In this document: in pieces, positions 1-33,014 of the stretch | Position numbering within the stretch: the first letter of the stretch is position 1 | Layout of the letters: every line of letters begins with the position of its first letter | IMG/VR virus record: IMGVR_UViG_2713896896_000010 | Span: 1 to 33,014 of that record | Origin: a virus | Taxonomy: Duplodnaviria; Heunggongvirae; Uroviricota; Caudoviricetes | Direction: 5' to 3' (one strand) | Length of the DNA stretch: 33,014 nt | Program-made: the position numbers and the translations under genes | Notes under the pieces: model-generated | Told to the model about the DNA's origin: nothing | Database searches by the model: none | What the model saw: only the letters and a program-made list of their open reading frames with translations

Positions 1-270
1 ATGCAGTTGTTGAGACAAGATCTAACCGACCTGTTTGTTCGTCGCGGTCATGACTGGTCAGCAATGGCGATTCAAACGGCATTAAAAAATAAAGGGATTG
101 ATTTACCCACGCTGGAAAAAGCGCAGGGATTAAAACCCGGCTCCATGCGGAATGTGTTTTATCGACCATGTTCCAAATACGAACAGGTAATTGCCCAAGC
201 TGTAGGCGTAACGCCTGATGTGATTTGGCCAAGTCGCTATTTGCATGAGACATCGCAAATAGCGGTGTAA
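1..270 (+). CDS. ner: Ner/Nlp-family DNA-binding regulator (Mu Ner-like)
   Basis: ORF starts at an ATG at position 1. The C-terminal motif ...PDVIWPSRY matches the Ner/Nlp signature as I remember it. It sits immediately upstream of the MuA-like gene, as in Mu. The true start could lie upstream of the window. Confidence 0.75.
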   Translation: MQLLRQDLTDLFVRRGHDWSAMAIQTALKNKGIDLPTLEKAQGLKPGSMRNVFYRPCSKYEQVIAQAVGVTPDVIWPSRYLHETSQIAV

Positions 271-279
271 GGTGGAATC

Positions 280-2322
280 GTGTGGTTTGTAGTGCGGGAT
301 TGCCTGGGATTATCCGGTTTTCCATCGGCAGAAAAAAACATCCGGGCACGTCTGGATCGTCTTGCTGAAAATAACCCGGAATGGAAGCGCAAGCGTGAAG
401 GCACCAAAGCATTCGAGTATCACATCGACTGCCTGCCCGCTGAAGCGCAGAAAGTTTTACGTAAGCGCCTGACTCATCAGGTCCTGGAAGATGCGCAACT
501 GCCCGTCGTGGTTGAGCAGAAGGCAGTTAAAAACGTCGCCGTTCGCGATGAACTTGAAGTGATGGTCAAATGCCCGGAGCTGGCATTACGCGAAGTTCAG
601 GCACTGACTGACAAGCAAAAGGCCATCGCTGATGCGCGGATATTACTGGCTACCGAAGTGCATAAACTGCGTGAATATGCCGGAATGACCAGGAAGGCTG
701 CGTTAAAGCACATCGTTGATGGTGTGCGCATGGGGGCGTTACCTGACCGCATTATTGAGGCGGCAAATACCGCAAATGCACGTCAGGGAAAGCGAAGCGG
801 TGTCAGCACCGGCAGCCTGGACACCTGGTACTCCAGCTGGGTGATGGCGCGCGGTGACGCCAATCAGTTACTGGCGTTACTGGCTCCCGGTCATCATAAG
901 GGTACACCGTGGGAGCAGGTCTGGTGGTTGAGCGATTTCTTTATGTTCTATCGCTCATGGAAGCGCCCGACCGTTGAATATGCGTATCGCGAGTTTTCAG
1001 CCTGGTGGCATGAGAAGCACGCGAACGATGCGGGAATGCTGGCAGCACTGCCTTCAGTTCACGCAGTAAGACGGGTGTTAAGCAGCGTCCCGGTGATTGT
1101 TAAGGAGCGTTTCCGCTCCACCGGTTCAGCCTGGCGTTCGCTTAATCCCTTTGTGCGGCGCGACTGGACATCATTACCGGTTAATGCGGTATGGGTTGGG
1201 GATGGTCACTGTATGAAAATGACCGCGTTTAACCCCCTGACCGGTAATATTTTCCGGCCAGAAGTGACGCTGGTTATGGATGCGGGGCAACGCTTTGTTG
1301 TTGGCTGGTCGCTGTCCCTGTCGGAGAACGTGATAGCCGTTGCTGATGCGTTACGTTACGGCATGGCGCAGCACGGGATACCGCTGATTTATTACTCCGA
1401 TAACGGGGGCGGCGAAAAAAACCGGGTGCTTGATGCCGATATTACCGGGATTCTGCCCCGGCTGGGTGTGGAGCATCACACGGGGATACCCGGTAACCCG
1501 CAGGGGCGCGGGGTAATAGAACGGGCAAACAAAGGAATACCCAAAGACGTGGCACTGAGTTTCCAGACGTACTGCGCAAAGGATGCAGACAAGGAAACCG
1601 TAATGATACAGCAACGGATTATGCAGTCAGCCATTAAGGCCACCCACAAAGGGAAAGAGCTGACAAAACGGCAGGTTAAGGCAAGGGATGAAATCCCCAC
1701 CTTTGAGCAACTGATGGCAGCCATAGAGCTGGAGGTCAGACGCTATAACAACCGGCCACACAGCAGCCTTCCCCGCAAAGAGGATGGCGAGCATTACAGC
1801 CCGGCAGCGTATCGCCGGAAACTGATAAAAGAGCAGAATGTTGAAATTGATTTCCTGTCGCCGGAAGAACTGCATGAAATGTTCAGGCCGGAAGTGACGC
1901 GCAAAACATTTCGCGGGGAAATTCAGTTATTCAACAATATTTATTACTCGTATGAGCTGGCCGCAGAGCACGGGAATGAAGTCAGGGTCAGTTACGATAT
2001 TCATGATGCAAACAGTGTCATTGTCCGGCGGGCTGATGGCTCTTATATCTGTGATGCCATCTGGAACGGTAACAAGGTTGATGCCTTCGCTAAACCAGTT
2101 ATCGAACAAAAACTGGAGAAACGCGTCAGGGGCCGCATTGCACGGGCCACGCAGAAAATCGAAGAGGCTAAACGCGAGCTTACCCCGGCTATTACGCAGA
2201 AGCCTGACTTTAATCTGGGATATGGACTGGAACGCCCGGAGAAAAAGGAAAAAGAAGAACTTTATTTATTTGCATCTGAACGCGAACGCAATTTAAAGAA
2301 AAACGGCACAAACAACCGTTAA
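280..2322 (+). CDS. Mu-type DDE transposase (MuA-like)
   Basis: 680-aa ORF with a GTG start, positioned between ner-like and the MuB-like ATPase. Size and position match MuA (663 aa in Mu). DDE residues were not mapped rigorously. Confidence 0.85.
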   Translation: MWFVVRDCLGLSGFPSAEKNIRARLDRLAENNPEWKRKREGTKAFEYHIDCLPAEAQKVLRKRLTHQVLEDAQLPVVVEQKAVKNVAVRDELEVMVKCPELALREVQALTDKQKAIADARILLATEVHKLREYAGMTRKAALKHIVDGVRMGALPDRIIEAANTANARQGKRSGVSTGSLDTWYSSWVMARGDANQLLALLAPGHHKGTPWEQVWWLSDFFMFYRSWKRPTVEYAYREFSAWWHEKHANDAGMLAALPSVHAVRRVLSSVPVIVKERFRSTGSAWRSLNPFVRRDWTSLPVNAVWVGDGHCMKMTAFNPLTGNIFRPEVTLVMDAGQRFVVGWSLSLSENVIAVADALRYGMAQHGIPLIYYSDNGGGEKNRVLDADITGILPRLGVEHHTGIPGNPQGRGVIERANKGIPKDVALSFQTYCAKDADKETVMIQQRIMQSAIKATHKGKELTKRQVKARDEIPTFEQLMAAIELEVRRYNNRPHSSLPRKEDGEHYSPAAYRRKLIKEQNVEIDFLSPEELHEMFRPEVTRKTFRGEIQLFNNIYYSYELAAEHGNEVRVSYDIHDANSVIVRRADGSYICDAIWNGNKVDAFAKPVIEQKLEKRVRGRIARATQKIEEAKRELTPAITQKPDFNLGYGLERPEKKEKEELYLFASERERNLKKNGTNNR

Positions 2323-2340
2323 TTTAAAAGGTATTTAATT

Positions 2341-3234
2341 ATGAGTTTAATTACGCAATTAAATGACGTAATGGCCCGTCGCGGCTATACGCAGACCCAC
2401 GTCGCCCGTGCTATTGGTCGTAGTAGCGCCGTTATCAACCAGTATTTACAGGGTAAATATCAGGGCGATATGGCTGATATTGAAGAACGCATTTCTGCCT
2501 TTGTGACCCGTGAGCGGGAAAAAGAAAACAGCCGCCGTATTAAAGCGAAATTTGTTGCCACCGGTATGGCTGCCAAAGGACTGGAGGTGCTGGCCTATGC
2601 TCACCTGGAATGTGAAATCTGCGTACTGTATGGCGCGGCAGGTCTTGGCAAAACAATGATTCTGCGTGAATACGCCGCCAGAAACCGGGATGCGGTCCTG
2701 ATTGAGGCCGATCCGGGCTATACAGCCAGGACACTGCTTGAGGAGCTGTGCCGCCAGTTGGGGGTAAAAGTTCGCGGCAATATCCACGAACTGATTGATG
2801 CATGTGTGCGAGAACTGCGTGATTCCGGTCGCCTGCTGATGGTGGACGAGGCTGAACTGCTCCCCTATCGCGCACTGGAGGTTCTGCGCCGTCTGCATGA
2901 CAAAGCGGGTATCGGGATTGTCCTGGCGGGTATGCCACGCCTTCTGATTAACCTCAAGGGACGTCGCGGTGAGTTCGCCCAGTTATACAGCCGTGTGGCG
3001 CTGGCGCTTAACCTGGGCGATACGCTGTCGCAGGAAGATTTTAACCAGATAGCTACCGGGCTGATGCCGGAAGCAGCAGAACCGGAAATCAGCGAGGCGC
3101 TCTACGCACGCTCGCTGGGTAATGCCCGCCGCCTGTTCAAACTGGCGCGCGGTGTGTACCGGATTTGTGATATCAGCGATGCACCGGTCAGCGTGCAGGC
3201 CATTGATAAATTCGCAGAAATGTTAATTCACTGA
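2341..3234 (+). CDS. Transposition target-DNA activator ATPase (MuB-like, AAA+)
   Basis: 297-aa ORF with a Walker A motif (GAAGLGKT) and a Walker B-like motif (LLMVDEAE), directly downstream of the transposase. Confidence 0.85.
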   Translation: MSLITQLNDVMARRGYTQTHVARAIGRSSAVINQYLQGKYQGDMADIEERISAFVTREREKENSRRIKAKFVATGMAAKGLEVLAYAHLECEICVLYGAAGLGKTMILREYAARNRDAVLIEADPGYTARTLLEELCRQLGVKVRGNIHELIDACVRELRDSGRLLMVDEAELLPYRALEVLRRLHDKAGIGIVLAGMPRLLINLKGRRGEFAQLYSRVALALNLGDTLSQEDFNQIATGLMPEAAEPEISEALYARSLGNARRLFKLARGVYRICDISDAPVSVQAIDKFAEMLIH

Positions 3235-3473
3235 TGGAGAACAAGACGATGGACAAGCAGACCATTAACGCCGTCCGTTCCCGTGCCCGTGTGGCCATCC
3301 ACACCACTGGTGGTCGTGTAACGGGACAACATCACCGTTTACCTGTGGTTTATGCCTGCCCGCCCGTGGGTGGTCCTGTATGGCCGGTAACGGAAATCAT
3401 CCAGACATTCAGCGGCCTGCGCCGCGTGGTGAAAACATCCTGTATCGACGGCTGCACCGTCGTATGGCAATGA
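3234..3473 (+). CDS. Hypothetical small protein
   Basis: 79-aa ORF whose ATG overlaps the MuB stop (TGATG), suggesting translational coupling. No recognisable motif. Confidence 0.5.
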   Translation: MENKTMDKQTINAVRSRARVAIHTTGGRVTGQHHRLPVVYACPPVGGPVWPVTEIIQTFSGLRRVVKTSCIDGCTVVWQ

Positions 3474-3485
3474 GAGGAAATCAGA

Positions 3486-3701
3486 ATGGCGGTTAAGTTA
3501 GAAGTAATCATCTATACCGATGAAAATAGCACGCTTCGTGTCAGGAGTATGGGGGCTGTTGATAAAAAAGGATTTACGGATGAAGAGGTCGGAGTAAGAC
3601 AACGGTTATGGGAGGTAATAAATCAAACTCTTAATAAAGAATTTGACGGCGTTGATTTATTTTCTGTTGGCGTGGAACCCTGCGCGCATAACACACATTA
3701 A
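3486..3701 (+). CDS. Hypothetical small protein (AT-rich)
   Basis: 71-aa ORF, visibly AT-richer than its neighbours by eye. Confidence 0.5.
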   Translation: MAVKLEVIIYTDENSTLRVRSMGAVDKKGFTDEEVGVRQRLWEVINQTLNKEFDGVDLFSVGVEPCAHNTH

Positions 3702-3730
3702 TCTGTAAATATCACTGAGGTAATTTAATC

Positions 3731-4375
3731 ATGACGACTGAAAATAAAGTTAAGCAATACACGAAAACTCAAGCGCCTGAAGGTTACTGGGTGGATGCCC
3801 GTGGCGTAATGACACCTGAAAGCCTTATCAAAGATATTGACCGCGACCGCGAGCAGCTGGTCGGTGAGCTTGTGGAGATGGTGATTGCTGCCTCCGCCTC
3901 ACTGCGGGAACTGAAACTACGTGCCTTTGGCGATATTCAGGCATTTATTGACCTGTCGGCGGAGAAATACGGCGCTGTGAAAGGCGGTAAAAAAGGGAAT
4001 ATCACGCTTTACAGCTTTGACGGGCGTTACAAGATTCAGCGCGCCATGCAGGACCGTATCGCGTTTGATGAACGCATTCAGACCGCGAAGTCGCTGATTG
4101 ATGACTGCCTGGCTGACTGGACGGAAGGCGCACGCCCTGAAATCAAAGCGATTATCAGCGAGGCATTCAGCACGGACAAGGAAGGTAACATTAACACCGG
4201 GCGCGTTCTGGCCCTGCGTCGCCTCGAGATTGAGGACGAACGCTGGAATAACGCCATGACGCTGATTGGTGAAGCCGTCCAGGTGATTGGCAGCAAGAGC
4301 TATATCCGCGTGTATGAGCGCGTCGGCGATTCTGACGAATATCGCGCAATCCCGCTTGATATTGCAGGGGTTTAA
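3731..4375 (+). CDS. Early-region protein, DUF3164-like (assignment from memory)
   Basis: 214-aa ORF. It sits where Mu-like phages carry gam or other semi-essential early genes. It does not resemble Mu Gam as I recall it. Confidence 0.7.
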   Translation: MTTENKVKQYTKTQAPEGYWVDARGVMTPESLIKDIDRDREQLVGELVEMVIAASASLRELKLRAFGDIQAFIDLSAEKYGAVKGGKKGNITLYSFDGRYKIQRAMQDRIAFDERIQTAKSLIDDCLADWTEGARPEIKAIISEAFSTDKEGNINTGRVLALRRLEIEDERWNNAMTLIGEAVQVIGSKSYIRVYERVGDSDEYRAIPLDIAGV

Positions 4376-4376
4376 C

Positions 4377-4610
4377 ATGCAACAAAATATCAAAGAGAAC
4401 AGAGCCGGGAACCGTTGCGCGGCGTATTCACTGGGAGCGTCAAGAGCTGAACAGCGCGGTGATTATGACGAGGCGGAAAAACTGTGGCGCAAGGCAGCGC
4501 AAAGCCCGTGTAGCACCCTGCGCCGCATCTGGGCTGAACATCGTGCGGAGTTCTGCGCTAACGCTCACCTGAAGGGATGGAGGCCACGCCATGAATGCGA
4601 AGAACTTTAA
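4377..4610 (+). CDS. Small protein, possibly an ANR-like regulator
   Basis: 77 aa from an internal ATG that overlaps the upstream stop. The pattern YSLGASRAEQRGDYDEAEKLWRKA...RIWAEHRAEFC resembles ANR-family small regulators. Weak, memory-based. Confidence 0.45.
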   Translation: MQQNIKENRAGNRCAAYSLGASRAEQRGDYDEAEKLWRKAAQSPCSTLRRIWAEHRAEFCANAHLKGWRPRHECEEL

Positions 4611-4782
4611 TAAGTTATATCCGCCTGGTACTCGTTTCATGCACATTGCACATCAGGCGGTGCGTGGCGGGCGGGTGGTAAAAACTGTTGCACCGGCCAG
4701 AGATTTTAAATGTGGTTGTGTGGTTGAAATTAATGTCGAGCCTTATTTCGTAAAAGTCGAAACGCTGAAAGCAGCACATTAA
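4591..4782 (+). CDS. Hypothetical small protein
   Basis: 63-aa ORF overlapping the end of the previous ORF. Confidence 0.4.
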   Translation: MNAKNFNKLYPPGTRFMHIAHQAVRGGRVVKTVAPARDFKCGCVVEINVEPYFVKVETLKAAH

Positions 4783-4811
4783 TTTAATTCATTTTTAATT
4801 GTTATTTAAAA

Positions 4812-4845
4812 CAGGCGTAAACCCGTCGGGGCTGGCTTACGCCTG
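4812..4845 (+). other. Stem-loop (9-bp stem CAGGCGTAA/TTACGCCTG, 16-nt loop) in the intergenic region
   Basis: Inverted repeat read directly from the sequence. Preceded by an AT-rich tract, followed by a GGAG Shine-Dalgarno and the ATG at 4863. No U-run follows. Confidence 0.4.
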
Positions 4846-4862
4846 AATCTGGAGAATTAATT

Positions 4863-5579
4863 ATGGAAAATAAAAGCAAATATATTGCCAAAATAAAAAA
4901 ACTGTTACGCCTTGCCAGAGGGACATCAAGCCCGGAAGAAGCCGCTAACGCTATTGCAAAAGCCCAGGCTTATATGCGCCAGCATGGTATCAGCGAAAAC
5001 TGCGCTGAATTGTTCGACATTCAGGAAGCGGCAAGCTCGGGTGCGCCGAGTGATGCCAGTACGCCGCCGCGTTATATGCACGTTCTGTGTGGTCTGGTCT
5101 GCAATGCCTTTGGCGTTAAGTGTTATATCTCCGGTGAGTACCGGGCCTCTGGTTTACTCAAACGTTACGTGCGTTTTTATGGCCCTGACAGCCGACCGGA
5201 AATCGCGGCTTACGCGTTTGATGTGCTTTCCCGTCAGATGATGGCTGAACGCAAAAAATATCAGGATAAACACTGCAAGCGTTGCAAACCATCCACGCGG
5301 GTGGCCCGTGGCGACCAGTTTTGTGAAGGCTGGGTCTTCGGGGCACGAAAAGTGATTGCAGTGTATGACGTCTCGCCGGAAGAAAGAAACCTCCTTGAGC
5401 TTTACAGAAAGAACCTGCACAGCACTAAAGGGCTGCGCGACGGGGATATGCGCACAGCTAAAGCGTGCCGGGGTGCAGAGTTTGCCGCTACTGCCGGTTT
5501 CATCGCCGGGAAAAACGCCAGGCTGCATCAGGGGGTTAATGGTCAGAACAACAGACCGCTGGCACTGGGGAGGGTGTAA
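4863..5579 (+). CDS. DUF2786-like protein
   Basis: 238 aa. N-terminus KIKKLLRLARGTSSPEEAANAIAKAQAYMRQHGI matches the DUF2786 signature as I remember it. Function unknown. Confidence 0.7.
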   Translation: MENKSKYIAKIKKLLRLARGTSSPEEAANAIAKAQAYMRQHGISENCAELFDIQEAASSGAPSDASTPPRYMHVLCGLVCNAFGVKCYISGEYRASGLLKRYVRFYGPDSRPEIAAYAFDVLSRQMMAERKKYQDKHCKRCKPSTRVARGDQFCEGWVFGARKVIAVYDVSPEERNLLELYRKNLHSTKGLRDGDMRTAKACRGAEFAATAGFIAGKNARLHQGVNGQNNRPLALGRV

Positions 5580-5581
5580 CG

Positions 5582-5809
5582 ATGGCTTTTAAACTTCTCA
5601 GTGTTACCGAAGCAATATACCAGCCGCCAGGAGAACGCCACGAATACAGGATGAATGACGGTAGCGCGGCGGTTGAGTTCCCCGGATATCCGGGGGCTTC
5701 CCGGTGGCGATTCTATGACAGTGCGGGACGCCGGATTATTAAAAGAACCGTGCACAACGCCATGAAAGCCGCCGTAGAGCGTCATAAAAGGAGGTTTAAC
5801 TGCAAATGA
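5582..5809 (+). CDS. Hypothetical small protein
   Basis: 75-aa ORF in a tightly packed run of small early ORFs. Confidence 0.5.
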   Translation: MAFKLLSVTEAIYQPPGERHEYRMNDGSAAVEFPGYPGASRWRFYDSAGRRIIKRTVHNAMKAAVERHKRRFNCK

Positions 5810-6030
5810 ATATTGAATTTTATGACTACGGGGTCACCGCAAAAATCATTGTTACCTGCTGGTTCTGGGAGTTCCGTCGCTATTGCCGGGTTGTGGATGC
5901 GGCGCTGTTTGTGGCCCCTGAAGTGCACCATCAGAGCGGTGGTGGTCTTTTAATGAGAACCGTCATCACCGGTAAAACGGTCCCGATGTTACGGGCGTTT
6001 AAAGTGGCAAAACAGGAGGCGGCGCAGTGA
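5806..6030 (+). CDS. Hypothetical small protein
   Basis: 74-aa ORF with an ATGA stop/start overlap with the upstream ORF. Confidence 0.5.
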   Translation: MNIEFYDYGVTAKIIVTCWFWEFRRYCRVVDAALFVAPEVHHQSGGGLLMRTVITGKTVPMLRAFKVAKQEAAQ

Positions 6031-6215
6031 ACCAGCAAACCAGAATAAGCGATAAGAGCCTGACCAGGCTGATTGCCGATGCTGACAGAATGCTTGGTAT
6101 GCGTTCTCCGGTTGTAGACAGCGAGTGGTGGACGCTCTTACGGCAGTCCCTGTTTGAACTTCAGGAGCGTCGCAGGGCTGATAGCGCAGAGCCAGTAGTA
6201 AATACAGGAGAATGA
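6027..6215 (+). CDS. Hypothetical small protein
   Basis: 62-aa ORF with an ATGA overlap with the upstream ORF. Confidence 0.5.
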   Translation: MNQQTRISDKSLTRLIADADRMLGMRSPVVDSEWWTLLRQSLFELQERRRADSAEPVVNTGE

Positions 6216-6219
6216 AACG

Positions 6220-6399
6220 ATGAAAAACCGTAAAGCAAAACTGCTTACAGCAAATCCCGGGCAGCTTATCCGCATCTCAAATCGACTTGTTGTTCGTTAT
6301 GCGCCTTCTGGCCTTGCCAGGTGGTTACCAACGCATTTTTACGGTGTCAGGCGACGTAGAAGTGCAGCCCAAAACCGCTGGAAAAATCACGGTATGTAA
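6220..6399 (+). CDS. Hypothetical small basic protein (59 aa, below the ORF-track cutoff)
   Basis: Read manually: ATG at 6220, stop at 6397-6399. Product MKNRKAKLL...RRRRSAAQNRWKNHGM is arginine/lysine-rich. It fills the gap between flanking genes. Confidence 0.3.
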   Translation: MKNRKAKLLTANPGQLIRISNRLVVRYAPSGLARWLPTHFYGVRRRRSAAQNRWKNHGM

Positions 6400-6411
6400 A
6401 GGAGGTACCAG

Positions 6412-6822
6412 GTGAAGAAAATGATTTTTGTGGCGGCATTGCTGACCATTACCCAACAGGCGCAGGCTTCAGCAGTTATTGTGGCATCTACCGCTGCGAC
6501 CACTGCTGCCGCAGCTGCTGCGAACTCTGCGAATATCGCAAACCAACAGGCACAGCGTGCTGCTAATGCATCAGCCAGTGCTCTCCCGGTTTCTGTTAAG
6601 GGCAGTAAGCAAAATCTGGGGTTCATAACATGCGGTAAGCGTTCTTCTGAAGCTGTAGGCTCACTGGGATGTACGGTATATGGCGATGGTGAGAGCAGAG
6701 AAATTCCATGGAAAACGTGGCCCGGATACGTTCTCGGCTCGAAGCTCCCGGCCAGCTATGAAGTAAACGCCGTATCGTTTGATCACTATAACAGCGTGGC
6801 AACTGTCTATTTTACATACTGA
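6412..6822 (+). CDS. Secreted protein with N-terminal signal peptide and Ala/Thr-rich linker
   Basis: GTG start 7 nt after an AGGAGG Shine-Dalgarno. Signal-like N-terminus MKKMIFVAALLTITQQAQA, then a low-complexity A/T/N/Q stretch and a Cys-containing C-terminal domain. Confidence 0.6.
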   Translation: MKKMIFVAALLTITQQAQASAVIVASTAATTAAAAAANSANIANQQAQRAANASASALPVSVKGSKQNLGFITCGKRSSEAVGSLGCTVYGDGESREIPWKTWPGYVLGSKLPASYEVNAVSFDHYNSVATVYFTY

Positions 6823-6921
6823 GGCTCGATATGGAATTTTCTGAATCACGGAGTAACAACTCGATGAAAACTATCACCGTAACGGTTGAAATCGACGTTC
6901 CTGATAACGCGGGGTGAAAAT

Positions 6922-7173
6922 ATGAGATGGGCTGACCTTTTTATTATCGCTCTGATTGTTACGGGGATTGCGCTTTGTGTGACAACTAACAAGGCTTCTG
7001 ATGATGCGGAAAATGGGCATTGCGTGGTAAAGAGAAATTTCATCAAAACCATTACGCATTGTGATGATGGAAGCGCCACCATGACCAGCGGGGATAAGTT
7101 TATTTATTGCTCTGCGGGGAAAAATGGCACGCCATCCTGTCATGAAGTGACGCTCGGTGATGGTGATAAATAA
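6922..7173 (+). CDS. Small membrane-anchored or secreted Cys-rich protein
   Basis: Internal ATG of track ORF 6886..7173. Hydrophobic N-terminus LFIIALIVTGIALCVTT followed by a region with at least five cysteines. AT-rich. Confidence 0.45.
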   Translation: MRWADLFIIALIVTGIALCVTTNKASDDAENGHCVVKRNFIKTITHCDDGSATMTSGDKFIYCSAGKNGTPSCHEVTLGDGDK

Positions 7174-7203
7174 TTCATCATATTGAGCAGATAATAATCA
7201 AGC

Positions 7204-7231
7204 GCAGACCAAAACATATGTTTTGGTCTGC
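7204..7231. repeat. 28-bp perfect palindrome GCAGACCAAAACAT|ATGTTTTGGTCTGC
   Basis: Read directly. The 10-mer TGTTTTGGTC from the right half recurs as a direct repeat at 7241..7250. Lies in the gap upstream of the 7254 ORF. Confidence 0.8.
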
Positions 7232-7253
7232 CAAAAGTAGTGTTTTGGTCATT

Positions 7254-7532
7254 ATGAAGATTGAACAAATCGGAATGGCAGCTTTCAGGCAACAGGCTGA
7301 AAGCGGTGGCGTGGATGAGTTCGTCGTGCAGCGGTTCGGTGGTGTGTATCACCTCTTCGCTGTGAATCGCCGCGCCGGGGTGTCCTATTTTCTACAGGAA
7401 CGCCGTGGCGATTACAAGACGTGGTTGTCTCTTGACCGTGCCGCTGCGTTCTTGTCAGGGATTGGCGTTTCACGTTTTACCGTGCGTTTTGAGGATAACA
7501 AACATGCTGAAAAAGATGATCGGGGCCATTAA
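7254..7532 (+). CDS. Hypothetical protein upstream of gemA-like
   Basis: Internal ATG of track ORF 7218..7532. The 7218 ATG sits at the palindrome centre, so 7254 is preferred. Overlaps the gemA-like start. Confidence 0.4.
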   Translation: MKIEQIGMAAFRQQAESGGVDEFVVQRFGGVYHLFAVNRRAGVSYFLQERRGDYKTWLSLDRAAAFLSGIGVSRFTVRFEDNKHAEKDDRGH

Positions 7533-7902
7533 AGCTGGTCAGGCGTATCTGGGGTGGGATGATGCCCTTTATCGCCAGACGCTGGCCCGCCTGACCGGTA
7601 AAACCAGCACCACACGCTGCAATCTCGATGAACTGCGCATCATCCGGGAATACATGCACGAACAGGGATTCCCGCGCAAGGCACCCGCCGGTAAAGGTCG
7701 CCGCCCTCGTGTTGCAATGAGCAGAAAATCAGTATTATCCAAAATTGAAGCGTTGCTGGCTGATGCAGGTCGTTCCTGGGCGTATGCAGAAGGACTGGCA
7801 TCTCACATGTATAAGCAACATGTGATCGAATGGCTGACGGATGAACAGCTTTTTGGAGTGATGGTGGCGCTGGTTAAAGATTCAAGAAGGAGAAATCAAT
7901 GA
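7504..7902 (+). CDS. gemA: GemA-like regulatory protein (Mu gp16 family)
   Basis: Internal ATG of track ORF 7405..7902. N-terminal pattern KKMIGAIKAGQAYLGWDDALYRQTLARLTGKTS matches the GemA/DUF1018 signature as I recall it. Position upstream of mor-like matches Mu. Confidence 0.65.
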   Translation: MLKKMIGAIKAGQAYLGWDDALYRQTLARLTGKTSTTRCNLDELRIIREYMHEQGFPRKAPAGKGRRPRVAMSRKSVLSKIEALLADAGRSWAYAEGLASHMYKQHVIEWLTDEQLFGVMVALVKDSRRRNQ

Positions 7903-8375
7903 TGAAAAAATGGTTGTTTTGTTTAGTAGGGGTTATTTTCTCTTGTTCTGTGCTGGCACAGACAGAGGAACAGGCGCAAAAGGAACTGAAACGTTATCAG
8001 GATATGAAGCCATTGGCTGAACAGATGCTTCGGGAAAGTGGAAAACTTTATTACGCTATGCCAGAAGCTGCATCGCAGTATCAGCAGGGAAATATTGAAG
8101 AGTGGAAGAATATCAAAAAAGGACTAAAACAACTGGATGAACAGGCCAGTAAACTGGGGGACGACCCGCTTGATCCTGTGTATGGTTCCTGCATAAAAAT
8201 GAAAAACCAGCTACAGGATTACTGGTCTAACGTTATCAGGGATGACAGGCAGTTTCTGGAGCGTTCAAGAAATCAGTTTAAAGAATATCGTATGGATTGT
8301 TTTGATTCGTTTGTTTTTGGTAAAGAGCAAATAGAATCAAGAAAAGGCCTGGTTATTCTAGACCTGACTAAATAA
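7899..8375 (+). CDS. AT-rich cargo gene (moron): secreted or lipoprotein-like, helical
   Basis: 158 aa with signal-like N-terminus MMKKWLFCLVGVIFSCSVLA. Clearly AT-richer than flanking phage genes. Followed by a strong intrinsic terminator. Confidence 0.6.
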   Translation: MMKKWLFCLVGVIFSCSVLAQTEEQAQKELKRYQDMKPLAEQMLRESGKLYYAMPEAASQYQQGNIEEWKNIKKGLKQLDEQASKLGDDPLDPVYGSCIKMKNQLQDYWSNVIRDDRQFLERSRNQFKEYRMDCFDSFVFGKEQIESRKGLVILDLTK

Positions 8376-8385
8376 GACTTAGTTT

Positions 8386-8412
8386 AGCCCCTGCCATGCA
8401 GGGGCTTTTTTT
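8386..8412 (+). terminator. Rho-independent terminator
   Basis: Stem AGCCCCTGC / GCAGGGGCT with a 3-nt loop, followed by a T7 run. Read directly. Confidence 0.7.
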
Positions 8413-8418
8413 GTGGTC

Positions 8419-8446
8419 TGTACAGGCGATCATGTATGGCTATAAT
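8419..8446 (+). promoter_or_regulatory. Candidate sigma70 promoter for the mor-like gene
   Basis: Perfect TATAAT at 8441..8446. A weak -35 (TGTACA) lies 16 bp upstream. GGAG Shine-Dalgarno before the ATG at 8476. Confidence 0.3.
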
Positions 8447-8475
8447 AACAGTAAGTTACTACCGGAGACGCCATC

Positions 8476-8943
8476 ATGCAGACCTTCAGTGAAACAGATC
8501 TTCGCGATGCGCAGGCACTGCTGCCCGATTCCGTACAGCAACTGATTAGCGTGATTGGCTTCCCCGCTCTGACCCGGTTGATTCGTTCTTTTGGTGGCGT
8601 GACGTTAAGCGGTAAAACCGGCGCACACGCCGAACGCACCGGCGGTGTCCATGCCCTGTTACATGACGTGCTGACCGAAGACGAAATCAACAAACTGATC
8701 CGCTTTCTTGGCGGTGCACCGTTTTACATTCCCCGTTGTGATCATGCTTTACGTGCCCTGCGTAACACCCGTTTTATGGCTGATTTACAGCAGCATGTTA
8801 AAGGCGGTTGCTCACACCGACAGGCGCTGGCACTGCTTTGTCCCCGTTACGGGATTTCAGACCGGTATGCATGGCAACTGATACACCGACGACAAAAACA
8901 GACTTCGCTGAAAAGCCCCACCCAGGTGGGGCTTTTTGATTAA
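8476..8943 (+). CDS. mor: Mor/C-family transcriptional activator
   Basis: 155 aa. The C-terminal helix-turn-helix-like segment ...RYGISDRYAWQLI is typical of the Mor/C family. Position after gemA-like matches Mu mor. Confidence 0.65.
   Translation: MQTFSETDLRDAQALLPDSVQQLISVIGFPALTRLIRSFGGVTLSGKTGAHAERTGGVHALLHDVLTEDEINKLIRFLGGAPFYIPRCDHALRALRNTRFMADLQQHVKGGCSHRQALALLCPRYGISDRYAWQLIHRRQKQTSLKSPTQVGLFD
8914..8937 (+). terminator. Rho-independent terminator embedded in the 3' end of the mor-like gene
   Basis: GC-rich stem GCCCCACC / GGTGGGGC followed by TTTTT. Overlaps the last codons of the ORF. Confidence 0.55.
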
Positions 8944-8968
8944 TGGGACTCAGAAAAAGGAGACACTT

Positions 8969-9247
8969 ATGACCAACTATACGGCACTTGGCGAGTATAC
9001 GGCCTACTCAGAGCAGGCACGGGATGCTGCCGGACGCCGCTTCGCTTATATGAAAAATCTGGCCAGCCAGCTAAACCGAATGGCCGAACAACCGGATATG
9101 GTTGTTCAGGAAGAAGCGTTGCAGTGTGCCATTGCTGACATCATCGCCAGCGAAAACGAGATGCGCGCAGCGATGGAAAAGGCGAACGCCTCTGCTCCGC
9201 TTTGTAATAAACCTCTTATTACGCCGGACTCCCTTTCCCGCTTCTGA
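8969..9247 (+). CDS. Hypothetical protein
   Basis: ATG preceded by AAGGAG at 7-nt spacing. Internal start of track ORF 8936..9247, which begins at a TTG. No helix-turn-helix seen. Confidence 0.5.
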   Translation: MTNYTALGEYTAYSEQARDAAGRRFAYMKNLASQLNRMAEQPDMVVQEEALQCAIADIIASENEMRAAMEKANASAPLCNKPLITPDSLSRF

Positions 9248-9267
9248 TTTATCACCCCGCCGCTGCG

Positions 9268-9294
9268 GGGTGCTGAACTCCCCCAGCAGTACCC
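9268..9294 (+). promoter_or_regulatory. Conserved motif copy A (GGGTGCTGAACTCCCCCAGCAGTACCC)
   Basis: Matches the copy at 17427..17453 at 23 of 27 positions. Lies 135 nt upstream of the first lysis-cassette gene. Confidence 0.35.
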
Positions 9295-9430
9295 ACCACA
9301 CCAGACCGTTTACCCTGTCCACTCAGACCACAAGACACCTTAAGGGATAGCGCCCGGCAAAAGTCATTCTTTGTCTTTGACCGGGTGTTATTTACGGGCC
9401 GTCAGTGGCTCAGATTTACAGGAGAAACTC

Positions 9431-9823
9431 ATGTCTGAACCCTTATCAGGCGGCGGAGCGGTGGCTGTCACCATCGGTGGCGCCAGTGTGTTTGGCCTTC
9501 TCACCAATACCGATTTCGGGGTCGTGGTGGGCGCGTTTGCCGGGGCGCTTTTTGTTGTCACGCAGCAGAAAGAAATCCCGGTCTGGCGAATGGCTATCCA
9601 CCTGCTCGTCGCGTTTGTGGTTGGCGTTCTGGGGGCTGGCGTGGCTGCGTCACTGATGCAGTGGCTGACCCACTACAACGACAAGCCGCTCGATGCATTG
9701 TGTGCGGTCGGTGTCTCTGCTTTATCCATCAAGATACTGACTTTTCTTTATCAACAGGAAATTTCATCGCTGTTCAGCCTGTTTTCAAGACTGCGCGGCG
9801 GAGGGGGCGGAAATGGAAAGTAG
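9431..9823 (+). CDS. Holin-like membrane protein
   Basis: ATG after an AGGAGA Shine-Dalgarno. Several hydrophobic segments. Immediately upstream of the endolysin. Confidence 0.5.
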   Translation: MSEPLSGGGAVAVTIGGASVFGLLTNTDFGVVVGAFAGALFVVTQQKEIPVWRMAIHLLVAFVVGVLGAGVAASLMQWLTHYNDKPLDALCAVGVSALSIKILTFLYQQEISSLFSLFSRLRGGGGGNGK

Positions 9824-10109
9824 CCTTGCCGGTATTGTGAACGTCTGGCTGTGTCTTGCCATTGTGCTGGGGTTGTTTATGTATCGCCGCCACGGCGCAG
9901 CACATAAACCAGTGATTACCTGGCTGGCGTACTGGCTGATGCTCGGCTACGGCATCATCCCGCTCCTCTGGCTGACGGGGTCACATACGCACTCCAGCTG
10001 GCTGGCGGTGGCACTGAATCTGGTTTTCTGTGCGCTTATCGTGTGGGCGCGCGGGAATTTATCAAAAATCCTTTCGTTACTGAGGCATCCGTATGAAATC
10101 AAAAGATGA
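9813..10109 (+). CDS. Small membrane protein (holin/antiholin-like)
   Basis: 98 aa with about three hydrophobic helices. Overlaps both neighbouring genes. Confidence 0.5.
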   Translation: MESSLAGIVNVWLCLAIVLGLFMYRRHGAAHKPVITWLAYWLMLGYGIIPLLWLTGSHTHSSWLAVALNLVFCALIVWARGNLSKILSLLRHPYEIKR

Positions 10110-10638
10110 CATTTTTGATGAAGTCCTGGGCAAAGAAGGCGGTTACGTCAATCACCCGGATGATAAGGGCGGTCCGACCAAATGGGGCATTACGGAAAAA
10201 GTTGCCCGCGCCCACGGATACCGTGGTGATATGCGCGATTTAACCCGCCAGCAGGCGCTGGACATCCTTGAAGCCGATTACTGGTATGGCCCGCGATTTG
10301 ACCAGGTCGCCGCATTATCCCCTGATATTGCCGCAGAGTTGTGTGATACCGGTGTGAATATGGGGCCATCCGCGGCGTCCAGAATGCTTCAGCGCTGGCT
10401 GAATGTGTTCAATTTGCGCGGGAAGCTGTACCCGGATATGGATGCAGACGGACGCATCGGGCCTCGCACCATCAGTGCATTGCGCACCTTCCTGAATAAT
10501 CGCGGTCAGGACGGTGAACGGGTGATGCTGACGGCCCTGAACTGCACGCAGGGGGACCGCTATCTGGAACTGGCAGAGAAACGCGAGGCTAACGAATCGT
10601 TTGTTTATGGCTGGCTGAAGGGGCGCGTGGCGGTATGA
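10093..10638 (+). CDS. Endolysin, glycoside hydrolase family 108-like with a C-terminal peptidoglycan-binding region
   Basis: N-terminal EGGYVNHPDDKGGPTKWGIT is the GH108 signature as I recall it. 181 aa. Confidence 0.75.
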   Translation: MKSKDDIFDEVLGKEGGYVNHPDDKGGPTKWGITEKVARAHGYRGDMRDLTRQQALDILEADYWYGPRFDQVAALSPDIAAELCDTGVNMGPSAASRMLQRWLNVFNLRGKLYPDMDADGRIGPRTISALRTFLNNRGQDGERVMLTALNCTQGDRYLELAEKREANESFVYGWLKGRVAV

Positions 10639-10817
10639 CGCGTCAGCACTGGACCCACAGAACGCCACGTAAAGCCGCGCGCTGTGTTCTGGCCCTGTTT
10701 CTGGTGATGTTGCTTCCGGTGGGATGCACGGACATTAACAGAGCGGGCCAGTTGTTTGACGCGGCGGCGCAGGTCTGTCGGATTATTGACGGCATCCGGC
10801 AGTGTTCACAGAACTGA
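10635..10817 (+). CDS. Small lipoprotein (lipobox LPVGC)
   Basis: 60 aa with a signal peptide and lipobox-like LLPVGC, then a 29-aa mature region with two Cys. ATGA overlap with the endolysin stop. Confidence 0.45.
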   Translation: MTRQHWTHRTPRKAARCVLALFLVMLLPVGCTDINRAGQLFDAAAQVCRIIDGIRQCSQN

Positions 10818-10837
10818 TTTTTTGAAGGTCTGACACA

Positions 10838-11044
10838 GTGAGCATTATCAGATTTACAGAATGCGCAGGCTCAGGGAGCGCCAGCGCTGTCATGGTAGTC
10901 GCTGAACACATCACCCATTTTTACCGTCAGTGTGGTGCATATGGTGGCACGATCATTGAACTGGATACCGGGAAAAACGTGTATGTTCTTGAAAATCCCG
11001 ACGAAGTTAAATGCCTGATTGAACAGGCTCAGAAGGACACTTAA
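10838..11044 (+). CDS. Hypothetical small protein
   Basis: 68-aa ORF between the lysis and packaging genes. Confidence 0.45.
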   Translation: MSIIRFTECAGSGSASAVMVVAEHITHFYRQCGAYGGTIIELDTGKNVYVLENPDEVKCLIEQAQKDT

Positions 11045-11544
11045 TGGCGTGGTCACAGGATATCAGGGACAAAGTCCGTAACGGGTACATCTTTGACCAG
11101 CTTCCGCTGGATATCGTCGCCATGAAGTACGCCGTGCCGCACGACACCGCGCGGCGCTGGAAAACGCAGGCGATGAAGAACGGCGACGACTGGGACAAAC
11201 TGCGGGCCGCTCACGCGCTCGCCGGTGACGGGCTGGAAAGTGTTGCCCGCACCGTGCTTATCAGTCTGGTGGTGAAGTGTCAGACGACGCTTGAACGGCT
11301 GAACCAGAACCCGGACATCCCGCCGCAGGAGTCTGTCGAACTGCTGGCGAGTCTGTCTGACAGTCTCAGTAAGGCGGTGGCCAGCAGTAAAAAAATCCTG
11401 CCGGAAACCGACCGGCTCGCCACGGCACTGGAAGTGGTGCAGCGGCTCGGCGCGTTCATCAAGGAGCGTCACCCGGCGCAGTATGCCCCGTTTCTTGAGG
11501 TGCTCGAAGGCTTCGCTAAAGAGCTTGAGGATAATTTCAGTTAA
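11044..11544 (+). CDS. Putative terminase small subunit (Mu gp27/DUF1804-like)
   Basis: 166-aa ORF directly upstream of the packaging module. Family assignment from memory. Confidence 0.55.
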   Translation: MAWSQDIRDKVRNGYIFDQLPLDIVAMKYAVPHDTARRWKTQAMKNGDDWDKLRAAHALAGDGLESVARTVLISLVVKCQTTLERLNQNPDIPPQESVELLASLSDSLSKAVASSKKILPETDRLATALEVVQRLGAFIKERHPAQYAPFLEVLEGFAKELEDNFS

Positions 11545-11590
11545 CCATAGCGGCCCGGTTTTCCGGGCCGTCTGATATTCGGGATTTGTA

Positions 11591-12331
11591 ATGCAAAAAC
11601 AGATTATTGGTAACGCAACGTTGTATTGCGGTGATGTTCTTGATGTGCTGCCGGCGTTATCCGAACGTTTTGATGCCGTCATTACCGACCCGCCTTACAG
11701 CAGTGGTGGCATACACAAATCAGACCGCAGCATAGCCCCTTCGGACAAGTATGTCGGCCACACCCAGTATGCCGAGTTCACCGGCGATAACCGCGACCAG
11801 CGCAGCTGGGCGTTCTGGTGTTCCATGTGGATTTCTCATGCATTGCACAGGCTGAATCCCGGCGGTTATTTCATGGTGTTCAGTGACTGGCGACAACTAC
11901 CGGCACTTACCGATGCATTTCAGGCCGGTGGTGTGCTGTGGCGTGGTCTGGTTGTCTGGGATAAAACGCAGGCTTCCCGTGCGCCACACACCGGCTATTT
12001 CCGGCATCAGGCCGAGTATGTGGTCTGGGGCAGCAACGGAAAACTCGACAAATGCCCGCACGGTGGCCCGTTCCCGGGTGTGATTACGCAGCGCGTTGTC
12101 CCGTCCGAAAAACTGCACATGACCGCAAAGCCGGTTCAGCTGATGGCCGAGCTGGTTAAACCGCTGGCACCGGATGCGCACGTTCTCGATCCGTTTATGG
12201 GAAGCGGCACTACCGCCATCCCTGTACTTGCCCGTGGCGGACGGTTTACCGGCATTGAAATGACTAACCAGTATTTTGATATCGCCTGCGCACGTATCGA
12301 AAAAGCGCAGGCAGAAGCAGTGCAGGTGTGA
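11591..12331 (+). CDS. DNA N6-adenine/N4-cytosine methyltransferase (DPPY motif)
   Basis: Catalytic motif FDAVITDPPY near the N-terminus and an AdoMet-binding motif FMGSGTT near the C-terminus. No adjacent restriction endonuclease gene. Confidence 0.8.
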   Translation: MQKQIIGNATLYCGDVLDVLPALSERFDAVITDPPYSSGGIHKSDRSIAPSDKYVGHTQYAEFTGDNRDQRSWAFWCSMWISHALHRLNPGGYFMVFSDWRQLPALTDAFQAGGVLWRGLVVWDKTQASRAPHTGYFRHQAEYVVWGSNGKLDKCPHGGPFPGVITQRVVPSEKLHMTAKPVQLMAELVKPLAPDAHVLDPFMGSGTTAIPVLARGGRFTGIEMTNQYFDIACARIEKAQAEAVQV

Positions 12332-12332
12332 C

Positions 12333-13973
12333 GTGGCAAAACGTAAACTTTCCATTAAAGAGTTTCAGAGAAGCCTGCAGGAGTACATCGCCAACCTCCG
12401 CCAGACCATCGAGGCTGAATGTCTGGGGTTCGATGTTAACCCGCAGGCCACACAGGCCCGCCGGGCGGCAGTCTGCGACCCGGTGACGGGCTACGATTAT
12501 TTTGTCGAAAACTATTTCCCGCACTACGTCCGCAACCCGGCAAAAAGTGAGCTGCATAAATACCTGTTCACCCGTCTGCCACAGGTTGTGGCAAGCCCGG
12601 ACCCGGAGAACGACGCCATCGCCGCGCCCCGTGGTGAGGCAAAATCCACGCTGGTGACTCAGCTGTTTACCCTGTGGACCATTATCCGGGCCATTAAACA
12701 TTACCCGGTCATCATTATGGACAGTATCGACCAGGCTTATCCGATGCTGGAAGCCATCAAGGCTGAACTGGAATTTAACCCCCGTTTAAAAAACGATTTC
12801 CCGGAAGTGTGCGGACAGGGGCGCGTCTGGCGTATGGGGACCATCGTCACGGCCAACAATATCAAGGTGACCGTCGCCGGTAGCGGTAAAAAACTGCGTG
12901 GTCTGCGCCACGGTCCGTACCGTCCTGACCTGGTCATCCTCGACGACATCGAGAACGACGAGATGGTGCGTAACCCGGAGCAGCGCGACAAGCTGCATGA
13001 CTGGCTCACCAAAACCGTGATGCCGCTGGGTGAGGCTGGCGGTAAAACCGATATTATTTATATCGGGACCATTCTGCATTACGACTCCGTACTGTCGCGC
13101 ACACTCAATAACCCGATGTGGAAAACAGCCCGCTTTAAGGCCGTTATTCAGTGGCCTGCCAACATGAAGCTGTGGGACGAGTGGGAAGAACTCATCCGCA
13201 ACAAACAGCCGGAAGCAGCGGAGGCACTTTACCGGCAGAACGAAGCCGACATGCTCGCCGGGTCAGTGGTGTCATGGGCGGCGCGTCCCCTGCTGGCGCT
13301 GATGAAAATCCGTGTCCGTGACGGTCACGACACCTTTGATTCTGAATACCAGAACGACCCGGTCAGCGGTGAAGATGCGCTGTTTGCGGGCTGCATTAAG
13401 TTCTGGGTTAACCGTCTTGATGAATGGGTGTTCTACGGCGCTGTTGACCCCAGTCTCGGGAAGAAGAATAAAAACCGCGACCCGTCAGCCATTCTCGTGG
13501 GGGGCTTTAACCGCTTTACCGGCATTCTGGATGTGGTTGAAGCCGATATACGCCGACGTCTGCCGAATAAACTTATCGAAGACGTGATTAAGTATCAGCG
13601 GGAATATCACTGCCTGTGCTGGTCGTTTGAGTCCGTCCAGTTTCAGGAGTTTCTGCGTACCGTGCTGGTTGAGCGTTCGGCGGCGCTGGGTGTGCCGGTT
13701 CCGGCGCTGCCGGTCATCCCGCTGGAGGATAAGGCGCTGCGTATTGAGTCCCTTCAGCCGCATATGGCCAATGGTCTGATTCGTATCAGTCACACACATC
13801 AGACGCTGATTGACCAGCTGCGCCACTATCCCAAAGCCGACCATGATGATGGGCCGGACTGTCTGCACATGCTGTGGACGCTGGCGGTATCGCGCAGCGC
13901 AAAATTTCAGATACACACCCCACGCAGCACCGGGCGTGACCGTGGCGGGCGTTTTGGTTCAGGAGGATGGTAA
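12333..13973 (+). CDS. Terminase large subunit (Mu gp28-like)
   Basis: Large ORF after the small subunit. GTG at 12333 chosen because it follows the methyltransferase stop. The track start at 12276 is a TTG inside the methyltransferase gene. Confidence 0.75.
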   Translation: MAKRKLSIKEFQRSLQEYIANLRQTIEAECLGFDVNPQATQARRAAVCDPVTGYDYFVENYFPHYVRNPAKSELHKYLFTRLPQVVASPDPENDAIAAPRGEAKSTLVTQLFTLWTIIRAIKHYPVIIMDSIDQAYPMLEAIKAELEFNPRLKNDFPEVCGQGRVWRMGTIVTANNIKVTVAGSGKKLRGLRHGPYRPDLVILDDIENDEMVRNPEQRDKLHDWLTKTVMPLGEAGGKTDIIYIGTILHYDSVLSRTLNNPMWKTARFKAVIQWPANMKLWDEWEELIRNKQPEAAEALYRQNEADMLAGSVVSWAARPLLALMKIRVRDGHDTFDSEYQNDPVSGEDALFAGCIKFWVNRLDEWVFYGAVDPSLGKKNKNRDPSAILVGGFNRFTGILDVVEADIRRRLPNKLIEDVIKYQREYHCLCWSFESVQFQEFLRTVLVERSAALGVPVPALPVIPLEDKALRIESLQPHMANGLIRISHTHQTLIDQLRHYPKADHDDGPDCLHMLWTLAVSRSAKFQIHTPRSTGRDRGGRFGSGGW

Positions 13974-13976
13974 TTA

Positions 13977-15572
13977 ATGGCACAGCTTGTTGATATTTAC
14001 GGACGCCCGCTGAAACGTGAGGCACTCAAAACCACGCAGTCGGTCAGAGTGGCGGAACGGCTGCGCATTTATCCCGACCACCCGTCGCGTGGTCTGAACA
14101 TCAGAAAACTGCCGCGCATTCTGGAAGCTGCCGAACGCGGTTATCTTCCGGCGCAGGCGATGCTGTTTGCGGATATGGAAGAACGTGATGGCCATCTGTT
14201 CGCTGAAATGGAAAAGCGCAAAAAAGCGCTGCTGACGCTGGACTGGTCGGTGGAGCCTCCCCGCAATGCCTCGAAGGCAGAAAAGGAGCTGGCCGCTGCC
14301 GTGGATGACTGGCTGCATGGTATCCCGGACATGGAGGACATCATCCTCAACGGGATGACCAGCGTCGGTTACGGCTTCAGCTGTCAGGAAATCAGCTGGG
14401 CGTTCGTGGATAAAACGTGGTTACCGGATGCGGTGACGCTGCGACCGCATAACTGGTTTATTACCCTGCCGGAACACAATGATGAACTCCGGCTGGATGA
14501 CGGCAACCGTGGGGAAGATGGCAAGGATGGTTCTGCACTGTGGCCGTTCGGCTGGCTGGTTCACCGTTACAACGCCCGGTCGGGGTTCCTGGGTTCATCT
14601 GGTCTGTTTCGCGTACTGGTCTGGCCGTATCTGTTCAAAAACTTTGCGCTGCGTGATATGGCAGAATTTCTGGAGATTTACGGTCTTCCGGCGCGCATTG
14701 CTTACTATGCACAGGGCACCAGTGACGAGGACCGGGATAACATTCTTGAGGCGCTGGTCAATCTGGGGCATGAAGCGGTGGCAGCCCTGCCGCAGGGTAA
14801 CGAAATTGAGTTCAAGGAGGCCGCATCCGGCGGACCGGAGGCTTTCATGTCGATGGTGGAATGGGCAGAGCGTACCACCTCAAAAGTGATTCTGGGCAGT
14901 ACGCTGACCAGCCAGGCCGACGGTAAAACCTCCACCAACGCGCTGGGTACTGTGCATAACGAGGTCCGGCACGACATTCTGACCGCCGATGCGCGCCAGC
15001 TGTCCGGCATGTTCAGCAGCCTGATACAGATGATGGCCAGCCTGAACGGCTGGCAGGATATCCCGCAACGCCGTCTGCCGCGACTGGTGTTTGATGTACA
15101 GCAGGAAGCCGACATTAAGGGCGTGGCGGAAGCCGTCAGCGTTCTGCTCAACAATGTGGGAATGAAGGATATCCCGGCGTCGTGGGTGCGCAAAAAAACC
15201 GGTATCCCCACCCCGAAAGACGGCGAAGAGGTACTGGTGCCGGTGGCACAGCGTCTCCCTGTGCAGGCCGGCCTCAGCCAGCTGCGTGAGCGGCTGAATG
15301 TTGTCGCACTCAGTCAGCAGGACAACGGGGAGGACGACCCGGCACAGCGTGCCATCGACCGGGCAGAGCTTCCGGCAGAGGCCATCGCGCAGGGGATGAA
15401 CGAACTGGTGGCCCCGCTGGTGCAGGCCATACAGGAAGGCCGGGATGCAGACGAGACCATGAACGTACTGGCGGAAGCATGGCCGGAACTGCCGGATGAC
15501 ACGCTGCGGCAGTTGCTGACGCAGGCATTCTTTGTGGCGGATATCTGGGGGCGACTGAATGCCGACAGCTGA
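13977..15572 (+). CDS. Portal protein (Mu gp29/DUF935-like)
   Basis: 531 aa, immediately after the large terminase. N-terminal region resembles Mu-family portal proteins. Confidence 0.75.
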   Translation: MAQLVDIYGRPLKREALKTTQSVRVAERLRIYPDHPSRGLNIRKLPRILEAAERGYLPAQAMLFADMEERDGHLFAEMEKRKKALLTLDWSVEPPRNASKAEKELAAAVDDWLHGIPDMEDIILNGMTSVGYGFSCQEISWAFVDKTWLPDAVTLRPHNWFITLPEHNDELRLDDGNRGEDGKDGSALWPFGWLVHRYNARSGFLGSSGLFRVLVWPYLFKNFALRDMAEFLEIYGLPARIAYYAQGTSDEDRDNILEALVNLGHEAVAALPQGNEIEFKEAASGGPEAFMSMVEWAERTTSKVILGSTLTSQADGKTSTNALGTVHNEVRHDILTADARQLSGMFSSLIQMMASLNGWQDIPQRRLPRLVFDVQQEADIKGVAEAVSVLLNNVGMKDIPASWVRKKTGIPTPKDGEEVLVPVAQRLPVQAGLSQLRERLNVVALSQQDNGEDDPAQRAIDRAELPAEAIAQGMNELVAPLVQAIQEGRDADETMNVLAEAWPELPDDTLRQLLTQAFFVADIWGRLNADS

Positions 15573-16725
15573 CGATGTTGACCTGGGTTATGCGTACACC
15601 CTGAAACCGGAAGAAGCGATTAAGTATTTCGAAAGCAAGGGATACATTATCGGCTTCCGCTGGCACGATGTGAAGGATATTGCAAACGCCCGGGCGTTCA
15701 CGGTGGCGGGCGTGCTGAAACTGGACATTCTGAAGGATATCCGTGATGGCCTGACGGCGGCACTGGCTGACGGCGGGACGTTCAGGGAGTTTGCTGCACA
15801 ACTGGAGCCACTGCTGGAGAAAAAAGGCTGGCTGGGTAAAAAACTGATTGTGGACGAGGACACCGGCGAACTGCACGGCAGACAGCTGATGCCGCGCCGG
15901 TTGCGCACGATATTTGATACCAACATTCAGTCGTCATATAACGCCGGACGTTATCAGCAACAGATGGCGAACGTGGCTGACCGGCCTTATTTTGAGCGCG
16001 TGGCGGTGATGGACCTTCACACCCGCCCGAAACACGCCGCTCTGAACGGCTTTACCGCCCGGGCGGATGACCCGGTCTGGGAGTTTTTATACACCCCGGA
16101 CGGTTATCACTGCCGCTGCCGTATCCGGGCGCGTTCGGCGTCTGATGTGGAGAAATACGGCCTGACGGTGCAGAGCAGCGAGGGGCGACTGGTTGAGGTT
16201 GAGCAGGAATATGGTCAGCCGGGCCAGACCATCAGAACAATGGGACTGAAGATGCCGGACGGCTCCGTGTATACCGCCGACCCGGGCTTCGGATTTAATC
16301 CCGGTCGGGTGGCATGGCAGCCGGAACTGGAAAAATACGATTACCGCAGTGCCCGCCAGTATGTCACCGGCACTCTGACCGGGCCGGATTTTGCCCGGGG
16401 ACTGGCAAACGTCAGCGAACTGGATGCGCGCCAGCGATATCCGCTGGCCATCCGTTCACCGGAACAGGTCGCCGCCACGGGCGCTGCACGGCAGACGATA
16501 AACCTTACGGCTGACGTTATGAAGCGCCTCAGTGCAGCAGACACGCCCCCGGGTGTGTCTGACTATGTGCTGATGCAGCAGACCATCGAACGGGCGGAGC
16601 ATGTCACGCAGGACGGCAACGCGTGGCGGTATGCGTTACAGTCGGGCGACCGCTGGTCAGTGGCGACGGTTGAGGATGACGTGCTGACAGACTGGGTTAT
16701 GCAGGACACCCCGGAGGCATCATGA
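15559..16725 (+). CDS. Head morphogenesis protein (Mu F/gp30-like)
   Basis: 388 aa, following the portal as in Mu. Overlaps the portal stop. Confidence 0.7.
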   Translation: MPTADDVDLGYAYTLKPEEAIKYFESKGYIIGFRWHDVKDIANARAFTVAGVLKLDILKDIRDGLTAALADGGTFREFAAQLEPLLEKKGWLGKKLIVDEDTGELHGRQLMPRRLRTIFDTNIQSSYNAGRYQQQMANVADRPYFERVAVMDLHTRPKHAALNGFTARADDPVWEFLYTPDGYHCRCRIRARSASDVEKYGLTVQSSEGRLVEVEQEYGQPGQTIRTMGLKMPDGSVYTADPGFGFNPGRVAWQPELEKYDYRSARQYVTGTLTGPDFARGLANVSELDARQRYPLAIRSPEQVAATGAARQTINLTADVMKRLSAADTPPGVSDYVLMQQTIERAEHVTQDGNAWRYALQSGDRWSVATVEDDVLTDWVMQDTPEAS

Positions 16726-17273
16726 GCGGCGGTAAACTGGATATTAAGATTGATTTAAGCGCGTATAACACCACACTGGGGAAACTGATTCGTTCCGTGA
16801 AGGACCGGCGCGACCTGATGACGGCGCTTGCGGGTTCCATGCTGGATGCGGTTGAGACTAACTTTGAACAACAGGGCCGTCCGAAATGGATGGGCTGGAG
16901 TCCCTCCTATGCGAAGCGACGCGGCCCCGGGCAAATCCTTCAGAAGTCCGGGCGACTGGCTGCCAGTATCCGCTCTGCGGTTAACAATAACGAGGCCACG
17001 GTCGGGACAAACGTCCGTTATGCCCGTATCCACAACGAAGGCGGCGAAATCCGCCATCAGGCACGGACGCAGAACCTGTATTTTAAACAGTACAAAAACG
17101 GCAGCGTCAGCACCCGCTTTGTGAAAAAGCGCAACAGTAATTTTGTACAGAGCGCAACGGTCGGAGCGTATACGGTCAACATGCCCGCGCGCCCCTTCCT
17201 TCAGCTTGTGCAGGACGACATCGACGAGCTGGAGAACACCGCAAACCGCTATTTTGCGCGTGTGATTGACTGA
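16722..17273 (+). CDS. Virion morphogenesis protein (Mu G-like)
   Basis: 183 aa with an ATGA overlap to the upstream gene. Position matches Mu G. Confidence 0.6.
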   Translation: MSGGKLDIKIDLSAYNTTLGKLIRSVKDRRDLMTALAGSMLDAVETNFEQQGRPKWMGWSPSYAKRRGPGQILQKSGRLAASIRSAVNNNEATVGTNVRYARIHNEGGEIRHQARTQNLYFKQYKNGSVSTRFVKKRNSNFVQSATVGAYTVNMPARPFLQLVQDDIDELENTANRYFARVID

Positions 17274-17355
17274 ATGACCAGAAACGCGCTGTAATCGCCT
17301 GTGACAACATAAACGCCTCACGGATGAGGCATTACAGCACCGCACCCCATAAATG

Positions 17356-17380
17356 CCGTCAGAATCGTTTTTAAAAGGGT
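17356..17380. promoter_or_regulatory. AT-rich dyad CGTTTTTAAAA-GGG-TTTTAAAAACG
   Basis: 11-bp perfect inverted repeat around a GGG centre, read directly. Lies in the gap between G-like and the protease/scaffold gene and is followed by a T-rich tract. Confidence 0.4.
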
Positions 17381-17426
17381 TTTAAAAACGGTTTTATTTC
17401 CCATTTTATCCTTTCGCGTTATGGCA

Positions 17427-17453
17427 GGGTGCTGAACACCCTCCACAGTACCC
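17427..17453 (+). promoter_or_regulatory. Conserved motif copy B (GGGTGCTGAACACCCTCCACAGTACCC)
   Basis: 23 of 27 identical to copy A. The first 15 nt from the GTG are identical to copy C. Overlaps the annotated GTG start of the protease/scaffold ORF. Confidence 0.35.
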
Positions 17454-18598
17454 CGTGTTCCCCTTCCGTCATCATGCCGCGTATGAAGATGAACATTGCG
17501 GCATTAAGCCTCGAAATCACCAAAGCAACCCACAGCGAAATCCAGCTGTTTCCGGCAGGCGAGTTCAGCGCGGTGGATGGTCGCCCACACACCGATGAAG
17601 TCGAAAGCGGTAAATGGGTGCTGACTGCCGGACTGGCCGCGCAGCTTGTCGCACAGGTGGCAGCCCGTACCACGCCTTTTGTCATTGATTACGAACATCA
17701 GACGCTGCGCGCCGTAAACAACGGCAAGCCCGCCCCGGCGGCGGGCTGGTTCAGCCAGGTGGAATGGCGTGAAGGTGCGGGCCTGTATGCCACCGGCGTG
17801 GAGTGGACGGAGAACGCGGCGGCCATGATTGCCGCCGGTGAGTACAAATTTATTTCCCCTGTTTTTGCCTACAACAAGCGCGGCGAAGTGCTGGAGCTGT
17901 TACACGCTGCGCTGACCAATACCCCGGCGCTGGATGGTATGGACGCGGTCATGCTGGCTGCGGCCAGCCGTCTGGCGAGTCTGTCAACTGAAACGGAGAC
18001 CACAACGGTGGATGAAGAACTGTTAAACGAATTGCTGTCCAGCCTGCGCTGGATGCTTAACCTCCCTGTCACCTCAACGGCGGAAGATATTAAAAGCGAG
18101 CTTCAGAAAGTCATTGACCAGATTTCAAAAGGTCAGGGAACGGCGGCGGCTTCTGTCAGCCTGCTGGCCCTGCTGAATCAGAAAGATGAGCAAATCGCCA
18201 GCCTGTCAGCCAGTGCCTATGACCCGGCAAAACATATTTCCCTTGCCGCATATGAAGAACTTCAGGGGCGTTATGCCGCACTGGCGCAACAGTCCGGTGA
18301 GGCCGAAGCCGGGGCACTGATTCAGGCGGCGCTGTCTGACGGGCGACTGCTTCCGGTACAGGAAGACTGGGCGAAAGATTACGCCAGCCGCGACATCAAC
18401 GGTTTTAAAACATGGCTGGAAAAAGCGCCGAACATTGCCGCACTCAGCCAGACCCAGACCGGCGGCAAAGCCCCCAAAACGCCGTCGCCTGCCCCGGCAC
18501 AGATTAAAACCGGCGATGACGTTGATGTCGATATCGCCATTTGTTCAATGATGGGCGTCGATCCAGAGGATGTCGCCCGTTACGCAGGAGATGAGTAA
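17429..18598 (+). CDS. Head protease/scaffold protein (Mu I-like)
   Basis: 389 aa from the GTG at 17429. In-frame ATGs at 17474 and 17483 are alternative starts, so the start is uncertain. Confidence 0.7.
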   Translation: MLNTLHSTPCSPSVIMPRMKMNIAALSLEITKATHSEIQLFPAGEFSAVDGRPHTDEVESGKWVLTAGLAAQLVAQVAARTTPFVIDYEHQTLRAVNNGKPAPAAGWFSQVEWREGAGLYATGVEWTENAAAMIAAGEYKFISPVFAYNKRGEVLELLHAALTNTPALDGMDAVMLAAASRLASLSTETETTTVDEELLNELLSSLRWMLNLPVTSTAEDIKSELQKVIDQISKGQGTAAASVSLLALLNQKDEQIASLSASAYDPAKHISLAAYEELQGRYAALAQQSGEAEAGALIQAALSDGRLLPVQEDWAKDYASRDINGFKTWLEKAPNIAALSQTQTGGKAPKTPSPAPAQIKTGDDVDVDIAICSMMGVDPEDVARYAGDE

Positions 18599-18994
18599 AT
18601 GGATCGCAATACCCCCTATCGTGACGGCGAACTGAACCCGGTGCCGGTTGCCGCTGCGACCGAAATTTTTGGCGGTCATATGGTGGCCGTTAACGCATCC
18701 GGTTATGCCGTTCCGGCCAGTGCCACGGCCTCACAGATTACGCTGGGCGTGTCTGATGGCTGGGTGGATAACAGCAAGGGCAGCGATGGCGACGCCACCG
18801 TTCTGGTGCGTTGCGGCAAAGCCTTTCTGATGGCGAACAGCACCTCAGACCCGGTCACGCAATCGCAGGTCGGCAAGCTGTGCTACGTGGAAGACAGCGT
18901 GACCGTGGCAAAAACCGACAACAGCAGCGCCCGTCCTGTCGCCGGGAAAGTGATCGGCATCGGTGGCGATGGCGTCTGGGTTCATTTCAGTTAA
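18599..18994 (+). CDS. Hypothetical head-associated protein
   Basis: 131 aa, between the protease/scaffold and major capsid genes. TAAATG overlap with the upstream gene. Confidence 0.5.
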   Translation: MDRNTPYRDGELNPVPVAAATEIFGGHMVAVNASGYAVPASATASQITLGVSDGWVDNSKGSDGDATVLVRCGKAFLMANSTSDPVTQSQVGKLCYVEDSVTVAKTDNSSARPVAGKVIGIGGDGVWVHFS

Positions 18995-19004
18995 GGAGCG
19001 AAAC

Positions 19005-19913
19005 GTGTTAGTCAACGTTAAAAACGTCAAACAGATTTTTATCAATCTGAAGGCCACTTTCCAGAAAGCCTTCGACCAGTCACCAACTGACTGGCAGAAG
19101 GTGGCAATGGAAGTGCCATCAAACGGCAGGGAAAACGACTACAGCTGGTTAAATCGTTTCCCGAAAATGCGCGAGTGGATTGGTGACAAGGTCGTTAAAT
19201 CACTGGCGGCATTTAACTACACCATCCGTAACAAGGACTGGGAAGCCACGGTTGAAGTCGATCGTAACGACATCGAGGACGACCAGATTATGGGCTATGC
19301 CCTTCAGGCAAAAGGAGCCGGACAGTCGGCGGCAGAGCTACCGGCAGATATTGTGGCATCCCTTATCAGTAACGGTTTTACCAACCTCTGTTACGACGGA
19401 CAGCCGTTCTTTGATACCGACCACCTGGTCGCCGGTAAATCGGTGTCGAACAAGAGCACCAAAAAACTCAAAGTGGGGTCGCTTGCTGAAGCGAAAGCCT
19501 CCTACGGTGCTGCCCGTACTGCCATGCGCAGCCTGAAAGATGACGAAGGCGCATCCCTCAAAATTCGCCCGGATCTGCTGGTTGTGCCACCGGCGCTGGA
19601 AGATGACGCGAACTACCTGATGACCGCCGAGAAGTTCCCGGACGGCACGCCGAACCCATACCGCGGTACTGCCGACGTGCTGGTGATGCCGGAGCTGGCG
19701 TCGGATTCCGCATGGTTCCTGTTTGACACCACTAAACCGGTGAAACCGCTGATTTTCCAGCAGCGCAAGAAACCGGTCTTTGTGGAGCAGACGGACTACA
19801 GCAGCGACAACGTGTTCAAGCGTAAGAAATTCCTGTTTGGTGCCGAAGCGCGCTGTAACGGCGGTTACGGCTTCTGGCAGATGGCATTTGGTTCAGATGG
19901 TACGACGGAGTAA
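19005..19913 (+). CDS. Major capsid protein (Mu T-like)
   Basis: GTG at 19005 preceded by AAGGAG at 7 nt. This is an internal start of track ORF 18963..19913. Confidence 0.7.
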   Translation: MLVNVKNVKQIFINLKATFQKAFDQSPTDWQKVAMEVPSNGRENDYSWLNRFPKMREWIGDKVVKSLAAFNYTIRNKDWEATVEVDRNDIEDDQIMGYALQAKGAGQSAAELPADIVASLISNGFTNLCYDGQPFFDTDHLVAGKSVSNKSTKKLKVGSLAEAKASYGAARTAMRSLKDDEGASLKIRPDLLVVPPALEDDANYLMTAEKFPDGTPNPYRGTADVLVMPELASDSAWFLFDTTKPVKPLIFQQRKKPVFVEQTDYSSDNVFKRKKFLFGAEARCNGGYGFWQMAFGSDGTTE

Positions 19914-19916
19914 TGC

Positions 19917-20258
19917 ATGGAAAAAGTGATTGAAATTACCGCCCGCCGTGAGGGGTTTCGCCGCTGCGGTGTGGCACACAGCGCAACCACGAAGGCATGG
20001 CCTATGGATGCGTTCACCCCGGAACAGCTGGCGGTGCTGAAGGCTGACCCCATGCTGATTGTGGTGGAACGTGATAAAGCGTCCGGCCAGAACGACGCGG
20101 CCCGGGGTAATGAGCTGGCCGCACAGCTGGATGCCGAACGCCAGAAAGTCAGCGGCCTGACGGCACAACTGGAAGAAGAACGCCAGAAAGTCAGTGAACT
20201 GACCGCACAACTGAACGCCGCACAGAAAACACAAAAAGCTGACAAAAAGGAGAAGTAA
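19917..20258 (+). CDS. Hypothetical coiled-coil protein with an internal tandem repeat
   Basis: 113 aa. A 14-aa unit ERQKVSxLTAQLxx occurs twice, encoded by 42-bp tandem repeats at about 20136..20215. Confidence 0.5.
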   Translation: MEKVIEITARREGFRRCGVAHSATTKAWPMDAFTPEQLAVLKADPMLIVVERDKASGQNDAARGNELAAQLDAERQKVSGLTAQLEEERQKVSELTAQLNAAQKTQKADKKEK

Positions 20259-20261
20259 CCC

Positions 20262-20693
20262 ATGTCTTACGCCACACCGGAACAGTTCATCAGGGCGTTC
20301 AGTGAGCGCGAGGCGCGCACACTGACGGATGAAGACATGACGGGATTCATCGACGAAGAAAAACTGGCCTCCGCGCTTGCGCGTGCCAGTGCCCAGATTG
20401 ATGGCTATCTGGTGGGGCTTTACCGGACCCCGTGGCCTGACAGCCCGGGGATTCTGGTGGGTTACTGCTGCGATATCGCCCGCTATCACCTGGCGACCGA
20501 TTACCGTATCAGCTCAGAAGAAATTCAGATGCGCTACCGGGACGCCATCCGCTTTCTGGAGAAAGTCGCGGCAGGACAAATCAACCTCGGACGGGATACG
20601 TCCGGCAGCGTGATCCAGTCATCGTCACAGGTGCGTATCCGTTCCGGCTCCCGTCAGTTCGGGCGGGAGTCCACGCGGGGAGGTGCATTCTGA
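20262..20693 (+). CDS. Head-tail connector-like protein (Mu gp36/DUF1320-like)
   Basis: 143 aa. Position and size match Mu gp36. Memory-based. Confidence 0.55.
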   Translation: MSYATPEQFIRAFSEREARTLTDEDMTGFIDEEKLASALARASAQIDGYLVGLYRTPWPDSPGILVGYCCDIARYHLATDYRISSEEIQMRYRDAIRFLEKVAAGQINLGRDTSGSVIQSSSQVRIRSGSRQFGRESTRGGAF

Positions 20694-20746
20694 TTACTGA
20701 AATTGAACGGGCGCTGGTTGAGCGTCTGCGTTGTGGTCTGGGTGAA

Positions 20747-21328
20747 ATGGTGCGGGAAGTCCGCACCTATGCCGGTGAACTGGATGAAGATCCGGGCCGG
20801 ATTGTTCGCAGCCTTCCGGCAGCCTGGGTGACGTTCGGCGGCATCGTGAAAACCGAACGCTATTCCACGTCACGCCGGAAATACATTGCCACCGGACGCT
20901 TTGTGGTTGTGGTGGGTGATTACAACACCCGCAGCGAACAGAGCGCCAGACAGGGAGGCACGGTCCGGGATGAGGTCGGTACAAACCTGCTGGTTGAATC
21001 CGTCCGCCGCCTGCTGACTGGTCAGGATTTGGGGCTGGAGATTGATTATTTCGAACCCGGGCGGGTCAGGACGCTGTTTAACACCGGCGTGTCAGAGCGG
21101 GCAATGTCCGTGTTTGCCTGTGAGTTCGATACCCGCTGGGTGGAGCACGCACAGGAGAACGGCAAATGGCCGGAGCGCGGCGCAGAAGCGGACCGTCTCT
21201 TCAACCACTACCACGGCAGGCTGTCAGACCCTGACCCGGATTTACTGCGAATTGGTACGCAATACGGCGCAGATATCTGTGGTCTGGATGAATTAAGAGA
21301 GCAACAGCATGAACAAAATGAAGGTTAA
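20747..21328 (+). CDS. Mu gp37/DUF1834-like protein
   Basis: 193 aa, coordinates from the track. My manual base counting near 20746..20821 disagreed with the track by one base, which I attribute to my reading error; I defer to the track. Confidence 0.55.
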   Translation: MVREVRTYAGELDEDPGRIVRSLPAAWVTFGGIVKTERYSTSRRKYIATGRFVVVVGDYNTRSEQSARQGGTVRDEVGTNLLVESVRRLLTGQDLGLEIDYFEPGRVRTLFNTGVSERAMSVFACEFDTRWVEHAQENGKWPERGAEADRLFNHYHGRLSDPDPDLLRIGTQYGADICGLDELREQQHEQNEG

Positions 21329-21542
21329 GGCGGCTCCCGGGATGAAGTTCCCGATGGAGGATAACGCCCGAAAATACATCACCACGGAAGCGGTGACCGT
21401 TGAGAACACCGCTTATTACCGGCGCGCCGTTCAGGACGGTGACCTGATTCTGGTGGCTGAAGAGCCTGAAACGGCTGAACAGGACACCGGCCCGGAAAAA
21501 ACGAAGGCGAAGAAAGAGAAACAGGTGGGTTCCAATGAGTGA
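21309..21542 (+). CDS. Hypothetical small protein
   Basis: 77-aa ORF overlapping both neighbours, just upstream of the tail sheath gene. Confidence 0.45.
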   Translation: MNKMKVKAAPGMKFPMEDNARKYITTEAVTVENTAYYRRAVQDGDLILVAEEPETAEQDTGPEKTKAKKEKQVGSNE

Positions 21543-22956
21543 AATTCAGTTTGACACCATTTCGGGCAGTATCCGTAAGCCCGGTGTGCATTTTGAGTTT
21601 AATACCCGGCTGGCCGTTAACACGTTGCCGGGTAACGAACAGCGTGTTCTGGTGATTGGCCCGATGCTGCCTGATGGCACCGCCACACCCCTGAATGCGG
21701 TTTCCGTGTATTCCGAAGACGAAGCGGATTTGTATTTCGGGGCCGGTTCACTGGCTGCAGCAATGGCGCGCGCGGCCATTAACGCCAACAGCTATCTGCA
21801 ACTGGATGTTATCGGTATTGCAGACGGTGGTGCAGGAAAAGCGGCAACAGGCGCAGTTAAAGTCACCGGCACTGCAACCAGCAGCGGTACGCTGTCGGTA
21901 TGGATTGCTGGCGAGCAGATCGCCATTAATGTGGACGTCGGGGATGAACCGTCGAAAATCATTCCGGCACTGGTGACGGCAATGACGCAGACGCCATCGC
22001 TTCTGGTTACGGGGGAATACAAATCTGACACCTCTCAACTGACAGTGACCGCCCGGACCAAAGGTACCTGGGGGAATGATATCTCCCTGTCGGTATCCAC
22101 CACTGCAACCGGCCTTGTAGTGGCTACCACGCCGATGGCGAGCGGCGAAATGGACCCGGATATTCAGCCCGCACTGGATGCGGTCTTTGCTGCCGGTCAC
22201 AACATTCTGATTTGTCCGTTCAGTACCGCGCCAGCCCTTGCGGCCCTGAAGCAGCATCTGGAGAAAACCGGGAACGCGATGGAACAGCGCGGCGCGATTG
22301 GCTGTGCGGGCTGGACGGGCAGTCTCGGAAACGGGATCACCCTGGCAGCCGGTGTAAACAGCGGGCGCGTGTCCGTCCCCTGGTATCGCGGCTCCGTGAA
22401 GCTGCCAGCTGTGCTGGCTGCCATCTACGGCGCAGTGATGGCGAGCGAGGAAGACCCGGCACGTCCGCTGAACTCGCTGGCGCTGTCCGGGCTGGATGTG
22501 GTCGCCATGTCACAGCGTGAAAGCCGTAACGAGCAGGAAAACGCCCTGCATAACGGCCTGACACCGGTTGAGGTTGGCCCGGGTAATACGGTGCAGATTG
22601 TGCGTGCGGTCAGTACGTACACGGTTAACGCACAGGGCGTGACTGATGTCTCGTTACTGGATATCACGTCCATCAGAACGCTGGACTACACCCGCAAGGC
22701 GTGCCGTGAACGCATCAGCCTTCGCTTCCCGCGCGAAAAACTCAGCACCCGAACCATCGCAAAAGTGGAAAGCGAACTGTATGACGTGCTGATCAAGCTG
22801 GAGGAAGCGGAAATTCTGGAGAACGTGGAAGCGAACAAGGCAAAGCTGCGCGTTCAGCGAAACGGGAAAGATGCAAACCGTCTCGACTGCGCGGTTCCGG
22901 CGGATGTGGTTAACGGTCTGCATGTGTTTGCCGGTCGCATCGACATGATTTTGTAA
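21535..22956 (+). CDS. Tail sheath protein (Mu L-like)
   Basis: 473 aa, followed by the tube gene. Typical contractile-tail order. Confidence 0.8.
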   Translation: MSEIQFDTISGSIRKPGVHFEFNTRLAVNTLPGNEQRVLVIGPMLPDGTATPLNAVSVYSEDEADLYFGAGSLAAAMARAAINANSYLQLDVIGIADGGAGKAATGAVKVTGTATSSGTLSVWIAGEQIAINVDVGDEPSKIIPALVTAMTQTPSLLVTGEYKSDTSQLTVTARTKGTWGNDISLSVSTTATGLVVATTPMASGEMDPDIQPALDAVFAAGHNILICPFSTAPALAALKQHLEKTGNAMEQRGAIGCAGWTGSLGNGITLAAGVNSGRVSVPWYRGSVKLPAVLAAIYGAVMASEEDPARPLNSLALSGLDVVAMSQRESRNEQENALHNGLTPVEVGPGNTVQIVRAVSTYTVNAQGVTDVSLLDITSIRTLDYTRKACRERISLRFPREKLSTRTIAKVESELYDVLIKLEEAEILENVEANKAKLRVQRNGKDANRLDCAVPADVVNGLHVFAGRIDMIL

Positions 22957-22968
22957 GGAGCCTGATAA

Positions 22969-23343
22969 ATGTCTCTGCATGAATACATTGGCTCGATTGT
23001 GCTGGAGGTGGACAGCCAGGAAATCGAGATCACCGACCTTGATGTTCAGATCAACACTGGGCGCAAACTGGTCAAGACCATGAACAAAACCGGCAGGGCC
23101 AAAGGCTTTGCCCGGGGCATTGGCACCTACGAACTGTCCGTTTCGGCGGTGATCCCTGATACCAACGAGCCGGACTGGGAAAACCTTGAAGGTGTGAAAA
23201 TCTCGCTGTACCCGCTCAGTAAAAGCGGCAAACGCACCTCCTATCTGGACTGCTTCACAATCGAAGTGGGTGAAAAATACACCGTCGATAATGAAGCAAA
23301 AATTGATATCAAACTGGCTGCACTCAGGAAGGTGACAGGATGA
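22969..23343 (+). CDS. Tail tube protein (Mu M-like)
   Basis: 124 aa, directly downstream of the sheath gene. Confidence 0.7.
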   Translation: MSLHEYIGSIVLEVDSQEIEITDLDVQINTGRKLVKTMNKTGRAKGFARGIGTYELSVSAVIPDTNEPDWENLEGVKISLYPLSKSGKRTSYLDCFTIEVGEKYTVDNEAKIDIKLAALRKVTG

Positions 23344-23741
23344 CTTTGATTAATACACAGACCGGCGAACTGTCTGATGGCGTGGTGTTTAACGGCACCG
23401 TTCATAAAAGCTTTGAACTGCGTCTCCCGGTCATGCGTGATAACGGGCAGGCACTGGAAGAAACCGAAGAACGCTTTCAGACGGTGGATGGCTTCGCGGC
23501 GGATTATTACTACCGCTGTGCGGTGATGGCGGCAACGCTGGTCCGCCTGGGGGATATCCCGCAGGAAGAACTGACGGCGGAGCTGTTGCACGACAACATG
23601 ACGCTGGAAGATTTTAATGTTCTGATGGCAGCACGCGACATCCTGAAGGTAAAGCGGAACGGCGGGAATCCCGGCTCGCCGGACTCCGGTTCGCAGTCCT
23701 TATCCTCGGGCGCTACGGAATCACCGAAGAACAAATCATGA
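23340..23741 (+). CDS. Tail assembly chaperone (Mu gp41-like)
   Basis: 133 aa, between the tube and tape measure genes. The -1 frame stays open from 23618 to 23895. Confidence 0.6.
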   Translation: MTLINTQTGELSDGVVFNGTVHKSFELRLPVMRDNGQALEETEERFQTVDGFAADYYYRCAVMAATLVRLGDIPQEELTAELLHDNMTLEDFNVLMAARDILKVKRNGGNPGSPDSGSQSLSSGATESPKNKS

Positions 23742-23885
23742 CCATGAGCCGTCCCGAGCTGGACGGCTGGCTCGCCGCCGTTGACAGGCTGAACGGTGGC
23801 GGCTCAGGAAGAAAGGACACCTCACAGACCACCCGCCAGTCATTTAAATCCCTCAGAAAGAAACGCAGAAAAGGTAAGCAGAAAA

Positions 23886-26156
23886 ATGGCCGGTAATTTC
23901 AAAGTTGGCATGACCCTGACAGCGAAGGACGAAGCCTCGCAGGTTCTGGAAAAGGGACAAAAACAGGTTATCAAAGCCACCGAAGGTGTAACAAAGGCAA
24001 CACGGAAGGCAGGCGCAGAGCAGAAGCGTACCGAGCAGGAAAGCGTTAACAGCACGAAAAAGGCCGCAAAAGAGATACAGCGTGCCGCCCGTGCCCGGGA
24101 AACGCTCGGTATTCGTGCAGAACGCGAGATCCGGCGTGAAATTTATCTGACGGTCGCCAGCTATAACCGTCTGGCCCGTGCCGGTTTTGAATCTGCGCAG
24201 GAGCAGGAGCGCGCCATGCAGGCAACCCGGGAAAAAGCCCGGGCACTCAAGCGGGAACTGGATGGCGTTACTCAGGCACAGATGAAGATGGCGAAAACGC
24301 CTGTTATCCCCGAGCGGGGGCGTTTTGCACGTGCGGCTGCATTTGGCGGGAACGCCGTGACAATAGGCGGTGGTATCGCAGCAGGTGCTGCCATTATGGC
24401 GCAGCCGGTCAAAAAGCAGATGAGCTACGAACGCCAGCTGGCAATGATGGCCAATACCGCCTTCAGTGATGGTGGGCTGGAGGGGCGCAGGGCTGGTCTT
24501 GAGCAGATGAAAAGCAGTATCCGTAACGCGGTAACCTATGGTGGTGGCACGAAAGAGGATGCGGCTGAAACGCTGGATGCCCTGCTGAAAGACGGCATTT
24601 CATTTGAAACAGCCAGTAAGTGGCTGCCTGAACTGATGAAATACGCCACGGCTTCTGGTGCATCTGCAACAGACCTGGCCAACGTAATGGTCAAGGGTAA
24701 AAAGACCTTTGGATTCAGGGATGAAGATATTTCCACCGTTCTGAATATGGCGATTGCGGCGGGGAAAGAAGGCAGCTTTGAACTGAACGATATGGCGCAA
24801 TATTTATCGTCACAACTTGGGGCTGCTGCCAATGCCGGGATGAAAGGCAAGGATGATTTCGTCAAGATTCTGGCGCTGAATGAAGCCGCAGCGATTACAG
24901 CTGGTAACAGCAGCGAAGCCGGAAATAACGTATTTAACCTGCTGGCAAAACTGACCAGTAAGGATATTGAAACAGCAGCTGCGGGAATAAATTACAACGG
25001 TAAGGGCATCGACTTTGCAGGAACGTTGGTAGAAGCGCGCAAGAACGGGCTTGATCCGATAGACGCGCTGTCCAGCCTGATAGACAAAATCGTTGCCAGC
25101 GATAAACGCTATCAGGAGCTGCAAAAGAAACTGGCATCCGCCCGGGACAAAGGCGAGCAGACGGCTGTTTATGATTCGATGGTAAAACTCCTTGAAGGTT
25201 TTGGTGTCGGGAAACTGGTTGCAGACCAACAGGCGTTAAAGGCGTTGCTGGCTTATCGTAACAACCCGGAATACCGGAAAAAGGTTGAAGATGCGATTAA
25301 TCAGCAGCGCACCCTGCCGGAAGGTCAGCGCGCGGGTGATGTGGATTTCGAATTCACGTCAGGCACGAATGATTTTAAAACCGAACAGGCTAAAAACACG
25401 CTTGAATTTTCACAAATGGACAGCGTGAAAAAGCTGGCTGATGCGTCCGGTACTGTGGCTGATGCCATAAGCTGGGCGGGTGAAAAGTTCCCGGGACTGA
25501 CCACGGCAGTGGTGGGGGCCACGACCGCCATTGAAGCGATGACCGCAGCGGCTCTGACATGGGCCGGGATCAAAATCCTGACCGGGGGGAAACCCGGTGG
25601 CAAGGCCGGCGAGGTTGTCGGTGATGTAATTGAAAATACGGTCAAAAAAGGCAAAGGATTTAAATTCCCCGGCATTGCCGGTAGCCTGCTTTCTTTCGGT
25701 GGCTCCGTTACGGCACTGGCCACCGCAACCAGCCCGGAAGAAGACGCCGCCGTCGAAGGCAGCGAAGAACGCTGGAAACGCATCCGTGCCCGATACCCCC
25801 AGGAAATCATCGACGCCGCCCGCAAAAAATACCAGCCGTGGTGGCAGTTTGGGGAAGGCTATTCCACCGAAAACGAAGAGTGGTTGAGGCGCTGGGAGGA
25901 AGACAGGAAAAAAGCGGCAGCTGATGCCCTGCCATCACCAGAGCAGGTTAACAAATCCGCAGGAAACACAACGCCTGAACCGGTATCAACGCAACCCGGA
26001 CGCATCACCCAGCCGGAATACCTCACGCACTGGGGACCACCTGCCAGCCCCATTAATTTCACCACACAACTGGTGCTCGATGGTCAGGTCGTGGCGGAAG
26101 CGGTGAACAAATACAACCTTCAGGACGGTAACAGAGGCACGGGAGGAACTTACTGA
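23886..26156 (+). CDS. Tail tape measure protein
   Basis: Long, Ala/Gly-rich, helical ORF after the chaperone. ATG at 23886 preferred over the track start, which is a GTG at 23796. Confidence 0.75.
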   Translation: MAGNFKVGMTLTAKDEASQVLEKGQKQVIKATEGVTKATRKAGAEQKRTEQESVNSTKKAAKEIQRAARARETLGIRAEREIRREIYLTVASYNRLARAGFESAQEQERAMQATREKARALKRELDGVTQAQMKMAKTPVIPERGRFARAAAFGGNAVTIGGGIAAGAAIMAQPVKKQMSYERQLAMMANTAFSDGGLEGRRAGLEQMKSSIRNAVTYGGGTKEDAAETLDALLKDGISFETASKWLPELMKYATASGASATDLANVMVKGKKTFGFRDEDISTVLNMAIAAGKEGSFELNDMAQYLSSQLGAAANAGMKGKDDFVKILALNEAAAITAGNSSEAGNNVFNLLAKLTSKDIETAAAGINYNGKGIDFAGTLVEARKNGLDPIDALSSLIDKIVASDKRYQELQKKLASARDKGEQTAVYDSMVKLLEGFGVGKLVADQQALKALLAYRNNPEYRKKVEDAINQQRTLPEGQRAGDVDFEFTSGTNDFKTEQAKNTLEFSQMDSVKKLADASGTVADAISWAGEKFPGLTTAVVGATTAIEAMTAAALTWAGIKILTGGKPGGKAGEVVGDVIENTVKKGKGFKFPGIAGSLLSFGGSVTALATATSPEEDAAVEGSEERWKRIRARYPQEIIDAARKKYQPWWQFGEGYSTENEEWLRRWEEDRKKAAADALPSPEQVNKSAGNTTPEPVSTQPGRITQPEYLTHWGPPASPINFTTQLVLDGQVVAEAVNKYNLQDGNRGTGGTY

Positions 26157-27505
26157 TGGGCTGGGCTGAAAATCTGCAAAACGCTTCCTTTCGCGGCGTG
26201 CAGTTTGATGTGCTTAACACGGATGAACAAATCAGCCGCGACCATGCGGTCTATGAATACCCGTTTGTTGACGGGGCAGATTTGCACGACCTCGGACGCA
26301 AGGCGCGACCGTTCCGCATGACGGCGTTCCTGTGGGGGGAGTATTACGAATACAAACTCGAAAAGCTGACCGCCGCCCTGGACGAAGGCGGCGATGGTGA
26401 GCTGATTCACCCGATTTATGGCTCCGTACCGTCGGTGATTGTAACCGGCTACAGCATCCGCCATGACGCAGAAAGCCCGGACAGCTGCACTATTGACATG
26501 AGTTTTCTGGAGAACCGCACCGACAGTGCGCTGTTCAGCACCCCGTTACCGGAGTTGTTTGCACAGCAGCTGTTTGAAGAACTGGATAAGTTACTGGCAC
26601 AGTTAAGCGAGTTTTTTGAAGCTGTTACGGCCCCTTTAAAGACCATTAACAGCGTAATAAAAAAAATCCAGACAGTGCGCGCCACACTGGTGAATACCCT
26701 GCTGACGTTCAAAAGCGATTTTATCACCTCTGTCGATAATATGATGTCACTGGTCAGCGAGCCCGGAAAGTTTATCGGTGGACTGGCAGAGGTGCTGGAA
26801 ATCCACACGTCAGATGTCGGGCACGCGGTGCCGGTTCTGGCGCGTACTGATTCCGCCACCACGACCGGACTGACCGGAGAGGACAGCGTCGCCAGTTCTG
26901 CGACCGTGATGACCTGCTGGAATAAGGTGATGGCAGATATGGATGAACTGGTCGCGCTGCCGGTCGCACTGGTCAGCGGTGATAAAACGCCGTCTGTGGC
27001 ACTTCCGCCGGATGCTTCCGTGGAAGACGTGCAGGACGTGAAAGCGGCTTATGCGGTTCTGGCAGCTTCCGAACTGGCCAGCGTGGCAACGGCAGTACTG
27101 TCCGATGGAGCCCAGTCAGAACAGCTTATACCGGCGGATATCGGGCGACTGGTCGGGGATGTGCGCACCCGCTTACAGGCAGCCATCACGCTGTTCCGTG
27201 AACGCTATGAAGGCGAACGCGAACGGATAACTGAAACCGCATCACCGCTGGGACTGATGTACCCGGAAATCATTCAGAGCATAAAGAACGTGGCGGCATC
27301 CGTGCAGGATATCGGCCTGCTGGTGCTTTCACGCCGCCCACCGCTGACGCAGAAACAGGTGCAGGCGGACAGCTGTCTGCTGTTGCTGGCGTGGCAGTGG
27401 TACGGCGATTACAGCCGTGCGGCAGAGCTGCAACGCCTGAACCCGCAACTGCGTGACCCGAACAATATAACCGCCGGGATGGTGATTAATGCCTGGACAA
27501 AATAA
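26156..27505 (+). CDS. DNA circulation protein (Mu N/gp43-like)
   Basis: 449 aa in the Mu N position after the tape measure gene. Confidence 0.65.
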   Translation: MGWAENLQNASFRGVQFDVLNTDEQISRDHAVYEYPFVDGADLHDLGRKARPFRMTAFLWGEYYEYKLEKLTAALDEGGDGELIHPIYGSVPSVIVTGYSIRHDAESPDSCTIDMSFLENRTDSALFSTPLPELFAQQLFEELDKLLAQLSEFFEAVTAPLKTINSVIKKIQTVRATLVNTLLTFKSDFITSVDNMMSLVSEPGKFIGGLAEVLEIHTSDVGHAVPVLARTDSATTTGLTGEDSVASSATVMTCWNKVMADMDELVALPVALVSGDKTPSVALPPDASVEDVQDVKAAYAVLAASELASVATAVLSDGAQSEQLIPADIGRLVGDVRTRLQAAITLFRERYEGERERITETASPLGLMYPEIIQSIKNVAASVQDIGLLVLSRRPPLTQKQVQADSCLLLLAWQWYGDYSRAAELQRLNPQLRDPNNITAGMVINAWTK

Positions 27506-28700
27506 CGAAGACAAAATCAGCCTGGTCATTGCCGGAAGGTCGCATTCTGACTGGAGCAGTTATCGTATTGACAGCGATTTCCTGAAAGCCGCCGACGGCT
27601 GGCAGCTTCAGCTGGGGCTGCCTGAAAAGGTGTTCCCGGCGGATATCGTCCGGGGCGCGCCAGTCCGGTTGCAGGTGGGAGACGAAACGGTGCTCAGTGG
27701 TCGCGTGGACAGCGTGCGCCGCAGTGTATCCCGTCAGAGCTGCACGCTGACGCTGTCCGGGCGTGATGATGCCGCCATTCTGGTGGACTGTGCCGCACCG
27801 GTGTTCAGCGCCAACCAGCTGACACTGGACGAGGTCATCGACAGGATAGTCAGACCGCTGGGGATACAGCGCATCCGTATTCAGGCATCCGGTGTGTCAC
27901 GTAATGACAAGGTCGTTATAGAGCCGGGAATGCGTGCGTGGGATGCACTGGCTAAAGCTGCCGCCGGTCGCGGCTTATGGCCGTGGTTTGAGCCTGACGG
28001 GACGCTGGTTGTGGGTGGCCCTGACTACACCACCACGCCGGTGGATACGCTGATTCTGAAGCTGGACGGCACCGGGAACAACGTGATGGAGCTGGACGAC
28101 ACCCGGTCCATTAACGGCTGCTTCTCCGAACTGACTGTACTGGCCCAGAGCCACGCCCGCCGCGCAGACAGCAAAAAACAGGTGGCCACAGTGCCTCTGG
28201 ATATCTGGAACGAGGACGGCAGCGTGCGCACATTATCCGGGCGGGACGGTGGTAATACGGACAGTGGTCAGACAGGCATTCATAACATGAAAGCCGTGGC
28301 CACCGACCCCACCGTGGATTATTACCGCCCGCAGATTATTACCCAGGGCGACACCAGCAACATGGAACAGGTGAACTGGCGCGCCAAAAAAATGATGAGT
28401 GATGCCCGCCTGTCCGGGCTGGATATCGTCGCACTGGTTGCAGGTCATCGCACGGCGGACGGTGTCCTGTGGCAGCCCGGACAGCGTGTGCGGATTGTCA
28501 GCGAACCCCACGGCATTGATGCCATCTTTTTCCTGATGGGGCGTGAGTTCAGCGGAGGCCGCAACGGGCAGACAACCCGGCTCCGTTTTAAGGAGGACGG
28601 CGTGTGGATACCTGATGCCTTCCCGCGCGAGAAGAAACGCCATCACCGCAGGGGCAAAAAGAAAAAAGAGGTCGCCATTGTTAAGGTCTGGGAGAAATGA
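27489..28700 (+). CDS. Baseplate/tail protein (Mu P/gp44-like)
   Basis: 403 aa. Position and size match Mu P. Confidence 0.7.
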   Translation: MPGQNNEDKISLVIAGRSHSDWSSYRIDSDFLKAADGWQLQLGLPEKVFPADIVRGAPVRLQVGDETVLSGRVDSVRRSVSRQSCTLTLSGRDDAAILVDCAAPVFSANQLTLDEVIDRIVRPLGIQRIRIQASGVSRNDKVVIEPGMRAWDALAKAAAGRGLWPWFEPDGTLVVGGPDYTTTPVDTLILKLDGTGNNVMELDDTRSINGCFSELTVLAQSHARRADSKKQVATVPLDIWNEDGSVRTLSGRDGGNTDSGQTGIHNMKAVATDPTVDYYRPQIITQGDTSNMEQVNWRAKKMMSDARLSGLDIVALVAGHRTADGVLWQPGQRVRIVSEPHGIDAIFFLMGREFSGGRNGQTTRLRFKEDGVWIPDAFPREKKRHHRRGKKKKEVAIVKVWEK

Positions 28701-29350
28701 TGTGGGACAAAGTTAATCAGCGCGTACAGCAGGCACTGGCCGCCGTTCGTCAGGCATTCAGGGTGGTGACCGGTACGGTAGACAGTTCGACCAAAGTACA
28801 GTTGCTTCAGCTTAACGGGCTGGCCGGCGAACAGCTGGACGGTGCGGAGTATTTTCAGCATTACGGCCTCACCACATCCCCGCCGCCCGGCTCAATGGGT
28901 ATTGCCGTTCCGCTGAATGGTAATACCTCCCATACCGTCGTCGTGGCCACAGAGCACGGCGCATATCGCCTGACGGAACTGAAGCCCGGCGAGGTGGCCC
29001 TGTATACCGACGAAGGCGCAAAAATCGTACTGAAGCGCGGGCGGGTTATTGAGCATGAATGTGATGTTTATCGCGTGAAATGCAAATGCTATGAGGTTGA
29101 GGCAGAGGAGAACGCCGCATTCACGACACCGTTACTGACGGCCAGCGATAAGCTGACGGTGGAAGGTAAAATCACCGGCAACGGTGGCATGGCCATCCGC
29201 GGAGGCAAGGAATACGCCGCCACTTTTGAAGGCAACATCAACCATGTGGGTGGTGTGCTTACCTCCGTTGACGTCACCATTAATGGCGTTAAAATCGGAA
29301 CACACAAACACGATACCCCTCACGGCATATCCGGCCTGCCGCATAATTAA
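28697..29350 (+). CDS. Baseplate spike/assembly protein (gpV-like, Mu gp45-like)
   Basis: 217 aa. N-terminal region typical of gpV-type spike proteins as I recall them. Confidence 0.65.
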   Translation: MMWDKVNQRVQQALAAVRQAFRVVTGTVDSSTKVQLLQLNGLAGEQLDGAEYFQHYGLTTSPPPGSMGIAVPLNGNTSHTVVVATEHGAYRLTELKPGEVALYTDEGAKIVLKRGRVIEHECDVYRVKCKCYEVEAEENAAFTTPLLTASDKLTVEGKITGNGGMAIRGGKEYAATFEGNINHVGGVLTSVDVTINGVKIGTHKHDTPHGISGLPHN

Positions 29351-29375
29351 GTGCTGAACACCCTCACCTGATTCT
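29349..29375 (+). promoter_or_regulatory. Conserved motif copy C (core GTGCTGAACACCCTC)
   Basis: 15-nt exact match to copy B. Lies in the 53-bp gap between the spike gene and the next baseplate gene. Confidence 0.3.
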
Positions 29376-29403
29376 GACCTGTCCATGCTGCCAGACTGGC
29401 GGC

Positions 29404-29754
29404 ATGGACCAGACGATTTCACCTGCAACCGGCGACTACGAACGCCGCCGGATTTACACACTCCATAACGCGGTTTATCTGCGACTGGCGACACCGCTTG
29501 GCAGTTACTGGGCGGATGCGTCGCTGGGGTCACGCCTGCACGAGCTGAAGCGGGAAAAAGACGTTCCCCGTGTTCACAGACTGGCGGCGCAGTATGCCAG
29601 CCAGGCACTTCAGCCACTGCTCGATGACGGGCGGGCAAAAGCCATTACCGTTGACACAAAACCGGGCCAGCGCGGCTGGCTGTTGCTGTTAATCACCGTC
29701 ACGGATAACGCGGGCACACCGCAGACGTTTGAACACCCTGTGAGGATTATGTAA
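29404..29754 (+). CDS. Baseplate protein (Mu gp46-like, gp25/W-like)
   Basis: 116 aa. Size and position fit the gp25/W-type baseplate wedge protein. Confidence 0.55.
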   Translation: MDQTISPATGDYERRRIYTLHNAVYLRLATPLGSYWADASLGSRLHELKREKDVPRVHRLAAQYASQALQPLLDDGRAKAITVDTKPGQRGWLLLLITVTDNAGTPQTFEHPVRIM

Positions 29755-30833
29755 TGCCGTTTCCTGTTCCGGGCGTTGCTGAAAACACAGAACGCCAGCT
29801 ACGTGATATCGCTAACGCCCTGCCGGGTGAAACCATCGACACCGGCGCAGACAGTGATTACCGCATTCGTGCAAATGCAGTATCCGGCGTGGCTGACGGG
29901 CTTTATATGCATCAGGGCTGGATACTCCGACAGGTGTTTCCTGACACGGCAGCCCCTGAATATCTGGAGCTGCACTGTCGCACGCGCAATGTTTTTCGTA
30001 AAAAAGCAACGGCCTCATCCGGTCCGGCGGTGATTACCGGCACACCAGGTAAGACACTGCCAGCTGGTGCAGAAATTCGTGGTGAAGGTGTCAGTGTGAC
30101 CACCACAGCAGACTGCATCGTCGGTGATGAAGGCAACGCAGAGGTGACGGTAAAAAGTACCACCACAGGAGCACGGACGAACGCATCCGCAACGCAGACG
30201 GCGACACTGGTCAGCCCGCCGGAAGGCATCAACAGCACGGCGACGATTAAATTCCTGACCGGTGGAACGGACAACGAGAGCGACGCTGATCTGCTGGTGC
30301 GTTATCTGGATATTCTGCGCAGGCCTCCTGCTGGCGGTAACAAATATGATTACAAACGCTGGGCGCTGGAAGTTGATGGTGTTACCTCTGCGTACGTAGA
30401 GCCGTTACGTCGTGGCCCCGGCACGGTTGATGTGGTTATCACTTCTGCAAATGATTTACCGTCACAGGAGCTGATTAACGCGGTTATGGCCCATATCAAT
30501 GATGTCCGCCCGGTAACGGCGAAGGATACAATGGTACTGGCACCAACGAAAAAAAACGTTGACTTTGTTGTCAGGATAAAAACCAGTGGCCTTACTGTTG
30601 AACAGATAAAACCACAGATAACTGAAGTTATCACGGATTTTATGAACCGACTGGAGCCGGGGCAGGAATTAATTATTTCACAACTGGAAACTCAGATTTC
30701 ATTAATTTCTGGCGTCAGTGATCGGCGGGTTATTATGCCGTCAGATAATGTAAAAGCAGTTGTCAATGAATCCACATGGGAGTGGCTGCGTCCGGGGAGT
30801 ATTGATATCCAGCCATTTCCCCGGGAGAGTTAA
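29754..30833 (+). CDS. Baseplate J-like protein (Mu gp47-like)
   Basis: 359 aa in the baseplate module. The C-terminal third is visibly AT-richer by eye. Confidence 0.75.
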   Translation: MPFPVPGVAENTERQLRDIANALPGETIDTGADSDYRIRANAVSGVADGLYMHQGWILRQVFPDTAAPEYLELHCRTRNVFRKKATASSGPAVITGTPGKTLPAGAEIRGEGVSVTTTADCIVGDEGNAEVTVKSTTTGARTNASATQTATLVSPPEGINSTATIKFLTGGTDNESDADLLVRYLDILRRPPAGGNKYDYKRWALEVDGVTSAYVEPLRRGPGTVDVVITSANDLPSQELINAVMAHINDVRPVTAKDTMVLAPTKKNVDFVVRIKTSGLTVEQIKPQITEVITDFMNRLEPGQELIISQLETQISLISGVSDRRVIMPSDNVKAVVNESTWEWLRPGSIDIQPFPRES

Positions 30834-30836
30834 TAC

Positions 30837-31409
30837 ATGAATACGGTTGATTTATTTCGTGCCATGTTACCGCCGGTCAGCTATGACCCGAACGGGAAAT
30901 ATATTTCAGCAGAGCTGAACGCAGAAGCAGCCATTATGGATGAAGTAAAAGCGTCAGCTGCACGAGTGCTTGCATCTGTCACACCATTTTATGCATCCAT
31001 GACGCTGTCTGACTGGGAACGAGTATATGGAGTAATACCCCGCGACGGTGCCACACAGCAGGAACGCCGAGAAAATATTCTTATAAAGATGGCTGCAACT
31101 GGTGGGTTATCCATCCCTTATTTTAAACAACTTGCAGCCAGCCTCGGATACACCATAACAATTACTGAACTTCATCCATTCAGAACGGGGGTAAACCGAT
31201 GTGGTGATCGCCTCTATATAACAGATGCCCGCTGGATTTGGCAGGTTAATGTCACAGGAAGCAGAACGCCAGCTTATAGATTCAGAACCGGAGTATCTGC
31301 AACCGGGGAACCGTTACTTTCCTTTGGTGCTCCTGTTCTGGAAGAAACATTTAAAGATCTTAAACCCGCTTTTACTTATTGCTATTTCACATATAAGGAG
31401 AAGCAGTAA
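30837..31409 (+). CDS. Tail protein, DUF2313/YmfQ-like (Mu gp48-like)
   Basis: 190 aa, between the J-like and tail-fibre genes, as in Mu and e14. Confidence 0.65.
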
Positions 31410-31723
31410 TGCAAAACCTGATGCCCCAGATAAATACACCAGACAAATTGTTCCATGATGGTGACCCAACTCAGGGGATAGAAGGAACCATCGTGACAGC
31501 TGATTATATGAATAATCAGCAGGGAGCAACCCGTGATTTGCAGCAGGAACTCCTTAATGTTCTAAGTAGTGCGCATATTCAACCTGATCCAAAAAAAACG
31601 GATCAACTACTTACTGCACTTTGTGCGCTACTGTTAAGCCGTAAGAATCCGTTTGGCGACATCAAATCAGATGGCACGGTGAAAACGGCTCTCGAAAGTA
31701 CCGGATATGAACAGCTTTGGTAA
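31409..31723 (+). CDS. Tail fibre, N-terminal constant part
   Basis: 104 aa. The pattern ...[25 protein letters not shown] resembles conserved tail-fibre N-terminal domains. Ends in a stop 17 nt after the next ORF begins. Confidence 0.55.
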
Positions 31724-32006
31724 CTCATTGACCGCCAATGGATACCAGAAATTACCTGGGGGGATGATTATTCAATGGGGGAATTTTTCTGTCTCACCAA
31801 CCGGAGGAAGTGTTGGAACAGTTGATATAACATTACCTGTAGCTTTCCCAGCGGCTTGTCGTTCGGTAAATGCTCTTATTTCAACTAATGATCCTTCTGC
31901 CCGTTCTGTGGGCTTTGATATTGGAAGTACCAACAGAACTAAAATCAGATTTACTTACACTTCTGCTACAATAAATTCAATTTACTGGATGGCTGTAGGG
32001 TATTAA
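31707..32006 (+). CDS. Tail fibre, C-terminal variable (receptor-binding) part in a different frame
   Basis: 99 aa. [15 protein letters not shown] looks like the start of a tail-fibre C-terminal domain. No obvious Shine-Dalgarno before its ATG. Confidence 0.5.
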
Positions 32007-32008
32007 CT

Positions 32009-32440
32009 ATGGAAAAGACATATTATTTTAATCCCTCTGATTCGGGGTTTTATATTTCACCAGATAGCCAAACCATTCCTGAGAACGCTACGAAAATAAA
32101 CTTTACTATTTATTCTGAGTTCGCAGGAGTTGCATGGCCTGATGGTAAAATACTTGGTTCAGATAAAAATGGTTTTCCAATATGGCAGGATGCGCCACCA
32201 CTTACCAGCGAAGAATTAATCACAATCGCTGAATCAAATAAACAGCGATTAGTTAATCAGGCCAACGAATACATGAACAGTAAGCAATGGCCCGGTAAAG
32301 CCGCTATTGGCCGTCTGAAAGGCGAGGAACTGGCGCAATATAATCTGTGGCTGGATTATCTGGACGCACTGGAACTGATTGATACCTCCAGTGATCCAGA
32401 TATTGAATGGCCTACGCCTCCGGCAGTTCAGGCCAGATGA
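32009..32440 (+). CDS. Tail fibre assembly protein (Tfa)
   Basis: 143 aa. C-terminal LWLDYLDALELIDTSSDPDIEWPTPP is typical of Tfa chaperones. Confidence 0.7.
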   Translation: MEKTYYFNPSDSGFYISPDSQTIPENATKINFTIYSEFAGVAWPDGKILGSDKNGFPIWQDAPPLTSEELITIAESNKQRLVNQANEYMNSKQWPGKAAIGRLKGEELAQYNLWLDYLDALELIDTSSDPDIEWPTPPAVQAR

Positions 32441-33014
32441 CATCCGGCGCGGTGCTGGTATCTGTTGCCGTCACCGCGTCAATGTAATCCAGCACAGCGT
32501 TAAGTCTGGTTGTTTCTGCCTGCGTCAGTTTACGTCCGGCCTGCAATTTCAGTTGAATCAGACTGGTGGAAGCCATTGCAGTATCAATCAGCGACTGGCG
32601 CTGTACTTCTGCTGCATCTACTGCGGCGCTGTGCTGTGCCTCGGTATCCGTCACCCATTTCTCACCATCCCATTTATCGTATGACGTTAACGGAGCGAGA
32701 GTGGTTGTATTTTCAGGATAATCTCCCGGTACTGTAATTTCTTTTGCTTCTCCTGTTTCAGTGTTATAGACCGTTTCACCGCGATGGTCTGGCACGTACT
32801 CCCATGAGTTTAAATCTGCTGAACGGCAGATAGCATAACCAGCTTTATGTGTGCCAGGTGCATCTAAACAGGAATACGCCGGAATACCAACACCTACAGC
32901 AAGAAATTCGGTTGATGCAGAAATATATTCCCTTGTCTCACTGTTATAGTTGTAAACGATAATGTTTCCTTCCTGTACGGCAATAAGCTCATTGTTTAAT
33001 ATCGCGTTATTCAT
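32412..33014 (-). CDS. Alternative tail fibre assembly protein (Tfa'), convergent
   Basis: 200 aa on the minus strand. C-terminal LNAVLDYIDAVTATDTSTAPDVIWPELP parallels the + strand Tfa. Its ATG is the last three bases of the window, so anything upstream is unseen. Confidence 0.7.
   Translation of the reverse strand: MNNAILNNELIAVQEGNIIVYNYNSETREYISASTEFLAVGVGIPAYSCLDAPGTHKAGYAICRSADLNSWEYVPDHRGETVYNTETGEAKEITVPGDYPENTTTLAPLTSYDKWDGEKWVTDTEAQHSAAVDAAEVQRQSLIDTAMASTSLIQLKLQAGRKLTQAETTRLNAVLDYIDAVTATDTSTAPDVIWPELPEA

What the first reader, a model, noticed from the sequence alone, without database searches (positions are those of the whole stretch)
3234..6399. Early accessory block of about ten small, translationally coupled ORFs with no assignable function
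Between MuB and the gemA-like gene, where Mu carries kil, gam and other host-takeover genes, this phage has a run of short ORFs. Many have ATGA or TGATG stop/start overlaps. None resembles Mu Gam or Kil as I recall them. Such early-region blocks in transposable phages are common hiding places for anti-defence or host-shutoff factors, and composition varies from ORF to ORF, suggesting mosaic acquisition.
Basis: inference. Interest (0 to 1): 0.5.

Follow-up and report, generated by a model that had tools for sequence, protein, structure and literature searches.

The report
Mu-like prophage early accessory gene block

Summary
Window 3234-6399 carries ten same-strand, tightly packed ORFs (95% coding), all under purifying selection. 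It lies between MuB and GemA in an E. coli Mu-like prophage. It is the counterpart of Mu's semi-essential early region, so the kind is known.

"No assignable function" is only partly right:
- o1 is a Kil homologue (profile-profile probability 92%, same 74 aa, same position).
- o4 is an ANR-family small regulator.
- o3 is DUF3164 and o6 is DUF2786/DUF7168.
- Six ORFs remain orphans.

There is no Gam. Instead, DUF3164 fills the gam slot:
- 0 of 80 DUF3164 loci carry Gam, and 0 of 80 Gam loci carry DUF3164.
- The two genes replace each other between 95-98% identical flanks in two Pseudomonas phage lineages.
- They occupy the same syntenic slot in enterobacterial relatives.
- They share no detectable sequence or fold similarity.

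I infer that DUF3164 is a non-homologous functional substitute for Gam. This is not shown.

Only two junctions have true 4-base overlaps. Mosaicism is real and is concentrated at the o5-o6 gap. That gap holds a conserved AT-rich-plus-hairpin element, also present in Mu just after gam, and copies of it precede extra cassettes in relatives. No anti-defence function was demonstrated.

The parts
2341..3234 (+). MuB-like AAA+ transposition ATPase. Upstream boundary of the block.
   Evidence: Pfam AAA_22 and TniB hits. PGAP names it an AAA family ATPase.
3249..3473 (+). o1: Kil homologue, 74 aa. An alternative in-frame ATG at 3234 overlaps the MuB stop.
   Evidence: PHROG 2679 'Kil', E 8e-38. hhalign of the o1 family against the Mu Kil family gives 91.8%, E 7.5e-7. 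It has the same length and position as Mu Kil and a shared C-terminal GCxVIW motif. dN/dS is about 0.
3486..3701 (+). o2: acidic 71-aa orphan protein with low GC (0.41).
   Evidence: PHROG 7438, E 8e-20. Found in only about 7 of 80 related loci. dN/dS 0.42.
3731..4375 (+). o3: DUF3164 protein, 214 aa, acidic. It occupies the gam slot.
   Evidence: PF11363, E 3e-81. Mutually exclusive with Gam in 160 loci. Swapped with gam in LPB1/D3112 and H71/H72. Same slot as Gam in L142, L143 and L148. AF2 model has pLDDT 82, with no structural or profile match to Gam/Ku.
4377..4610 (+). o4: ANR-family (AraC negative regulator) small protein, 77 aa.
   Evidence: NCBIfam NF033650, 58 bits against a cut-off of 32. 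All 7 published signature residues are present (and the sequence). One TPR-like helix-turn-helix. dN/dS 0.06.
4591..4782 (+). o5: basic 63-aa protein that overlaps o4 by 20 nt. The most conserved partner of the gam/DUF3164 slot.
   Evidence: PHROG 5591, E 3e-41. Present in 69 of 80 DUF3164 loci and also after Gam+ANR in L142, L143 and L148. 264 clusters, all about 63 aa, Enterobacterales only, unnamed.
4783..4862 (+). Conserved intergenic element: phased TTAA boxes plus the hairpin GGCGTAA-N16-TTACGCC (4814-4843). It sits at a cassette-insertion hotspot.
   Evidence: Present on the + strand in 114 of 167 loci, including Mu itself 46 nt after gam. Pairing and covariation exceed the controls. 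Extra copies precede the extra ORFs in L142, L143 and L008; L006 also holds two copies. 74 of 75 further IMG/VR matches lie in Mu-like early regions. No Rfam family matches.
4863..5579 (+). o6: DUF2786 + DUF7168 protein, 238 aa, strongly basic (+17).
5582..5809 (+). o7: basic 75-aa protein. Not annotated by PGAP in the identical RefSeq genome.
   Evidence: PHROG 9400, E 4e-40. Present in 44 of 80 loci at a median 42% identity, and in 30 of the 44 loci that have o6. dN/dS 0.11. PGAP leaves a gap at L001 8347-8572.
5806..6030 (+). o8: 74-aa orphan with an ATGA overlap with o7.
   Evidence: PHROG 1001, E 5e-36. dN/dS 0.23. Found only in close relatives, plus L142 and L143.
6027..6215 (+). o9: 62-aa orphan with a GTG start and a GTGA overlap with o8.
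   Evidence: PHROG 14672, E 2e-25. dN/dS 0.33. Variable among relatives (69-87% aa identity).
6220..6399 (+). o10: very basic 59-aa orphan (pI 12). The weakest gene call.
   Evidence: PHROG 1380, E 2e-11. dN/dS 0.56. The conserved C-terminal motif SAAQNRWKNH sits on variable N-termini.
6412..7532 (+). Continuation of the same accessory region: o11 (signal peptide), o12 and o13, running up to gemA.
   Evidence: ORFs. PGAP calls them hypothetical. No Pfam hits.
7504..7902 (+). GemA homologue. Downstream landmark of the region.
   Evidence: PF06252, E 1.5e-18.

Best explanation
[quoted passage not shown] It is most likely transcribed as part of the early operon that starts upstream of ner, A and B.

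**Shown**
- Ten real genes in one orientation.
- o1 is a homologue of Mu Kil, the host-killing and cell-morphology gene that follows B in Mu.
- o4 is a member of the ANR family. Those are small proteins under 10 kDa that act by binding AraC/XylS regulators and H-NS, not DNA.
- o3 (DUF3164) occupies the position that gam occupies in Mu and is strictly alternative to gam.
- The core order is conserved across Enterobacterales Mu-like prophages: gam-or-DUF3164, then (ANR), o5, hairpin, (DUF2786), (o7). o2 and o8-o10 are lineage-specific cargo.

**Inferred**
- After induction or infection, Kil arrests host division.
- DUF3164 does the job of Gam, protecting phage DNA ends from host exonuclease (RecBCD). 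Because it is acidic and unrelated to the Ku-like Gam fold, it probably acts on the nuclease rather than by capping DNA.
- The ANR protein titrates H-NS and/or AraC-type regulators to relieve silencing of phage or host genes.
- The basic proteins o5, o6 and o7 are nucleic-acid-binding helpers of unknown role.
- The AT-rich-plus-hairpin element marks the point where accessory cassettes are exchanged by recombination. It may also act on the mRNA.
For: **Identity and context**
- The window is 100% identical to NZ_CP151045. The block occurs in 62 of 5426 complete E. coli genomes.
- The flanking genes are Ner-like, Mu transposase, MuB, GemA and Mor. Late Mu-type genes follow.
[quoted passage not shown] The annotated Mu record agrees.

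**The genes are real**
- PHROG hits for all ten and dN/dS of 0-0.56.
- No promoter-like or terminator-like sites above chance inside the block. The first strong terminator is at 8386-8406.

**Kil**.

**ANR**
- NF033650 above its cut-off.
- Signature residues A21, E25, A33, W37, A40, W52 and R56 match A10, E14, A22, W26, A29, W43 and R47 of PMC4983702.
- Binding of ANR proteins to H-NS is reported in PMC5570504.

**DUF3164 in the gam slot**
- 0 of 80 and 0 of 80 co-occurrence.
- LPB1 against D3112: flanks 95-97% identical around a gam-for-DUF3164 replacement.
- H71 against H72: flanks 97-98% identical.
- In L142, L143 and L148 Gam ends 4 nt before the ANR gene, just as DUF3164 ends 1 nt before it here.
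- Roseophages that lack Gam carry DUF3164 (PMC5488378).
- DUF3164 is found in 209 phage records across Pseudomonas, Ralstonia, Burkholderia, Vibrio, Mannheimia and Rhodobacter.

**Conserved core**.
Against: - No functional test of any product exists.
- The slot lies next to a recombination hotspot, so unrelated cargo could alternate there.
- In D3112-type phages the replaced piece is gam plus a 93-codon ORF, not gam alone. In H71/H72 a six-gene module is exchanged.
- The loci sampled are phylogenetically related, so 0 of 160 overstates independence.
- o4 has no AraC/XylS partner in the prophage. It is not close to plasmid-borne ANRs such as Aar.
- Transcription as a single operon is inferred from the absence of signals, not observed.
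Confidence: 0.7

Rival explanations
1. The block is mainly an anti-defence island. Several of the small ORFs would be dedicated inhibitors of restriction-modification, CRISPR or abortive-infection systems, acquired piecemeal.
For: - Gene content at o2, at o8-o10 and at the o5-o6 hotspot turns over between close relatives.
- GC content differs by ORF.
- One hotspot cassette in a relative has a weak Lar (restriction alleviation) hit, E 0.006, below the cut-off.
- Early regions of Pseudomonas Mu-like phages hold accessory genes thought to be adaptive (PMC4378225).
- If DUF3164 inhibits RecBCD, it would itself count as counter-defence.
Against: - No ORF matches a known anti-defence or defence family.
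- The larger part of the block (o1, o3, o4, o5, o6, o7) is syntenic across Enterobacterales and under strong purifying selection, with dN/dS of 0-0.14. That is not the pattern of rapidly exchanged counter-defence cargo.
- The known anti-CRISPR loci of Mu-like phages lie in the late region, between core ORFs 27 and 28, not here.
Confidence: 0.2
2. DUF3164 has nothing to do with Gam's function. The gam slot is simply a recombination-prone position where alternative early modules sit. DUF3164 serves another early role, for example in transposition, replication or nucleoid handling, or as a virion-associated protein.
For: - No homology or fold similarity to Gam.
- The charge differs: pI 5.1 against 7.8.
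- The exchanged segments are not one-for-one in D3112/LPB1 or H71/H72.
- The DUF3164 protein was detected in roseophage particle proteomics together with transposase B (PMC5488378).
Against: - Complementarity is strict in 160 loci.
- The alternation is seen between near-identical flanks in two Pseudomonas lineages, plus syntenic slot equivalence in distantly related enterobacterial loci.
- DUF3164 is near-universal in Gam-less Mu-like phages from alpha-, beta- and gammaproteobacteria. This is the pattern expected of non-orthologous displacement of a needed function.
Confidence: 0.35
3. Some of the ORFs are lysogenic-conversion morons expressed from the repressed prophage, for example from a promoter in the AT-rich element before o6. 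They would alter host physiology (ANR acting on H-NS or AraC regulons) rather than serve lytic growth.
For: - ANR proteins are known as modulators of virulence regulons.
- Each hotspot cassette has its own AT-rich-plus-hairpin unit.
- Downstream ORFs o11, o12 and o15 have signal-peptide-like N-termini and low GC.
Against: - The AT-rich stretch is not a convincing sigma-70 promoter; the scan at 4783-4813 found none.
- o4 lies upstream of the element and is translationally abutted to DUF3164 (1-nt gap), so it is tied to the early operon.
- There are no expression data.
Confidence: 0.12
4. Part of the ORF series is spurious, made of chance reading frames in non-coding early DNA.
For: - PGAP does not call o7.
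- o10 has dN/dS 0.56, pI 12 and a variable N-terminus.
Against: - All ten match PHROG families with E values from 2e-11 to 4e-94.
- o7 is conserved at the protein level in 44 diverged loci, with dN/dS 0.11.
- Every ORF has a Shine-Dalgarno sequence.
Confidence: 0.05

Closest known systems
Semi-essential early (SEE) region of bacteriophage Mu (kil, E5-E8, gam, E10-E15, gemA, mor)
   Same: - Same position between B and gemA/mor and same orientation.
- Same style of short, closely packed genes.
- The first gene is a Kil homologue of identical length.
- The same AT-rich-plus-hairpin element lies downstream of the gam slot (Mu 6368-6397).
-.
   Different: - Apart from Kil, GemA and Mor, no protein is shared with Mu (blastp).
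- gam is replaced by DUF3164.
- An ANR gene, o5, DUF2786/DUF7168 and o7 are present, and Mu lacks them.
Mu Gam / Ku-like DNA-end-binding host-nuclease inhibitor (PF07352)
   Same: - DUF3164 has the same genomic slot and the same early expression context.
- Its distribution is complementary to Gam's.
- It is of similar size (214 against 174 aa).
- Both have a long helix followed by beta-hairpins. For DUF3164 this comes from the model's secondary structure. For Gam it is my reading of the sequence.
   Different: - No profile similarity (hhalign 0.2%).
- No structural match.
- DUF3164 is acidic and Gam is near-neutral.
- DUF3164 is therefore not a member of the Gam family.
ANR (AraC Negative Regulator) family: Aar of enteroaggregative E. 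coli, Cnr, Rnr
   Same: - Small size: 77 aa, under 10 kDa.
- Matches the NCBIfam ANR model above its cut-off.
- All seven signature residues are present.
-.
   Different: - Encoded in a phage early operon rather than next to an AraC/XylS virulence regulator.
- No AraC-family gene in the prophage.
- Too diverged from plasmid-borne ANRs to be found by tblastn, except in 5 plasmids.
- Has a C-terminal extension.
- The loop between helices 2 and 3 is 2 residues shorter.
Variable small-gene regions of other temperate phages: nin region of lambdoid phages, RGP C of Pseudomonas Mu-like phages
   Same: Short, closely packed, dispensable-looking genes under 100 codons, shared patchily among relatives (PMC4378225).
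   Different: Here about half of the block is a conserved syntenic core under strong purifying selection, not purely variable cargo.
PeSL (promoter-early stem-loop) cassettes of T4-type phages, and boundary sequences of lambdoid phages (recalled from the literature, not re-read here)
   Same: A short, conserved, AT-rich-plus-stem-loop intergenic unit is repeated in front of accessory ORFs in a hyperplastic region. It gives homology for modular shuffling.
   Different: - No convincing sigma-70 promoter in the AT-rich part.
- Only one copy in this window.
- The function is untested.
- The primary sequence of the stem is conserved far more than pairing alone would require.

Membership tests
Mu-type SEE (semi-essential early) region | Lies between transposition gene B and gemA/mor, on the early-operon strand | tested here: met
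   MuB 2341-3234, GemA 7504-7902 and Mor 8476-8943, all on the + strand.
Mu-type SEE (semi-essential early) region | Contains kil directly after B | tested here: met
   o1 against the Mu Kil family: hhalign 91.8%, E 7.5e-7. Both are 74 aa.
Mu-type SEE (semi-essential early) region | Contains gam | tested here: not met
   No Gam hit in the window at E up to 10, beyond noise. None in blastp against Mu proteins.
Mu-type SEE (semi-essential early) region | Dispensable for plaque formation; transcribed from the early promoter | not testable with these tools
   The only evidence is that no terminators or promoters above chance occur inside the block.
Kil (Mu gp5) family | About 74-aa basic protein, first gene after B, C-terminal ...R.V...GC.(I/V)IW motif | tested here: met
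   o1 is 74 aa with pI 10.3 and ends ...SCIDGCTVVWQ. Mu Kil has pI 10.2 and ends ...ARLNGCQIIWR. Bridging sequences in L031, L034, L074 and L146 are hit by both queries.
Kil (Mu gp5) family | Expression kills the host or alters cell division | not testable with these tools
   Needs an expression experiment.
ANR (AraC negative regulator) family | Matches the family model above the curated threshold | tested here: met
   NF033650: 58 bits against a cut-off of 32, E 6e-16.
ANR (AraC negative regulator) family | Under 10 kDa, with the seven conserved residues A10, E14, A22, W26, A29, W43 and R47 (PMC4983702) | tested here: met
   77 aa. A21, E25, A33, W37, A40, W52 and R56 align with the signature, with a 2-residue shorter loop (and the sequence).
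ANR (AraC negative regulator) family | Three alpha-helices | not tested
   Only a TPR-like helix-turn-helix match over residues 11-42 was seen.
ANR (AraC negative regulator) family | Accompanies a cognate AraC/XylS regulator | tested here: not met
   No AraC/XylS gene is annotated anywhere in the prophage.
ANR (AraC negative regulator) family | Binds AraC-family proteins and/or H-NS | not testable with these tools
   Needs two-hybrid or pull-down experiments.
Gam (PF07352, Ku-like) | Sequence or profile similarity to Gam | tested here: not met
   o3 family against Gam family: hhalign probability 0.2%. No Pfam Gam hit.
Gam (PF07352, Ku-like) | Ku-like fold | tested here: not met
Gam (PF07352, Ku-like) | Protects linear DNA from host exonucleases | not testable with these tools
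   Only positional equivalence and mutual exclusivity are available.
DUF3164 (PF11363) | Full-length match to the family model | tested here: met
   E 2.9e-81, profile positions 1-193 of 194. PHROG 846, E 4e-94.
DUF2786 / DUF7168 | N-terminal DUF2786 helix pair plus the DUF7168 domain | tested here: met
   PF10979, 4.9e-13 (residues 6-45), and PF23771, 2e-29 (residues 62-189).
Known anti-defence or defence proteins | Similarity to a described system | tested here: not met
   PADLOC gives no significant hit; the only one is o7 against E2, E 0.005. Pfam, NCBIfam and PHROGs give none. No dedicated anti-defence library was available.

The most novel reading that the evidence does not exclude
DUF3164 is a structurally new class of host-nuclease (RecBCD) antagonist or DNA-end protector. 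The family has over 3000 sequence clusters and no known function. It would have displaced the Ku-like Gam in most Mu-like transposable phages. In addition, the AT-rich-plus-hairpin element shared with Mu is the recombination and regulatory 'linker' through which early accessory cassettes are shuffled.
Probability: 0.3. Interest if true: 0.7.

Novelty: new variant of a known kind. Interest (0 to 1): 0.5.

Why it matters
As a gene block it is ordinary. Every Mu-like phage has such a region, and its variability is known. Three specific leads are useful.

1. **DUF3164.** A large domain-of-unknown-function family gets a concrete, cheaply testable hypothesis: it is a functional substitute for Gam. 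The support is strict mutual exclusivity and repeated replacement at the same slot. If true, it adds a new type of RecBCD/exonuclease antagonist. That would bear on phage counter-defence, on retron-type guards that sense RecBCD inhibition, and on recombineering tools.
2. **ANR in a phage operon.** An ANR-family protein in a phage early operon with no AraC partner suggests that phages use this fold against H-NS-type silencing.
3. **The hairpin element.** A conserved hairpin, present in Mu itself but not annotated in the Mu record examined here, marks a cassette hotspot. It gives a handle on how early regions of transposable phages are remodelled.

Tried and rejected
- **Megablast of the block against 50,697 phage genomes:** no match. 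The element is known only as prophages.
- **tblastn against phage genomes:** no match for o1 or o4.
- **PADLOC:** nothing significant.
- **PDB sequence searches:** nothing for o3, o5, o6 and o7, as single sequences or profiles. o4 hits only designed TPR repeats.
- **Literature:** no functional paper on DUF3164 or DUF2786, and none on a hairpin after Mu gam.
- **Rfam:** no family for the hairpin.
- **Hairpin as an intrinsic terminator on the + strand:** rejected, because no U-run follows it. On the minus strand a T-rich run does follow it, so a terminator for antisense transcription is not excluded.
- **AT-rich stretch as a sigma-70 promoter:** not supported by the scan.
- **Pfam on ten cassettes found at the o5-o6 hotspot in relatives:** only DUF7448 and a sub-threshold Lar-like hit.
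- **Homologue search with the o5 profile:** 264 unnamed 63-aa proteins, no fusions, no domains.

Full report
**What the window is.** The block 3234-6399 is 100% identical to a stretch of the chromosome of E. coli 20KM0223N (NZ_CP151045). It occurs, at 90% identity or more in most cases, in 62 of 5426 complete E. coli genomes. It has no near-identical counterpart among 50,697 sequenced phages. In the RefSeq record the element sits between yeiQ and yeiP. Its gene order is: repressor-like HTH, Ner-like HTH, Mu transposase, MuB-like ATPase, the block, three more small ORFs, GemA, one ORF, Mor, lysis genes, a DNA methyltransferase, terminase, Mu-type head and tail genes and a DNA-circularisation protein (Pfam). 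It is therefore a Mu-like transposable prophage. [quoted passage not shown]

**Check of the observation.**
- Ten + strand ORFs fill the interval. Coordinates are in the parts list. About 95% of the block is coding.
- All ten match PHROG families, with E values from 2e-11 to 4e-94.
- Against related loci, Nei-Gojobori dN/dS is: o1 about 0, o4 0.06, o3 0.11, o7 0.11, o6 0.12, o5 0.14, o8 0.23, o9 0.33, o2 0.42 and o10 0.56. MuB gives 0.09. The ORFs are real genes. o10 is the least secure.
- PGAP leaves o7 unannotated in the identical genome. It is nevertheless conserved at a median 42% identity in 44 diverged loci.
- Junctions read from the sequence: true 4-base overlaps occur only at o7/o8 (ATGA) and o8/o9 (GTGA). 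o4/o5 overlap by 20 nt, and this is conserved in relatives. o3/o4, o6/o7 and o9/o10 are separated by 1, 2 and 4 nt. The remaining gaps are 12, 29 and 80 nt.
- The TGATG at the MuB stop is probably not used. All 18 distinct o1 homologues are about 74 aa, and those closest to o1 begin M(D/E)K. A GGAG lies 8 nt upstream of the ATG at 3249. PGAP also starts the gene there.
- Each ORF has its own Shine-Dalgarno sequence.
- Promoter-like and terminator-like sites inside the block are no more frequent than in shuffled sequence. The first strong terminator is at 8386-8406, followed by a promoter-like site before mor. This fits one early polycistronic transcript, but that is an inference.

**What the genes are.**
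- **o1 (Kil).** It hits PHROG 2679 'Kil', E 8e-38. Direct blastp against Mu Kil finds only the last 25 residues (36% identity). However, both proteins are 74 aa, both are basic (pI 10.3 and 10.2), both are the first gene after B, and both end in GCx(V/I)IW. Intermediate sequences from four loci are hit by both queries. A profile-profile comparison of the two families, with the bridging sequences left out, gives 91.8% probability, E 7.5e-7, over 63 columns.
- **o4 (ANR).** It matches the NCBIfam ANR model at 58 bits against a cut-off of 32. It carries all seven residues of the published ANR signature (PMC4983702). ANR proteins act by binding AraC/XylS regulators and H-NS rather than DNA (PMC4983702, PMC5570504). 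There is no AraC-family gene in the prophage. o4 is too diverged from plasmid ANRs to be found by tblastn, except in five plasmids. It is absent from sequenced phages.
- **o3 (DUF3164).** Full-length DUF3164, E 3e-81.
- **o6 (DUF2786 plus DUF7168)**. Neither o3's family nor o6's has any functional literature or solved relative.
- **o2, o5, o7, o8, o9 and o10.** These are orphans. The o5 family comprises 264 clusters of unnamed 63-aa proteins, all from Enterobacterales.
- **Defence-system models.** PADLOC finds nothing significant.

**Comparative anatomy.** I fetched 80 IMG/VR loci that encode DUF3164 (58-100% identity) and mapped all window genes onto them.
- A syntenic core emerges: MuA, MuB, 0.4-1 kb of variable small genes, DUF3164, ANR (41 of 80), o5 (69 of 80), DUF2786 (44 of 80), o7 (44 of 80), variable genes, GemA, Mor.
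- The Kil-like gene is detectable in 17 loci.
- o2, o8, o9 and o10 occur only in the roughly seven closest relatives.
- The block is therefore about half conserved core and half lineage-specific cargo.
- Among close relatives, adjacent genes show abruptly different divergence. Against L007, for example, o7 is 99% identical and o9 is 69%. Whole genes are inserted or replaced, including DUF7448, DUF4752 and Ead/Ea22-like genes.
The support comes from comparison rather than from composition alone, although GC does range from 0.41 to 0.58 per ORF.

**DUF3164 sits in the gam slot.** This is the most informative result.
- None of the 80 DUF3164 loci encodes Gam (tblastn with Mu and D3112 Gam).
- None of 80 IMG/VR loci fetched with Gam encodes DUF3164, even when diverged Pseudomonas and Mannheimia DUF3164 queries are used.
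- Pseudomonas phages LPB1 and D3112 are 97% and 95% identical on either side of a segment that is DUF3164 in LPB1. In D3112 that segment is gam plus a 93-codon ORF.
- Pseudomonas phages H71 and H72 are 97-98% identical on both flanks of a 2.5-2.9 kb module. DUF3164 (H71) and Gam (H72) lie at the same position within it.
- In three enterobacterial contigs (L142, L143, L148) the order is MuB, Kil-like..., Gam, ANR, o5..., DUF2786, o7, (o8), GemA, Mor. Gam ends 4 nt before the ANR gene, just as DUF3164 ends 1 nt before it in the window.
- DUF3164 occurs in 209 phage records from Ralstonia, Pseudomonas, Burkholderia, Vibrio, Mannheimia, Rhodobacter and others. An independent paper notes roseophages that lack Gam and carry DUF3164 (PMC5488378).
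- I therefore reject 'remote Gam homologue'. I propose non-orthologous displacement: DUF3164 supplies the Gam function of protecting phage DNA from host exonuclease. Given its charge, it may act on the nuclease rather than by capping ends.
- This rests on position and distribution only. Three points weaken it. The slot lies next to a recombination hotspot. The exchanged segments are not always one gene for one gene. The sampled loci are phylogenetically related.

**A conserved non-coding element inside the block.**
- The 80-nt o5-o6 gap (4783-4862) holds three phased TTAA boxes followed by the hairpin GGCGTAA-N16-TTACGCC (4814-4843).
- The motif GGCGYRA-N12-20-TYRCGCC occurs once in the window, against 0.08 expected. 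It occurs in 114 of the 167 loci then held, always on the operon strand.
- It is present in phage Mu itself, 46 nt after the gam stop, as GGCGCGA...TCGCGCC. That is two compensatory pair changes. The annotated Mu record examined shows no feature there.
- On an alignment of 39 distinct copies, 84.6% of cells pair and 7 pairs show double changes. All measures exceed the shuffled and slid controls. The outer stem is almost invariant in sequence, which points to sequence-specific recognition as well as structure.
- The gap is an insertion hotspot, holding 0 to 3 extra genes in relatives. In L142, L143 and L008 each extra ORF is preceded by its own copy of the element; L006 also holds two copies.
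- A scan of IMG/VR for one exact variant found 94 stretches. Of the 75 new loci, 74 are Mu-like early regions with the element in operon orientation.
- No Rfam family matches.
- It is not a + strand intrinsic terminator, because no U-run follows. On the minus strand a T-rich run does follow. The AT-rich part is not a convincing sigma-70 promoter.
- I regard it as a conserved cassette-boundary or regulatory element, comparable in layout to the PeSL units of T4-type phages (recalled, not re-read). Its function is unknown.

**Anti-defence question.**
- Nothing here demonstrates anti-defence activity, and no library of anti-defence families was available.
- The cassettes found at the hotspot in relatives are unknowns. 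The exceptions are DUF7448 and one sub-threshold Lar-like hit.
- The conserved core looks like standard early phage functions.
- The variable ORFs (o2, o8-o10) and the hotspot are the plausible places to look for counter-defence cargo. DUF3164 would itself qualify if it antagonises RecBCD.

**Verdict.** The block is a new variant of a known kind. It has a Kil homologue, a gam-to-DUF3164 displacement, a phage-borne ANR and a conserved hairpin shared with Mu. The main value lies in the testable DUF3164 hypothesis and in the hairpin element.

Noticed in passing
window 4783-4862 (hairpin 4814-4843); also L003 (phage Mu) 6368-6397; L142 10967, 11426 and 11885: A conserved AT-rich-plus-hairpin element (GGCGTAA-N16-TTACGCC) lies after the gam/DUF3164 module. 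It is present in Mu itself, with compensatory changes. It is always in operon orientation, and copies precede the extra cassettes at this insertion hotspot in relatives. It has no Rfam family and no annotation.
   Followed up: yes
window 5582-5809: o7 is not annotated by PGAP in the 100% identical RefSeq genome (gap at L001 8347-8572). It is nevertheless conserved in 44 diverged loci, with dN/dS 0.11 and a PHROG 9400 hit of 4e-40.
   Followed up: yes
window 6412-6822, 6922-7173 and 7899-8375: Three ORFs flanking gemA have signal-peptide or lipoprotein-like N-termini, and two of them have low GC (o12 0.45, o15 0.40; o11 is 0.51). They are moron-like, and might act in surface exclusion or host modification. 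None has a Pfam hit.
   Followed up: no
window 8386-8446: A strong intrinsic terminator (9-bp stem with 7 GC pairs, followed by T7) is followed directly by the best promoter-like site in the region (TGTACA-16-TATAAT), just upstream of mor. This is probably the end of the early transcript and a separate promoter for mor.
   Followed up: no
window about 11591-12331 (L001 14358-15098): A DNA methyltransferase gene lies immediately upstream of the large terminase. It is a candidate anti-restriction self-methylation function outside the block.
   Followed up: no
L086 (D3112) 2995-3795 compared with L257 (DMS3) 1495-2296: The 266-aa 'gam' of D3112 appears to be an annotation fusion or frameshift of gam (about 172 aa) with the following 93-codon ORF. 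That ORF has inherited the name 'host nuclease inhibitor' in DMS3.
   Followed up: partly
homologue names; phage POA1180: Many DUF3164 proteins are labelled 'sulfate transporter' in UniRef and GenBank. For a soluble 214-aa phage early protein this looks like a propagated misannotation.
   Followed up: no
L024 and L025, cassette between o5 and o6 (58-aa CxxC...CxxC protein): A hotspot cassette in a relative has a sub-threshold hit to the Lar restriction-alleviation family (E 0.006, 17 bits against a cut-off of 28.6).
   Followed up: partly
PMC5488378: DUF3164 protein was detected by mass spectrometry in purified particles of two roseophages, together with transposase B. It is either abundant early protein carried over or truly particle-associated.
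   Followed up: no

What the first reader, a model, noticed from the sequence alone, without database searches (positions are those of the whole stretch)
6412..7173. Pair of envelope-targeted proteins inside the early operon
The 6412..6822 product has a clear signal peptide, then an Ala/Thr/Asn/Gln-rich low-complexity linker and a Cys-containing domain. The 6922..7173 product has an N-terminal membrane anchor and a Cys-rich extracytoplasmic tail. Exported proteins made early by a transposable phage are candidates for superinfection exclusion or receptor masking. I do not recognise either protein.
Basis: partly seen in the sequence, partly recalled or inferred. Interest (0 to 1): 0.45.

Follow-up and report, generated by a model that had tools for sequence, protein, structure and literature searches.

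The report
Two independent exported phage cargo proteins
Two small genes in the early operon of a Mu-like E. coli prophage very probably encode proteins sent to the periplasm, but they are separate, independently mobile accessory genes of unknown function (possibly blocking rival phages), not a conserved pair.

Summary
6412-6822 (gene A, 136 aa) and 6922-7173 (gene B, 83 aa) are annotated genes in the early region of a Mu-like E. coli prophage. A has a classical signal peptide (MKK / MIFVAALLTIT / QQAQA|S), an Ala/Thr-rich linker and a ~70-aa domain with two invariant Cys. B has one N-terminal hydrophobic segment and a tail with four invariant Cys. All 41 A relatives examined keep a signal peptide. 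Distant B relatives carry canonical cleavable ones.

The "pair" reading does not hold. A+B+, A+B- and A-B+ relatives were all found. A is in 64 of 5426 complete E. coli genomes, B in 7. A is a ~450-bp single-gene cassette flanked by an 8-bp direct repeat. It also occurs in lambdoid prophages, ~90-kb phage-plasmids, virulent phage Av-05 and ~45-kb lytic phages.

Neither protein matches Pfam, NCBIfam or PADLOC, and PHROGs gives only unknown-function families. A confident AlphaFold model of A's domain (pLDDT 89) has no significant structural neighbour.

Function is untested. My best guess (about 0.35) is that they are autonomous periplasmic binders made early in lytic growth, most likely for superinfection exclusion. 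Interest is modest.

The parts
6396..6843 (+). Gene-A cassette: the unit shared between phage types. It holds the Shine-Dalgarno site, gene A, an 8-nt spacer and the first ~4 codons of the gene that follows A in lambdoid and Av-05 contexts.
   Evidence: Megablast to virulent phage Av-05 covers window 6399-6841 at 81.5% and nothing else in 5800-8400. Multi-context alignments show homology starting ~15 nt before the GTG and ending just after ATGGAATTTTC.
6385..6392 (+). Left copy of the 8-bp direct repeat AATCACGG flanking the A cassette.
   Evidence: Read from the sequence. The A-less relative L016 has a single fused copy at this junction.
6844..6851 (+). Right copy of the direct repeat AATCACGG.
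6399..6405 (+). Shine-Dalgarno AAGGAGG of gene A. In lambdoid contexts the same bases encode the ...KGA... C-terminus of the upstream Ea22-like gene.
6412..6822 (+). Gene A, 136 aa, GTG start. An exported protein of family phrog_8805 (unknown function).
   Evidence: E 1e-81; dN/dS 0.11-0.37.
6412..6468 (+). A residues 1-19: Sec-type signal peptide MKKMIFVAALLTITQQAQA, with predicted cleavage AQA|S.
   Evidence: Hydropathy and the -3/-1 rule. The same architecture is present in all 41 relatives examined.
6469..6606 (+). A residues 20-65: hydrophobic start (SAVIVAS), then an Ala/Thr/Asn/Gln-rich low-complexity linker. Its length varies, and it is replaced by a short non-Ala-rich spacer in the ~45-kb lytic-phage relatives.
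   Evidence: pLDDT is about 40-57 across this segment in the full-length model.
6607..6819 (+). A residues 66-136: conserved globular domain (four strands, one helix, two strands) with invariant Cys74 (6631-6633) and Cys87 (6670-6672). The protein ends in ...VYFTY.
   Evidence: AlphaFold2 on a 42-sequence alignment gave pLDDT 89.3 and pTM 0.76. Conservation is shown. There is no significant structural neighbour.
6831..6917 (+). 28-aa remnant ORF (MEFSESRSNNSMKTITVTVEIDVPDNAG), with an internal ATG at 6864. It starts 8 nt after A's stop and ends 4 nt before B's ATG. It is an in-frame 132-nt deletion derivative of the small ORF that is intact in STEC313 and Salmonella relatives (annotated there as 61 aa from the internal ATG).
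6922..7173 (+). Gene B, 83 aa, ATG start. A small envelope protein of family phrog_8391 (unknown function). It is AT-richer (GC ~0.43) than its neighbours (~0.53).
   Evidence: (E 7e-45).
6937..6987 (+). B residues 6-22: the single hydrophobic segment LFIIALIVTGIALCVTT. It is either a signal-anchor or a long signal-peptide core.
   Evidence: R2 precedes it and an acidic flank follows, which favours N-in/C-out. Distant homologues have cleavable signal peptides here.
6988..7170 (+). B residues 23-83: periplasmic tail with four invariant Cys (34, 47, 63, 73), which implies two disulfides.
7204..7231 (.). Perfect 12-bp hairpin GCAGACCAAAAC-ATAT-GTTTTGGTCTGC just downstream of B. It is conserved whether or not B is present, so it marks the right edge of the variable slot.
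   Evidence: dG -22 kcal/mol, z -4.66.

Best explanation
Genes A and B are two unrelated, independently acquired accessory (cargo) genes. They sit in a variable slot of the early, Mu 'semi-essential'-type region of a Mu-like prophage.

Shown:
- Each encodes a small protein with a Sec-type N-terminal export signal and conserved cysteine pairs.
- A is a self-contained ~450-bp cassette that has moved between Mu-like, lambdoid, phage-plasmid and virulent phage genomes.
- Neither gene requires the other.

Inferred:
- Both are transcribed from the early promoter within minutes of induction or infection, not in the repressed lysogen.
- Both are exported by Sec and oxidised by DsbA. A would be released as a soluble periplasmic protein consisting of a flexible Ala-rich tether plus a disulfide-stapled alpha/beta domain. 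B would be a membrane-tethered or released 55-60-residue two-disulfide domain.
- Each acts alone by binding an envelope component.

Most likely function, a guess by analogy: superinfection exclusion during lytic growth. That means blocking a receptor from its periplasmic face, or blocking the periplasmic step of DNA entry by competing phages, and limiting loss of progeny on debris. T5 Llp, T1 Cor and T4 Sp/Imm work this way.

Confidence is about 0.85 for the anatomy, topology and independence, and about 0.3 for the exclusion function. The figure given (0.35) is for the whole statement.
For: Real genes at the stated coordinates within a Mu-like early region.

Export:
- A has a tripartite signal peptide, kept in 41 of 41 relatives.
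- Only A, B and one further early ORF in this region have such N-termini.
- Distant B homologues have canonical cleavable signal peptides.
- The Cys are invariant: 2 in A over 42 sequences, 4 in B over 9 sequences. That fits an oxidising compartment.

Selection: A dN/dS is 0.11-0.37. B is 0.28 against its distant copy.

A folded binding-type domain without catalytic signature: AlphaFold2 pLDDT 89.3. The invariant residues are Gly and Cys, and the near-invariant ones are mostly Gly/Pro, aromatic or hydrophobic.

Autonomy and mobility:
- Cassette boundaries are mapped, with a flanking 8-bp repeat and a single-copy empty site.
- A+B-, A-B+ and A+B+ genomes all exist.
- A is in 63 non-mobilizable 85-110-kb plasmids, in lambdoid prophages, in virulent Av-05 and in ~45-kb lytic phages.
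- B-like genes occur in lytic Klebsiella phages.

Early, not lysogenic, expression:
- No sigma-70-like promoter precedes either gene. No + strand terminator-like site lies between gene A and the strong terminator at 8386-8406; the only + strand sites upstream (5926-5946) are weak and lie inside ORF 5806-6030. Counts do not exceed those in shuffled sequence.
- In lambdoid contexts A's GTG overlaps the upstream stop codon.

Precedents:
[quoted passage not shown] The abstract of bioRxiv 10.64898/2026.03.26.714494 says it is made shortly after infection.
- One A subfamily on phage-plasmids carries a canonical lipobox, LSA|C.
Against: - Neither protein has sequence or profile similarity to any known exclusion protein, any PADLOC model or any annotated PHROG.
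- The window's copies are not lipoproteins. They lie ~20 kb from the tail-fibre genes, whereas Llp and Cor sit next to the receptor-binding gene.
- A occurs in phages with very different tails and presumably different receptors. That argues against masking one specific receptor.
- Early-only expression is inferred from synteny with Mu and from simple motif scans, not measured.
- No dedicated signal-peptide or topology predictor could be run.
- B shows 12-16 non-synonymous versus 2 synonymous differences between close copies. This could mean relaxed constraint rather than an arms race.
- No phenotype data exist in the searched literature.
Confidence: 0.35

Rival explanations
1. Host-envelope takeover. 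A and/or B bind a host periplasmic or membrane component, such as an envelope-stress sensor, a peptidoglycan or division enzyme, or a protease. This would reprogramme envelope physiology in favour of phage replication rather than exclude other phages.
Confidence: 0.2
2. Counter-defence. The proteins neutralise a host or prophage-encoded envelope-located anti-phage system, for example an exclusion protein of a resident prophage or a membrane-acting abortive-infection effector.
For: They are accessory, patchily distributed, horizontally mobile, early-expressed small proteins also carried by virulent phages. That distribution is typical of anti-defence genes (own knowledge). B has an excess of non-synonymous changes among close relatives.
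Against: Most characterised anti-defence proteins act in the cytoplasm (own knowledge). No candidate periplasmic target is known, and there is no homology to any described inhibitor. The B dN/dS signal rests on 2 synonymous changes and is not significant.
Confidence: 0.1
3. Lysogenic-conversion factors. The proteins are expressed from the prophage and benefit the bacterium, for example through serum resistance, adhesion or colicin and phage resistance in the lysogen, like lambda Bor and Lom.
For: They are exported, and some sources name A relatives 'prophage exported protein'. B and the third exported ORF are AT-rich, like acquired cargo.
Against: No promoter-like site lies upstream of A or B and no terminator lies around them. 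A is translationally embedded in operons. Homologues occur in strictly virulent phages, where lysogenic conversion is meaningless. By the Mu paradigm the early operon is repressed in lysogens (own knowledge).
Confidence: 0.08
4. Lysis-timing control. B, a single-pass protein with a periplasmic domain, would act like the T4 RI antiholin, sensing periplasmic signals to delay lysis.
For: B's architecture of an N-terminal membrane segment plus a small periplasmic domain resembles RI (own knowledge).
Against: B lies in the early operon 2.2 kb upstream of the holin genes, separated from them by GemA, a strong terminator and Mor. Its membrane segment is strongly hydrophobic, not the weakly hydrophobic releasable type. 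Most relatives with identical lysis cassettes lack B. There is no homology.
Confidence: 0.05
5. Decaying or functionless hitch-hiking ORFs.
For: B is often deleted. The ORF between A and B is truncated in the window. B's close copies differ mostly by non-synonymous changes.
Against: A shows clear purifying selection, and its frame and signal peptide stay intact across about five phage types. B's four Cys and its export signal are kept down to 26-43% identity. B's dN/dS is 0.28 against its distant copy.
Confidence: 0.05

Closest known systems
T5 Llp and T1/phi80 Cor superinfection-exclusion lipoproteins
   Same: Small proteins (about 60-140 aa) that are exported and act from the periplasmic side, and that are carried by lytic as well as temperate phages. 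Llp is made early after infection. One A subfamily on phage-plasmids even has a lipobox. Llp biology is taken from PMC9586334 and the abstract of bioRxiv 10.64898/2026.03.26.714494.
   Different: There is no sequence or profile similarity. The window's A and B have no lipobox. They are not adjacent to a receptor-binding protein gene. A is found in phages with unrelated tail types, so a single receptor target such as FhuA is unlikely.
T4 Sp (Spackle) and Imm
   Same: Early-expressed small envelope proteins of a phage that block DNA entry of superinfecting phages. Sp is a soluble periplasmic protein with a signal peptide and Imm is a membrane protein (own knowledge). This parallels soluble A and anchored B.
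   Different: There is no homology. A's domain is predicted to be mostly beta-strand. Sp and Imm act on T-even phages specifically. A and B are not co-inherited.
DUF1471 / YhcN-BhsA-SrfN periplasmic domains (RcsF-like fold)
Early-region exclusion proteins of Pseudomonas Mu-like phages (D3112 Tip, DMS3 Aqs1)
   Same: Small accessory proteins encoded in the early operon of transposable phages that block superinfection (own knowledge).
   Different: Those proteins are cytoplasmic and inhibit type IV pilus assembly. A and B are exported and unrelated in sequence.
Classical lambdoid morons (Bor, Lom)
   Same: Envelope-targeted cargo genes inserted between conserved phage genes. B and the ORF at 7899-8375 show the low GC typical of morons.
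   Different: A and B have no promoter or terminator of their own. A is translationally coupled into operons. They are probably not expressed in the lysogen.

Membership tests
Sec (type I) signal-peptide proteins | Positively charged n-region, 7-15-residue hydrophobic core, small residues at -3/-1, and no further membrane segment. | tested here: met
   Gene A has MKK / MIFVAALLTIT / AQA|S and no later hydrophobic window >= 1.6. The pattern is kept in 41 of 41 relatives. This is rule-based only; SignalP was not available.
Sec (type I) signal-peptide proteins | The same features, applied to gene B. | tested here: inconclusive
   An n-region (R2) and a 15-17-residue core are present, but there is no good -3/-1 site. 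Candidates are GIA|L and CVT|T. Distant homologues have clear sites, AMA|AD and ARA|DD. It may be an anchor or a cleaved peptide. Either way the tail is outside the cytoplasm.
Bacterial lipoproteins (as Llp/Cor are) | Lipobox [LVI][ASTVI][GAS]C at the end of the signal peptide. | tested here: not met
   The window's A has no Cys before residue 74. B has IAL-C19, with Leu at -1. A lipobox, LSA|C, exists only in the phage-plasmid subfamily of A.
Llp/Cor superinfection-exclusion family | Sequence homology to Llp or Cor. | tested here: not met
   No Pfam, NCBIfam or PADLOC match at E <= 0.1. The only PHROG matches are the unknown-function families 8805, 8391 and 11462.
Llp/Cor superinfection-exclusion family | Gene adjacent to and downstream of the receptor-binding protein gene (PMC9586334). 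| tested here: not met
   A and B lie between MuB and GemA in the early region. Tail genes start beyond ~21 kb. In other phages A lies in Ea22-type early regions.
Llp/Cor superinfection-exclusion family | Blocks infection through a defined outer-membrane receptor. | not testable with these tools
   This needs plating and adsorption assays.
T4 Sp / Imm | Sequence homology. | tested here: not met
   Structural searches of A's domain give no phage hit other than its own family.
DUF1471 (YhcN/BhsA/SrfN) | Match to the family profile. | tested here: not met
   Pfam scan of 42 members at E <= 10 gives no PF07338. hhalign against a three-sequence DUF1471 profile gives probability 0.3%. That profile is small, so the power of this test is limited.
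DUF1471 (YhcN/BhsA/SrfN) | Same fold: strand order 2-4-3-1 with a long helix between strands 2 and 3 (PMC4092069). | tested here: inconclusive
Moron (autonomous cargo transcription unit) | Own promoter and terminator flanking the gene. | tested here: not met
   No promoter-like site lies upstream of A or B. The hairpin after B lacks a T-tract on the + strand. The scans are consensus-based only.
PHROG 8805 (A) and PHROG 8391 (B) | Full-length profile match. | tested here: met
   E 1e-81 over 1-136 of 136, and E 7e-45 over 1-83 of 85. Both families are annotated 'unknown function'.
Conserved functional gene pair / operon module | Co-occurrence of A and B across genomes. | tested here: not met
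   A is in 64 and B in 7 of 5426 E. coli genomes. A+B- loci are L003, L005, L006, L029-31, L040 and L049. A-B+ loci are L016 and L019. 37 of 59 IMG/VR A loci have a different downstream neighbour.

The most novel reading that the evidence does not exclude
Gene A founds a new family of autonomous, horizontally mobile periplasmic phage effectors. Its disulfide-stapled fold has no significant neighbour in the structure libraries searched. Because it is shared by myo- and siphoviruses, temperate and virulent phages and phage-plasmids, it would target a receptor-independent, conserved periplasmic step. Candidates are the Ton or Tol machinery or the peptidoglycan-crossing step of DNA entry. Its conserved hydrophobic mature N-terminus (A/S-V-I/V-V/I) on a flexible tether might act as a strand-donating hook resembling a TonB box. 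B would be a second, unrelated two-disulfide mini-domain effector.
Probability: 0.12. Interest if true: 0.6.

Novelty: new member of a known kind. Interest (0 to 1): 0.3.

Why it matters
If either protein excludes other phages from the periplasm, it would add a non-lipoprotein, receptor-gene-unlinked type to the few exclusion mechanisms that are understood. That is relevant to phage-therapy cocktail design and to reading the many unannotated genes in phage early regions.

Gene A is a convenient test case:
- it is a single 411-bp gene;
- its domain has a confident predicted structure;
- it is naturally present or absent in otherwise near-identical prophages.

As it stands, this is an ordinary example of uncharacterised exported phage cargo. 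The main concrete result is negative: there is no functional pair.

Tried and rejected
1. Family assignment. Pfam, NCBIfam and PADLOC gave nothing. PHROGs gave only unknown-function families.

2. Full-length AlphaFold2 of A. The model had pLDDT 53.6 and was unusable. Re-running the C-terminal domain on a deeper alignment solved this.

3. Structure searches with the good model.
- Foldseek against PDB gave a best E of 0.22.
- BFVD returned only A's own family.
- AFDB50 was not installed.

5. TonB-box-like mature N-terminus of A (SAVIV against the ETVIV consensus recalled from memory). It is kept only as a low-probability idea, because some family members start AYTPPP instead.

6. Lipoprotein reading of B (invariant Cys19 among close relatives). 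Rejected: Leu sits at -1, and the Cys is absent from distant homologues.

7. B structure.

8. Deep search for B. Only 4 hits came from 1.84 billion representative proteins, and one of those is a spurious repeat protein. None was found in 185,579 species-representative genomes.

9. Literature searches by name and by accession found nothing on these proteins.

10. Positive selection on B. The ratio is 1.7-2.3 but rests on 2 synonymous changes, so it is not significant.
Full report
WHAT THE WINDOW IS. The 2.6 kb around the finding is 99.9% identical to chromosomal prophages of two E. coli strains. The annotation of one of them shows a Mu-type transposable phage. In order it has a repressor and ner-like HTH genes, a Mu transposase (window 280-2322) and a MuB-like AAA ATPase (2341-3234). 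A run of small + strand genes follows, then GemA (about 7504-7902), a Mor-family activator (8476-8943), holins, an endolysin and head genes. I call them A and B. They lie between MuB and GemA, the position of Mu's semi-essential early region (synteny; own knowledge of Mu).

- A starts at GTG 6412, 6 nt after a strong AAGGAGG.
- Its N-terminus is MKK / MIFVAALLTIT / QQAQA|SA: a charged n-region, an 11-residue hydrophobic core and an AxA site.
- An Ala/Thr/Asn/Gln-rich stretch follows (26 Ala in 136 residues), then a domain with Cys74 and Cys87.
- B starts at ATG 6922. It has R2, then LFIIALIVTGIALCV (mean hydropathy 2.24 over 19 residues), an acidic flank and a tail with Cys34, 47, 63 and 73.
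- I had no SignalP or TMHMM, so I used two controls. First, a simple N-terminal filter passes only 5 of about 50 plus-strand ORFs in the window: A, B, a third early ORF (7899-8375), a spanin-like lipoprotein after the endolysin and one over-extended ORF. Second, the export signal is conserved across evolution. All 41 A relatives examined, down to about 41% identity, have a K/R n-region, a hydrophobic core and a small-x-small (mostly AxA) site.
- Distant B relatives have textbook cleavable signal peptides, for example MTSKLTALIVLFIIPAAMA|AD in Klebsiella phage Snook and ...GIARA|DD in P0066. They keep all four Cys.
- A is under purifying selection, with dN/dS 0.11-0.37 among prophage copies. 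B scores 0.28 against its most distant DNA copy.
- The two Cys of A are invariant in 42 sequences. Conserved Cys pairs behind an export signal imply periplasmic disulfides. That is an inference.
- Whether B's N-terminus stays as an anchor or is cleaved is unresolved.

THEY ARE NOT A PAIR.
- A is found in 64 of 5426 complete E. coli genomes (47 chromosomal places, 19 on plasmids). The B region is fully present in only 7, all chromosomal.
- Protein searches give 57 clusters for A, or 69 with a domain profile, and 5 for B.
- An exhaustive HMM search of 1.84 billion representative proteins finds only 4 hits for B, one of them spurious.
- Neither family is found in species-representative genomes, apart from one A hit on a short MAG contig.
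- Closely related Mu-like prophages carry A without B (CFS3292, 54214, 2824). Their alignment shows a clean deletion running from inside a small intervening ORF to just before a conserved hairpin.
- IMG/VR loci L016 and L019 carry B without A. So A+B+, A+B- and A-B+ genomes were all observed, and neither gene has a match in Mu-type phages of the phage collection.
- Where both are present they are separated by a third small gene. It is a 61-aa ORF in STEC313 and Salmonella, a different 39-aa hydrophobic ORF in L012, and in this window a 28-aa in-frame deletion remnant at 6831-6917 that ends 4 nt before B's ATG.

A IS A MOBILE SINGLE-GENE CASSETTE.
- Megablast of 5800-8400 against 50,697 phage records hits only the virulent Vequintavirinae phage Av-05. 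The match is 81.5% identical and covers only window 6399-6841, which is gene A.
- In E. coli, A also sits on ~93-102-kb plasmids that carry P1-type genes (Ref, Icd-like, Rha), and in lambdoid prophages next to replication and Ea22-like genes.
- PLSDB holds 63 plasmids with an A-family gene. All are 85-110 kb and non-mobilizable, which suggests phage-plasmids.
- Of 59 IMG/VR loci with A, 37 show a downstream gene beginning MKFSKF... 8 nt after A's stop, and nearly all of these also have an Ea22-like C-terminal gene just upstream. A further 8 are Mu-like and 14 are divergent copies in other contexts.
- Alignments across contexts place the shared segment from about 15 nt before the GTG to about 11 nt into the downstream gene. 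The upstream end includes the Shine-Dalgarno site, which in lambdoid phages is the ...KGADK* end of the upstream gene.
- This explains the ATGGAATTTTC (MEFS...) that follows A by 8 nt in the window. It is the stub of the lambdoid neighbour.
- In the Mu-like backbone the cassette is flanked by the direct repeat AATCACGG (6385-6392 and 6844-6851). The A-less relative L016 has one fused copy.
- A gene that travels alone between five kinds of phage presumably works alone. That is an inference.
- More distant A relatives (about 41-53% identical in the domain) lack the Ala-rich linker. They occur in ~45-kb lytic phages of Escherichia and Klebsiella.
- B-like genes (30-45% identity) occur in lytic Klebsiella phages.

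WHAT THE PROTEINS LOOK LIKE.
- Neither matches Pfam, NCBIfam or PADLOC. PHROGs places them in phrog_8805 (E 1e-81) and phrog_8391 (E 7e-45), both of unknown function.
- The full-length AlphaFold2 model of A was poor, with pLDDT 53.6.
- The C-terminal 81 residues on a deeper 42-sequence alignment gave a confident model with pLDDT 89.3 and pTM 0.76. It has four strands, one helix and two strands.
- The conserved positions are Gly, Pro, Cys and aromatic or hydrophobic residues, with no obvious catalytic set. This suggests a binding module.
Its tail reads as short strands stapled by two disulfides.

EXPRESSION (inferred).
- No sigma-70-like promoter precedes A or B. No + strand terminator-like site lies between gene A and the strong terminator at 8386-8406. 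The only + strand sites upstream, at 5926-5946, are weak, sit inside ORF 5806-6030, and the count does not exceed that in shuffled sequence.
- In lambdoid phages A's GTG overlaps the upstream stop codon.
- So A and B should be made from the early promoter after induction or infection and not in the repressed lysogen. Together with their presence in virulent phages, this argues against lysogenic conversion.

MOST LIKELY MECHANISM. Each protein is exported by Sec, disulfide-bonded and acts on its own in the periplasm by binding an envelope component early in lytic growth.
- The best-precedented role for such proteins is superinfection exclusion. [quoted passage not shown] T1 Cor and T4 Sp/Imm are similar (own knowledge). 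Mu-like Pseudomonas phages encode exclusion proteins in their early operons (own knowledge).
- I give this about 0.3. The underlying anatomy, topology and independence get about 0.85.
- Against it: there is no homology to any known exclusion protein. The window's copies have no lipobox. There is no linkage to receptor-binding genes. A occurs in phages with unrelated tails, which fits a general periplasmic target better than one receptor.
- Rivals are envelope takeover or stress modulation (0.2), counter-defence (0.1), lysogenic conversion (0.08), lysis timing (0.05) and junk (0.05).

NOVELTY AND VERDICT. Both families are already catalogued as unknown-function phage protein families. The kind of thing, small exported phage cargo, is familiar.
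- What is new here: A and B are independent. A is a precisely bounded cassette shared by temperate and virulent phages. A's domain is confidently predicted yet has no significant structural neighbour.
- Interest is modest at 0.3. It would rise if a phenotype were found.

Noticed in passing
window 7899-8375: A third exported protein lies at the end of the early operon. It is 158 aa with N-terminus MMKKWLFCLVGVIFSCSVLA|QT, which is either a signal peptide or a lipobox (IFS|C). GC is only 0.40. It occupies a variable slot between GemA and Mor: relatives carry an unrelated 112-aa ORF there, or nothing. It has no Pfam, PHROG, NCBIfam or PADLOC match.
   Followed up: partly
window 7204-7231 (and 7242-7250): A perfect 12-bp hairpin, GCAGACCAAAAC-ATAT-GTTTTGGTCTGC (dG -22 kcal/mol, z -4.66). 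It is conserved in all relatives with or without gene B. A third GTTTTGGTC copy abuts the ATG of the next gene (7254). It has no T-tract on the + strand, so it is probably not a terminator. It could be an RNA stability or translation-control element, or a protein-binding site.
   Followed up: partly
window 6385-6392 and 6844-6851: An 8-bp direct repeat, AATCACGG, brackets the gene-A cassette. An A-less relative (L016) has a single fused copy. This indicates gain or loss by short-homology recombination.
   Followed up: yes
window 6831-6917: A 28-aa ORF lies between A and B. It is an in-frame 132-nt deletion derivative of the small ORF that is intact in STEC313 and Salmonella prophages (annotated there as 61 aa from the internal ATG). 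Its first codons (MEFS) derive from the gene that follows A in lambdoid phages and Av-05. Its stop lies 4 nt before B's ATG, so translational coupling to B is possible.
   Followed up: yes
window 8386-8406 and 8419-8446: A strong intrinsic terminator (9-bp GC-rich stem plus a T-run) is followed directly by the best promoter-like site of the region, just upstream of the Mor-family gene. So this Mor/C-type activator appears to lie outside the early transcript, unlike mor in Mu (own knowledge of Mu).
   Followed up: no
window 10635-10817: A 60-aa ORF directly after the endolysin gene has a lipobox (LLPVG|C). It looks like an outer-membrane spanin-type lipoprotein.
   Followed up: no
proteins P0052, P0069, P0075 and relatives (A subfamily on ~90-kb plasmids): This subfamily is 64-67% identical to the window's A over the C-terminal 81 residues. 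Its best-represented cluster, P0075, is seen on 540 contigs. It carries a canonical lipobox in its signal peptide (MAKFQRNIIFLAMLSA|C), so it may be a lipoprotein version of A. One variant (P0115) has Ser instead of Cys.
   Followed up: partly
gene B, window 6922-7173 versus L013/L015 (Salmonella) and L004: Close copies of B differ by 12-16 non-synonymous but only 2 synonymous substitutions (dN/dS 1.7-2.3). The changes lie mostly in the membrane segment and linker. The numbers are too small to be significant.
   Followed up: partly
window 11591-12331: A DNA N6/N4 methyltransferase gene lies between the DUF1804 gene and the large terminase gene of this Mu-like prophage.
   Followed up: no
locus L049 (IMG/VR 2740892012_000006): A Mu-like prophage in which the C-terminal part of an Ea22-like gene lies directly upstream of A, as in lambdoid phages. 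It looks like a larger imported segment and a possible intermediate of the transfer between phage types.
   Followed up: no

What the first reader, a model, noticed from the sequence alone, without database searches (positions are those of the whole stretch)
7204..7250. 28-bp perfect palindrome plus a third half-site, centred on an ATG
GCAGACCAAAACAT|ATGTTTTGGTCTGC (7204..7231) is a perfect 14+14 palindrome. The half-site core TGTTTTGGTC recurs as a direct repeat 22 bp downstream (7241..7250). Perfect palindromes of this length are rare by chance. Three phased half-sites suggest an operator for a dimeric DNA-binding protein, a recombination or replication site, or an RNA hairpin. It lies between the secreted-protein genes and the gemA-like block, where nothing equivalent is known to me in Mu.
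Basis: seen in the sequence. Interest (0 to 1): 0.5.

Follow-up and report, generated by a model that had tools for sequence, protein, structure and literature searches.

The report
Conserved double-hairpin leader before gemA block
The perfect 28-base palindrome is real and evolutionarily protected: it is the first of two tandem 22-base units forming the conserved leader of a small phage gene that heads the gemA block of a Mu-like prophage, most likely folding in the mRNA to control that gene's translation, though action as a DNA operator is not excluded.

Summary
7204-7231 is a perfect 14+14 palindrome, where simulations reached at most 10 per arm, and TGTTTTGGTC recurs at 7241-7250. There are four boxes, not three: two tandem 22-nt units, each CCAAAA-N6-TTTTGG.

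The element lies in an 80-nt gap directly upstream of a 92-aa gene (7254-7532, phrog_7844) that overlaps gemA. It travels with that gene: 58 of 5426 E. coli genomes carry it behind three different upstream modules, and homology starts about 10 nt before the palindrome.

Arms vary as little as codon positions 1-2. The hairpin top and the unit-2 spacer vary at least as much as third positions. Relatives at 53-76% protein identity keep CCA-N12-TGG-N4 twice, with different, compensated stems. The central ATG is not conserved.

Best reading (about 0.45): a structured leader in the early mRNA. Its tandem and nested folds differ by about 2 kcal/mol, and it gates translation of an SD-poor start.

Rivals: a pair of DNA operators (Mu has an annotated semi-early promoter before gemA), an mRNA stability or processing hairpin, a minus-strand terminator, or a relic of an upstream ORF's 3' end.

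There is no Rfam match and no other copy in the prophage. It is a modestly interesting new member of a known kind.

The parts
7191..7203 (+). Conserved flank left of the palindrome, consensus A.A.TAA(T/C)CAA... This is the left limit of the homology shared by prophages with different upstream modules. On the minus strand it is the U-rich stretch that follows the hairpin.
   Evidence: Matches in most E. coli relatives begin at query position 312-316, which is window 7191-7195. Upstream sequences of the three module types are shown.
7204..7231 (+). Hairpin 1, the perfect 14+14 palindrome. As RNA it forms a 12-bp stem with an AUAU loop, at -18.4 kcal/mol.
   Evidence: Stem pairs 1-11 are variable at 14% of sites; positions 12-17 are variable at 83%.
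7207..7216 (+). Box A1, GACCAAAACA. It is complementary to both B1 and B2.
   Evidence: inverted repeats I2 and I5.
7219..7228 (+). Box B1, TGTTTTGGTC. It can pair with A1 (hairpin 1) or, through UUUUGG, with A2 across the 4-nt loop UCUG.
   Evidence: Helix B1:A2 is paired in 89.9% of cells across 23 relatives.
7231..7236 (+). Box A2, CCAAAA. It is invariant in the E. coli clade.
   Evidence: 0 of 6 sites are variable among 26 haplotypes. C32 and A33 are invariant across all 23 relatives.
7237..7240 (+). Hypervariable 4-nt spacer or loop of unit 2 (GTAG, GTGA, GCGA, GTAA, ATGA, GCAA).
   Evidence: 4 of 4 sites are variable, with pi 0.30 against 0.116 at third codon positions.
7241..7250 (+). 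It ends 3 nt before the start codon. It contains the family-invariant TGG (7246-7248), the only Shine-Dalgarno-like bases before the AUG.
   Evidence: T46, G47 and G48 invariant.
7254..7532 (+). 92-aa gene (phrog_7844; no Pfam family). The element is always immediately upstream of it. The start at 7254 is supported by the family alignment.
7504..7902 (+). gemA (PF06252). It overlaps the 3' end of the 92-aa gene by 29 nt, so the two are probably co-expressed.

Best explanation
The palindrome is unit 1 of a two-unit, four-box leader (A1 GACCAAAACA, B1 TGTTTTGGTC, A2 CCAAAA, B2 TGTTTTGGTC). It sits immediately upstream of a small conserved phage gene, phrog_7844, which heads the gemA block. I propose that it acts in the plus-strand early mRNA.

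All four boxes are mutually complementary, so the leader has two mutually exclusive folds.
- Tandem fold: the strong hairpin 1 (A1:B1) forms. B2 and the start region are then held only by a weak A2:B2 hairpin.
- Nested fold: A1 pairs with B2 in a 10-bp helix that ends 3 nt before the AUG, and B1 pairs with A2 inside it.

The start site has almost no Shine-Dalgarno sequence; UGG is the only invariant candidate. The balance between the two folds, or a factor that binds one box, would therefore set how much of the 92-aa protein is made. It would probably also set the amount of gemA, which overlaps that gene's 3' end.

In relatives where a long upstream ORF reads through units 1 and 2 and stops between A2 and B2, ribosomes would open the structure, which gives translational coupling.

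Shown: the anatomy, linkage to the gene, purifying selection on the arms with free loops, compensatory changes, and near-equal fold energies.

Inferred: that RNA rather than DNA is the active form, and the direction of the effect.
For: 1. Linkage to the gene.
- In E. coli the element sits behind three unrelated upstream modules, and homology starts at window 7191-7195.
- In other relatives the gene is followed by a small terminase subunit rather than gemA, and the two units are still there.

2. Selection.
- Arms and boxes are variable at 14%, 0% and 15% of sites, like codon positions 1-2 (15% and 11%).
- The hairpin top and the unit-2 spacer are variable at 83% and 100% of sites, which is at least as much as third positions (62%).

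3. Family-wide architecture. A gapless alignment of 23 distinct leaders, from relatives down to 53% protein identity, has CCA and TGG invariant in both 22-nt units. The second TGG lies 2-11 nt before the ATG, mostly 4-6.

4. Complementarity is kept while sequence changes.
- Stems read CCAAAAC/GTTTTGG in E. coli, TTACCAAAAT/ATTTTGGTAA in L051, CCAAATTG/CAATTTGG in L055 and ACCAAAT/ATTTGGT in L027.
- Pair 15-20 occurs as CG, UA, UG, AU and GC.
- A C-G to A-T double change is seen in E2348/69.
- Complementarity reaching to within 2-6 nt of the dyad centre is expected of a nucleic-acid stem more than of a protein dyad.

5. Energetics. The tandem and nested folds are -21.2 and -19.4 kcal/mol in this window. 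In the common CATGTT variant they are -17.9 and -18.4. The predicted ensembles flip between the two topologies among natural variants.

6. No usable promoter travels with the element. The shared sequence upstream of the palindrome is only about 13 nt, and sigma-70 scans give nothing consistent across the three contexts.

7. In L027, L028 and L033 the units lie inside the 3' end of a 125-134-codon upstream ORF that stops 12 nt before the ATG. That is an arrangement typical of translational coupling.
Against: - No strand-specific signal. Single-sided changes give G.U on the plus strand about as often as A.C (about 3 events against 2-4), so RNA pairing on the plus strand is not demonstrated.
- The predicted folds are not the same in all relatives.
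- The start region is not significantly less accessible than with shuffled upstream sequence.
- The covariation statistics do not separate the tandem from the nested structure. They rest on few independent lineages.
- Identical 10-nt half-sites and a strictly conserved 22-bp period (two helical turns) are also what tandem operators look like.
- Mu has a documented promoter at the analogous position.
- No transcript-level or protein-binding data were available.
Confidence: 0.45

Rival explanations
1. DNA-level operators. The two 18-bp dyads (CCAAAA-N6-TTTTGG), centred 22 bp apart, bind two dimers of a phage or host regulator. This controls an internal 'semi-early', gem-type promoter for the 92-aa gene, gemA and downstream genes.
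For: - There are four like half-sites in a head-to-head, tandem arrangement with a strictly conserved 22-bp period in all 23 relatives.
- Arms are conserved and spacers are free.
- The Mu record annotates a semi-early promoter at 8151-8217 just before gemA. A cited 1992 paper title reports constitutive gem operon expression in lysogens.
- A -10-like NATAAT lies 6-11 nt left of the palindrome in several contexts, and a 9/12 promoter-like match ends 8 nt before it in E2348/69.
Against: - No consistent -35/-10 pair exists across the three upstream contexts. L003 gives none, and in this window the only hit lies inside the variable upstream gene.
- Only about 13 nt upstream of the palindrome is shared, so no full promoter travels with the element.
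- In L027, L028 and L033 the units lie inside a long upstream ORF.
- The dyad occurs nowhere else in the prophage, and the repressor operators have an unrelated AAAGTACGA motif.
- In distant relatives unit 2 is barely symmetric (CCAAAATAACCGGAATGG).
- Compensatory changes reach to within 2-6 nt of the dyad centre, where a protein dimer would not demand them.
Confidence: 0.22
2. An mRNA stability or processing element. Hairpin 1 acts in the long early transcript as a decay barrier or as a nuclease (RNase III or RNase E) processing site. This gives the distal gemA-mor segment its own half-life, with no direct effect on translation initiation.
For: - Hairpin 1 is a stable (-18.4 kcal/mol) intercistronic stem in a roughly 9-kb polycistronic early region.
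- In this window flanking sequence extends the stem.
- Mu has a hairpin at the equivalent place before gemA.
Against: - It does not explain the second unit, the identity of B1 and B2, the invariant CCA/TGG boxes, or the fixed short distance to the start codon.
- The flanking extension is not conserved, because the upstream modules differ.
- The stem is weak or absent in some relatives, such as L033, L037 and L038.
Confidence: 0.15
3. A relic plus recombination linker. The element is what remains of the 3' end of an ancestral upstream gene. It is kept only because module exchange happens just upstream of it, and it has no regulatory role.
For: - In the frame where box A2 reads Pro-Lys, all relatives encode ...(N/D)Q...(F/Y)G.PK. 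This is the true C-terminus of a 125-134-codon Cys-rich ORF in L027, L028 and L033, but elsewhere the frame is open for only 16-35 codons.
- Mosaic junctions cluster at 7191-7195.
Against: - A neutral relic would not show arms as constrained as codon positions 1-2 next to loops as free as third positions.
- It would not keep a gapless 22-nt period in lineages down to 53% protein identity.
- In the relic frame the E. coli variants carry many non-synonymous changes, all confined to the loops.
- The 14-bp perfect stem is an elaboration, not decay.
Confidence: 0.1
4. A minus-strand (or bidirectional) intrinsic terminator that stops antisense transcription from entering the early region, or that ends a short antisense RNA.
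For: A loose consensus scan calls the hairpin plus its following T-rich tail on the minus strand in all three upstream contexts: GCTTGATTAT, TTGGTTATTA and ATTTGATTAC. The conserved flank at 7191-7203 coincides with that tail.
Against: - The tail is interrupted, with no run of more than 2-3 U.
- No minus-strand gene lies nearby, and the promoter scan found no minus-strand promoter-like site within 2 kb.
- It does not explain unit 2 or the linkage to the start codon.
- There is no excess of changes that would be G.U on the minus strand.
- On the plus strand there is no U-tract at all.
Confidence: 0.08

Closest known systems
Four-segment translational attenuators such as the ermC/cat leaders (from established knowledge, not tested here)
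   Same: - Four consecutive, mutually complementary segments (1:2 / 3:4 against 2:3).
- The last segment overlaps the ribosome-binding region of the regulated gene.
- Alternative folds of similar energy.
   Different: - No conserved leader peptide. The loop ATG is not conserved, and the short frames lack consistent start codons.
- The alternative fold here is nested (1:4 + 2:3).
- No inducer is known.
Phage Mu com-mom translational control: a stem-loop sequesters the mom start and is opened by Com binding (from established knowledge)
   Same: - It occurs in a Mu-type phage.
- A stem next to an initiation region would gate translation, possibly through a small phage protein.
   Different: - Different locus (early gemA block, not the mom operon) and unrelated sequence.
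- No Com-like zinc-finger protein is implicated.
- Binding of any protein is untested.
Mu semi-early (gem) promoter region upstream of gemA, as annotated in AF083977 at 8151-8217 (PMID 9454718, not readable here)
   Same: - Same map position, at the head of the gemA-mor block.
- Mu also has a hairpin (GGCGGTG-TTGCAG-CACCGCC) 9 nt before the gemA ribosome-binding site.
   Different: - No sequence similarity.
- No tblastn match to the 92-aa gene in the phage collection, which includes Mu.
- No promoter consensus is conserved here.
- The element follows the 92-aa gene even where gemA is absent.
Tandem dyad operators of phage and plasmid repressors (lambda OR/OL, P22 Arc/Mnt type)
   Same: Inverted half-sites, two sites on the same helical face (22 bp apart), conserved arms and free spacers.
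   Different: - No adjacent promoter and no candidate binding protein.
- A single locus per genome.
- Complementarity is maintained to within 2-6 nt of the dyad centre.
Intrinsic (Rho-independent) terminators
   Same: A stem with a GC-rich base and a 4-nt loop. The minus-strand tail is moderately U-rich.
   Different: - No U-tract on the plus strand, which is the transcribed strand.
- The minus-strand tail is interrupted and nothing is known to be transcribed that way.

Membership tests
Intrinsic terminator, plus strand | Stable GC-rich stem followed within 0-2 nt by a run of U | tested here: not met
   The stem is present. The 3' flank is CAAAAGUAGUG, and the scan gave no plus-strand call here.
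Intrinsic terminator, minus strand | Stem followed by a U-tract, at the end of a transcription unit on that strand | tested here: inconclusive
   A loose scan (at least 5 T in 8) is met in three contexts. The tail is interrupted. No minus-strand gene lies nearby, and the promoter scan found no minus-strand promoter-like site within 2 kb.
Any curated RNA family (Rfam 15) | Covariance-model score at or above the gathering threshold | tested here: not met
   There are no gathering-level hits in the whole window. The best local hit scores 19.8 bits against a threshold of 55.8, with E 0.23.
Dispersed repeat (REP/BIME, ERIC, MITE) | Many copies per genome in unrelated contexts | tested here: not met
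   It is found in 58 of 5426 E. coli genomes, the same count as the 1031-bp prophage region. There are 1-3 places per genome; I read the extra places as the palindrome matching its own reverse complement, which I did not verify. The phage collection gave no match.
Operator of a sigma-70 promoter | Dyad overlapping or adjoining a -35/-10 pair that is conserved with it | tested here: inconclusive
   The dyads are present. Promoter-like matches are inconsistent: 9/12 in E2348/69, none in L003, and in the window only inside the variable upstream gene.
Operator of a sigma-70 promoter | A cognate DNA-binding protein that footprints the site | not testable with these tools
   This needs EMSA or footprinting.
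This prophage's repressor / Ner-type operators | Shares the operator motif found between the repressor and ner genes | tested here: not met
   The operators there are AAAGTACGA repeats and a CCGATAATC dyad. No CCAAA-N4-10-TTTGG dyad occurs there.
Leader-peptide translational attenuator (ermC type) | Four mutually complementary segments, the last covering the ribosome-binding site | tested here: met
   Boxes A1, B1, A2 and B2. The alternative folds are within 2 kcal/mol of each other.
Leader-peptide translational attenuator (ermC type) | A conserved, translatable leader ORF overlapping segment 1 | tested here: not met
   The upstream gene stops 31 nt before the hairpin. The loop ATG is not conserved, and the short frames lack consistent starts.
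Structured RNA element (generic) | Compensatory base changes that keep pairing, above controls | tested here: inconclusive
   For the tandem and nested structures respectively:
- Cells paired are 76% and 81.5%, against 26-55% for slid partners.
- 0 of 500 shuffles reach the paired fraction, and 1-2 of 500 reach the covariation score.
- The pair-count measures are not above the shuffles, the lineages are few and related, and the two structures score alike.
Structured RNA element (generic) | Strand-specific tolerance of G.U but not A.C | tested here: not met
   There are about 3 plus-strand G.U events against 2-4 A.C events in the E. coli clade.

The most novel reading that the evidence does not exclude
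The four-box leader is a self-contained RNA switch without a leader peptide, and the 92-aa eL38-like protein it precedes binds one of the CCAAA/UUUGG boxes. The protein would thereby autoregulate its own translation and, through the overlapping reading frames, dose GemA (and Mor downstream). That would make this small gene plus leader a portable translational control cassette that gates the early-to-middle transition of a group of Mu-like phages.
Probability: 0.1. Interest if true: 0.55.

Novelty: new member of a known kind. Interest (0 to 1): 0.33.

Why it matters
GemA and Mor sit at the hinge between early and middle gene expression in transposable phages. The gem block is known to be expressed differently from the rest of the early operon in Mu, but how it is controlled is poorly described.

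A conserved cis-element under selection at the head of that block gives a concrete, mutable handle for asking how these genes are dosed. This holds whether the element is an RNA fold or an operator. One carrier is the well-studied EPEC strain E2348/69.

The finding also corrects a recurrent annotation error: the 92-aa gene is often called as 104 aa from the palindrome's incidental ATG. The family is narrow and the kind of element is familiar, so the wider impact is modest.

Tried and rejected
- Other copies of the half-site or dyad in the prophage, including the repressor/ner operator region. None was found beyond chance.
- A homologue of the 92-aa protein, or of the element, in sequenced phages including Mu. 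None was found.
- Rfam. No family matched.
- Plus-strand terminator. Rejected because there is no U-tract.
- The central ATG as the real start codon or as a leader ORF. Rejected because it is not conserved, and because the family alignment fixes the start at 7254.
- Strand bias of G.U against A.C substitutions, as a way to prove an RNA on one strand. There was no bias.
- Accessibility of the start region against shuffled upstream sequence. The difference was not significant.
- A conserved sigma-70 promoter next to the element. The matches were inconsistent.
- A small-peptide reading of the conserved frame (..NQ..FG.PK). Rejected for the E. coli clade, because its substitutions are non-synonymous and confined to the loops.
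- Widening the family through metagenome, viral and genome scans and a profile search. It stays small, at about 20 protein clusters.
- The primary paper on the Mu semi-early promoter (PMID 9454718). It is not held in the library.

Full report
**Context.** The window is a Mu-like prophage of E. coli 20KM0223N (100% match, NZ_CP151045.1). In the annotated record the gene order is ner-like, transposase A, B, a run of small early genes, gemA, mor, lysis genes and late genes, all on the plus strand. The finding lies in an 80-nt gap. On its left is an 83-aa ORF (6922-7173). On its right is a 92-aa ORF (7254-7532) that overlaps gemA (7504-7902) by 29 nt. The 92-aa protein has no Pfam family and belongs to phrog_7844, of unknown function.

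**Observation.**
- 7204-7231 is a perfect 14+14 palindrome.
- It is the longest in the window by far; the next longest arm is 8. In 300 first-order Markov simulations the longest arm was 6-10.
- TGTTTTGGTC occurs three times, all here.
CCAAAA at 7231-7236 faces the third half-site.
- The element is therefore two tandem dyads, CCAAAA-N6-TTTTGG at 7209-7226 and 7231-7248, 22 nt apart. These are the only two such dyads in the prophage, including its left end.

**Conservation and linkage.**
- The region is present in 58 of 5426 complete E. coli genomes.
- In most of them homology to the window begins at 7191-7195, about 10 nt left of the palindrome. To the left there are three unrelated upstream modules.
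- The element therefore travels with the downstream gene.
- Across 39 copies there are 16 variants of the element.
- In a longer comparison (26 haplotypes of 36 copies) variability was as follows:

| Region | Variable sites | pi |
|---|---|---|
| Hairpin 1 stem, pairs 1-11 | 14% | 0.026 |
| Box A2 | 0% | 0.000 |
| TGTTTTGGTCATT | 15% | 0.011 |
| Codon position 1 of the gene | 15% | 0.030 |
| Codon position 2 of the gene | 11% | 0.012 |
| Six central bases of hairpin 1 | 83% | 0.179 |
| 4-nt spacer of unit 2 | 100% | 0.297 |
| Codon position 3 of the gene | 62% | 0.116 |

- This is a clear signature of purifying selection on the arms only.
- The central ATG is lost in several variants.
- Some genome annotations start the gene there, giving 104 aa. 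The family alignment, however, has an invariant Met at 7254.

**Distant relatives.**
- The protein family is small, about 20 clusters from Escherichia, Leminorella, Intestinirhabdus, Erwinia and unnamed enterobacterial contigs.
- I recovered upstream sequence for 12 lineages outside the E. coli clade. Eleven of them, with 12 E. coli-clade variants, gave 23 distinct leaders that align without a single gap over 52 columns.
- The invariant columns are CCA and TGG of unit 1 and CCA and TGG of unit 2. The motif is [CCA-N12-TGG-N4] twice. The start codon follows 2-11 nt after the second TGG.
- The twelfth lineage, the most distant relative (L030/L032), has a different A4/T4 palindrome upstream and was left out of the alignment.
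- Hairpin 1 is rebuilt with different sequence in different lineages: TTACCAAAAT-AATC-ATTTTGGTAA in L051, CCAAATTG-AA-CAATTTGG in L055 and ACCAAAT-GAATAC-ATTTGGT in L027.
- Three relatives carry the gene in front of a small terminase subunit instead of gemA and still have both units. The element belongs to the 92-aa gene, not to gemA.

**Origin.**
- In the frame where box A2 reads Pro-Lys, all lineages encode ...(N/D)Q...(F/Y)G.PK.
- In L027, L028 and L033 this is the real C-terminus of a 125-134-codon Cys-rich ORF that stops 12 nt before the ATG. Elsewhere the frame is open for only 16-35 codons.
- The leader thus looks derived from, or once overlapped by, the 3' end of an upstream gene.
- In the E. 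coli clade the substitutions in that frame are non-synonymous and confined to the loops. The present constraint is therefore on the nucleic acid, not on a peptide.

**RNA or DNA?** All four boxes are mutually complementary, so two RNA folds are possible.
- The tandem fold is A1:B1 plus A2:B2.
- The nested fold is A1:B2 plus B1:A2. It buries the 10 nt that end 3 nt before the AUG.
- Their energies are -21.2 and -19.4 kcal/mol here, and -17.9 and -18.4 in the common CATGTT variant.
- Predicted ensembles flip between the two topologies among natural variants and relatives.
- Hairpin 1 alone is -18.4 kcal/mol. The 116-nt region folds with z = -4.0 on the plus strand and -3.4 on the minus strand.

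Pair counts on the 23-sequence alignment:

| Structure | Cells paired | With partner slid | Shuffles reaching the paired fraction | Shuffles reaching the covariation score |
|---|---|---|---|---|
| Tandem | 76% | 26-48% | 0 of 500 | 1 of 500 |
| Nested | 81.5% | 28-55% | 0 of 500 | 2 of 500 |

- The best-kept helix is B1:A2, paired in 89.9% of cells.
- Pair 15-20 occurs as CG, UA, UG, AU and GC.
- The measures that count pairs or pair types are not above the shuffles, the lineages are few and related, and the two structures score alike.
- Single-sided changes give plus-strand G.U about as often as A.C. No strand-specific RNA signal exists.
- The start region is not significantly less accessible than with shuffled leaders.

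Three points favour a nucleic-acid stem over a protein dyad.
- Complementarity is maintained by compensation to within 2-6 nt of the dyad centre.
- Only about 13 nt of shared sequence lies upstream of the palindrome, so no complete promoter travels with the element. Sigma-70 scans are inconsistent.
- The element is glued to an SD-poor start codon, and in some relatives it lies inside a translated upstream ORF.

Three points favour a DNA operator.
- The 10-nt half-sites are identical.
- The 22-bp period is strict.
- There is a precedent in Mu. The Mu record annotates a semi-early promoter at 8151-8217 right before gemA. A cited 1992 title reports constitutive gem operon expression in lysogens. 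Mu itself has a hairpin 9 nt before the gemA ribosome-binding site.

**Verdict.**
- I rank a structured plus-strand mRNA leader that gates translation of the 92-aa gene, and probably of the overlapping gemA, first at about 0.45.
- A pair of DNA operators for an internal gem-type promoter is second (0.22).
- Then come an mRNA stability or processing hairpin (0.15), a functionless relic or recombination linker (0.10) and a minus-strand terminator (0.08).
- The minus-strand terminator is called by a loose scan in all three contexts, but it has an interrupted U tail and nothing to terminate.

**Known families.**
- There is no Rfam match.
- There is no match in the phage collection.
- The element is not a dispersed repeat.
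- It is unrelated to this prophage's repressor and Ner-type operators.
- It works most like a four-segment translational attenuator, but it lacks the defining leader peptide, so I do not file it there.

**Assessment.** The feature is real, selected and previously undescribed, and of a familiar kind. It is confined to a narrow group of Mu-like prophages. The decisive experiments are transcript-end mapping and compensatory-mutation reporters in a carrier strain such as E2348/69.

Noticed in passing
window 8386-8446: A strong plus-strand intrinsic terminator (AGCCCCTGC-CAT-GCAGGGGCT followed by TTTTTTT) sits just after the 158-aa secreted-protein gene. It is followed by a 10/12 sigma-70-like promoter (TGTACA-16-TATAAT, 8419-8446) ahead of mor (8476). 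In this prophage mor may therefore be cut off from the early transcript and have its own promoter, unlike Mu.
   Followed up: partly
window 8911-8936: A perfect 12-bp inverted repeat, AAAAGCCCCACC/GGTGGGGCTTTT, lies at the 3' end of mor. It has an A-tract before it and a T-tract after it, like a bidirectional terminator. The position matches the terminator predicted just after mor in the Mu record (9179-9200).
   Followed up: no
window 17363-17394, inside the intergenic gap 17274-17428: An A/T-rich near-palindrome (AATCGTTTTTAAAA/TTTTAAAAACGGTT) lies in the only sizeable intergenic gap near the middle of the prophage, between a 183-aa ORF and a 389-aa ORF. From memory, this is about where Mu carries its strong gyrase site. 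This was not tested.
   Followed up: no
window 7218-7532; L005 1528-1842; L008 1528-1842; protein clusters P0001 and P0002: The 92-aa gene is annotated inconsistently in public genomes. Some records give 104 aa starting at the palindrome's central ATG, and others give 92 aa. The family alignment and the loss of that ATG in several variants support the 92-aa start.
   Followed up: yes
L027 1081-1485, L028 1093-1485, L033 2063-2485: A 125-134-codon Cys-rich ORF (CxxCGCDD...CSxC motifs, no Pfam hit listed) lies upstream of the 92-aa gene in three relatives. Its last roughly 15 codons are the two 22-nt units. It may be the ancestral partner gene of the leader.
   Followed up: partly
[not shown]
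   Followed up: partly
L036 2501-2975 and L039 2501-2935: Two degraded prophage copies have frameshifted 92-aa/gemA genes. They still keep the element, and L039 has a 1-nt deletion in the hairpin loop.
   Followed up: no
L001 940-1121 (left of the window): The repressor-ner intergenic region carries repeated AAAGTACGA-type boxes and a CCGATAATC-GAATTT-GATTATCGG dyad just before the ner-like gene. These are presumably the repressor and Ner operators of this prophage.
   Followed up: no
window 7237-7257: In every E. coli-clade variant, positions 7240-7242 read ATG or GTG. They open a 5-codon frame (M/V-F-W-S-L-stop) whose TGA overlaps the gene's ATG (ATGA). No Shine-Dalgarno sequence precedes it, and its significance is unknown.
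   Followed up: no

What the first reader, a model, noticed from the sequence alone, without database searches (positions are those of the whole stretch)
7899..8412. AT-rich cargo gene for a secreted helical protein, with its own terminator, between gemA-like and mor-like
The ORF at 7899..8375 is visibly AT-richer than the surrounding phage genes. It encodes a signal-peptide protein with a possible lipobox-like FSCS, which would place it outside the cytoplasm, unusual for an early regulatory operon. It is followed by a strong intrinsic terminator at 8386..8412. It interrupts what in Mu is the contiguous gemA-mor pair. This is the classic signature of a moron, a gene that may be expressed from the prophage. 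A role in superinfection exclusion, envelope modification or virulence is possible.
Basis: partly seen in the sequence, partly recalled or inferred. Interest (0 to 1): 0.55.

Follow-up and report, generated by a model that had tools for sequence, protein, structure and literature searches.

The report
Swappable periplasmic-protein gene in Mu-like prophage
This is a real, optional gene of an E. coli Mu-like prophage that encodes a small exported helical protein of unknown function, sitting in a slot where related phages carry other exported proteins or nothing; it is a typical phage accessory gene, not a self-contained moron with its own terminator.

Summary
ORF 7899..8375 is real (dN/dS 0.1-0.16), AT-rich (GC 0.40 against 0.54; lowest 0.9% of equal-sized windows), and encodes a signal-peptide protein modelled as a helical bundle (pLDDT 83.6). 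A strong hairpin plus T-run follows at 8386..8412.

- Among 58 E. coli genomes with this Mu-like prophage lineage, the gemA-mor slot holds this gene (12), a diverged allele (11), an unrelated 112-aa exported protein (12), an unrelated 174-aa exported protein (5), or nothing (18).
- The empty slots keep the same hairpin, so a terminator there belongs to the phage backbone.
- The ORF has no promoter of its own. Its ATG overlaps the gemA stop (ATGA), and its Shine-Dalgarno lies inside gemA. It is most likely the last cistron of the early operon.
- The "lipobox" cysteine is absent from 10 of 17 family members. A signal peptidase I site and two mature cysteines are universal.
- The family has no Pfam, PHROG or PDB relative. 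In all nine loci with readable flanks it lies beside Mu-like gemA/mor or lysis genes, down to 23% identity.

Function is unknown. My best guess is a periplasmic binding protein made early in lytic growth, perhaps for exclusion as with T4 Spackle.

The parts
7504..7902 (+). gemA (gp16 family). Its last ~10 codons differ between slot states and carry the cargo's ribosome-binding site.
   Evidence: Pfam GemA E 1.5e-18. The gemA C-terminus reads ..VKDSRRRNQ* with cargo A..VKDSRRRK* with cargo C..VKDARKRNRAK* with cargo B, and ..TKDARKRARAARKQ* when the slot is empty.
7887..7902 (+). Shine-Dalgarno AAGGAG (7887..7892) and the ATGA overlap of the cargo start (7899) with the gemA stop (7900..7902). 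This is the arrangement expected for translational coupling.
   Evidence: Read directly from the sequence. The same overlap occurs in the Yersinia member and in 27-45% identical members; in the Salmonella locus L017 gemA ends at the first base of the cargo start. In Mu, mor occupies this coupled position.
7899..7958 (+). Signal peptide (residues 1-20, predicted cleavage VLA|QTEE). Its first 13 codons also serve as the left homology arm for cassette exchange.
   Evidence: Rule-based analysis of 17 family members. The L030 chimera shares the first 13 codons base for base and then switches to a different mature domain.
7959..8375 (+). Mature protein: 138 aa, 16.4 kDa, pI 5.7. Predicted helical bundle with invariant G64, C98, W109 and C134. 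Includes the stop codon.
   Evidence: AF2 model pLDDT 83.6, pTM 0.74; family alignment A3; omega 0.09-0.16.
8018..8417 (+). Block that differs between the two allele classes. Identity to prophage L003 is 42-78% here, against 93-100% on both sides.
   Evidence: Sliding identity profile. Cargo dS is 1.2, against 0.13 for gemA and 0.12 for mor.
8386..8412 (+). Intrinsic terminator-like hairpin plus T6. It is a backbone feature at the inferred end of the early operon.
   Evidence: The same hairpin is present in empty-slot relatives L006 and L007. A second hairpin type (CCTCCGC..GCGGAGG-T6) occupies the same place with the diverged allele and with cargo C.
8419..8446 (+). Sigma70-like promoter TGTACA-16-TATAAT in front of mor. 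It marks the start of the right homology arm and is near-invariant across all slot states.
   Evidence: Promoter scan, 10 of 12 matches. Identical in eight of the nine junctions compared; STEC316 differs at one spacer base.
8476..8943 (+). mor (middle/late transcription activator), the downstream border of the slot.
   Evidence: Pfam Mor E 1e-6; phrog_836 E 1.2e-42.

Best explanation
The ORF is an optional accessory gene of an enterobacterial Mu-like transposable phage, and it occupies a fixed exchange slot at the distal end of the early operon.

Shown here:
- The slot lies between gemA and a backbone terminator plus mor-promoter module.
- It can be empty, or it can hold one of several unrelated genes, all of which encode exported or membrane proteins.
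- Alleles are exchanged by recombination. The left arm is the gemA 3' end, the Shine-Dalgarno and the 5' part of the signal peptide or gene. The right arm is the terminator and mor promoter.

Inferred expression and fate:
- The gene is transcribed from the early promoter together with gemA and translated by coupling (ATGA overlap). It is therefore made early after induction or infection and not in the repressed lysogen.
- The product is exported by Sec and cut by signal peptidase I after Ala20.
- It folds in the periplasm into a 16-kDa acidic helical bundle, probably stapled by a C98-C134 disulfide.

Inferred function (weakest step): it acts by binding an envelope or periplasmic target. The most likely purpose is to protect the phage-producing cell at the envelope level against competing phages or other periplasm-acting attack. 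That would resemble T4 Spackle or T5 Llp in outline. The deep allelic diversity on near-identical backbones would then reflect an arms race.
For: Anatomy and coupling.

Backbone terminator and slot states: 12 window allele, 11 diverged allele, 12 cargo C, 5 cargo B and 18 empty among 58 of 5426 E. coli genomes.

Recombination:
- Sharp breakpoints at about 8017 and 8417.
- Cargo dS 1.2 against 0.12-0.13 in the flanks.
- L018 and L021 have gemA and mor 97-99% identical but cargo only 30% identical.
- L030 is a chimera that switches after codon 13 of the signal peptide.

Export: all 17 members have two K/R in the first six residues, a hydrophobic core and an A-x-A-type site at residues 18-21. Exactly two mature cysteines are conserved.

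Fold: pLDDT 83.6, five helices.

Conserved position: all nine members with readable flanks lie beside gemA/mor or lysis genes of Mu-like phages. Eight of ten loci have a hairpin plus T-run after the gene, six by the strict rule and L022 and L105 by inspection.

Envelope theme: 7 of 7 distinct cargo types in gemA-mor slots are signal-peptide or transmembrane proteins, against 6 of 52 genes of the prophage by the same rule.

Precedents: T4 Spackle is an early, periplasmic, disulfide-bonded helical bundle that blocks superinfection (PMC7677548). Accessory genes of Pseudomonas Mu-like phages include the PilB inhibitors Tip and Aqs1, which remove the phage receptor, and the tail-assembly inhibitor Tab (PMC12035536).
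Against: - No experiment or homology ties the protein to any function.
- There is no Pfam, PHROG, NCBIfam or PADLOC hit.
- There is no PDB relative by sequence profile beyond designed helical bundles.
- Early-operon expression is inferred from architecture alone. A weak internal promoter or read-through in lysogens is not excluded.
- The window allele does satisfy a lipobox rule, so this subclade could be lipidated.
- The disulfide is inferred from conservation and helix register, not measured on coordinates.
- Mu-type tails are not known (from my own background knowledge) to carry a tail lysozyme, so the exact Spackle mechanism is unlikely.
Confidence: 0.4

Rival explanations
1. It is a classic moron or lysogenic-conversion gene. 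It would be transcribed autonomously from the repressed prophage and would benefit the host, for example through exclusion, serum resistance or virulence.
For: Low GC and GC3. Presence/absence polymorphism between adjacent conserved genes. A terminator lies downstream. The gene is present in the pathogen EPEC E2348/69. AT-rich genes can contain cryptic promoters.
Against: No sigma70-like promoter stands above background upstream of the ORF. The start codon overlaps the gemA stop and the ribosome-binding site lies inside gemA. The terminator is also present in empty slots. The hosts include dog, soil, chicken, cattle, mouse and human isolates, with no link to pathotype. The family tracks Mu-like phages, not host lineages.
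Confidence: 0.2
2. It is a periplasmic regulator of lysis timing, an antiholin-like or endolysin-modulating factor comparable in logic to T4 RI.
For: The gene lies within about 1 kb of the holin-endolysin cassette. In remote members it lies one or two genes upstream of the lysis genes: Amidase_2 in L106, a holin in L023, and a lysozyme two genes downstream in L022. The product is periplasmic.
Against: It sits upstream of a strong terminator, in the early unit, and not in the lysis unit. Slot state is independent of endolysin type: GH108 or M15 occurs with the diverged allele, with cargo C and with the empty slot. Five of the six E. coli relatives in which the slot is empty or holds an unrelated cargo (L001, L002, L006, L008, L009) carry a holin with the same accession, WP_001372993.1, as E2348/69; the window-identical genome carries a different holin accession. 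L018 and L021 share their lysis genes but differ 70% in the cargo.
Confidence: 0.12
3. It is an orphan immunity-type protein or inhibitor that neutralises a periplasm-acting toxin or enzyme, such as a T6SS amidase, a colicin or a lysozyme. Alternatively it is a decoy of a host periplasmic sensor domain that rewires envelope signalling.
For: It is a small, acidic, disulfide-bonded periplasmic helical protein with strongly diverged alleles. The top fold matches are periplasmic sensor four-helix bundles: QseE in complex with QseG, Tsr, Tar, NarQ and PcaY.
Confidence: 0.13
4. It is a spurious or decaying ORF with no function, an AT-rich spacer that happens to be open.
For: No known domain. The family is tiny: 10 clusters at 90% identity among 5.8 billion, and 11 profile hits among 1.84 billion representatives. 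One frameshifted remnant exists (P0010). The gene is dispensable, since the slot can be empty.
Against: omega is 0.09-0.16 over dS up to 1.2 and beyond. Conserved motifs and two invariant cysteines persist down to 23% identity. The AF2 model is confident from only 9 sequences. A ribosome-binding site is conserved across the close members compared at the junction, and the overlap with the gemA stop recurs down to 27% identity.
Confidence: 0.02

Closest known systems
T4 Spackle (gp61.3), a superinfection-exclusion protein
   Same: Both are phage genes expressed early (by position here). Both have a cleavable export signal and form a small periplasmic alpha-helical bundle with one disulfide. Both are non-essential (PMC7677548).
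   Different: There is no sequence or structural match. The mature protein here is 138 aa, against 75 aa for Spackle. Spackle's target, the gp5 tail lysozyme, has no known counterpart in Mu-type tails (my own background knowledge). The function here is untested.
T5 Llp and phi80/N15 Cor, envelope proteins that block the phage's own receptor
   Same: They are small exported phage accessory proteins that act at the envelope. Llp is listed among entry-blockade systems in PMC12035536.
   Different: From my background knowledge, those proteins are lipoproteins that bind FhuA. Here the lipobox cysteine is not conserved, and Mu-type phages use LPS, so the target must differ. There is no homology.
Regions of genomic plasticity and accessory genes of Pseudomonas Mu-like phages (Tip, Aqs1, Tab)
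   Same: They are fixed insertion/replacement slots between core genes of Mu-like phages, often a single ORF lying in a low-GC valley. Several of these genes have proven exclusion or defence roles (PMC4378225, PMC12035536).
   Different: It is a different phage genus and host, and the proteins are unrelated. The characterised examples are cytoplasmic (Tip and Aqs1 are PilB inhibitors, PMC12035536). Here every cargo in the slot is exported or membrane-bound, and part of the signal peptide serves as a recombination arm.
Lambdoid morons (definition quoted in PMC4378225, after Juhala et al. 2000)
   Same: An extra gene lies between two genes that are adjacent in relatives, and its base composition deviates.
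   Different: It lacks a promoter of its own and shares a backbone terminator. It is translationally coupled to the upstream core gene.
Bacteriophage Mu gemA-mor region
   Same: The flanking genes are homologous, in the same order, at the distal end of the early region.
   Different: In Mu, mor overlaps gemA by 4 nt and the hairpin follows mor. Here the cargo takes the coupled position, and mor sits behind a terminator with its own promoter-like element, even when the slot is empty.

Membership tests
Moron (as defined in PMC4378225 after Juhala/Hendrix) | Extra gene present between two genes that are adjacent in closely related phages | tested here: met
   18 of 58 related E. coli prophages have gemA and mor separated only by the 95-nt terminator/promoter spacer.
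Moron (as defined in PMC4378225 after Juhala/Hendrix) | Nucleotide composition different from the neighbours | tested here: met
   GC 0.40 against 0.52-0.53 in the flanks, and GC3 is likewise lower. The same holds for all family members and for the alternative cargoes.
Moron (as defined in PMC4378225 after Juhala/Hendrix) | Own promoter | tested here: not met
   No site passes the scan in 7500..7899. The best lenient match is 9 of 12 at 7712, against a background of 2.1 sites of at least 8/12 per kb. The start codon overlaps the gemA stop. This is a consensus scan only, not an experiment.
Moron (as defined in PMC4378225 after Juhala/Hendrix) | Own terminator | tested here: not met
   The same hairpin is present after gemA in empty-slot relatives. 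A second hairpin type does travel with the diverged allele and with cargo C, so a terminator at this site is constant while its sequence can be exchanged.
Moron (as defined in PMC4378225 after Juhala/Hendrix) | Expression from the repressed prophage | not testable with these tools
   This needs transcript data from a lysogen.
Bacterial lipoprotein (signal peptidase II substrate) | Lipobox with an invariant Cys at +1 | tested here: not met
   The window allele matches PROSITE PS51257 at Cys16. The Cys is Phe in P0003 and P0005 and absent in all 8 remote members. All 17 members keep an A-x-A-type site at residues 18-21. This is rule-based, with no dedicated predictor available.
T4 Spackle family | Sequence or structural homology to Spackle | tested here: not met
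T4 Spackle family | Exported small helical bundle with a disulfide, encoded by an early gene | tested here: inconclusive
   The signal peptide, the helical model and two invariant cysteines are met. The disulfide and the early timing are inferred.
T4 Spackle family | Binds and inhibits a tail lysozyme and blocks superinfection | not testable with these tools
   This needs biochemistry and plating assays.
Periplasmic four-helix-bundle sensor domains (4HB_MCP, NarX/Q, QseE type) | Four-helix-bundle fold flanked by two transmembrane helices and linked to a cytoplasmic signalling module | tested here: not met
Mu-like transposable prophage early region | Repressor, Ner-like protein, MuA transposase, MuB ATPase, GemA, Mor, and Mu-type head and contractile tail genes in Mu order | tested here: met
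   Annotation of the 99.9%-identical genome NZ_CP151045; Pfam GemA and Mor.

The most novel reading that the evidence does not exclude
Enterobacterial Mu-like phages may keep a dedicated slot for periplasmic effectors at the end of the early operon. Mature domains are shuffled between phages using a shared signal-peptide 5' end and the early terminator as recombination arms. The four-helix family found here would be one of several previously unrecognised, fast-evolving envelope-level exclusion or counter-defence factors deployed at the onset of lytic growth.
Probability: 0.3. Interest if true: 0.6.

Novelty: new member of a known kind. Interest (0 to 1): 0.4.

Why it matters
Optional genes at fixed slots are where temperate phages keep the tools for competing with other phages and for manipulating the host. 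Many exclusion, anti-defence and conversion functions have been found in such slots. This slot is unusually clean. It has five states in one E. coli prophage lineage, sharp recombination boundaries, and cargo that is always exported or membrane-bound. It therefore offers a small, well-defined set of uncharacterised periplasmic proteins (the four-helix family, the 112-aa family and the 167/174-aa family) that can be compared on near-isogenic phage backbones. The prophage is present in the reference EPEC strain E2348/69, so experiments are straightforward. The finding also corrects a common annotation reflex: an AT-rich gene followed by a terminator is not necessarily an autonomous moron.

Tried and rejected
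- Family libraries found nothing for the ORF or for the alternative cargoes: Pfam, PHROGs, NCBIfam and PADLOC. Only sub-threshold noise appeared. The DUF7181 hit came from a single member at E 0.0023. A hit to the 'C-type lysozyme inhibitor' model at E 0.12 covered only the signal peptide.
- tblastn against GenBank phages and PLSDB plasmids gave no match. megablast of the region against phages gave no match.
- The scan of species-representative genomes found no relative. The A3 profile was too divergent for the locus finder.
- The profile search against PDB sequences returned only designed helical bundles.
- I rejected the sensor-domain resemblance as a family assignment, because the scores are typical of any four-helix bundle and the signal-peptide helix imitates a transmembrane helix.
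- Rfam found nothing in the whole window.
- The repeat search found no flanking direct or inverted repeats that would suggest transposition or site-specific insertion.
- The family HMM does not match Mu gp14, gp18, gp19, gp20 or C.
- Homologue searches for cargo B and cargo C returned only 'hypothetical protein'.
- Literature searches for the protein accession and for the E2348/69 Mu-like prophage found nothing usable.
- I could not measure the C98-C134 distance because model coordinates are not exposed.

Full report
**1. What is there**

The window is a complete Mu-like transposable prophage of E. coli. It is 99.9% identical over the region to strain 20KM0223N, where it lies between yeiP and yeiQ, and 98.5% identical to EPEC E2348/69. 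The gene order is repressor, Ner-like protein, MuA, MuB, small early genes, gemA, the ORF in question, mor, holins, endolysin, terminase, Mu-type head and contractile tail.

- ORF 7899..8375 encodes 158 aa.
- Its GC is 0.403 against 0.543 for the rest of the window. GC3 is equally low. Only 0.9% of windows of the same size are as AT-rich.
- The hairpin AGCCCCTGC-CAT-GCAGGGGCT plus T6 lies at 8386..8412, with dG -17.6 kcal/mol.
- The neighbours are GemA (PF06252) and Mor (PF08765, phrog_836).

**2. It is a real gene for an exported helical protein**

Orthologues give omega 0.09-0.16 at dS 0.5-2.7. The family is very small: 10 clusters at 90% identity among 5.8 billion sequences, and 11 hits for an exhaustive profile search of 1.84 billion representatives.

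An alignment of 17 members reaching down to 23% identity keeps G64, C98, W109 and C134 invariant. Every member has two Lys/Arg in the first six residues, a hydrophobic core, and a small-x-small site at residues 18-21. Here the site reads VLA|QTEE.

The window allele also fits the PROSITE lipobox rule at Cys16. However, that Cys is Phe in two close relatives and absent from all remote members. Signal peptidase I processing to a soluble periplasmic protein is therefore the reading that fits the whole family. Lipidation of this subclade is not excluded.

AlphaFold2 with only nine sequences gives pLDDT 83.6 and pTM 0.74, with helices at residues 3-52, 54-62, 67-86, 96-112 and 117-157. C98 and C134 sit at matching depths on the last two antiparallel helices. 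Together with their invariance and the periplasmic location, this suggests a disulfide.

**3. No known relatives**

Pfam, PHROGs, NCBIfam and PADLOC give nothing. The family profile matches only designed helical bundles among PDB sequences.

**4. The slot**

Fifty-eight of 5426 complete E. coli genomes carry this gemA-mor region. By span and sequence they fall into five states:

| Slot state | Genomes |
|---|---|
| Window allele | 12 |
| Allele about 67-70% identical in protein | 11 |
| Unrelated 112-aa protein | 12 |
| Unrelated 174-aa protein | 5 |
| Empty | 18 |

All cargoes are AT-rich (GC 0.38-0.43). Each has a signal peptide and two cysteines in the mature part.

In the empty state, gemA is followed after 8 nt by the same AGCCCCTGCC-TGCAGGGGCT-T6 hairpin and the same downstream sequence CTGTACAGGCGATCATGTATGGCTATAAT...ATG(mor). 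The terminator and the promoter-like element in front of mor are thus part of the backbone of this lineage, and cargo is placed between gemA and the terminator.

In Mu itself, mor overlaps gemA by 4 nt and the hairpin comes after mor. In the window the cargo occupies that coupled position. Its ATG (7899) overlaps the gemA stop (7900..7902), and its AAGGAG (7887..7892) lies within the last gemA codons, which differ according to slot state.

No sigma70-like site above background lies upstream. The simplest reading is that the gene is the last cistron of the early operon. It would then be made on induction or infection, and not in the repressed lysogen. This step is inferred from architecture only.

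**5. How alleles are exchanged**

- Against prophage L003, identity is 93-100% up to about nt 8017. It falls to 42-78% from 8018 to 8417 and returns to 100% at 8418.
- Cargo dS is 1.2, against 0.13 for gemA and 0.12 for mor.
- In another backbone, L018 and L021 have gemA and mor 97-99% identical but cargo proteins only 30% identical.
- An IMG/VR contig (L030) is a chimera. Its first 13 codons are base-for-base those of the window's signal peptide. The sequence then switches to a mature domain 35% identical (E 3e-34) to the 174-aa protein, and it rejoins at the backbone hairpin.
- A second hairpin type (CCTCCGC..GCGGAGG-T6) accompanies both the diverged allele and the 112-aa gene.
- No flanking repeats or mobile-element ends are present.

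The pattern is homologous-recombination cassette exchange. The left arm is the gemA 3' end, the ribosome-binding site and the signal-peptide 5' end. The right arm is the terminator and mor promoter.

**6. The family belongs to Mu-like phages**

- The Yersinia, Salmonella and 27-45% identical members sit between gemA and mor. The Yersinia and the 27-45% identical members have the same 4-nt overlap, and in the Salmonella locus gemA ends at the cargo's first base.
- One member follows gemA after a gap.
- In phages where gemA and mor are contiguous as in Mu, the members at 23-27% identity come directly after mor and before the lysis genes.
- One short contig shows a member directly upstream of a holin.
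- A hairpin plus T-run follows the gene in eight of ten loci: six by my strict rule, and L022 and L105 by inspection with longer loops.
- All members are 8-17 GC points below their flanks.

The gene is therefore not a recent foreign import. It is an old, persistently AT-rich, fast-diverging accessory family of this phage group.

**7. An envelope theme**

I surveyed 80 IMG/VR loci related by gemA. About 50 of the more distant ones have gemA and mor overlapping or within about 10 nt, as in Mu. Wherever the interval holds a gene other than a mor paralogue, that gene encodes a signal-peptide or transmembrane protein. There are seven distinct types counting the E. coli ones. The same crude rule flags 6 of 52 genes of the prophage. 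If the types are independent, 7 of 7 has a probability of about 3e-7. The rule is rough, and independence is an assumption.

**8. What it probably does**

The function is unknown, so the following is reasoning from anatomy. The features are: early expression, export to the periplasm, a compact disulfide-stabilised binding-type fold, dispensability, replacement by other exported proteins, and very old alleles circulating on near-identical backbones. Together they resemble envelope-level exclusion or protection factors.

T4 Spackle is the nearest in outline. It is an early gene product with a cleaved export signal, and the mature 75-aa protein is a helical bundle with a disulfide that inhibits the tail lysozyme of superinfecting phage (PMC7677548). 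Mu-like phages of Pseudomonas keep receptor-elimination and defence genes (Tip, Aqs1, Tab) among their accessory genes, in fixed low-GC plasticity regions (PMC12035536, PMC4378225).

I give this reading about 0.4 overall. The structural and genetic parts are well supported, and the functional part is weak.

Rivals:
- **Prophage-expressed conversion gene (0.2).** Against it stand the missing promoter and the coupling to gemA.
- **Lysis-timing regulator (0.12).** Slot state is independent of endolysin type. Five of the six E. coli relatives in which the slot is empty or holds an unrelated cargo carry a holin with the same accession as E2348/69, although the window-identical genome carries a different holin accession.
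- **Orphan immunity protein or sensor decoy (0.13).** It rests only on generic fold resemblance.
- **Non-functional ORF (0.02).** It is excluded by the selection analysis.

**9. Verdict**

The gene is a new, uncharacterised member of a familiar category: a phage accessory gene in a plasticity slot. The instructive details are that the terminator belongs to the backbone, that the gene is coupled to gemA, and that the exchanged unit is essentially the mature domain of an exported protein. Interest is moderate (0.4). It would rise if the slot proves to be a dedicated periplasmic-effector locus with exclusion activity.

Noticed in passing
window 8386..8946: mor is a one-gene unit bracketed by two hairpin plus T-run sites (8386..8412 and 8911..8937). 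It is preceded by a sigma70-like promoter, TGTACA-16-TATAAT (8419..8446), conserved in all nine junctions compared (one spacer substitution in STEC316). A CTGTACAG palindrome lies over the -35 and a GATC lies in the spacer. A remote relative (L020) has the same CTGTACAG...TATAAT element. In Mu, mor is coupled to gemA instead. How a lysogen keeps such a promoter silent is unexplained.
   Followed up: partly
window 6412..7173: Two more small envelope-targeted ORFs of the early region lie in a second GC trough (0.42-0.47). One is 6412..6822: 136 aa, signal peptide followed by an Ala-rich tract, phrog_8805. The other is 6922..7173: 83 aa, N-terminal transmembrane segment, five cysteines, phrog_8391. 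Both are of unknown function.
   Followed up: partly
window 8938..9300 (ORF 8969..9247): The small gene after mor (phrog_7152) looks like another allelic replacement spot. Identity to the Yersinia and Salmonella relatives drops from above 90% to 42-75% starting right after the mor terminator. E. coli relatives carry either a 279-nt or a 288-nt version, independently of the cargo slot state.
   Followed up: partly
window 10093..10638 and loci L003, L006, L008: The endolysin module is swapped between GH108 plus a peptidoglycan-binding domain (as in the window) and an M15 metallopeptidase among otherwise near-identical prophages, together with a 98-aa or 92-aa second holin.
   Followed up: no
window 31300..32450; L005 4650..6286: The deepest GC trough of the window (minimum 0.38) lies in the tail-fibre region. 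In the identical genome, tail-fibre assembly genes lie on both strands next to truncated tail-protein fragments, which recalls Mu's invertible G segment.
   Followed up: no
protein P0010 (E. coli): This is a 106-aa frameshifted remnant of the cargo gene. Its reading frame runs on into the terminator hairpin sequence, showing that the gene can decay in place.
   Followed up: no
L075, L076, L082 (IMG/VR): These Mu-like contigs carry two mor paralogues in tandem after gemA. They are separated by a very AT-rich (GC 0.29) 110-aa membrane-anchored ORF.
   Followed up: no
L024 (phage Mu 9459..9950): Mu's own gp19 (120 aa, with several hydrophobic segments) and gp20 (39 aa, with one) lie between mor and C and look like membrane proteins. 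Envelope-directed small proteins next to mor may therefore be a general trait of the group.
   Followed up: no

What the first reader, a model, noticed from the sequence alone, without database searches (positions are those of the whole stretch)
9268..29375. A conserved roughly 27-bp motif occurs three times, before the lysis genes, the protease/scaffold gene and a baseplate gene
The motif reads GGGTGCTGAAC[T/A]CCC[C/T]C..CAGTACCC. Copy A (9268..9294) and copy B (17427..17453) match at 23 of 27 positions. Copy C (29349..29375) shares an exact 15-mer, GTGCTGAACACCCTC, with B. Mu has C-dependent late promoters ahead of its lysis, head and tail gene blocks, and these three sites sit in comparable positions, so they may be late-promoter or activator-binding elements for the Mor/C-family protein at 8476..8943. 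One caveat: copies B and C lie only about 20-45 nt before the annotated start codons, which is tight for a promoter with an upstream activator site. They could instead be leader-RNA elements, or the gene starts may be further downstream.
Basis: partly seen in the sequence, partly recalled or inferred. Interest (0 to 1): 0.55.

Follow-up and report, generated by a model that had tools for sequence, protein, structure and literature searches.

The report
Mu-type late promoters, two apparently leaderless
The three repeated motifs are most likely the binding sites of this Mu-like prophage's own late-gene activator inside three late promoters, and two of them sit so close to their genes that the messages should begin exactly at the start codon.

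Summary
The 15-mer GTGCTGAACWCCCYC occurs three times, against 0.16 expected by chance.

The window is a Mu-like prophage of E. coli. The conserved part of the motif is an imperfect dyad, GCTGA-N6-TCAGC. In 84 unique core-only matches from 1.3 Mb of related phage DNA, 84 lie on the sense strand and 1 on the antisense strand. In 93% of them an nAnnnT hexamer starts exactly 16 nt after the 27-mer, and in the rest 15 nt after. None of the three window sites has a -35 element.

Anchored on that hexamer, the dyad centre falls at -43.5. This is the same distance as the C-protein site of Mu Pmom.

The site sequence changes together with the recognition region of the adjacent Mor/C-family activator (window 8476-8943), and it varies in concert among the sites of one phage.

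Sites A, B and C correspond to Mu Plys, PI and a displaced PP. At B and C the ATG lies 6-7 nt after the hexamer in every relative, and these genes have the weakest and third-weakest Shine-Dalgarno pairing of 50 genes. The mRNAs are therefore predicted to be leaderless.

At C, a covarying RNA hairpin on the + strand buries the ATG in read-through RNA.

No step has been tested experimentally.

The parts
8476..8943 (+). Gene for the 155-aa Mor/C-family activator. It is the positional and sequence analogue of Mu C and the proposed binder of the three sites. It ends in QVGLFD, which resembles a clamp-binding motif.
   Evidence: Pfam PF08765, 29.1 bits. PHROG 836 'late transcriptional activator', 1e-42. 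The family profile's best match among solved structures is Mu late activator C, 9l0x, E 9e-4. The FLGGxxFYIP linker aligns to Mu C.
8386..8446 (+). Intrinsic terminator (8386-8406) followed by a sigma-70-like promoter, TGTACA-16-TATAAT (8419-8446), directly ahead of the activator gene. This is the analogue of a middle operon.
   Evidence: sequence.
9268..9294 (+). Site A, the activator site of the lysis-operon late promoter (Plys analogue), predicted to span -55 to -29. The inner dyad is GCTGA (9272-9276) and CCAGC (9283-9287).
9311..9316 (+). Site A -10 hexamer, TACCCT. The predicted start is about 9321-9325, giving a leader of about 108 nt before the holin ATG at 9431.
   Evidence: The hexamer lies exactly 16 nt after the 27-mer, as in 93% of core-only hits. 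No -35 element.
17427..17453 (+). Site B, the activator site of the head-gene late promoter (PI analogue). The dyad is GCTGA (17431-17435) and TCCAC (17442-17446).
17470..17485 (+). Site B -10 hexamer CATCAT (17470-17475), a 7-nt GC-rich discriminator, and the ATG of protease gene I (17483-17485), which is the predicted +1.
   Evidence: The ATG lies 6-7 nt after the hexamer in 19 of 19 unique B-type sites. This gene has the weakest Shine-Dalgarno pairing of 50 genes, +1.2 kcal/mol.
29349..29375 (+). Site C, the activator site of a baseplate and tail-fibre late promoter. It fills the 53-nt gap between the gp45 stop codon (29348-29350) and gp46. The dyad is GCTGA (29353-29357) and TCACC (29364-29368).
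29392..29406 (+). Site C -10 hexamer CAGACT (29392-29397), the 6-nt spacer ggcggc, and the ATG of gp46 (29404-29406), which is the predicted +1.
   Evidence: The ATG lies 6 nt after the hexamer in 9 of 9 unique C-type sites. This gene has the third-weakest Shine-Dalgarno pairing of 50. 29404 is the first canonical start codon (ATG, GTG or TTG) after the upstream in-frame stop.
29381..29409 (+). A 13-bp RNA hairpin (29381-29393 paired with 29397-29409). Its apical region holds the -10 hexamer and its 3' arm contains the gp46 AUG. It can form only in transcripts that read through from upstream.
   Evidence: Centroid energy -23.8 kcal/mol, z -3.6. Across 27 homologous regions, 89% of cells are paired against 28-38% for slid controls, and 26 cells carry changes on both sides, matched by 0 of 500 shuffles. 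G.U pairs number 24 and A.C pairs 2, so the structure belongs to the + strand RNA.

Best explanation
The three motifs are the operator parts of three late promoters of a Mu-like prophage.

The proposed mechanism is this. The phage's own Mor/C-family activator (8476-8943), made from a separate operon behind a terminator, binds an imperfect dyad, GCTGA-N6-TCAGC. The dyad is centred 31 bp upstream of the first base of a weak -10 hexamer, which puts it at -43.5. There the activator substitutes for the missing -35 element and lets sigma-70 RNA polymerase start, as Mu C does at Plys, PI, PP and Pmom.

- Site A drives the lysis, terminase and portal block through a leader of about 108 nt.
- Site B drives the protease/scaffold and head-to-tail block.
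- Site C drives gp46 to the tail fibres.

At B and C the A of the ATG lies where transcription should begin, so these two transcripts are predicted to be leaderless.

At C, read-through RNA from upstream folds a hairpin that buries the same AUG. Efficient gp46 translation would then depend on the promoter-born leaderless RNA.

What is shown here: the sequence anatomy, its conservation, the fixed spacing, strand specificity, co-variation with the activator, lack of a -35 element, lack of Shine-Dalgarno pairing, and covariation in the hairpin.

What is inferred: binding, activation, the transcription start points, leaderless translation, and the gating role of the hairpin.

My sub-confidences are: promoter plus activator site about 0.8-0.85; leaderless starts about 0.6; hairpin gating about 0.4.
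For: 1. Chance is excluded. Only three strong sites exist in 33 kb, all on the + strand and all at gene-block junctions.

2. Synteny. Relatives from Trabulsiella, Xenorhabdus, Photorhabdus, Buttiauxella, Morganella and Serratia, together with IMG/VR contigs, carry the motif at the same junctions: after the activator gene, before gene I and before gp46. With the full position-weight matrix there are 116 hits on the + strand and 0 on the - strand in 1.31 Mb.

3. An unbiased spacing test, using a matrix for the core only, found 84 unique + strand hits and 1 on the - strand. In 93%, A-N3-T falls at offset 43, against at most 11% at any other offset. The other six hits have it at offset 42. The spacer between the 27-mer and the hexamer carries almost no information.

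4. No sigma-70 -35 element is found at any of the three sites.

5. Geometry. The distance from dyad centre to hexamer is 31 bp, identical to TTAT-N6-ATAA at Mu Pmom (sequence). The literature gives a 16-bp imperfect dyad at -43.5, a footprint from -30 to -55 and no -35 element (PMC2582627; PMC12867686).

6. Co-variation with the activator:
- Proteins with SxR[Q/S]...SDRxxW go with GCTGAAC/G in 27 of 27 cases.
- Proteins with TSSLMAM and similar go with CACTGAAC or CCCTGAAC in 6 of 6 cases where a site was found (no site was found for a seventh, L216).
- Proteins with SGRxAL...SDRxxQ go with GACGAAC in 5 of 5 cases.
- All three sites of one Morganella phage share the private variant GCTGAACCCCGCCAAC.

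7. Leaderless prediction:
- The ATG is 6-7 nt after the hexamer in 19 of 19 B-type and 9 of 9 C-type unique sites. Among 33 A-type sites, only 1 has an ATG nearby.
- Genes I and gp46 rank 1st and 3rd weakest of 50 genes for Shine-Dalgarno pairing.
- In protease loci at 46% identity or less, 38 of 43 unique regions still have the hexamer followed by an ATG.
- Upstream of gp46, 39 of the 40 regions with the hexamer lack a Shine-Dalgarno sequence. Of the 11 without the hexamer, 9 have pairing of -5 kcal/mol or stronger (3 at -6 or stronger).

8. Hairpin at C. The hexamer's positions 2 (A) and 6 (T) are invariant in 27 of 27 sequences while its other positions vary, which is the signature of a -10 element.
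Against: - No transcript 5' ends, binding data or reporter data exist for this phage.
- The -10 hexamers are weak (TACCCT, CATCAT, CAGACT).
- The sequence differs entirely from Mu's TTAT-N5-6-ATAA.
- Site C has a poor right half-site (TCACC). It sits between gp45 and gp46, not before gp44/P as in Mu.
- At C the hexamer is also part of a conserved RNA hairpin, so some of its conservation could serve the RNA rather than a promoter.
- Mu's own PI transcript has a leader of about 27 nt with a Shine-Dalgarno sequence (oligonucleotide table of PMC4461284), so a leaderless start is not a family trait.
- The co-variation classes are phylogenetically clustered and are not independent events.
- Two relatives do not fit. 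L013 has no site. In L007 the motif lies upstream of the activator gene itself.
Confidence: 0.8

Rival explanations
1. The promoters and activator sites are real, but B and C do not make leaderless mRNA. Transcription would start a few bases away from the A of the ATG. Alternatively, I and gp46 would be translated mainly from long read-through transcripts by some route that does not need a Shine-Dalgarno sequence. The hairpin at C would then serve RNA stability or processing rather than gating.
For: The start points are only inferred from the distance to the hexamer. Mu PI has a leader with a Shine-Dalgarno sequence. Hairpins next to the gp46 ATG also occur in lineages without the hexamer, so the hairpin predates or is independent of the promoter. 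Hairpins at B-type sites are inconsistent.
Against: The gap of 6-7 nt to the ATG is kept in 28 of 28 unique B-type and C-type sites and in 38 of 43 distant I genes. The two genes have nearly the weakest Shine-Dalgarno pairing in the phage. The hexamer and Shine-Dalgarno pairing are almost mutually exclusive upstream of gp46. The start is ATG in all of these sites, and (from my own knowledge) leaderless translation in E. coli works best with a 5' AUG.
Confidence: 0.3
2. The motif is a structured RNA element, that is, a leader or intercistronic hairpin formed by GGGUGCUG...CAGUACCC. It would act on translation, processing or termination rather than as a DNA operator.
For: In the window, copies A and B fold into an 8-bp hairpin. 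The motif is strictly strand-specific, which an RNA element would also be.
Against: The outer inverted repeat is confined to this lineage: 7.6 of 8 pairs here against 3.4 of 8 elsewhere, which is about the random level. Copy C lacks it. What is conserved is an inner DNA-type dyad plus a hexamer at a fixed distance, with only the A and T invariant. Site A is about 140 nt from its gene. No Rfam family matches.
Confidence: 0.04
3. The motif binds a different factor: a host protein, the 92-aa or 158-aa neighbouring proteins, or a repressor. Or it serves a DNA transaction such as a recombination module boundary, a gyrase site or packaging.
For: Binding has not been tested. The G-I intergenic region resembles the region of Mu's strong gyrase site. 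Module junctions in phages can carry repeats.
Against: The site sequence changes with the helix-turn-helix residues of the Mor-family protein and in concert within each genome. The 92-aa gene is absent between the activator gene and site A in the Xenorhabdus, Photorhabdus and Morganella phages, where the site lies 54-56 nt after the activator's stop codon. The 158-aa protein has no detectable DNA-binding family. The fixed register to a -10 hexamer and to the ATG is not expected for a recombination or gyrase site.
Confidence: 0.06

Closest known systems
[quoted passage not shown]
   Same: An activator of the Mor/C family is encoded just upstream of the lysis genes in its own operon. The promoters have a -10 element but no -35 element. 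An imperfect dyad of about 16 bp lies 31 bp upstream of the first base of the hexamer (-43.5). One promoter precedes each of the lysis block, gene I and the baseplate/tail block. The activator carries a C-terminal motif resembling a clamp-binding motif.
   Different: The half-sites are GCTGA/TCAGC rather than TTAT/ATAA. No fourth (mom) promoter is present in the window. The third promoter lies between gp45 and gp46 instead of before gp44/P. Two of the three are predicted to be leaderless, whereas Mu PI has a leader of about 27 nt with a Shine-Dalgarno sequence. At C the -10 hexamer lies in the apical region of an RNA hairpin that masks the AUG. The activator is only remotely similar to C: one 21-residue segment is 62% identical.
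Mu middle promoter Pm, activated by Mor
   Same: Same protein family and the same class of geometry. In the Xenorhabdus, Photorhabdus and Morganella relatives, a second and related site (AACCACTGAACCCCTTCAAC...AATACT) precedes the C-like gene. An upstream Mor paralogue is visible in one Morganella-type contig (L226). Together these give a Mu-like two-tier cascade.
   Different: The window has no such site and no second Mor-family gene. The activator gene is instead preceded by a terminator and a near-consensus sigma-70 promoter.
Lambda PRM and the cI mRNA (an activator-dependent promoter that gives a leaderless mRNA)
   Same: An activator bound near -42 and a transcript that begins at the A of the AUG with no Shine-Dalgarno sequence. 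This comparison rests on my own knowledge of lambda and was not tested here.
   Different: These are late structural genes rather than a repressor gene. The activator family is different. The promoters lie inside long operons, so the same AUG also exists in read-through RNA.
Mu Com/mom translational control (a hairpin that masks the translation start)
   Same: A stem-loop sequesters a start region in a late Mu-type transcript. This rests on my own knowledge. The gp46 hairpin here buries the AUG, and in other lineages it buries a GAGG resembling a Shine-Dalgarno sequence.
   Different: No Com-like RNA-binding protein is implicated. The proposed bypass is a new 5' end made by an internal promoter, not opening of the hairpin by a protein.

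Membership tests
Mu C-type late promoter | A recognisable -10 hexamer and no usable -35 hexamer | tested here: met
   The hexamers TACCCT, CATCAT and CAGACT have A at position 2 and T at position 6, and these two positions are invariant in relatives. The sigma-70 scan finds no promoter with a -35 element at A, B or C.
Mu C-type late promoter | An imperfect dyad of about 16 bp centred at -43.5, lying within a footprint from -30 to -55 | tested here: met
   GCTGA-N6-TCAGC occupies positions 5-20 of the 27-mer. Its centre is 31 bp upstream of the first base of the hexamer, the same distance as TTAT-N6-ATAA at Mu Pmom. The coordinate assumes that +1 is 7 nt after the hexamer. The start point has not been mapped.
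Mu C-type late promoter | Half-site consensus TTAT-N5-6-ATAA | tested here: not met
   The half-sites are GCTGA and TCAGC. These are therefore not sites for Mu C itself. They would be sites for a diverged family member.
Mu C-type late promoter | Dependence on the phage Mor/C-family activator | not testable with these tools
   Indirect support only. The activator gene is adjacent, and the site sequence co-varies with its helix-turn-helix residues (27 of 27, 6 of 6 and 5 of 5) and in concert within genomes.
Mu C-type late promoter | Positions ahead of the lysis genes, gene I and gene P | tested here: inconclusive
   A (before the holin) and B (before I) match. C lies two genes downstream of the Mu PP position, between gp45 and gp46.
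Mor/C family activator (PF08765) | Profile match above the curated threshold | tested here: met
   Pfam Mor, 29.1 bits against a cut-off of 24.9. PHROG 836, 1e-42. The best match among solved structures is Mu late activator C, E 9e-4, against 0.78 for Mor 1rr7.
Mor/C family activator (PF08765) | A beta-strand linker with invariant glycines (LGGxxxYIP), followed by a C-terminal helix-turn-helix | tested here: met
   FLGGAPFYIPRCDHALRALRN aligns to FLGGRQFYIPCGDTILTALRD of Mu C. The linker plus helix-turn-helix aligns to Mor. These residues are invariant in 15 homologues.
Mor/C family activator (PF08765) | A clamp-binding motif (N-terminal Qx[DE][LM]F and/or C-terminal QPDLF; PMC12867686) | tested here: inconclusive
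   The C-terminus reads QVGLFD. Q150, L153 and F154 are nearly invariant. No N-terminal motif is evident. Binding has not been tested.
Leaderless mRNA | The primary 5' end coincides with the A of the AUG | not testable with these tools
   Predicted from the 6-7 nt gap between hexamer and ATG, which holds in 28 of 28 unique B-type and C-type sites and in 38 of 43 distant I genes.
Leaderless mRNA | No Shine-Dalgarno sequence; the start codon is AUG | tested here: met
   Anti-Shine-Dalgarno pairing is +1.2 kcal/mol for I and -1.5 kcal/mol for gp46, ranks 1 and 3 of 50 genes. The start is ATG in all B-type and C-type sites.

The most novel reading that the evidence does not exclude
In a large clade of Mu-like phages, though not in Mu itself, the late activator would control translation competence as well as transcription. 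Its internal promoters are placed so that the RNA begins at the AUG of gene I and of gp46. These genes lack a Shine-Dalgarno sequence. In the case of gp46, a conserved RNA hairpin locks the AUG whenever the region is read through from upstream, and the -10 hexamer lies in the apical region of that hairpin. One DNA segment would then encode a promoter on the DNA and its own bypassable translational lock on the RNA. In addition, the co-variation between activator and operator would give a simple recognition code for the Mor/C family: the Arg of the SxRQ segment with the G of GCTGA, and Trp-to-Gln with CTG-to-ACG.
Probability: 0.35. Interest if true: 0.65.

Novelty: new variant of a known kind. 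Interest (0 to 1): 0.5.

Why it matters
Mu's C-dependent late promoters are a textbook case, but they have been studied in one phage with one operator sequence. This work supplies three things.

1. A second, well-populated operator family (GCTGA-N6-TCAGC and its ACTGA and GACGA variants), paired with its activators. This makes the DNA-recognition rules of the Mor/C family directly testable. It also allows late operons of uncharacterised Mu-like prophages, present in about 2% of complete E. coli genomes, to be annotated.

2. A concrete and easily tested prediction: the head protease/scaffold gene and a baseplate gene are expressed from leaderless mRNAs in many Mu-like phages. Leaderless mRNAs are rare in E. 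coli (from my own knowledge). I found no paper linking them to Mu-like late genes, though only an open-access subset of the literature was searched.

3. An example of a promoter embedded in the hairpin that masks the same start codon in read-through RNA.

If the predictions fail, the finding is still an ordinary set of late promoters that has been correctly recognised.

Tried and rejected
- **No close characterised phage.** A megablast of 21 kb against 50,697 phage records found nothing. A distant search matched only holin genes.
- **First genome-contig scan.** The scan with the single activator protein confirmed no relative. It succeeded only with an alignment of homologues.
- **Rfam.** No family matches anywhere in the window.
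- **The 27-mer as an RNA hairpin.** Rejected, because the pairing is not conserved outside this lineage.
- **A fourth site.** None was found in the window or in the annotated copy L001.
- **A second Mor-family gene in the window.** The 158-aa ORF at the position of Mu mor has no Pfam or PHROG family. A profile comparison with the Mor family gave a probability of 0.6%.
- **A B-site hairpin equivalent to the one at C.** Minimum-energy folds of 19 B-type regions show some structure around the AUG in read-through RNA (-5 to -22 kcal/mol) and little in the leaderless form (0 to -6 kcal/mol). There is no single conserved helix, so I make no claim.
- **L007 (Tenebrionibacter).** The motif lies upstream of the activator homologue and the gene order is atypical. 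I did not pursue it.
- **Literature.** Two full-text searches found no paper linking leaderless mRNA to Mu-like late genes. The library holds only open-access papers.

Full report

Yes. A and B match at 23 of 27 positions, and C shares the 15-mer GTGCTGAACACCCTC with B.

The pattern GTGCTGAACWCCCYC, allowing up to two mismatches, occurs three times, always on the + strand. One hundred dinucleotide-preserving shuffles gave a mean of 0.16, and none reached three. A weight matrix of the core scores the three sites at 24-26 bits. Nothing else in the window exceeds 8 bits on either strand.

**2. Context**

The window is a Mu-like prophage. It is 97% identical over 21 kb to a prophage in E. coli 20KM0223N, and 123 of 5,426 complete E. 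coli genomes hold related DNA. It has no close relative among 50,697 deposited phage genomes.

The gene order follows Mu:
- transposase A and B, then early genes and GemA;
- a 158-aa ORF of unknown family;
- an intrinsic terminator (8386-8406) and a near-consensus sigma-70 promoter, TGTACA-16-TATAAT, at 8419-8446;
- the 155-aa Mor-family gene (8476-8943) and a 92-aa ORF;
- **site A**;
- two holins, a GH108 endolysin, terminase, portal, F and G;
- **site B**;
- protease I, the major head protein and tail genes up to gp45;
- **site C**;
- gp46, gp47, gp48 and the tail fibres.

A, B and C therefore stand at the positions of Mu Plys and PI, and two genes downstream of Mu PP.

**3. What is conserved**

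I collected relatives in four ways:
- the activator family in species-representative genomes (L004-L015);
- the activator family in IMG/VR (L178-L227);
- protease I in IMG/VR (L099-L177);
- gp46 in IMG/VR (L019-L098).

The motif recurs at all three junctions in phages whose activator is only 44-66% identical to the window's.

The information content shows a core, TGCTGAAC-CC-TCA-C-G, at positions 4-22 of the 27-mer. A spacer with almost no information follows. Then comes a hexamer in which only position 2 (A) and position 6 (T) are invariant.

The hexamer had been part of that matrix, so I repeated the scan with the core alone. There were 84 unique hits on the sense strand and 1 on the antisense strand in 1.31 Mb. 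In 93%, A-N3-T falls exactly 16 nt after the 27-mer, against at most 11% at any other offset. The six exceptions have it one base closer.

The hexamers (CATCAT, TACACT, TATACT, CACACT, TACCCT, CAGACT and others) are weak -10 elements. A sigma-70 scan finds no promoter with a -35 element at A, B or C.

**4. Geometry compared with Mu**

The conserved core contains an imperfect dyad, GCTGA-N6-TCAGC. It matches 3-5 of 5 positions in all 55 unique 27-mers. In remote phages it becomes a perfect 16-bp palindrome: GCTGAAGCCCTTCAGC in L164 and GACGAACCCCTTCGTC in L154.

The dyad centre lies 31 bp upstream of the first base of the hexamer. I counted the same 31 bp for TTAT-N6-ATAA and TAAGAT in Mu Pmom.

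The literature describes Mu late promoters in these terms (PMC2582627; PMC12867686):
- a -10 element and no -35 element;
- a 16-bp imperfect dyad centred at -43.5;
- a C footprint from -30 to -55;
- bases just downstream of the dyad that also matter.

The architecture is thus that of a C-dependent promoter, but the half-site sequence is different.

**5. Which protein binds?**

The 155-aa protein belongs to the Mor/C family:
- It passes the Pfam Mor threshold.
- It matches PHROG 836, 'late transcriptional activator', at 1e-42.
- It shares the FLGGxxFYIP linker with Mu C.
- As a family profile it matches the solved Mu C structure (E 9e-4) better than Mor (E 0.78).

The site sequence changes with this protein's recognition region across lineages:
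- Proteins reading SxR[Q/S]...SDRxxW have GCTGAAC/G sites in 27 of 27 cases.
- L217-L222, which read TSSLMAM and similar, have CACTGAAC or CCCTGAAC in 6 of 6 cases. No site was found within the L216 locus.
- Proteins with Gln in place of the Trp (L012, L014, L015, L223, L224) have GACGAAC in 5 of 5 cases.

Within one phage the sites vary together. The Morganella H1r phage has GCTGAACCCCGCCAAC at A, B and C. A sister Morganella phage has GCTGAACCCTCTCAAC.

These classes are phylogenetically clustered, so the counts are not independent events. Even so, the pattern is what a phage-encoded sequence-specific binder predicts. It argues against a host factor.

The 92-aa ORF is missing between the activator gene and site A in several lineages that keep the sites. 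The 158-aa ORF has no detectable family.

**6. The 'too close to the start codon' problem**

At every B-type site (19 of 19 unique) the ATG of gene I lies 6 or 7 nt after the hexamer. At every C-type site (9 of 9) the ATG of gp46 lies 6 nt after it. Only 1 of 33 A-type sites has an ATG nearby. That is where sigma-70 RNA polymerase normally starts, so +1 would be the A of the ATG.

Both starts are well founded:
- tblastn matches begin at residue 1, or within the first five residues, in most loci.
- ATGGA is invariant across the 27 aligned gp46 regions.
- 29404 is the first canonical start codon (ATG, GTG or TTG) after the in-frame stop.
- The in-frame ATG at 17474 is not conserved in frame in relatives that have TATGCT hexamers.

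Among 50 genes of the annotated near-identical prophage, protease I has the weakest pairing with the anti-Shine-Dalgarno sequence (+1.2 kcal/mol). gp46 has the third weakest (-1.5 kcal/mol).

The design extends far beyond the motif family. In protease loci at 46% identity or less, 38 of 43 unique upstream regions have nAnnnT 6-7 nt before the ATG, usually behind a different dyad.

Upstream of gp46, 39 of the 40 regions with the hexamer lack a Shine-Dalgarno sequence. Of the 11 without the hexamer, 9 have pairing of -5 kcal/mol or stronger.

Mu itself differs. From the published PI oligonucleotide, which ends 20 nt after the mapped start, its transcript has a leader of about 27 nt and a GCAGGA Shine-Dalgarno sequence.

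I conclude that B and C most likely produce leaderless mRNAs. This is an inference from geometry and conservation, not a mapped 5' end.

**7. The hairpin at site C**

RNA from 29381-29409 folds into a 13-bp stem (centroid -23.8 kcal/mol, z -3.6). The hexamer lies in its apical region and the AUG in its 3' arm.

In an alignment of 27 diverse homologous regions:
- 89% of cells are paired, against 28-38% when the partner is slid by 1-3 columns.
- 26 cells carry changes on both sides, a value reached by 0 of 500 shuffles.
- Two pairs switch among C-G, U-A and G-C.
- Non-Watson-Crick cells are G.U in 24 cases and A.C in 2, which places the structure in the + strand RNA.

A transcript starting at the ATG lacks the 5' arm, so the structure can exist only in RNA reading through from upstream. 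My reading is that read-through RNA keeps the gp46 AUG locked, and that the leaderless RNA made at site C is the translatable form.

In lineages that lack the hexamer, a hairpin at the same place covers a GAGG resembling a Shine-Dalgarno sequence instead. Masking of the gp46 start therefore seems older than the promoter. The functional meaning is untested.

At B-type sites I found no single conserved helix.

**8. Rivals**

- *The 27-mer as an RNA hairpin.* It pairs in this lineage (7.6 of 8 positions) but not elsewhere (3.4 of 8).
- *Another binding protein, or a DNA-transaction site.* This does not explain the co-variation with the activator or the fixed register to a -10 element and to the ATG.
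- *Real promoters without leaderless starts.* This remains the serious alternative for the sub-claim.

**9. Comparison and novelty**

Functionally these are Mu-type C-dependent late promoters, with a C-like activator made from a middle-type operon. They fail one membership test for 'Mu C sites', the TTAT/ATAA consensus. They are therefore sites of a diverged family member, not of Mu C.

They differ from Mu in four ways:
- the operator sequence;
- the position of the third promoter;
- the predicted leaderless starts;
- the AUG-masking hairpin with the -10 element in its apical region.

Some relatives keep a Mu-like two-tier cascade. They have a second site, AACCACTGAACCCCTTCAAC...AATACT, before the C-like gene, and an upstream Mor paralogue is visible in L226. 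The window has a plain sigma-70-type promoter there.

I rate this a new variant of a known kind. Interest is moderate. It is ordinary as 'late promoters', but it yields sharp and inexpensive predictions about leaderless late mRNAs and about a recognition code for the Mor/C family.

Noticed in passing
window 8386-8446: An intrinsic terminator (AGCCCCTGCCATGCAGGGGCT followed by a T-run) is followed by a near-consensus sigma-70 promoter, TGTACA-16-TATAAT, directly before the Mor/C-like gene. The layout resembles Mu's early terminator plus Pm, but no activator site of the ACTGAAC type is present, unlike in the Xenorhabdus, Photorhabdus and Morganella relatives.
   Followed up: partly
window 7899-8375: A 158-aa ORF sits exactly where Mu has mor, right after GemA and before the terminator. 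It has no Pfam or PHROG family and no profile similarity to the Mor family (hhalign probability 0.6%). What turns on the activator gene in this phage is therefore open.
   Followed up: partly
L198, L202, L203, L205, L208, L209, L211-L215 at about 2400-2408; L226 at 1113-1424 and 2003: Relatives carry a second, related site (AACCACTGAACCCCTTCAAC, then 16 nt, then AATACT) about 95 nt upstream of the C-like gene. In L226 an upstream 127-aa Mor paralogue with a different recognition segment (STVK...SDRHAW) is visible. This looks like a Mu-like Mor-to-C cascade using ACTGA versus GCTGA half-sites.
   Followed up: partly
window 8923-8940 (residues 150-155 of the activator): The activator ends in QVGLFD. 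Q150, L153 and F154 are nearly invariant in homologues. This resembles the C-terminal clamp-binding motif QPDLF that a 2026 paper (PMC12867686) reports as required for Mu C function. No N-terminal motif is evident.
   Followed up: partly
window 17274-17426: The G-I intergenic region upstream of site B shares patches with the region of Mu's strong gyrase site: AAACGCCTCACGG against AAACGCGCCACGG at the annotated Mu gyrase cut, plus CGGTTTTAT and AT-rich runs. It also holds a hairpin at 17312-17333.
   Followed up: partly
window 9345-9393 and 9255-9270: The predicted lysis-operon leader contains a strong hairpin. The fold of 9323-9450 has z -3.4, and the stem's 3' arm is GUGUUAUUU. It could be an attenuator or a stabiliser. 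Separately, a GC hairpin (CCCCGC-cgct-GCGGGG) abuts the left edge of site A, much as Mu's middle-transcript terminator abuts the C site of Plys.
   Followed up: no
L196, L199, L200, L206, L217-L220, L223, L224, L227, just downstream of the A-type hexamers: Many A-type transcripts, and the second-tier transcripts, would begin with a short stem-loop at about +3 to +25, for example CCAC...GTGG, CACCAT...ATGGTG and AACACCTTCC...GGGAGGTGTT. The window's site A lacks an obvious equivalent.
   Followed up: no
L071, L075, L081, L092, L086, L094, L096, L098 at about 2975-3000: In gp46 lineages without the promoter hexamer, a hairpin such as GCGAGGCA-ACC-TGCCTCGC ends 1 nt before the ATG and covers a GAGG resembling a Shine-Dalgarno sequence. 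Masking of the gp46 start thus seems general among Mu-like phages.
   Followed up: partly
L007 at 9936-9984: In a Tenebrionibacter contig, a motif copy with the hexamer TACCGT lies about 65 nt upstream of the Mor homologue itself, and none is found downstream. This could be autoregulation or a rearranged element.
   Followed up: partly
window 20115-20198: A 42-nt tandem duplication (79% identical copies) lies inside the HI1506-related head gene.
   Followed up: no
window 11591-12331: A DNA methyltransferase gene is embedded in the late lysis/terminase operon. No mom-like gene or fourth late promoter is seen in the window.
   Followed up: no

What the first reader, a model, noticed from the sequence alone, without database searches (positions are those of the whole stretch)
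11591..12331. Orphan DNA methyltransferase between the terminase small and large subunit genes
The DPPY catalytic motif lies near the N-terminus and the FxGxG AdoMet motif near the C-terminus, which indicates a beta-class amino-methyltransferase. There is no partner endonuclease. The large terminase GTG start follows one base after the methyltransferase stop, so the gene is embedded in the packaging operon. The likely role is self-methylation of phage DNA to evade host restriction, taking the place of the Mom modification that classical Mu uses. The target specificity is unknown.
Basis: partly seen in the sequence, partly recalled or inferred. Interest (0 to 1): 0.45.

Follow-up and report, generated by a model that had tools for sequence, protein, structure and literature searches.

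The report
Accessory DNA methyltransferase in Mu-like prophage
This is an ordinary phage-borne DNA adenine methyltransferase, already labelled as such in public databases, that was slotted as an optional extra gene just upstream of the large terminase gene of a Mu-like E. coli prophage and most likely marks phage DNA so that the next host's restriction enzymes do not cut it.

Summary
ORF 11591-12331 (+) encodes a 246-aa beta-class amino-methyltransferase. DPPY is at aa 33-36 and FMGSG at aa 202-206. It matches Pfam N6_N4_Mtase at 1.7e-24, and the AF2 model best matches solved beta-class enzymes. The terL GTG at 12333 follows the TGA stop after one base.

The window is a Mu-like E. coli prophage. 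The identical protein is already in NCBI nr as "DNA methyltransferase", and the gene is present in EPEC E2348/69.

New here:
- The gene is an optional cassette. 35 complete E. coli genomes carry it. About 19 have the same prophage with nt 11580-12322 replaced by 7 nt.
- Homologues at 52-80% identity occupy other slots in Mu-like, P2-like (often behind Com), lambdoid and BPP-1 phages.
- No nuclease partner, Com or Mom was found. Full-length relatives keep only a 31-codon gin remnant at the right end.

The "small terminase" label for the upstream DUF1804 gene rests on position only.

Most likely role: late-expressed N6-adenine self-methylation for restriction evasion. This is inferred, and the target site is unknown.

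Verdict: ordinary, a known kind, low interest.

The parts
11044..11544 (+). DUF1804-family gene (166 aa). It occupies the position that the small terminase gene holds in Mu. Its function is not established.
   Evidence: Pfam DUF1804 2.8e-52; PHROG 756 'DNA binding protein' 1.8e-67. Mu gp27 is PF11985, a different family. No tblastn similarity to Mu gp27. AF2 single-sequence model is all-helical with pLDDT 68, and Foldseek was uninformative.
11550..11571 (+). GC-rich hairpin (GCGGCCCGG-TTTT-CCGGGCCGT) just after the DUF1804 stop. It belongs to the conserved backbone, not to the MTase cassette.
   Evidence: RNA fold of 11530-11620: -29.1 kcal/mol, z = -3.1. Present in MTase+ and MTase- alleles. 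The Yersinia relative keeps it with one compensatory outer pair. No T-run follows, so it is not a classical terminator.
11580..12322 (+). The insertion/deletion segment: 743 nt present in MTase+ prophages and replaced by TGTATAC in MTase- prophages.
   Evidence: Alignments of the window against E. coli UMNF18. The DUF1804-to-TerL gap is 791 nt versus 55 nt across E. coli and IMG/VR loci.
11591..12331 (+). Orphan beta-class DNA (most likely N6-adenine) methyltransferase, 246 aa.
11687..11698 (+). Motif IV, D33-P-P-Y36 (catalytic, binds the target base). It lies in the invariant stretch T32-DPPY-SSG39.
   Evidence: Sequence. Invariant in 33 homologues of 56-92% identity.
12194..12208 (+). Motif I, F202-M-G-S-G206 (AdoMet binding), within DPFMGSGTT.
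   Evidence: Sequence. D200, P201, F202, M203, G204 and S205 are invariant. G206 is Ala in about 13 of the 28 homologues in alignment A3. Aligns with motif I of M1.HpyAVI, M.BceJIV and CcrM.
12324..12328 (+). Shine-Dalgarno-like AGGTG for terL. It lies inside the last two codons of the MTase and is part of the flank shared with MTase- alleles.
   Evidence: Sequence. Shared right flank CAGGTGTGACGTG.
12333..13973 (+). Large terminase gene (GTG start, 546 aa).
   Evidence: PHROG 38 'terminase large subunit' 5.7e-144. NCBIfam TIGR01630 4e-25. PGAP annotates terL with the same start in relatives.

Best explanation
The ORF is an accessory ('moron') gene for a solitary beta-class DNA methyltransferase, most likely N6-adenine-specific. 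It was inserted, almost exactly as a bare ORF, between the DUF1804 gene and terL in the first late (lysis-head) operon of a Mu-like transposable prophage of E. coli. Shown: the enzyme family, intact motifs, fold, lack of a detectable nuclease partner, the insertion boundaries, the presence/absence polymorphism, and the absence of com/mom. Inferred: (i) The gene has no promoter of its own and is transcribed with the late genes after induction. Its stop codon lies 1 nt before the terL start and overlaps the terL ribosome-binding site, so the two may be translationally coupled. (ii) The enzyme, probably a dimer like other beta-class enzymes, flips target adenines and methylates N6 on replicated phage (and host) DNA shortly before headful packaging. 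(iii) Progeny DNA then enters the next cell pre-methylated and escapes those restriction systems whose sites overlap the enzyme's motif. This is the job Mom does in Mu and that Hia5/Hin1523, M.EcoGII or Com-controlled methylases do in other temperate phages. The recognition sequence is unknown. The putative DNA-contact loop aa 125-140 is the best conserved part of the family, so relatives in other phages probably share one specificity.
For: Family and activity-competence: Pfam N6_N4_Mtase 1.7e-24, PHROG_67 7e-54, PADLOC MTase_II 6e-65. The T-DPPY-SSG stretch and D200-S205 of motif I are invariant in 33 homologues. Position 206 varies between Gly and Ala. The AF2 model (pLDDT 83, pTM 0.83) best matches M1.HpyAVI, CcrM, M.BceJIV, M.MboIIA, M.RsrI and M.PvuII (sequence hits). 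Selection: intact in every allele examined. Against the Yersinia allele there are 96 synonymous versus 49 non-synonymous codon differences. Adenine target: all homologues have D (not S) in motif IV, and the closest solved relatives are N6A enzymes. Orphan status: flanked by DUF1804 and terL, with no nuclease or defence-family hit in the remaining unannotated ORFs. Late co-expression: no promoter-like or terminator-like site on the + strand between 9548 and 14500. A Mor/C-family activator gene lies upstream, and in Mu the equivalent genes are in the C-activated late operon. Accessory nature: 35 E. coli genomes carry the gene and about 19 have the same prophage without it. In IMG/VR the split is 12 versus 7. 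The junctions are clean. Mobile anti-restriction-type cassette: homologues occur behind com in P2-like phages (PMC3091744), at a Mu-like prophage's right end in Serratia, and in the lysis cassette of a Salmonella Mu-like prophage. Mom is missing from this lineage. General framework for MGE orphan methylases expressed on exit: PMC12707154, PMC5778455, PMC3299994.
Against: There is no direct evidence of expression, activity, target base or protection. About a third of the lineage does without the gene and without Mom, so the benefit is conditional. Hin1523 and Hia5 in Haemophilus prophages and M.EcoGII in E. coli were silent in their hosts even after induction attempts, so such genes can be cryptic. 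The MTase start has only a weak Shine-Dalgarno-like GGGA. The late promoter was not located. The beta-class family contains N4-cytosine enzymes, and N6A and N4C enzymes do not separate cleanly by sequence (PMC7544214).
Confidence: 0.68

Rival explanations
1. Same enzyme class and same anti-restriction purpose, but the enzyme is promiscuous. It would methylate adenine in a very short or degenerate context (as M.EcoGIX does at SAY, Hia5 at AB/BA, or M.EcoGII at any A) and so act as a broad-spectrum replacement for the lost Mom.
For: The protein is small (246 aa) with no separate folded recognition domain in the model; only loops lie between the core elements. It aligns over its full length (about 28% identity) with the leading-region 'DNA methylase' of thousands of conjugative plasmids and weakly with NCBIfam PRK13699. 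That is the family to which the SAY-specific M.EcoGIX is said to belong (PMC7736820). Degenerate sites are the expected design for MGE orphan methylases (PMC12707154). The lineage has lost com-mom.
Against: The closest solved relative of similar size, M1.HpyAVI, is reported (from my memory) as site-specific (GAGG). The protein shares only the generic motif regions with M.EcoGII (28% over 64 aa). It lacks the alpha-class architecture of Hia5. It scores far below the PRK13699 cut-off (75.8 versus 244 bits). Strong conservation of loop 125-140 fits a defined recognition surface. The relative Bpm of phage BPP-1 (52.5% identity) was described, as I recall, as having an 'unusual site specificity', not none. 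That paper could not be retrieved.
Confidence: 0.25
2. The enzyme is an N4-cytosine rather than an N6-adenine methyltransferase.
For: Pfam N6_N4_Mtase covers both activities. N4C enzymes (M.PvuII, rotifer N4CMT) are among the structural matches. The two activities do not form separate sequence groups (PMC7544214).
Against: Motif IV is DPPY in all 33 homologues, whereas characterised N4C enzymes typically have S at the first position (established knowledge). The best sequence and fold matches are N6A enzymes. JGI and GenBank annotators call relatives adenine-specific.
Confidence: 0.08
3. Methylation serves the phage's own life cycle (marking DNA for packaging as Dam does at P1 pac, timing late transcription) or reprograms host gene expression in the lysogen, rather than evading restriction.
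For: The gene abuts terL and may be translationally coupled to it. P1 needs adenine methylation at pac, and many phage orphan methylases are proposed regulators (PMC12707154). Mu's own mom promoter is methylation-regulated (established knowledge).
Against: Near-identical prophages lack the gene with DUF1804 and terL otherwise unchanged, so packaging does not depend on it. In relatives the gene sits in unrelated slots (lysis cassette, prophage end, early operon). No own promoter was detected, which argues against expression in the lysogen.
Confidence: 0.07
4. It is half of an unrecognised restriction-modification or toxin-antidote pair, with the nuclease hidden among the prophage's hypothetical proteins; or it is an inactive relic.
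For: The best PADLOC model is a Type II R-M methyltransferase. About a dozen early-region ORFs have no family assignment.
Against: No adjacent candidate exists, and both neighbours are conserved backbone genes. The cassette that comes and goes contains only this ORF. MTase- prophages keep the same early genes, which would be lethal if one were a cognate nuclease. All motifs are intact and synonymous changes predominate, which argues against a relic.
Confidence: 0.03

Closest known systems
Phage and prophage orphan beta-class N6_N4 methyltransferases of the same subfamily: Bordetella phage BPP-1 Bpm, Com-linked methylases of P2-like phages (Escherichia phage Chuche, Burkholderia KS5 gp20, Stenotrophomonas Smp131), PHROG_67
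   Same: Same protein subfamily: 52-53% identity over about 94% of the length to Chuche and Bpm, and 43-45% to the Burkholderia, Ralstonia and Stenotrophomonas phage proteins. Same size, motifs and conserved loops. Solitary, phage-borne, and presumed to act against restriction (PMC3091744).
   Different: Here there is no Com translational regulator, and the gene sits in the DUF1804|terL junction of a Mu-like phage rather than at a P2-like prophage end or next to cro. None of these relatives' specificities could be verified with the tools available.
Mom (with Com) of phage Mu
   Same: Proposed biological role: late, pre-packaging modification of adenines in a transposable phage to evade restriction. 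This lineage lacks mom.
   Different: Unrelated protein and chemistry (Mom adds an acetamido-type group; annotation and PMC3299994). Different genome position: Mom is at the right end under its own Com- and C-controlled promoter. There is no sequence similarity.
Hia5 / Hin1523 / Nma1821 non-specific adenine methyltransferases of Mu-like prophages (Drozdz et al. 2012, PMC3299994)
   Same: m6A methyltransferases carried by Mom-less Mu-like prophages.
   Different: Those are alpha-class enzymes (FxGxG N-terminal, DPPY around residue 191-194), lie at the mom position and follow a com homologue. The window enzyme is beta-class, lies 20 kb away and has no com.
M.EcoGII / M.EcoGI (non-specific beta-class prophage methyltransferases of E. 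coli O104:H4)
   Same: Beta-class order of motifs, E. coli prophage origin, and expected silence in the lysogen (PMC5778455).
   Different: 349 aa with a roughly 125-aa four-helix recognition domain (PMC11551740) that the 246-aa window protein lacks. BLASTP similarity is limited to the motif I and motif IV regions.
M.EcoGIX / M.BceJIII plasmid leading-region methyltransferases (SAY, single-strand-directed; NCBIfam PRK13699-like)
   Same: Small beta-class orphan enzymes on mobile elements with an anti-restriction role. Full-length alignment at about 28% identity to plasmid 'DNA methylase' genes.
   Different: Scores well below the family cut-off (75.8 versus 244 bits). Phage late-operon context rather than a conjugative leading region. 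That the plasmid hits are M.EcoGIX-type is inferred from the paper's description, not tested by alignment to M.EcoGIX itself.
Solved beta-class enzymes M1.HpyAVI (5hfj), CcrM (6pbd), M.BceJIV (8urk)
   Same: Same fold and motif order. Foldseek E about 1e-14 to 1e-15, TM 0.67-0.73 on the query; phmmer 1e-14.
   Different: Only 20-23% identity. CcrM has an extra C-terminal domain. Recognition loops differ, so specificity cannot be transferred.

Membership tests
Beta-class amino (N6A/N4C) DNA methyltransferases (Pfam PF01555 N6_N4_Mtase) | Linear order of motif IV ((D/N/S)PP(Y/F/W)), then recognition region, then motif I (FxGxG) | tested here: met
   DPPY at aa 33-36, FMGSG at aa 202-206. The Pfam hit is above the gathering score (87.4 versus 26.7 bits).
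Beta-class amino (N6A/N4C) DNA methyltransferases (Pfam PF01555 N6_N4_Mtase) | Rossmann-like class I methyltransferase fold superposable on solved beta-class enzymes | tested here: met
   AF2 model pLDDT 83, pTM 0.83. The top 45 Foldseek PDB matches are beta-class DNA methyltransferases or Type III Mod subunits, with E down to 4e-15.
Beta-class amino (N6A/N4C) DNA methyltransferases (Pfam PF01555 N6_N4_Mtase) | AdoMet-dependent methyl transfer to an exocyclic amino group of DNA; functional dimer | not testable with these tools
   Needs expression plus SMRT/LC-MS and size-exclusion or crosslinking. The dimer requirement is taken from PMC7544214.
N6-adenine-specific subset | Asp at the first position of motif IV and closest characterised relatives being m6A enzymes | tested here: met
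   D33 is invariant in 33 homologues. The best PDB sequence and fold hits are N6A enzymes. This is suggestive rather than decisive, because N4C and N6A enzymes interleave.
Orphan (solitary) methyltransferase | No cognate restriction endonuclease gene adjacent or in the same element | tested here: met
   The neighbours are DUF1804 and terL. The indel cassette holds only this ORF. No nuclease or defence hits in the other ORFs scanned, and PGAP annotation of relatives shows none. A novel nuclease among the hypothetical proteins cannot be formally excluded.
Com-controlled modification cassette (Mu com-mom; P2-like com-methylase) | Small zinc-finger Com gene immediately upstream of, or overlapping, the modification gene | tested here: not met
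   tblastn of Mu Com and Chuche Com finds no hit with E<1 in the window or in full-length relatives. The 46-nt upstream spacer holds only a hairpin.
Mom-type adenine modification enzyme | Homology to Mu Mom | tested here: not met
   Mu Mom gives no tblastn hit. The ORF matches methyltransferase families only.
Hia5/Hin1523 alpha-class non-specific methyltransferases | Alpha-class order (FxGxG N-terminal, DPPY C-terminal); located at the mom position after com | tested here: not met
   The motif order here is the reverse. In the Hia5-type enzymes the catalytic Asp is D191/D194, and they are described as alpha-class. The position here is between DUF1804 and terL.
M.EcoGII family | About 349 aa with a central four-helix recognition domain; high similarity to M.EcoGII | tested here: not met
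   246 aa. BLASTP against the M.EcoGII sequence (from PMC11551740 Table S1) aligns only 64 + 32 residues around motifs I and IV.
NCBIfam PRK13699 (plasmid-type DNA methyltransferase) | Score at or above the curated cut-off of 244 bits | tested here: not met
   75.8 bits. About 28% identity to plasmid genes.
Phage small terminase (claim about the upstream gene) | Membership of a recognised TerS family, or a TerS-like fold or oligomer | tested here: inconclusive
   DUF1804 only. PHROG says 'DNA binding protein'. Unrelated to Mu gp27, which is PF11985. The helical model with pLDDT 68 gives no significant fold match. The only evidence is its position next to terL, as in FluMu and SuMu.

The most novel reading that the evidence does not exclude
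The enzyme could be a short- or degenerate-motif m6A methyltransferase. In that reading it would be a third, independently recruited substitute for Mom in transposable phages, after Mom itself and the alpha-class Hia5 type. It would have been picked up after this lineage deleted gin-com-mom, and its synthesis would be tied to that of the large terminase by stop/start coupling so that methylation peaks exactly at packaging. Because the recognition loops are conserved, the same specificity would then apply to a whole subfamily spread across Mu-like, P2-like, lambdoid and BPP-1-like phages. A compact 246-aa enzyme of this kind could also be useful as a footprinting tool.
Probability: 0.2. Interest if true: 0.45.

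Novelty: already known. Interest (0 to 1): 0.17.

Why it matters
As it stands this matters little. It is one more phage-borne solitary methyltransferase, correctly named by standard annotation and present in a long-studied reference strain (EPEC E2348/69).

Its modest value is as a natural experiment. E. coli carries near-isogenic Mu-like prophages with and without the gene. This would allow a clean test of how much a single orphan methylase widens a temperate phage's host range against restriction systems. It would also allow determination of the recognition motif of a widespread but uncharacterised subfamily.

If the motif proved degenerate, the case would illustrate convergent replacement of Mom and could yield a small enzyme for chromatin or DNA footprinting.

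Tried and rejected
1. Megablast of the region against the phage collection found no match. The element is known only as a prophage.

Only one of 80 loci had another Mu-type gene nearby, so it was uninformative for synteny. I used exact-protein look-ups and an IMG/VR scan with DUF1804 instead.

3. I tried to learn the recognition site from characterised relatives. The BPP-1 Bpm paper (Liu et al. 2004, J Bacteriol 186:1503) and the Murphy et al. 2013 review are not held. Text searches for Bpm, for E2348/69 methylomes and for Mu-like prophage methylases gave nothing usable. One query was rejected for syntax. REBASE is not available.

4. Relation to M.EcoGII: rejected after BLASTP against the published sequence.

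5. Relation to Hia5/Hin1523: rejected on class architecture as described in the papers.

6. The upstream hairpin as part of the cassette or as a terminator: rejected. It is present in both alleles and lacks a T-run.

7. Foreign base composition of the cassette: none. GC is 0.52-0.59, like the flanks.

8. Rfam scan of the window: no family match.

9. Testing whether DUF1804 is a small terminase by PDB sequence search and by single-sequence AF2 plus Foldseek: inconclusive.

10. Aligning the prophage right end with Mu's attR to define a gin-com-mom deletion: the alignment was not interpretable. I rely only on the tblastn result.

It was repeated with alignment A4.
Full report
**Observation.** The window has an ATG-initiated ORF at 11591-12331 on the + strand encoding 246 aa.
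- Read directly from the sequence, DPPY is at aa 33-36 (nt 11687-11698) and F-M-G-S-G is at aa 202-206 (nt 12194-12208).
- The TGA stop is 12329-12331, base 12332 is C, and a GTG at 12333 is in frame with the long downstream ORF.
- The protein matches Pfam N6_N4_Mtase (1.7e-24, above the gathering score), PHROG_67 'DNA methyltransferase' (7e-54) and PADLOC Type II methyltransferase model PDLC03321 over its full length (6e-65).
- The downstream ORF is a large terminase (PHROG 38, 5.7e-144; TIGR01630).

**What the element is.** The window runs from a ner-like HTH gene through MuA/MuB-type transposition genes, GemA, a Mor/C-family activator, holins, a GH108 endolysin and DUF1804. It then continues through the methyltransferase, TerL, Mu-type portal, MuF, protease, the major head protein gpT and a contractile tail, and ends in tail-fibre assembly genes.
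- A 2.2-kb segment around the finding matches 55 of 5426 complete E. coli genomes at 95-99% identity. These include EPEC E2348/69.
- In E2348/69 the prophage interrupts eutC. In strain 20KM0223N it lies between yeiQ and yeiP. Different insertion sites are what a transposable phage would give.
- PGAP already names the gene 'DNA methyltransferase'.
- The exact window protein is in NCBI nr as 'MULTISPECIES: DNA methyltransferase [Escherichia]' on 133 contigs.
- No sequenced free phage matches at the DNA level.

**Class and integrity of the enzyme.** The motif order (IV then I) defines the beta class.
- An alignment of 33 homologues (56-92% identity) has the stretch T-DPPY-SSG and D200-S205 of motif I invariant. 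Position 206 varies between Gly and Ala.
- An AF2 model built on that alignment (pLDDT 83, pTM 0.83) finds beta-class enzymes as its best solved matches (sequence-level hits). These are M1.HpyAVI, CcrM, M.BceJIV, M.MboIIA, TTHA0409, M.PvuII, M.RsrI and Type III Mod subunits.
- Alleles are intact and synonymous differences predominate: 96 synonymous versus 49 non-synonymous codon differences against the Yersinia allele.
- The invariant Asp in motif IV and the N6A nature of the nearest characterised enzymes favour adenine-N6 over cytosine-N4. Sequence alone cannot prove this (PMC7544214).
- Loop aa 125-140 is the least confident part of the model. It is also the most conserved segment, with mean column conservation 0.92 against 0.70 overall. 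This fits a DNA-contact element that orders on binding, and it suggests one specificity shared across the subfamily.

**Orphan status and Mom.**
- The immediate neighbours are backbone genes.
- Ten unassigned early ORFs plus other small ORFs gave no nuclease, methylase or defence-family hit.
- tblastn with Mu Com, Mu Mom and a P2-type Com found nothing (E<1) in the window or in two full-length relatives including their right ends.
- The only hit was a 31-residue N-terminal remnant of Gin next to the host junction (annotations).
The window itself stops before the right end.

**The gene is an optional cassette.**
- Among complete E. coli genomes, 35 carry DUF1804-MTase-terL. About 19 carry the same flanks (96-98% identity) with the methyltransferase precisely absent.
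- Among IMG/VR contigs with a DUF1804 protein at 95% identity or more, the split is 12 with and 7 without.
- Alignment with the MTase-less allele of strain UMNF18 shows the shared sequence ending at 11579 (…GTCTGATATT) and resuming at 12323 (CAGGTGTGACGTG…). In between lie 743 nt in the window and TGTATAC in UMNF18.
- The insert is therefore essentially the bare ORF plus 11 nt of leader.
- The last two codons and the stop of the methyltransferase lie in the shared flank, which also provides terL's AGGTG ribosome-binding site.
- In the MTase-less allele an in-frame TGA lies eight codons upstream of the GTG (read by hand from the same sequences). This supports GTG 12333 as the true terL start in both alleles.
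- The MTase-less UMNF18 prophage has no mom or other methylase annotated. The gene is therefore dispensable for the phage, and packaging does not depend on it.
- Base composition gives no sign of recent foreign origin.

**Where relatives sit.**

| Relative | Identity | Position |
|---|---|---|
| Yersinia | 80% | same slot as the window |
| Three IMG/VR contigs | 75-78% | same slot, two of them with extra small ORFs, one lipoprotein-like |
| Salmonella Mu-like prophage | 61% | between the holin and lysozyme genes; the DUF1804\|terL gap there holds other small ORFs |
| Serratia | 61% | right end of a prophage with Mu-type baseplate genes, the mom-equivalent position |
| P2-like prophage (P0027) | 65% | between an invertase and the tail sheath gene |
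| Delftia P2-like prophage | 59% | after the portal gene |
| E. coli prophage with HNH-TerS-TerL packaging genes | 60% | just before HNH-TerS-TerL |
| Methyloversatilis prophage | 58% | early region |
| Bordetella phage BPP-1 (bpm) | 52.5% | second gene after cro |
| Escherichia phage Chuche (P2-like) | 53% | behind a com gene |

- Burkholderia phage KS5 also has a Com-methylase pair of this kind (PMC3091744).
- The family is thus a promiscuous phage cassette. Its adjacency to terL here is one of many placements and not evidence of a packaging function.
- The DUF1804|terL junction is itself a variable slot. Gaps of 11, 47-55, 210-225, 482, 791, 833, 1113 and 1238 nt were seen.

**The 'small terminase' label.**
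- The upstream protein is DUF1804. PHROGs call it a DNA-binding protein.
- Mu's annotated small terminase gp27 directly abuts gp28 but belongs to Pfam PF11985. It shows no similarity to the window.
- A PDB sequence search and a single-sequence model (pLDDT 68; N-terminal short helices followed by long helices) gave no informative match.
- The label is a reasonable positional inference, shared with FluMu- and SuMu-type phages. It is not demonstrated.

**Mechanism (shown versus inferred).**
- Shown: an intact, conserved, solitary beta-class methyltransferase gene inserted in the late region. No promoter-like or terminator-like site lies on the + strand between 9548 and 14500. A Mor/C-family activator gene lies upstream, itself preceded by a terminator-like plus promoter-like pair at 8386-8446. 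This mirrors Mu's arrangement upstream of its C gene (a terminator and the Mor-activated middle promoter), with the C-activated late promoter lying between C and lys.
- Inferred: transcription only after induction as part of the lysis-head operon, and possible termination-reinitiation coupling to terL. Further inferred are N6-methylation of adenines on replicated DNA before headful packaging, and protection of incoming DNA from restriction in the next host.
- This is the 'protective methylation on exit' strategy reviewed in PMC12707154. It is exemplified by Mom, M.EcoGII (PMC5778455), Hia5/Hin1523 (PMC3299994) and the plasmid enzyme M.EcoGIX (PMC7736820).
- I put 0.68 on this overall. Roughly 0.9 of that is for an active amino-methyltransferase, 0.8 for adenine as the target, and 0.65-0.7 for restriction evasion as the selected role.

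**Rivals.**
- *A promiscuous or degenerate-site version of the same idea (0.25).* This is attractive because the protein is small, lacks a discrete recognition domain, and aligns end-to-end at about 28% with the leading-region methylases of thousands of conjugative plasmids. Against it: the protein is far below the PRK13699 cut-off. It shares only motif regions with M.EcoGII (using the sequence from PMC11551740), whose 125-aa four-helix domain it lacks. It also has the opposite architecture to Hia5.
- *N4-cytosine activity (0.08).* Disfavoured by the invariant Asp in motif IV and by the N6A nature of the nearest characterised enzymes.
- *A packaging or regulatory role (0.07).* Disfavoured by the natural MTase-less alleles and the varied placements of relatives.
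- *A hidden R-M pair or an inactive relic (0.03).* Disfavoured by the single-ORF cassette, the shared early genes in MTase-less prophages, and the intact motifs.

**Comparison with known systems and novelty.**
- The gene is a member of a known, widely annotated kind, and the identical protein is already in the databases under the same name.
- It is not a member of the Mom, Hia5-type, M.EcoGII or PRK13699 families, each of which fails a defining test. It is not a Com-controlled cassette.
- What is not in the literature I could search is its recognition sequence, and any explicit description of its on/off polymorphism in the E. coli Mu-like prophage lineage. These are incremental points.
- I therefore rate it 'already known' in kind, with interest 0.17.
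- The most novel reading not excluded is a degenerate-motif Mom substitute translationally tied to terL. I give that a probability of about 0.2 and an interest of about 0.45 if true.

**Limits.**
- No experiment was possible.
My recollection that Bpm has an 'unusual site specificity' is unverified.
- The late promoter was not located.
- The absence of a nuclease partner rests on family searches and on annotation.

Noticed in passing
window 11550-11571: A 9-bp GC-rich hairpin (GCGGCCCGG TTTT CCGGGCCGT) sits directly after the DUF1804 stop. It is conserved in MTase+ and MTase- alleles. In a Yersinia relative it is kept with one compensatory change of an outer pair. No T-run follows and no Rfam family matches. 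Its function is unknown; it could be an mRNA stabiliser, a processing site or a protein-binding site.
   Followed up: partly
window 11545-12332; loci L121 1887-2257, L124 5496-5991, L087 7543-8716, L125-L133: The DUF1804|terL junction is a variable 'moron slot' in Mu-like phages. Gaps of 11, 47-55, 210-225, 482, 791, 833, 1113 and 1238 nt were seen. L121 carries a 99-aa ORF with a lipoprotein-type signal (MKMKKMVKKICVCLAVLVLSAC...) ahead of the methylase. A Salmonella relative has a reverse-strand 159-aa ORF there.
   Followed up: partly
L100 1561-1653 (E2348/69) and L002 9650-9742 (20KM0223N), just beyond the window's right end: A 31-codon N-terminal remnant of the Gin invertase (77% identical to Mu Gin) lies next to the host junction. 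There is no intact gin, com or mom. This suggests that the lineage lost the gin-com-mom region. An attempt to align the end with Mu attR was not interpretable.
   Followed up: partly
window 32009-33014 (both strands): Two tail-fibre assembly (Caudo_TAP) genes face each other, as in Mu's invertible G segment, but the lineage has no intact invertase. The segment is probably frozen in one orientation.
   Followed up: no
window 11813-11917 (MTase aa 75-109): E. coli alleles of the methylase are mosaic. The E2348/69 allele differs from the window allele at 20 residues, 15 of them within aa 75-109. In that block it resembles the Yersinia allele. This points to recombination between alleles inside the gene.
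   Followed up: partly
window 8386-8446: A strong terminator-like hairpin with a T-run (8386-8406) is followed at once by the only sigma-70-like promoter in the 8-14.5 kb region (8419-8446). Both lie just upstream of the Mor/C-family gene at 8476-8943. This mirrors the terminator and middle promoter that precede the C-containing middle operon in Mu.
   Followed up: no
window 12333-13973: The large terminase has no Pfam-A hit at E<=1 and no tblastn similarity to Mu gp28. It is recognised only by PHROG 38 and NCBIfam TIGR01630 / T7-type models. The packaging module is therefore of the FluMu/SuMu type rather than the Mu type.
   Followed up: partly
L099 6920-7357 and L100 1762-2235 (E2348/69); L001 6420-9019 and L002 (20KM0223N); H116, H73, H74: The same prophage sits at different chromosomal sites: inside eutC in E2348/69, and between yeiQ and yeiP in a dog isolate. 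It also occurs on large plasmids (E. albertii 200 kb; two 249-kb E. coli records). This is consistent with active transposition.
   Followed up: no
window 11591-11600 versus 12333-12342: The starts of the methylase (ATGCAAAAAC) and of terL (GTGGCAAAAC) share GCAAAA(A)C. This may be microhomology at the insertion point, or it may be chance.
   Followed up: no

Follow-up and report, generated by a model that had tools for sequence, protein, structure and literature searches.

A probable Pin/Gin-type invertible tail-fibre segment at the right end of a Mu-like prophage, with its left crossover site apparently lost in an assembly gap

The region 31409-33014 of the analysed stretch of DNA (33,014 nucleotides in all, hereafter the window) is, with high probability, part of an invertible tail-fibre segment of the Pin/Gin type (Din family), the missing crossover site and the split fibre gene of the window being artefactual. 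According to this reading, which is supported by flipped near-identical copies, bounding inverted Din-type sites and an adjoining serine invertase, the region would represent the left two-thirds of the segment, which a Mu-like transposable prophage carries at its right end. The segment would be flipped by a serine invertase, whose gene would lie just past it and which probably acts with Fis, through recombination of two inverted 26-bp sites; the left one occupies codons ~94-102 of the fibre gene (…ALENLGLGE…), and the other is placed at the far end of the ~1.8-kb segment. The inversion would exchange the C-terminal receptor-binding tip together with its chaperone. The orientation found in the window should yield a fibre of 216 aa, in which the constant part (Sc) is joined to a gp53-like tip and assisted by Tfa (143 aa), and the flipped one a fibre of 247 aa, in which Sc is joined to a collar-domain tip and assisted by the TfaE-like Tfa' (200 aa). 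The draft assembly, in turn, would have joined two contigs by a single N at 31697, dropping 53 nt and the site with them.

An exact look-up of the Tfa' protein retrieved six loci, L003-L006 included; L003 (CP117628.1) comes from a complete genome, and L005 is BEZW01000025.1. The features of the window are the following.

30837..31409, + strand: baseplate gene of the Mu gp48 / YmfQ family (Pfam Phage_Mu_Gp48, E 2e-30)
31409..31696, + strand: constant N-terminal part of the fibre (Sc), codons 1-96, colinear with L003/L005
31697: putative scaffold-gap position, A in the window and N in BBVE01000014.1, with ~53 nt absent after …AACCTTGGTTTGGGAGAAGCGGCAAAAAGGAATGTGGGGACAGGAGAAAATCAG
31698..32006, + strand: variable fibre tip (Sv), gp53-like C-terminal domain (Pfam Gp53-like_C, E 1.8e-18)
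32009..32440, + strand: Tfa, tail-fibre assembly chaperone, 143 aa (Caudo_TAP, E 3e-28)
32412..33014, - strand: Tfa' (TfaE orthologue), 200 aa (Caudo_TAP, E 1.4e-31)
32350-32367 / 32476-32493: 18-nt imperfect inverted repeat, the same pair being present also in L003-L005

The ORFs and the Pfam matches agree with the gene order given in the preliminary description, that is, constant part, variable part and Tfa on the plus strand, followed by a convergent Tfa' on the minus strand; the ORF map likewise returned the coordinates it had given for the overlap of the two Tfa genes, whose 3' ends share 29 nt (32412..32440). The baseplate gene lies directly upstream of the fibre gene, in the position that ymfQ occupies in e14. 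The gp53-like Sv, which is the tip now joined to Sc, represents the first gene portion within the invertible segment, and its counterpart in L003 and L005 is inverted and lies beside the invertase. Tfa, the counterpart of TfaP, is predicted to be the chaperone paired with the gp53-like tip, and Tfa' to serve the alternative tip with the collar domain; the window stops precisely at the ATG of Tfa'. A search of the locus proteins against NCBIfam returned no specific name, every match being below the cut-off. The 18-nt repeat, the sole noteworthy inverted repeat of this region, we read as the conserved C-terminal motif of the two Tfa proteins (LDYLDA / LDYIDA), specified by opposite strands, and not as a recombination site.

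The window as a whole corresponds to a Mu-like transposable prophage. It harbors a MuA-type transposase (280..2322) and a MuB-like ATPase (2341..3234), and it also encodes the Mu portal, the F, I and T head proteins, the sheath and the tape-measure protein; the small ORF upstream of the transposase (1..270) we take, from its position alone, to be ner-like. The Mu-type baseplate row from gp44 to gp48 was recognised by Pfam, and the fibre module stands where Mu has its G segment. Probing genome contigs with the gp48 protein retrieved two distant matches only (a Burkholderiaceae MAG and Snodgrassella). E. coli prophages about 91% identical to this one possess an intact fibre of 215-227 aa, Tfa, a convergent Tfa' and a second tip on the minus strand, which in one of them (L002) is followed by a DNA invertase stub. 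Concerning the host, L004 (CP043262) is among the Escherichia albertii genomes of PMC10673567, and the host genes adjoining the prophage in L003 share 88% identity with ycgR-emtA-ldcA-cvrA of E. coli, a value that we judge typical of E. albertii. On the basis of that paper and of the L003 flanks, the host of the prophage is probably Escherichia albertii.

The proposal of an invertible segment like those of Mu (G) and e14 (Pin), advanced in the preliminary description, is supported by the near-identical L003 and L005 prophages, in which the opposite orientation, the sites and the invertase could be recognised. Positions 22152-31697 of the window correspond to positions 1-9546 of the L003 and L005 loci in the same orientation (99.93% and 100% identity, respectively), and positions 31698-33014 correspond to positions 11317-10001, inverted, with an identity of 99.8-99.9%. 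Up to exactly 31696, Sc is colinear and 99.9-100% identical in the two loci, and the same 96 codons run on into a different tip in L003; judging from these alignments, Sc is left unchanged by the flipping of the segment. The order in L003 is a fibre consisting of Sc and a collar-domain tip (247 aa), Tfa', then, on the opposite strand, Tfa and the gp53-like tip, and finally the invertase. Taking the centres of the two L003 sites as end points (9550/9551 and 11366/11367, delimiting a segment of 1816 bp), we inverted the L003 sequence in silico; the product reproduced the window plus the 235 nt that follow it in its public record, in two colinear blocks, with exactly 53 nt absent from the latter sequence. 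The fibre ORF is open both ways, giving 247 aa with the collar tip (L003) and 216 aa with the gp53-like tip (L003 inverted in silico). One of the sites lies inside the fibre ORF, where inversion would swap the C-terminal tip in frame, and the segment contains one chaperone per tip. The same prophage is thus found in both flip states, the comparison being one between strains rather than between the cells of one culture. L005 and the window have flanks 100% identical and opposite orientations, which points to a very recent flip.

The crossover sites, written as 12+2+12 nucleotides in the reading direction of the fibre, are as follows.

L003 left site: CTCTCGAAAACC TT GGTTTGGGGGAA
L003 right site: AAGTTAAAAACG TT GGTTTGGGAGAA
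e14 left site: CTCTCGAAAACC TT GGTTTGGGAGAA
e14 right site: TTTTCATAAACG TT GGTTTGGGAGAA
Mu gix: TTATCCAAAACC TC GGTTTACAGGAA

The left site of L003 and L005 matches that of e14 at 25 of its 26 bases; the site to be expected along with the invertase in the source strain reads AAGTTAAAAACGTTGGTTTGGG. Inverted sites that agree in their central dinucleotides and have a core of the AAACC-NN-GGTTT type are present in L001, L002, L003, L005 and e14. The breakpoints between the two orientations fall exactly on Din-type 26-bp sites, the inverted core that these share being only ~21 nt long. For e14, the inversion site has been published as the inverted repeat TTGGTTTGGGAGAAGG (PMC12529663). In the whole 33-kb window, the Din-type core pattern AAACSNNSGTTT gave 0 matches, in line with the earlier statement that no crossover site was recognisable there, and no convincing inverted repeat bounding the segment was retrieved within the window. 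This absence would be explained by the assembly gap, which falls exactly on the left site; the 26-bp inverted sites that the preliminary description proposed to seek at both ends do exist in L003 and L005, the left one having apparently been lost in the gap of the window and the right one being expected past the end of the contig.

The invertase of L003 and L005 (MQIGYIRVSTNDQ…) is intact (188 aa), adjoins the segment and matches the Pfam domains Resolvase (E 2e-52) and HTH_7 (E 5.7e-11). The L003 protein shares 81% identity with PinE and 75% with Gin, as well as the N-terminal motif YIRVSTNDQ found in both; it matches the sequence of the Gin crystal structure 4m6f with an E value of 4e-88, and a homologue search retrieved cluster representatives at up to 94% identity. 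Members of the Din family rely on a Fis-dependent recombinational enhancer, located towards the 5' end of the invertase gene and made up of two Fis sites spaced by about 48 bp. One match to the Fis consensus, a highly degenerate motif, is centred at nt 78 of the gene and kept in the L003 invertase gene, pinE and gin; no second match was found 48 bp from it in the L003 gene. The related E. coli prophages L001 and L002 have lost the invertase or keep no more than a stub of it. The source strain of the window would be expected, from its sisters, to possess the same left site, the N-terminus of the second tip, the right-hand site and the invertase, and we infer that its switch is active; it is possible, on the model of L001 and L002, that the switch is inactive.

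The sequence lying beyond the window was available from the public record BBVE01000014.1 (L006, assembly GCA_001514555.1), which is the record of the window itself. It ends 235 nt past the window, within the second tip, and those 235 nt represent the 3' end of the second (collar) tip, so that the alternative fibre tip predicted beyond 33014 in the preliminary description is indeed where it was expected. L005 has a third tip, again of the collar type (172 aa, devoid of a chaperone of its own), between the gp53-like tip and the invertase, accompanied by a third crossover site; an exact run of 62 nt is common to the second and third tips. The record of the window ends 9 nt from this 62-nt repeat of the two L005 collar tips, which suggests, without proving it, that this sequence occurs twice in the source strain as well; from the position of that end, a third tip may be present there too. 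Breaks of this kind are recurrent, other short-read assemblies being interrupted at the same sites: a contig of 1796 nt (L008) coincides exactly with what lies inside the segment, running from the GAAG of the first site to that of the second, and another contig (L007) is similar to it.

Two extensions of the proposed switch can be envisaged, which, taken together, we regard as rather unlikely. In the first, the collar tip, silent in the orientation of the window, would stand behind a 10-codon leader (MLLDSSVFEVKN, found in L003) and might be made as a free chimeric protein masking a surface receptor to the benefit of the host; in the second, the switch of the source strain would have three tips and three sites, like that of L005. 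If the former were true, the prophage switch would also serve the host, as does StfE2 of e14, which has been reported to mask a surface receptor against phage T2 (PMC12529663); if the latter were true, the fibre states would exceed two in number, whereas the chaperones would not.

Returning to the two-tip switch, the fibre gene of the window is broken into two ORFs in different frames, one of 104 aa (31409..31723) and one of 99 aa (31707..32006), a split absent from the preliminary description. The break lies at 31697/31698, where 53 nt of every relative are absent; the gap is seen both against L002 and against the L003 sequence inverted in silico. In the alignment with the E. coli relatives, the window lacks the 53 nt following …GGCTCTCGAAA; the sequences flanking them are CTCGAAAACCTTGGTTTGGGAGAAGCGGCAAAAAGG…ATCAGGTACCGG, and the gapped junction reads CTCGAAAGTACCGG. 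The 53 nt include the left 26-bp crossover site, and in the E. coli relatives this stretch contains TCGAAAACCTTGGTTTGGGAGAAG, of which an inverted copy is present at the far end of the segment. Putting the 53 nt back restores an intact fibre of 216 aa.

Between window positions 22412-33014 and the public record there is one difference in 10,603 nt, namely the A of the window at 31697, which is an N in the record. This is the sole N in the locus of that record (10.8 kb), and it falls exactly on the 53-nt break. A lone N is the mark that some scaffolders use for contigs joined without a resolved overlap. We read 31697 as a scaffold gap rather than a deletion, the loss of the site and the split of the fibre gene being, in all likelihood, artefacts, and we conclude that the N was turned into an A during the preparation of the window; the apparent frameshift of the fibre gene would then be due to the scaffold gap. 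The 104-aa split product was looked up and is not on record, which fits a product of the public record having an X where that of the window has an S. In principle, a single N could also be an ambiguous base call, in which case the loss of the 53 nt would be real.

The possibility that the loss is a real deletion, with the left site gone, the fibre frameshifted and the switch locked in a decaying prophage without a functional fibre, must be considered, and we hold it to be very unlikely. It takes the window as given, with two ORFs in different frames and no site, and locked relatives are known (L001 and L002, whose invertase is lost or truncated). It is opposed by the N lying exactly at the junction and by the rest of the prophage, which shares 99.9-100% identity with copies whose fibre gene is uninterrupted; moreover, the same contig breaks again ~1.5 kb past 31697, at a repeat. 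Among 5,426 complete E. coli genomes, not one had the gapped junction as an unbroken sequence, the four full-length matches all having the extra 53 nt, and it was not found in IMG/VR or in metagenome contigs; L002 and the IMG/VR contig L013 have the junction in its intact form. Lastly, the ends of the missing stretch show no microhomology and lie off the central TT at which a serine invertase cuts. On these grounds, both a deletion mediated by the invertase and one due to slippage were rejected as the origin of the 53-nt loss.

That the Tfa pair is a static fossil, its orientations deriving from a rare old event such as RecA recombination or from an assembly orientation error, appears very unlikely: some relatives (L001 and L002) are without a working invertase, but the orientations break exactly on the Din-type sites, an inverted core of ~21 nt is judged of insufficient length for homologous recombination to be efficient, an intact invertase of full length carrying YIRVSTNDQ adjoins the segment in L003 and L005, L005 and the window have identical flanks in opposite orientations, and the orthologous e14 segment flips in culture (PMC4272514; PMC12529663).

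The closest known counterpart of the proposed invertible segment is the P segment of e14, a cryptic prophage of E. coli K-12, in which ymfQ, stfP and tfaP on one strand are followed by convergent tfaE and stfE and then by pinE; the gene order is identical here, and the overlap between tfaP and tfaE (29 nt) is the same as that between Tfa and Tfa'. The segment measures 1816 bp in L003 and has a published length of 1797 bp in e14 (PMC12529663). At the protein level, TfaE shares 86% identity with Tfa' over 200 aa, and PinE, as stated above, is similarly close to the L003 invertase. Divergence from e14 is greater for the expressed tip and for Tfa: TfaP shares 65% identity with Tfa in the C-terminal half only, and StfP 40% with the fibre. 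The StfE tip shares 56% identity with its counterpart in the window or L003. The two elements differ in other respects too: e14 is a defective lambdoid remnant, whereas the present element, a Mu-like transposable prophage, seems to be complete, and a third tip and a third site occur in its close relative L005. The e14 segment flips measurably in culture (PMC4272514; PMC12529663), and tip-dependent adsorption has been assumed for its fibres (PMC4272514).

Mu, in turn, shares with the present element the type of genome (transposable, Mu-like) and the location of the switch, found in both past gp47 and gp48 at the right end. The G segment also follows the same logic, with a constant fibre part, two cassettes each made up of a tip and a chaperone, and a downstream serine invertase. 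The core AAACC-NN-GGTTT of gix is common to the present sites, whereas the flanks and the central dinucleotide differ (TC in Mu, TT here). Further differences concern the fibre, which is short here (216 or 247 aa) compared to Mu S (504 aa), and the chaperone genes, which overlap here and do not in the case of Mu U and U'. The fibre is 38% identical to that of Mu over 74 aa of the N-terminal part, with nothing else similar, and the baseplate genes are distant homologues of those of Mu (27-34% identity). A BLASTP search of both Tfa proteins against Mu U and U' gave no match; for this reason, and in view of sites unlike gix, an assignment to the Mu G segment proper was rejected. Overall, these comparisons indicate that the fibre cassette is of the e14 P type by descent, and that it works like, and is placed like, the G segment of Mu.

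The term shufflon, used in the preliminary description, should be dropped, the recombinase being a serine invertase and not a tyrosine recombinase of the Rci type. In shufflons of the R64 type, the Rci tyrosine recombinase acts on many 19-bp sfx repeats in pilV; such a system was rejected here, the recombinase of the sister loci belonging to the serine resolvase/invertase family. Din inversion systems with multiple sites are also known, namely the C segment of P1/P7 with Cin and the Min system of p15B, and L005, with its three sites and three alternative tips, resembles them as they are commonly described.

A caution for genome scans follows from this locus. Short-read assemblies break at invertible segments, or are bridged there by a single N, and replacing this N by a base gives the appearance of a frameshifted fibre gene and of a switch devoid of a recombination site; the fibre of BBVE01000014.1 would, in this way, wrongly be annotated as a pseudogene. 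As for the biology, the element belongs to a very well-known kind: invertible fibre-tip segments driven by Pin or Gin have been known since the 1980s, and such switches are textbook material. That a Mu-like prophage should carry an orthologous form of the e14 P segment is of little biological consequence. By analogy with Mu, where the alternative fibres confer different adsorption specificities (PMC4406740), and with e14, the two fibres of this prophage would be expected to differ in adsorption specificity and host range.

The prophage in the window is Mu-like and transposable, as indicated by two regions (1-3234 and 12276-26156) that embed the following genes:

1-270, a small ORF, ner-like by position
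280-2322, MuA
2341-3234, MuB
within 12276-26156, the Mu portal, F, I, T, sheath and tape-measure genes

The fibre module is of the e14 type and not of the Mu S/U type; the combination of a Mu-like prophage with an e14-type fibre module implies, in turn, that this prophage is a mosaic.

The overlap between the two convergent chaperone genes, tfa and tfa', is flanked by one further feature:

32350-32367 and 32476-32493, the two arms of an imperfect inverted repeat of 18 nt

The two arms are read as the C-terminal motif conserved in both chaperones (LDYLDA/LDYIDA), encoded on opposite strands, although the repeat could pass for a recombination site.

In other draft assemblies, one entire contig of 1796 nt (L008) and a second whole contig (L007) span precisely the inner part of the invertible segment, with their ends at the crossover sites; contigs of this kind are generally a mark of such switches when genomes are assembled from short reads.

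The same Sv'-Tfa'/Tfa-Sv cassette was also retrieved from a P2-like prophage (L004, CP043262, 8885-11370). Here, the invertase directly adjoins Sv', a hybrid half-site (…GCTGTTC TT GGTTTGGGAGAA) lies at the far end with host genes beyond it, and gene D is inverted in orientation with respect to FI-U. It seems that this arrangement arose when recombination went astray and used a secondary site.

In two related E. coli prophages, the switch appears to be locked: the first (L001, 7278-8220) harbors two collar tips in tandem and three crossover sites but no invertase, in place of which truncated genes and an integrase are found, and in the second (L002, 7035-7100) the invertase is reduced to a pseudogene of 66 nt.

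In L003, a sister copy of the prophage (CP117628.1), the silent tip possesses an ATG of its own, which precedes the right-hand crossover site by 30 nt:

11404-11009, minus strand, silent-tip ORF of 131 aa, beginning with MLLDSSVFEVKNVGLGE…

A search for a sigma-70-like promoter for this ORF did not retrieve any. The layout is the same as that of e14 stfE and of the "StfE2" chimera, which has been reported to block phage T2 (PMC12529663).

Lastly, the other sister copy (L005, BEZW01000025.1) harbors an additional tip:

11373-11891, minus strand, third collar-type fibre tip of 172 aa, lacking its own chaperone
9545, 11361 and 11848, three crossover sites

The third tip shares with the second a region of 239 nt that is 84% identical and includes an exact run of 62 nt. 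The presence of this tip, together with that of a third crossover site, means that more than two fibre states are possible in this sister prophage.
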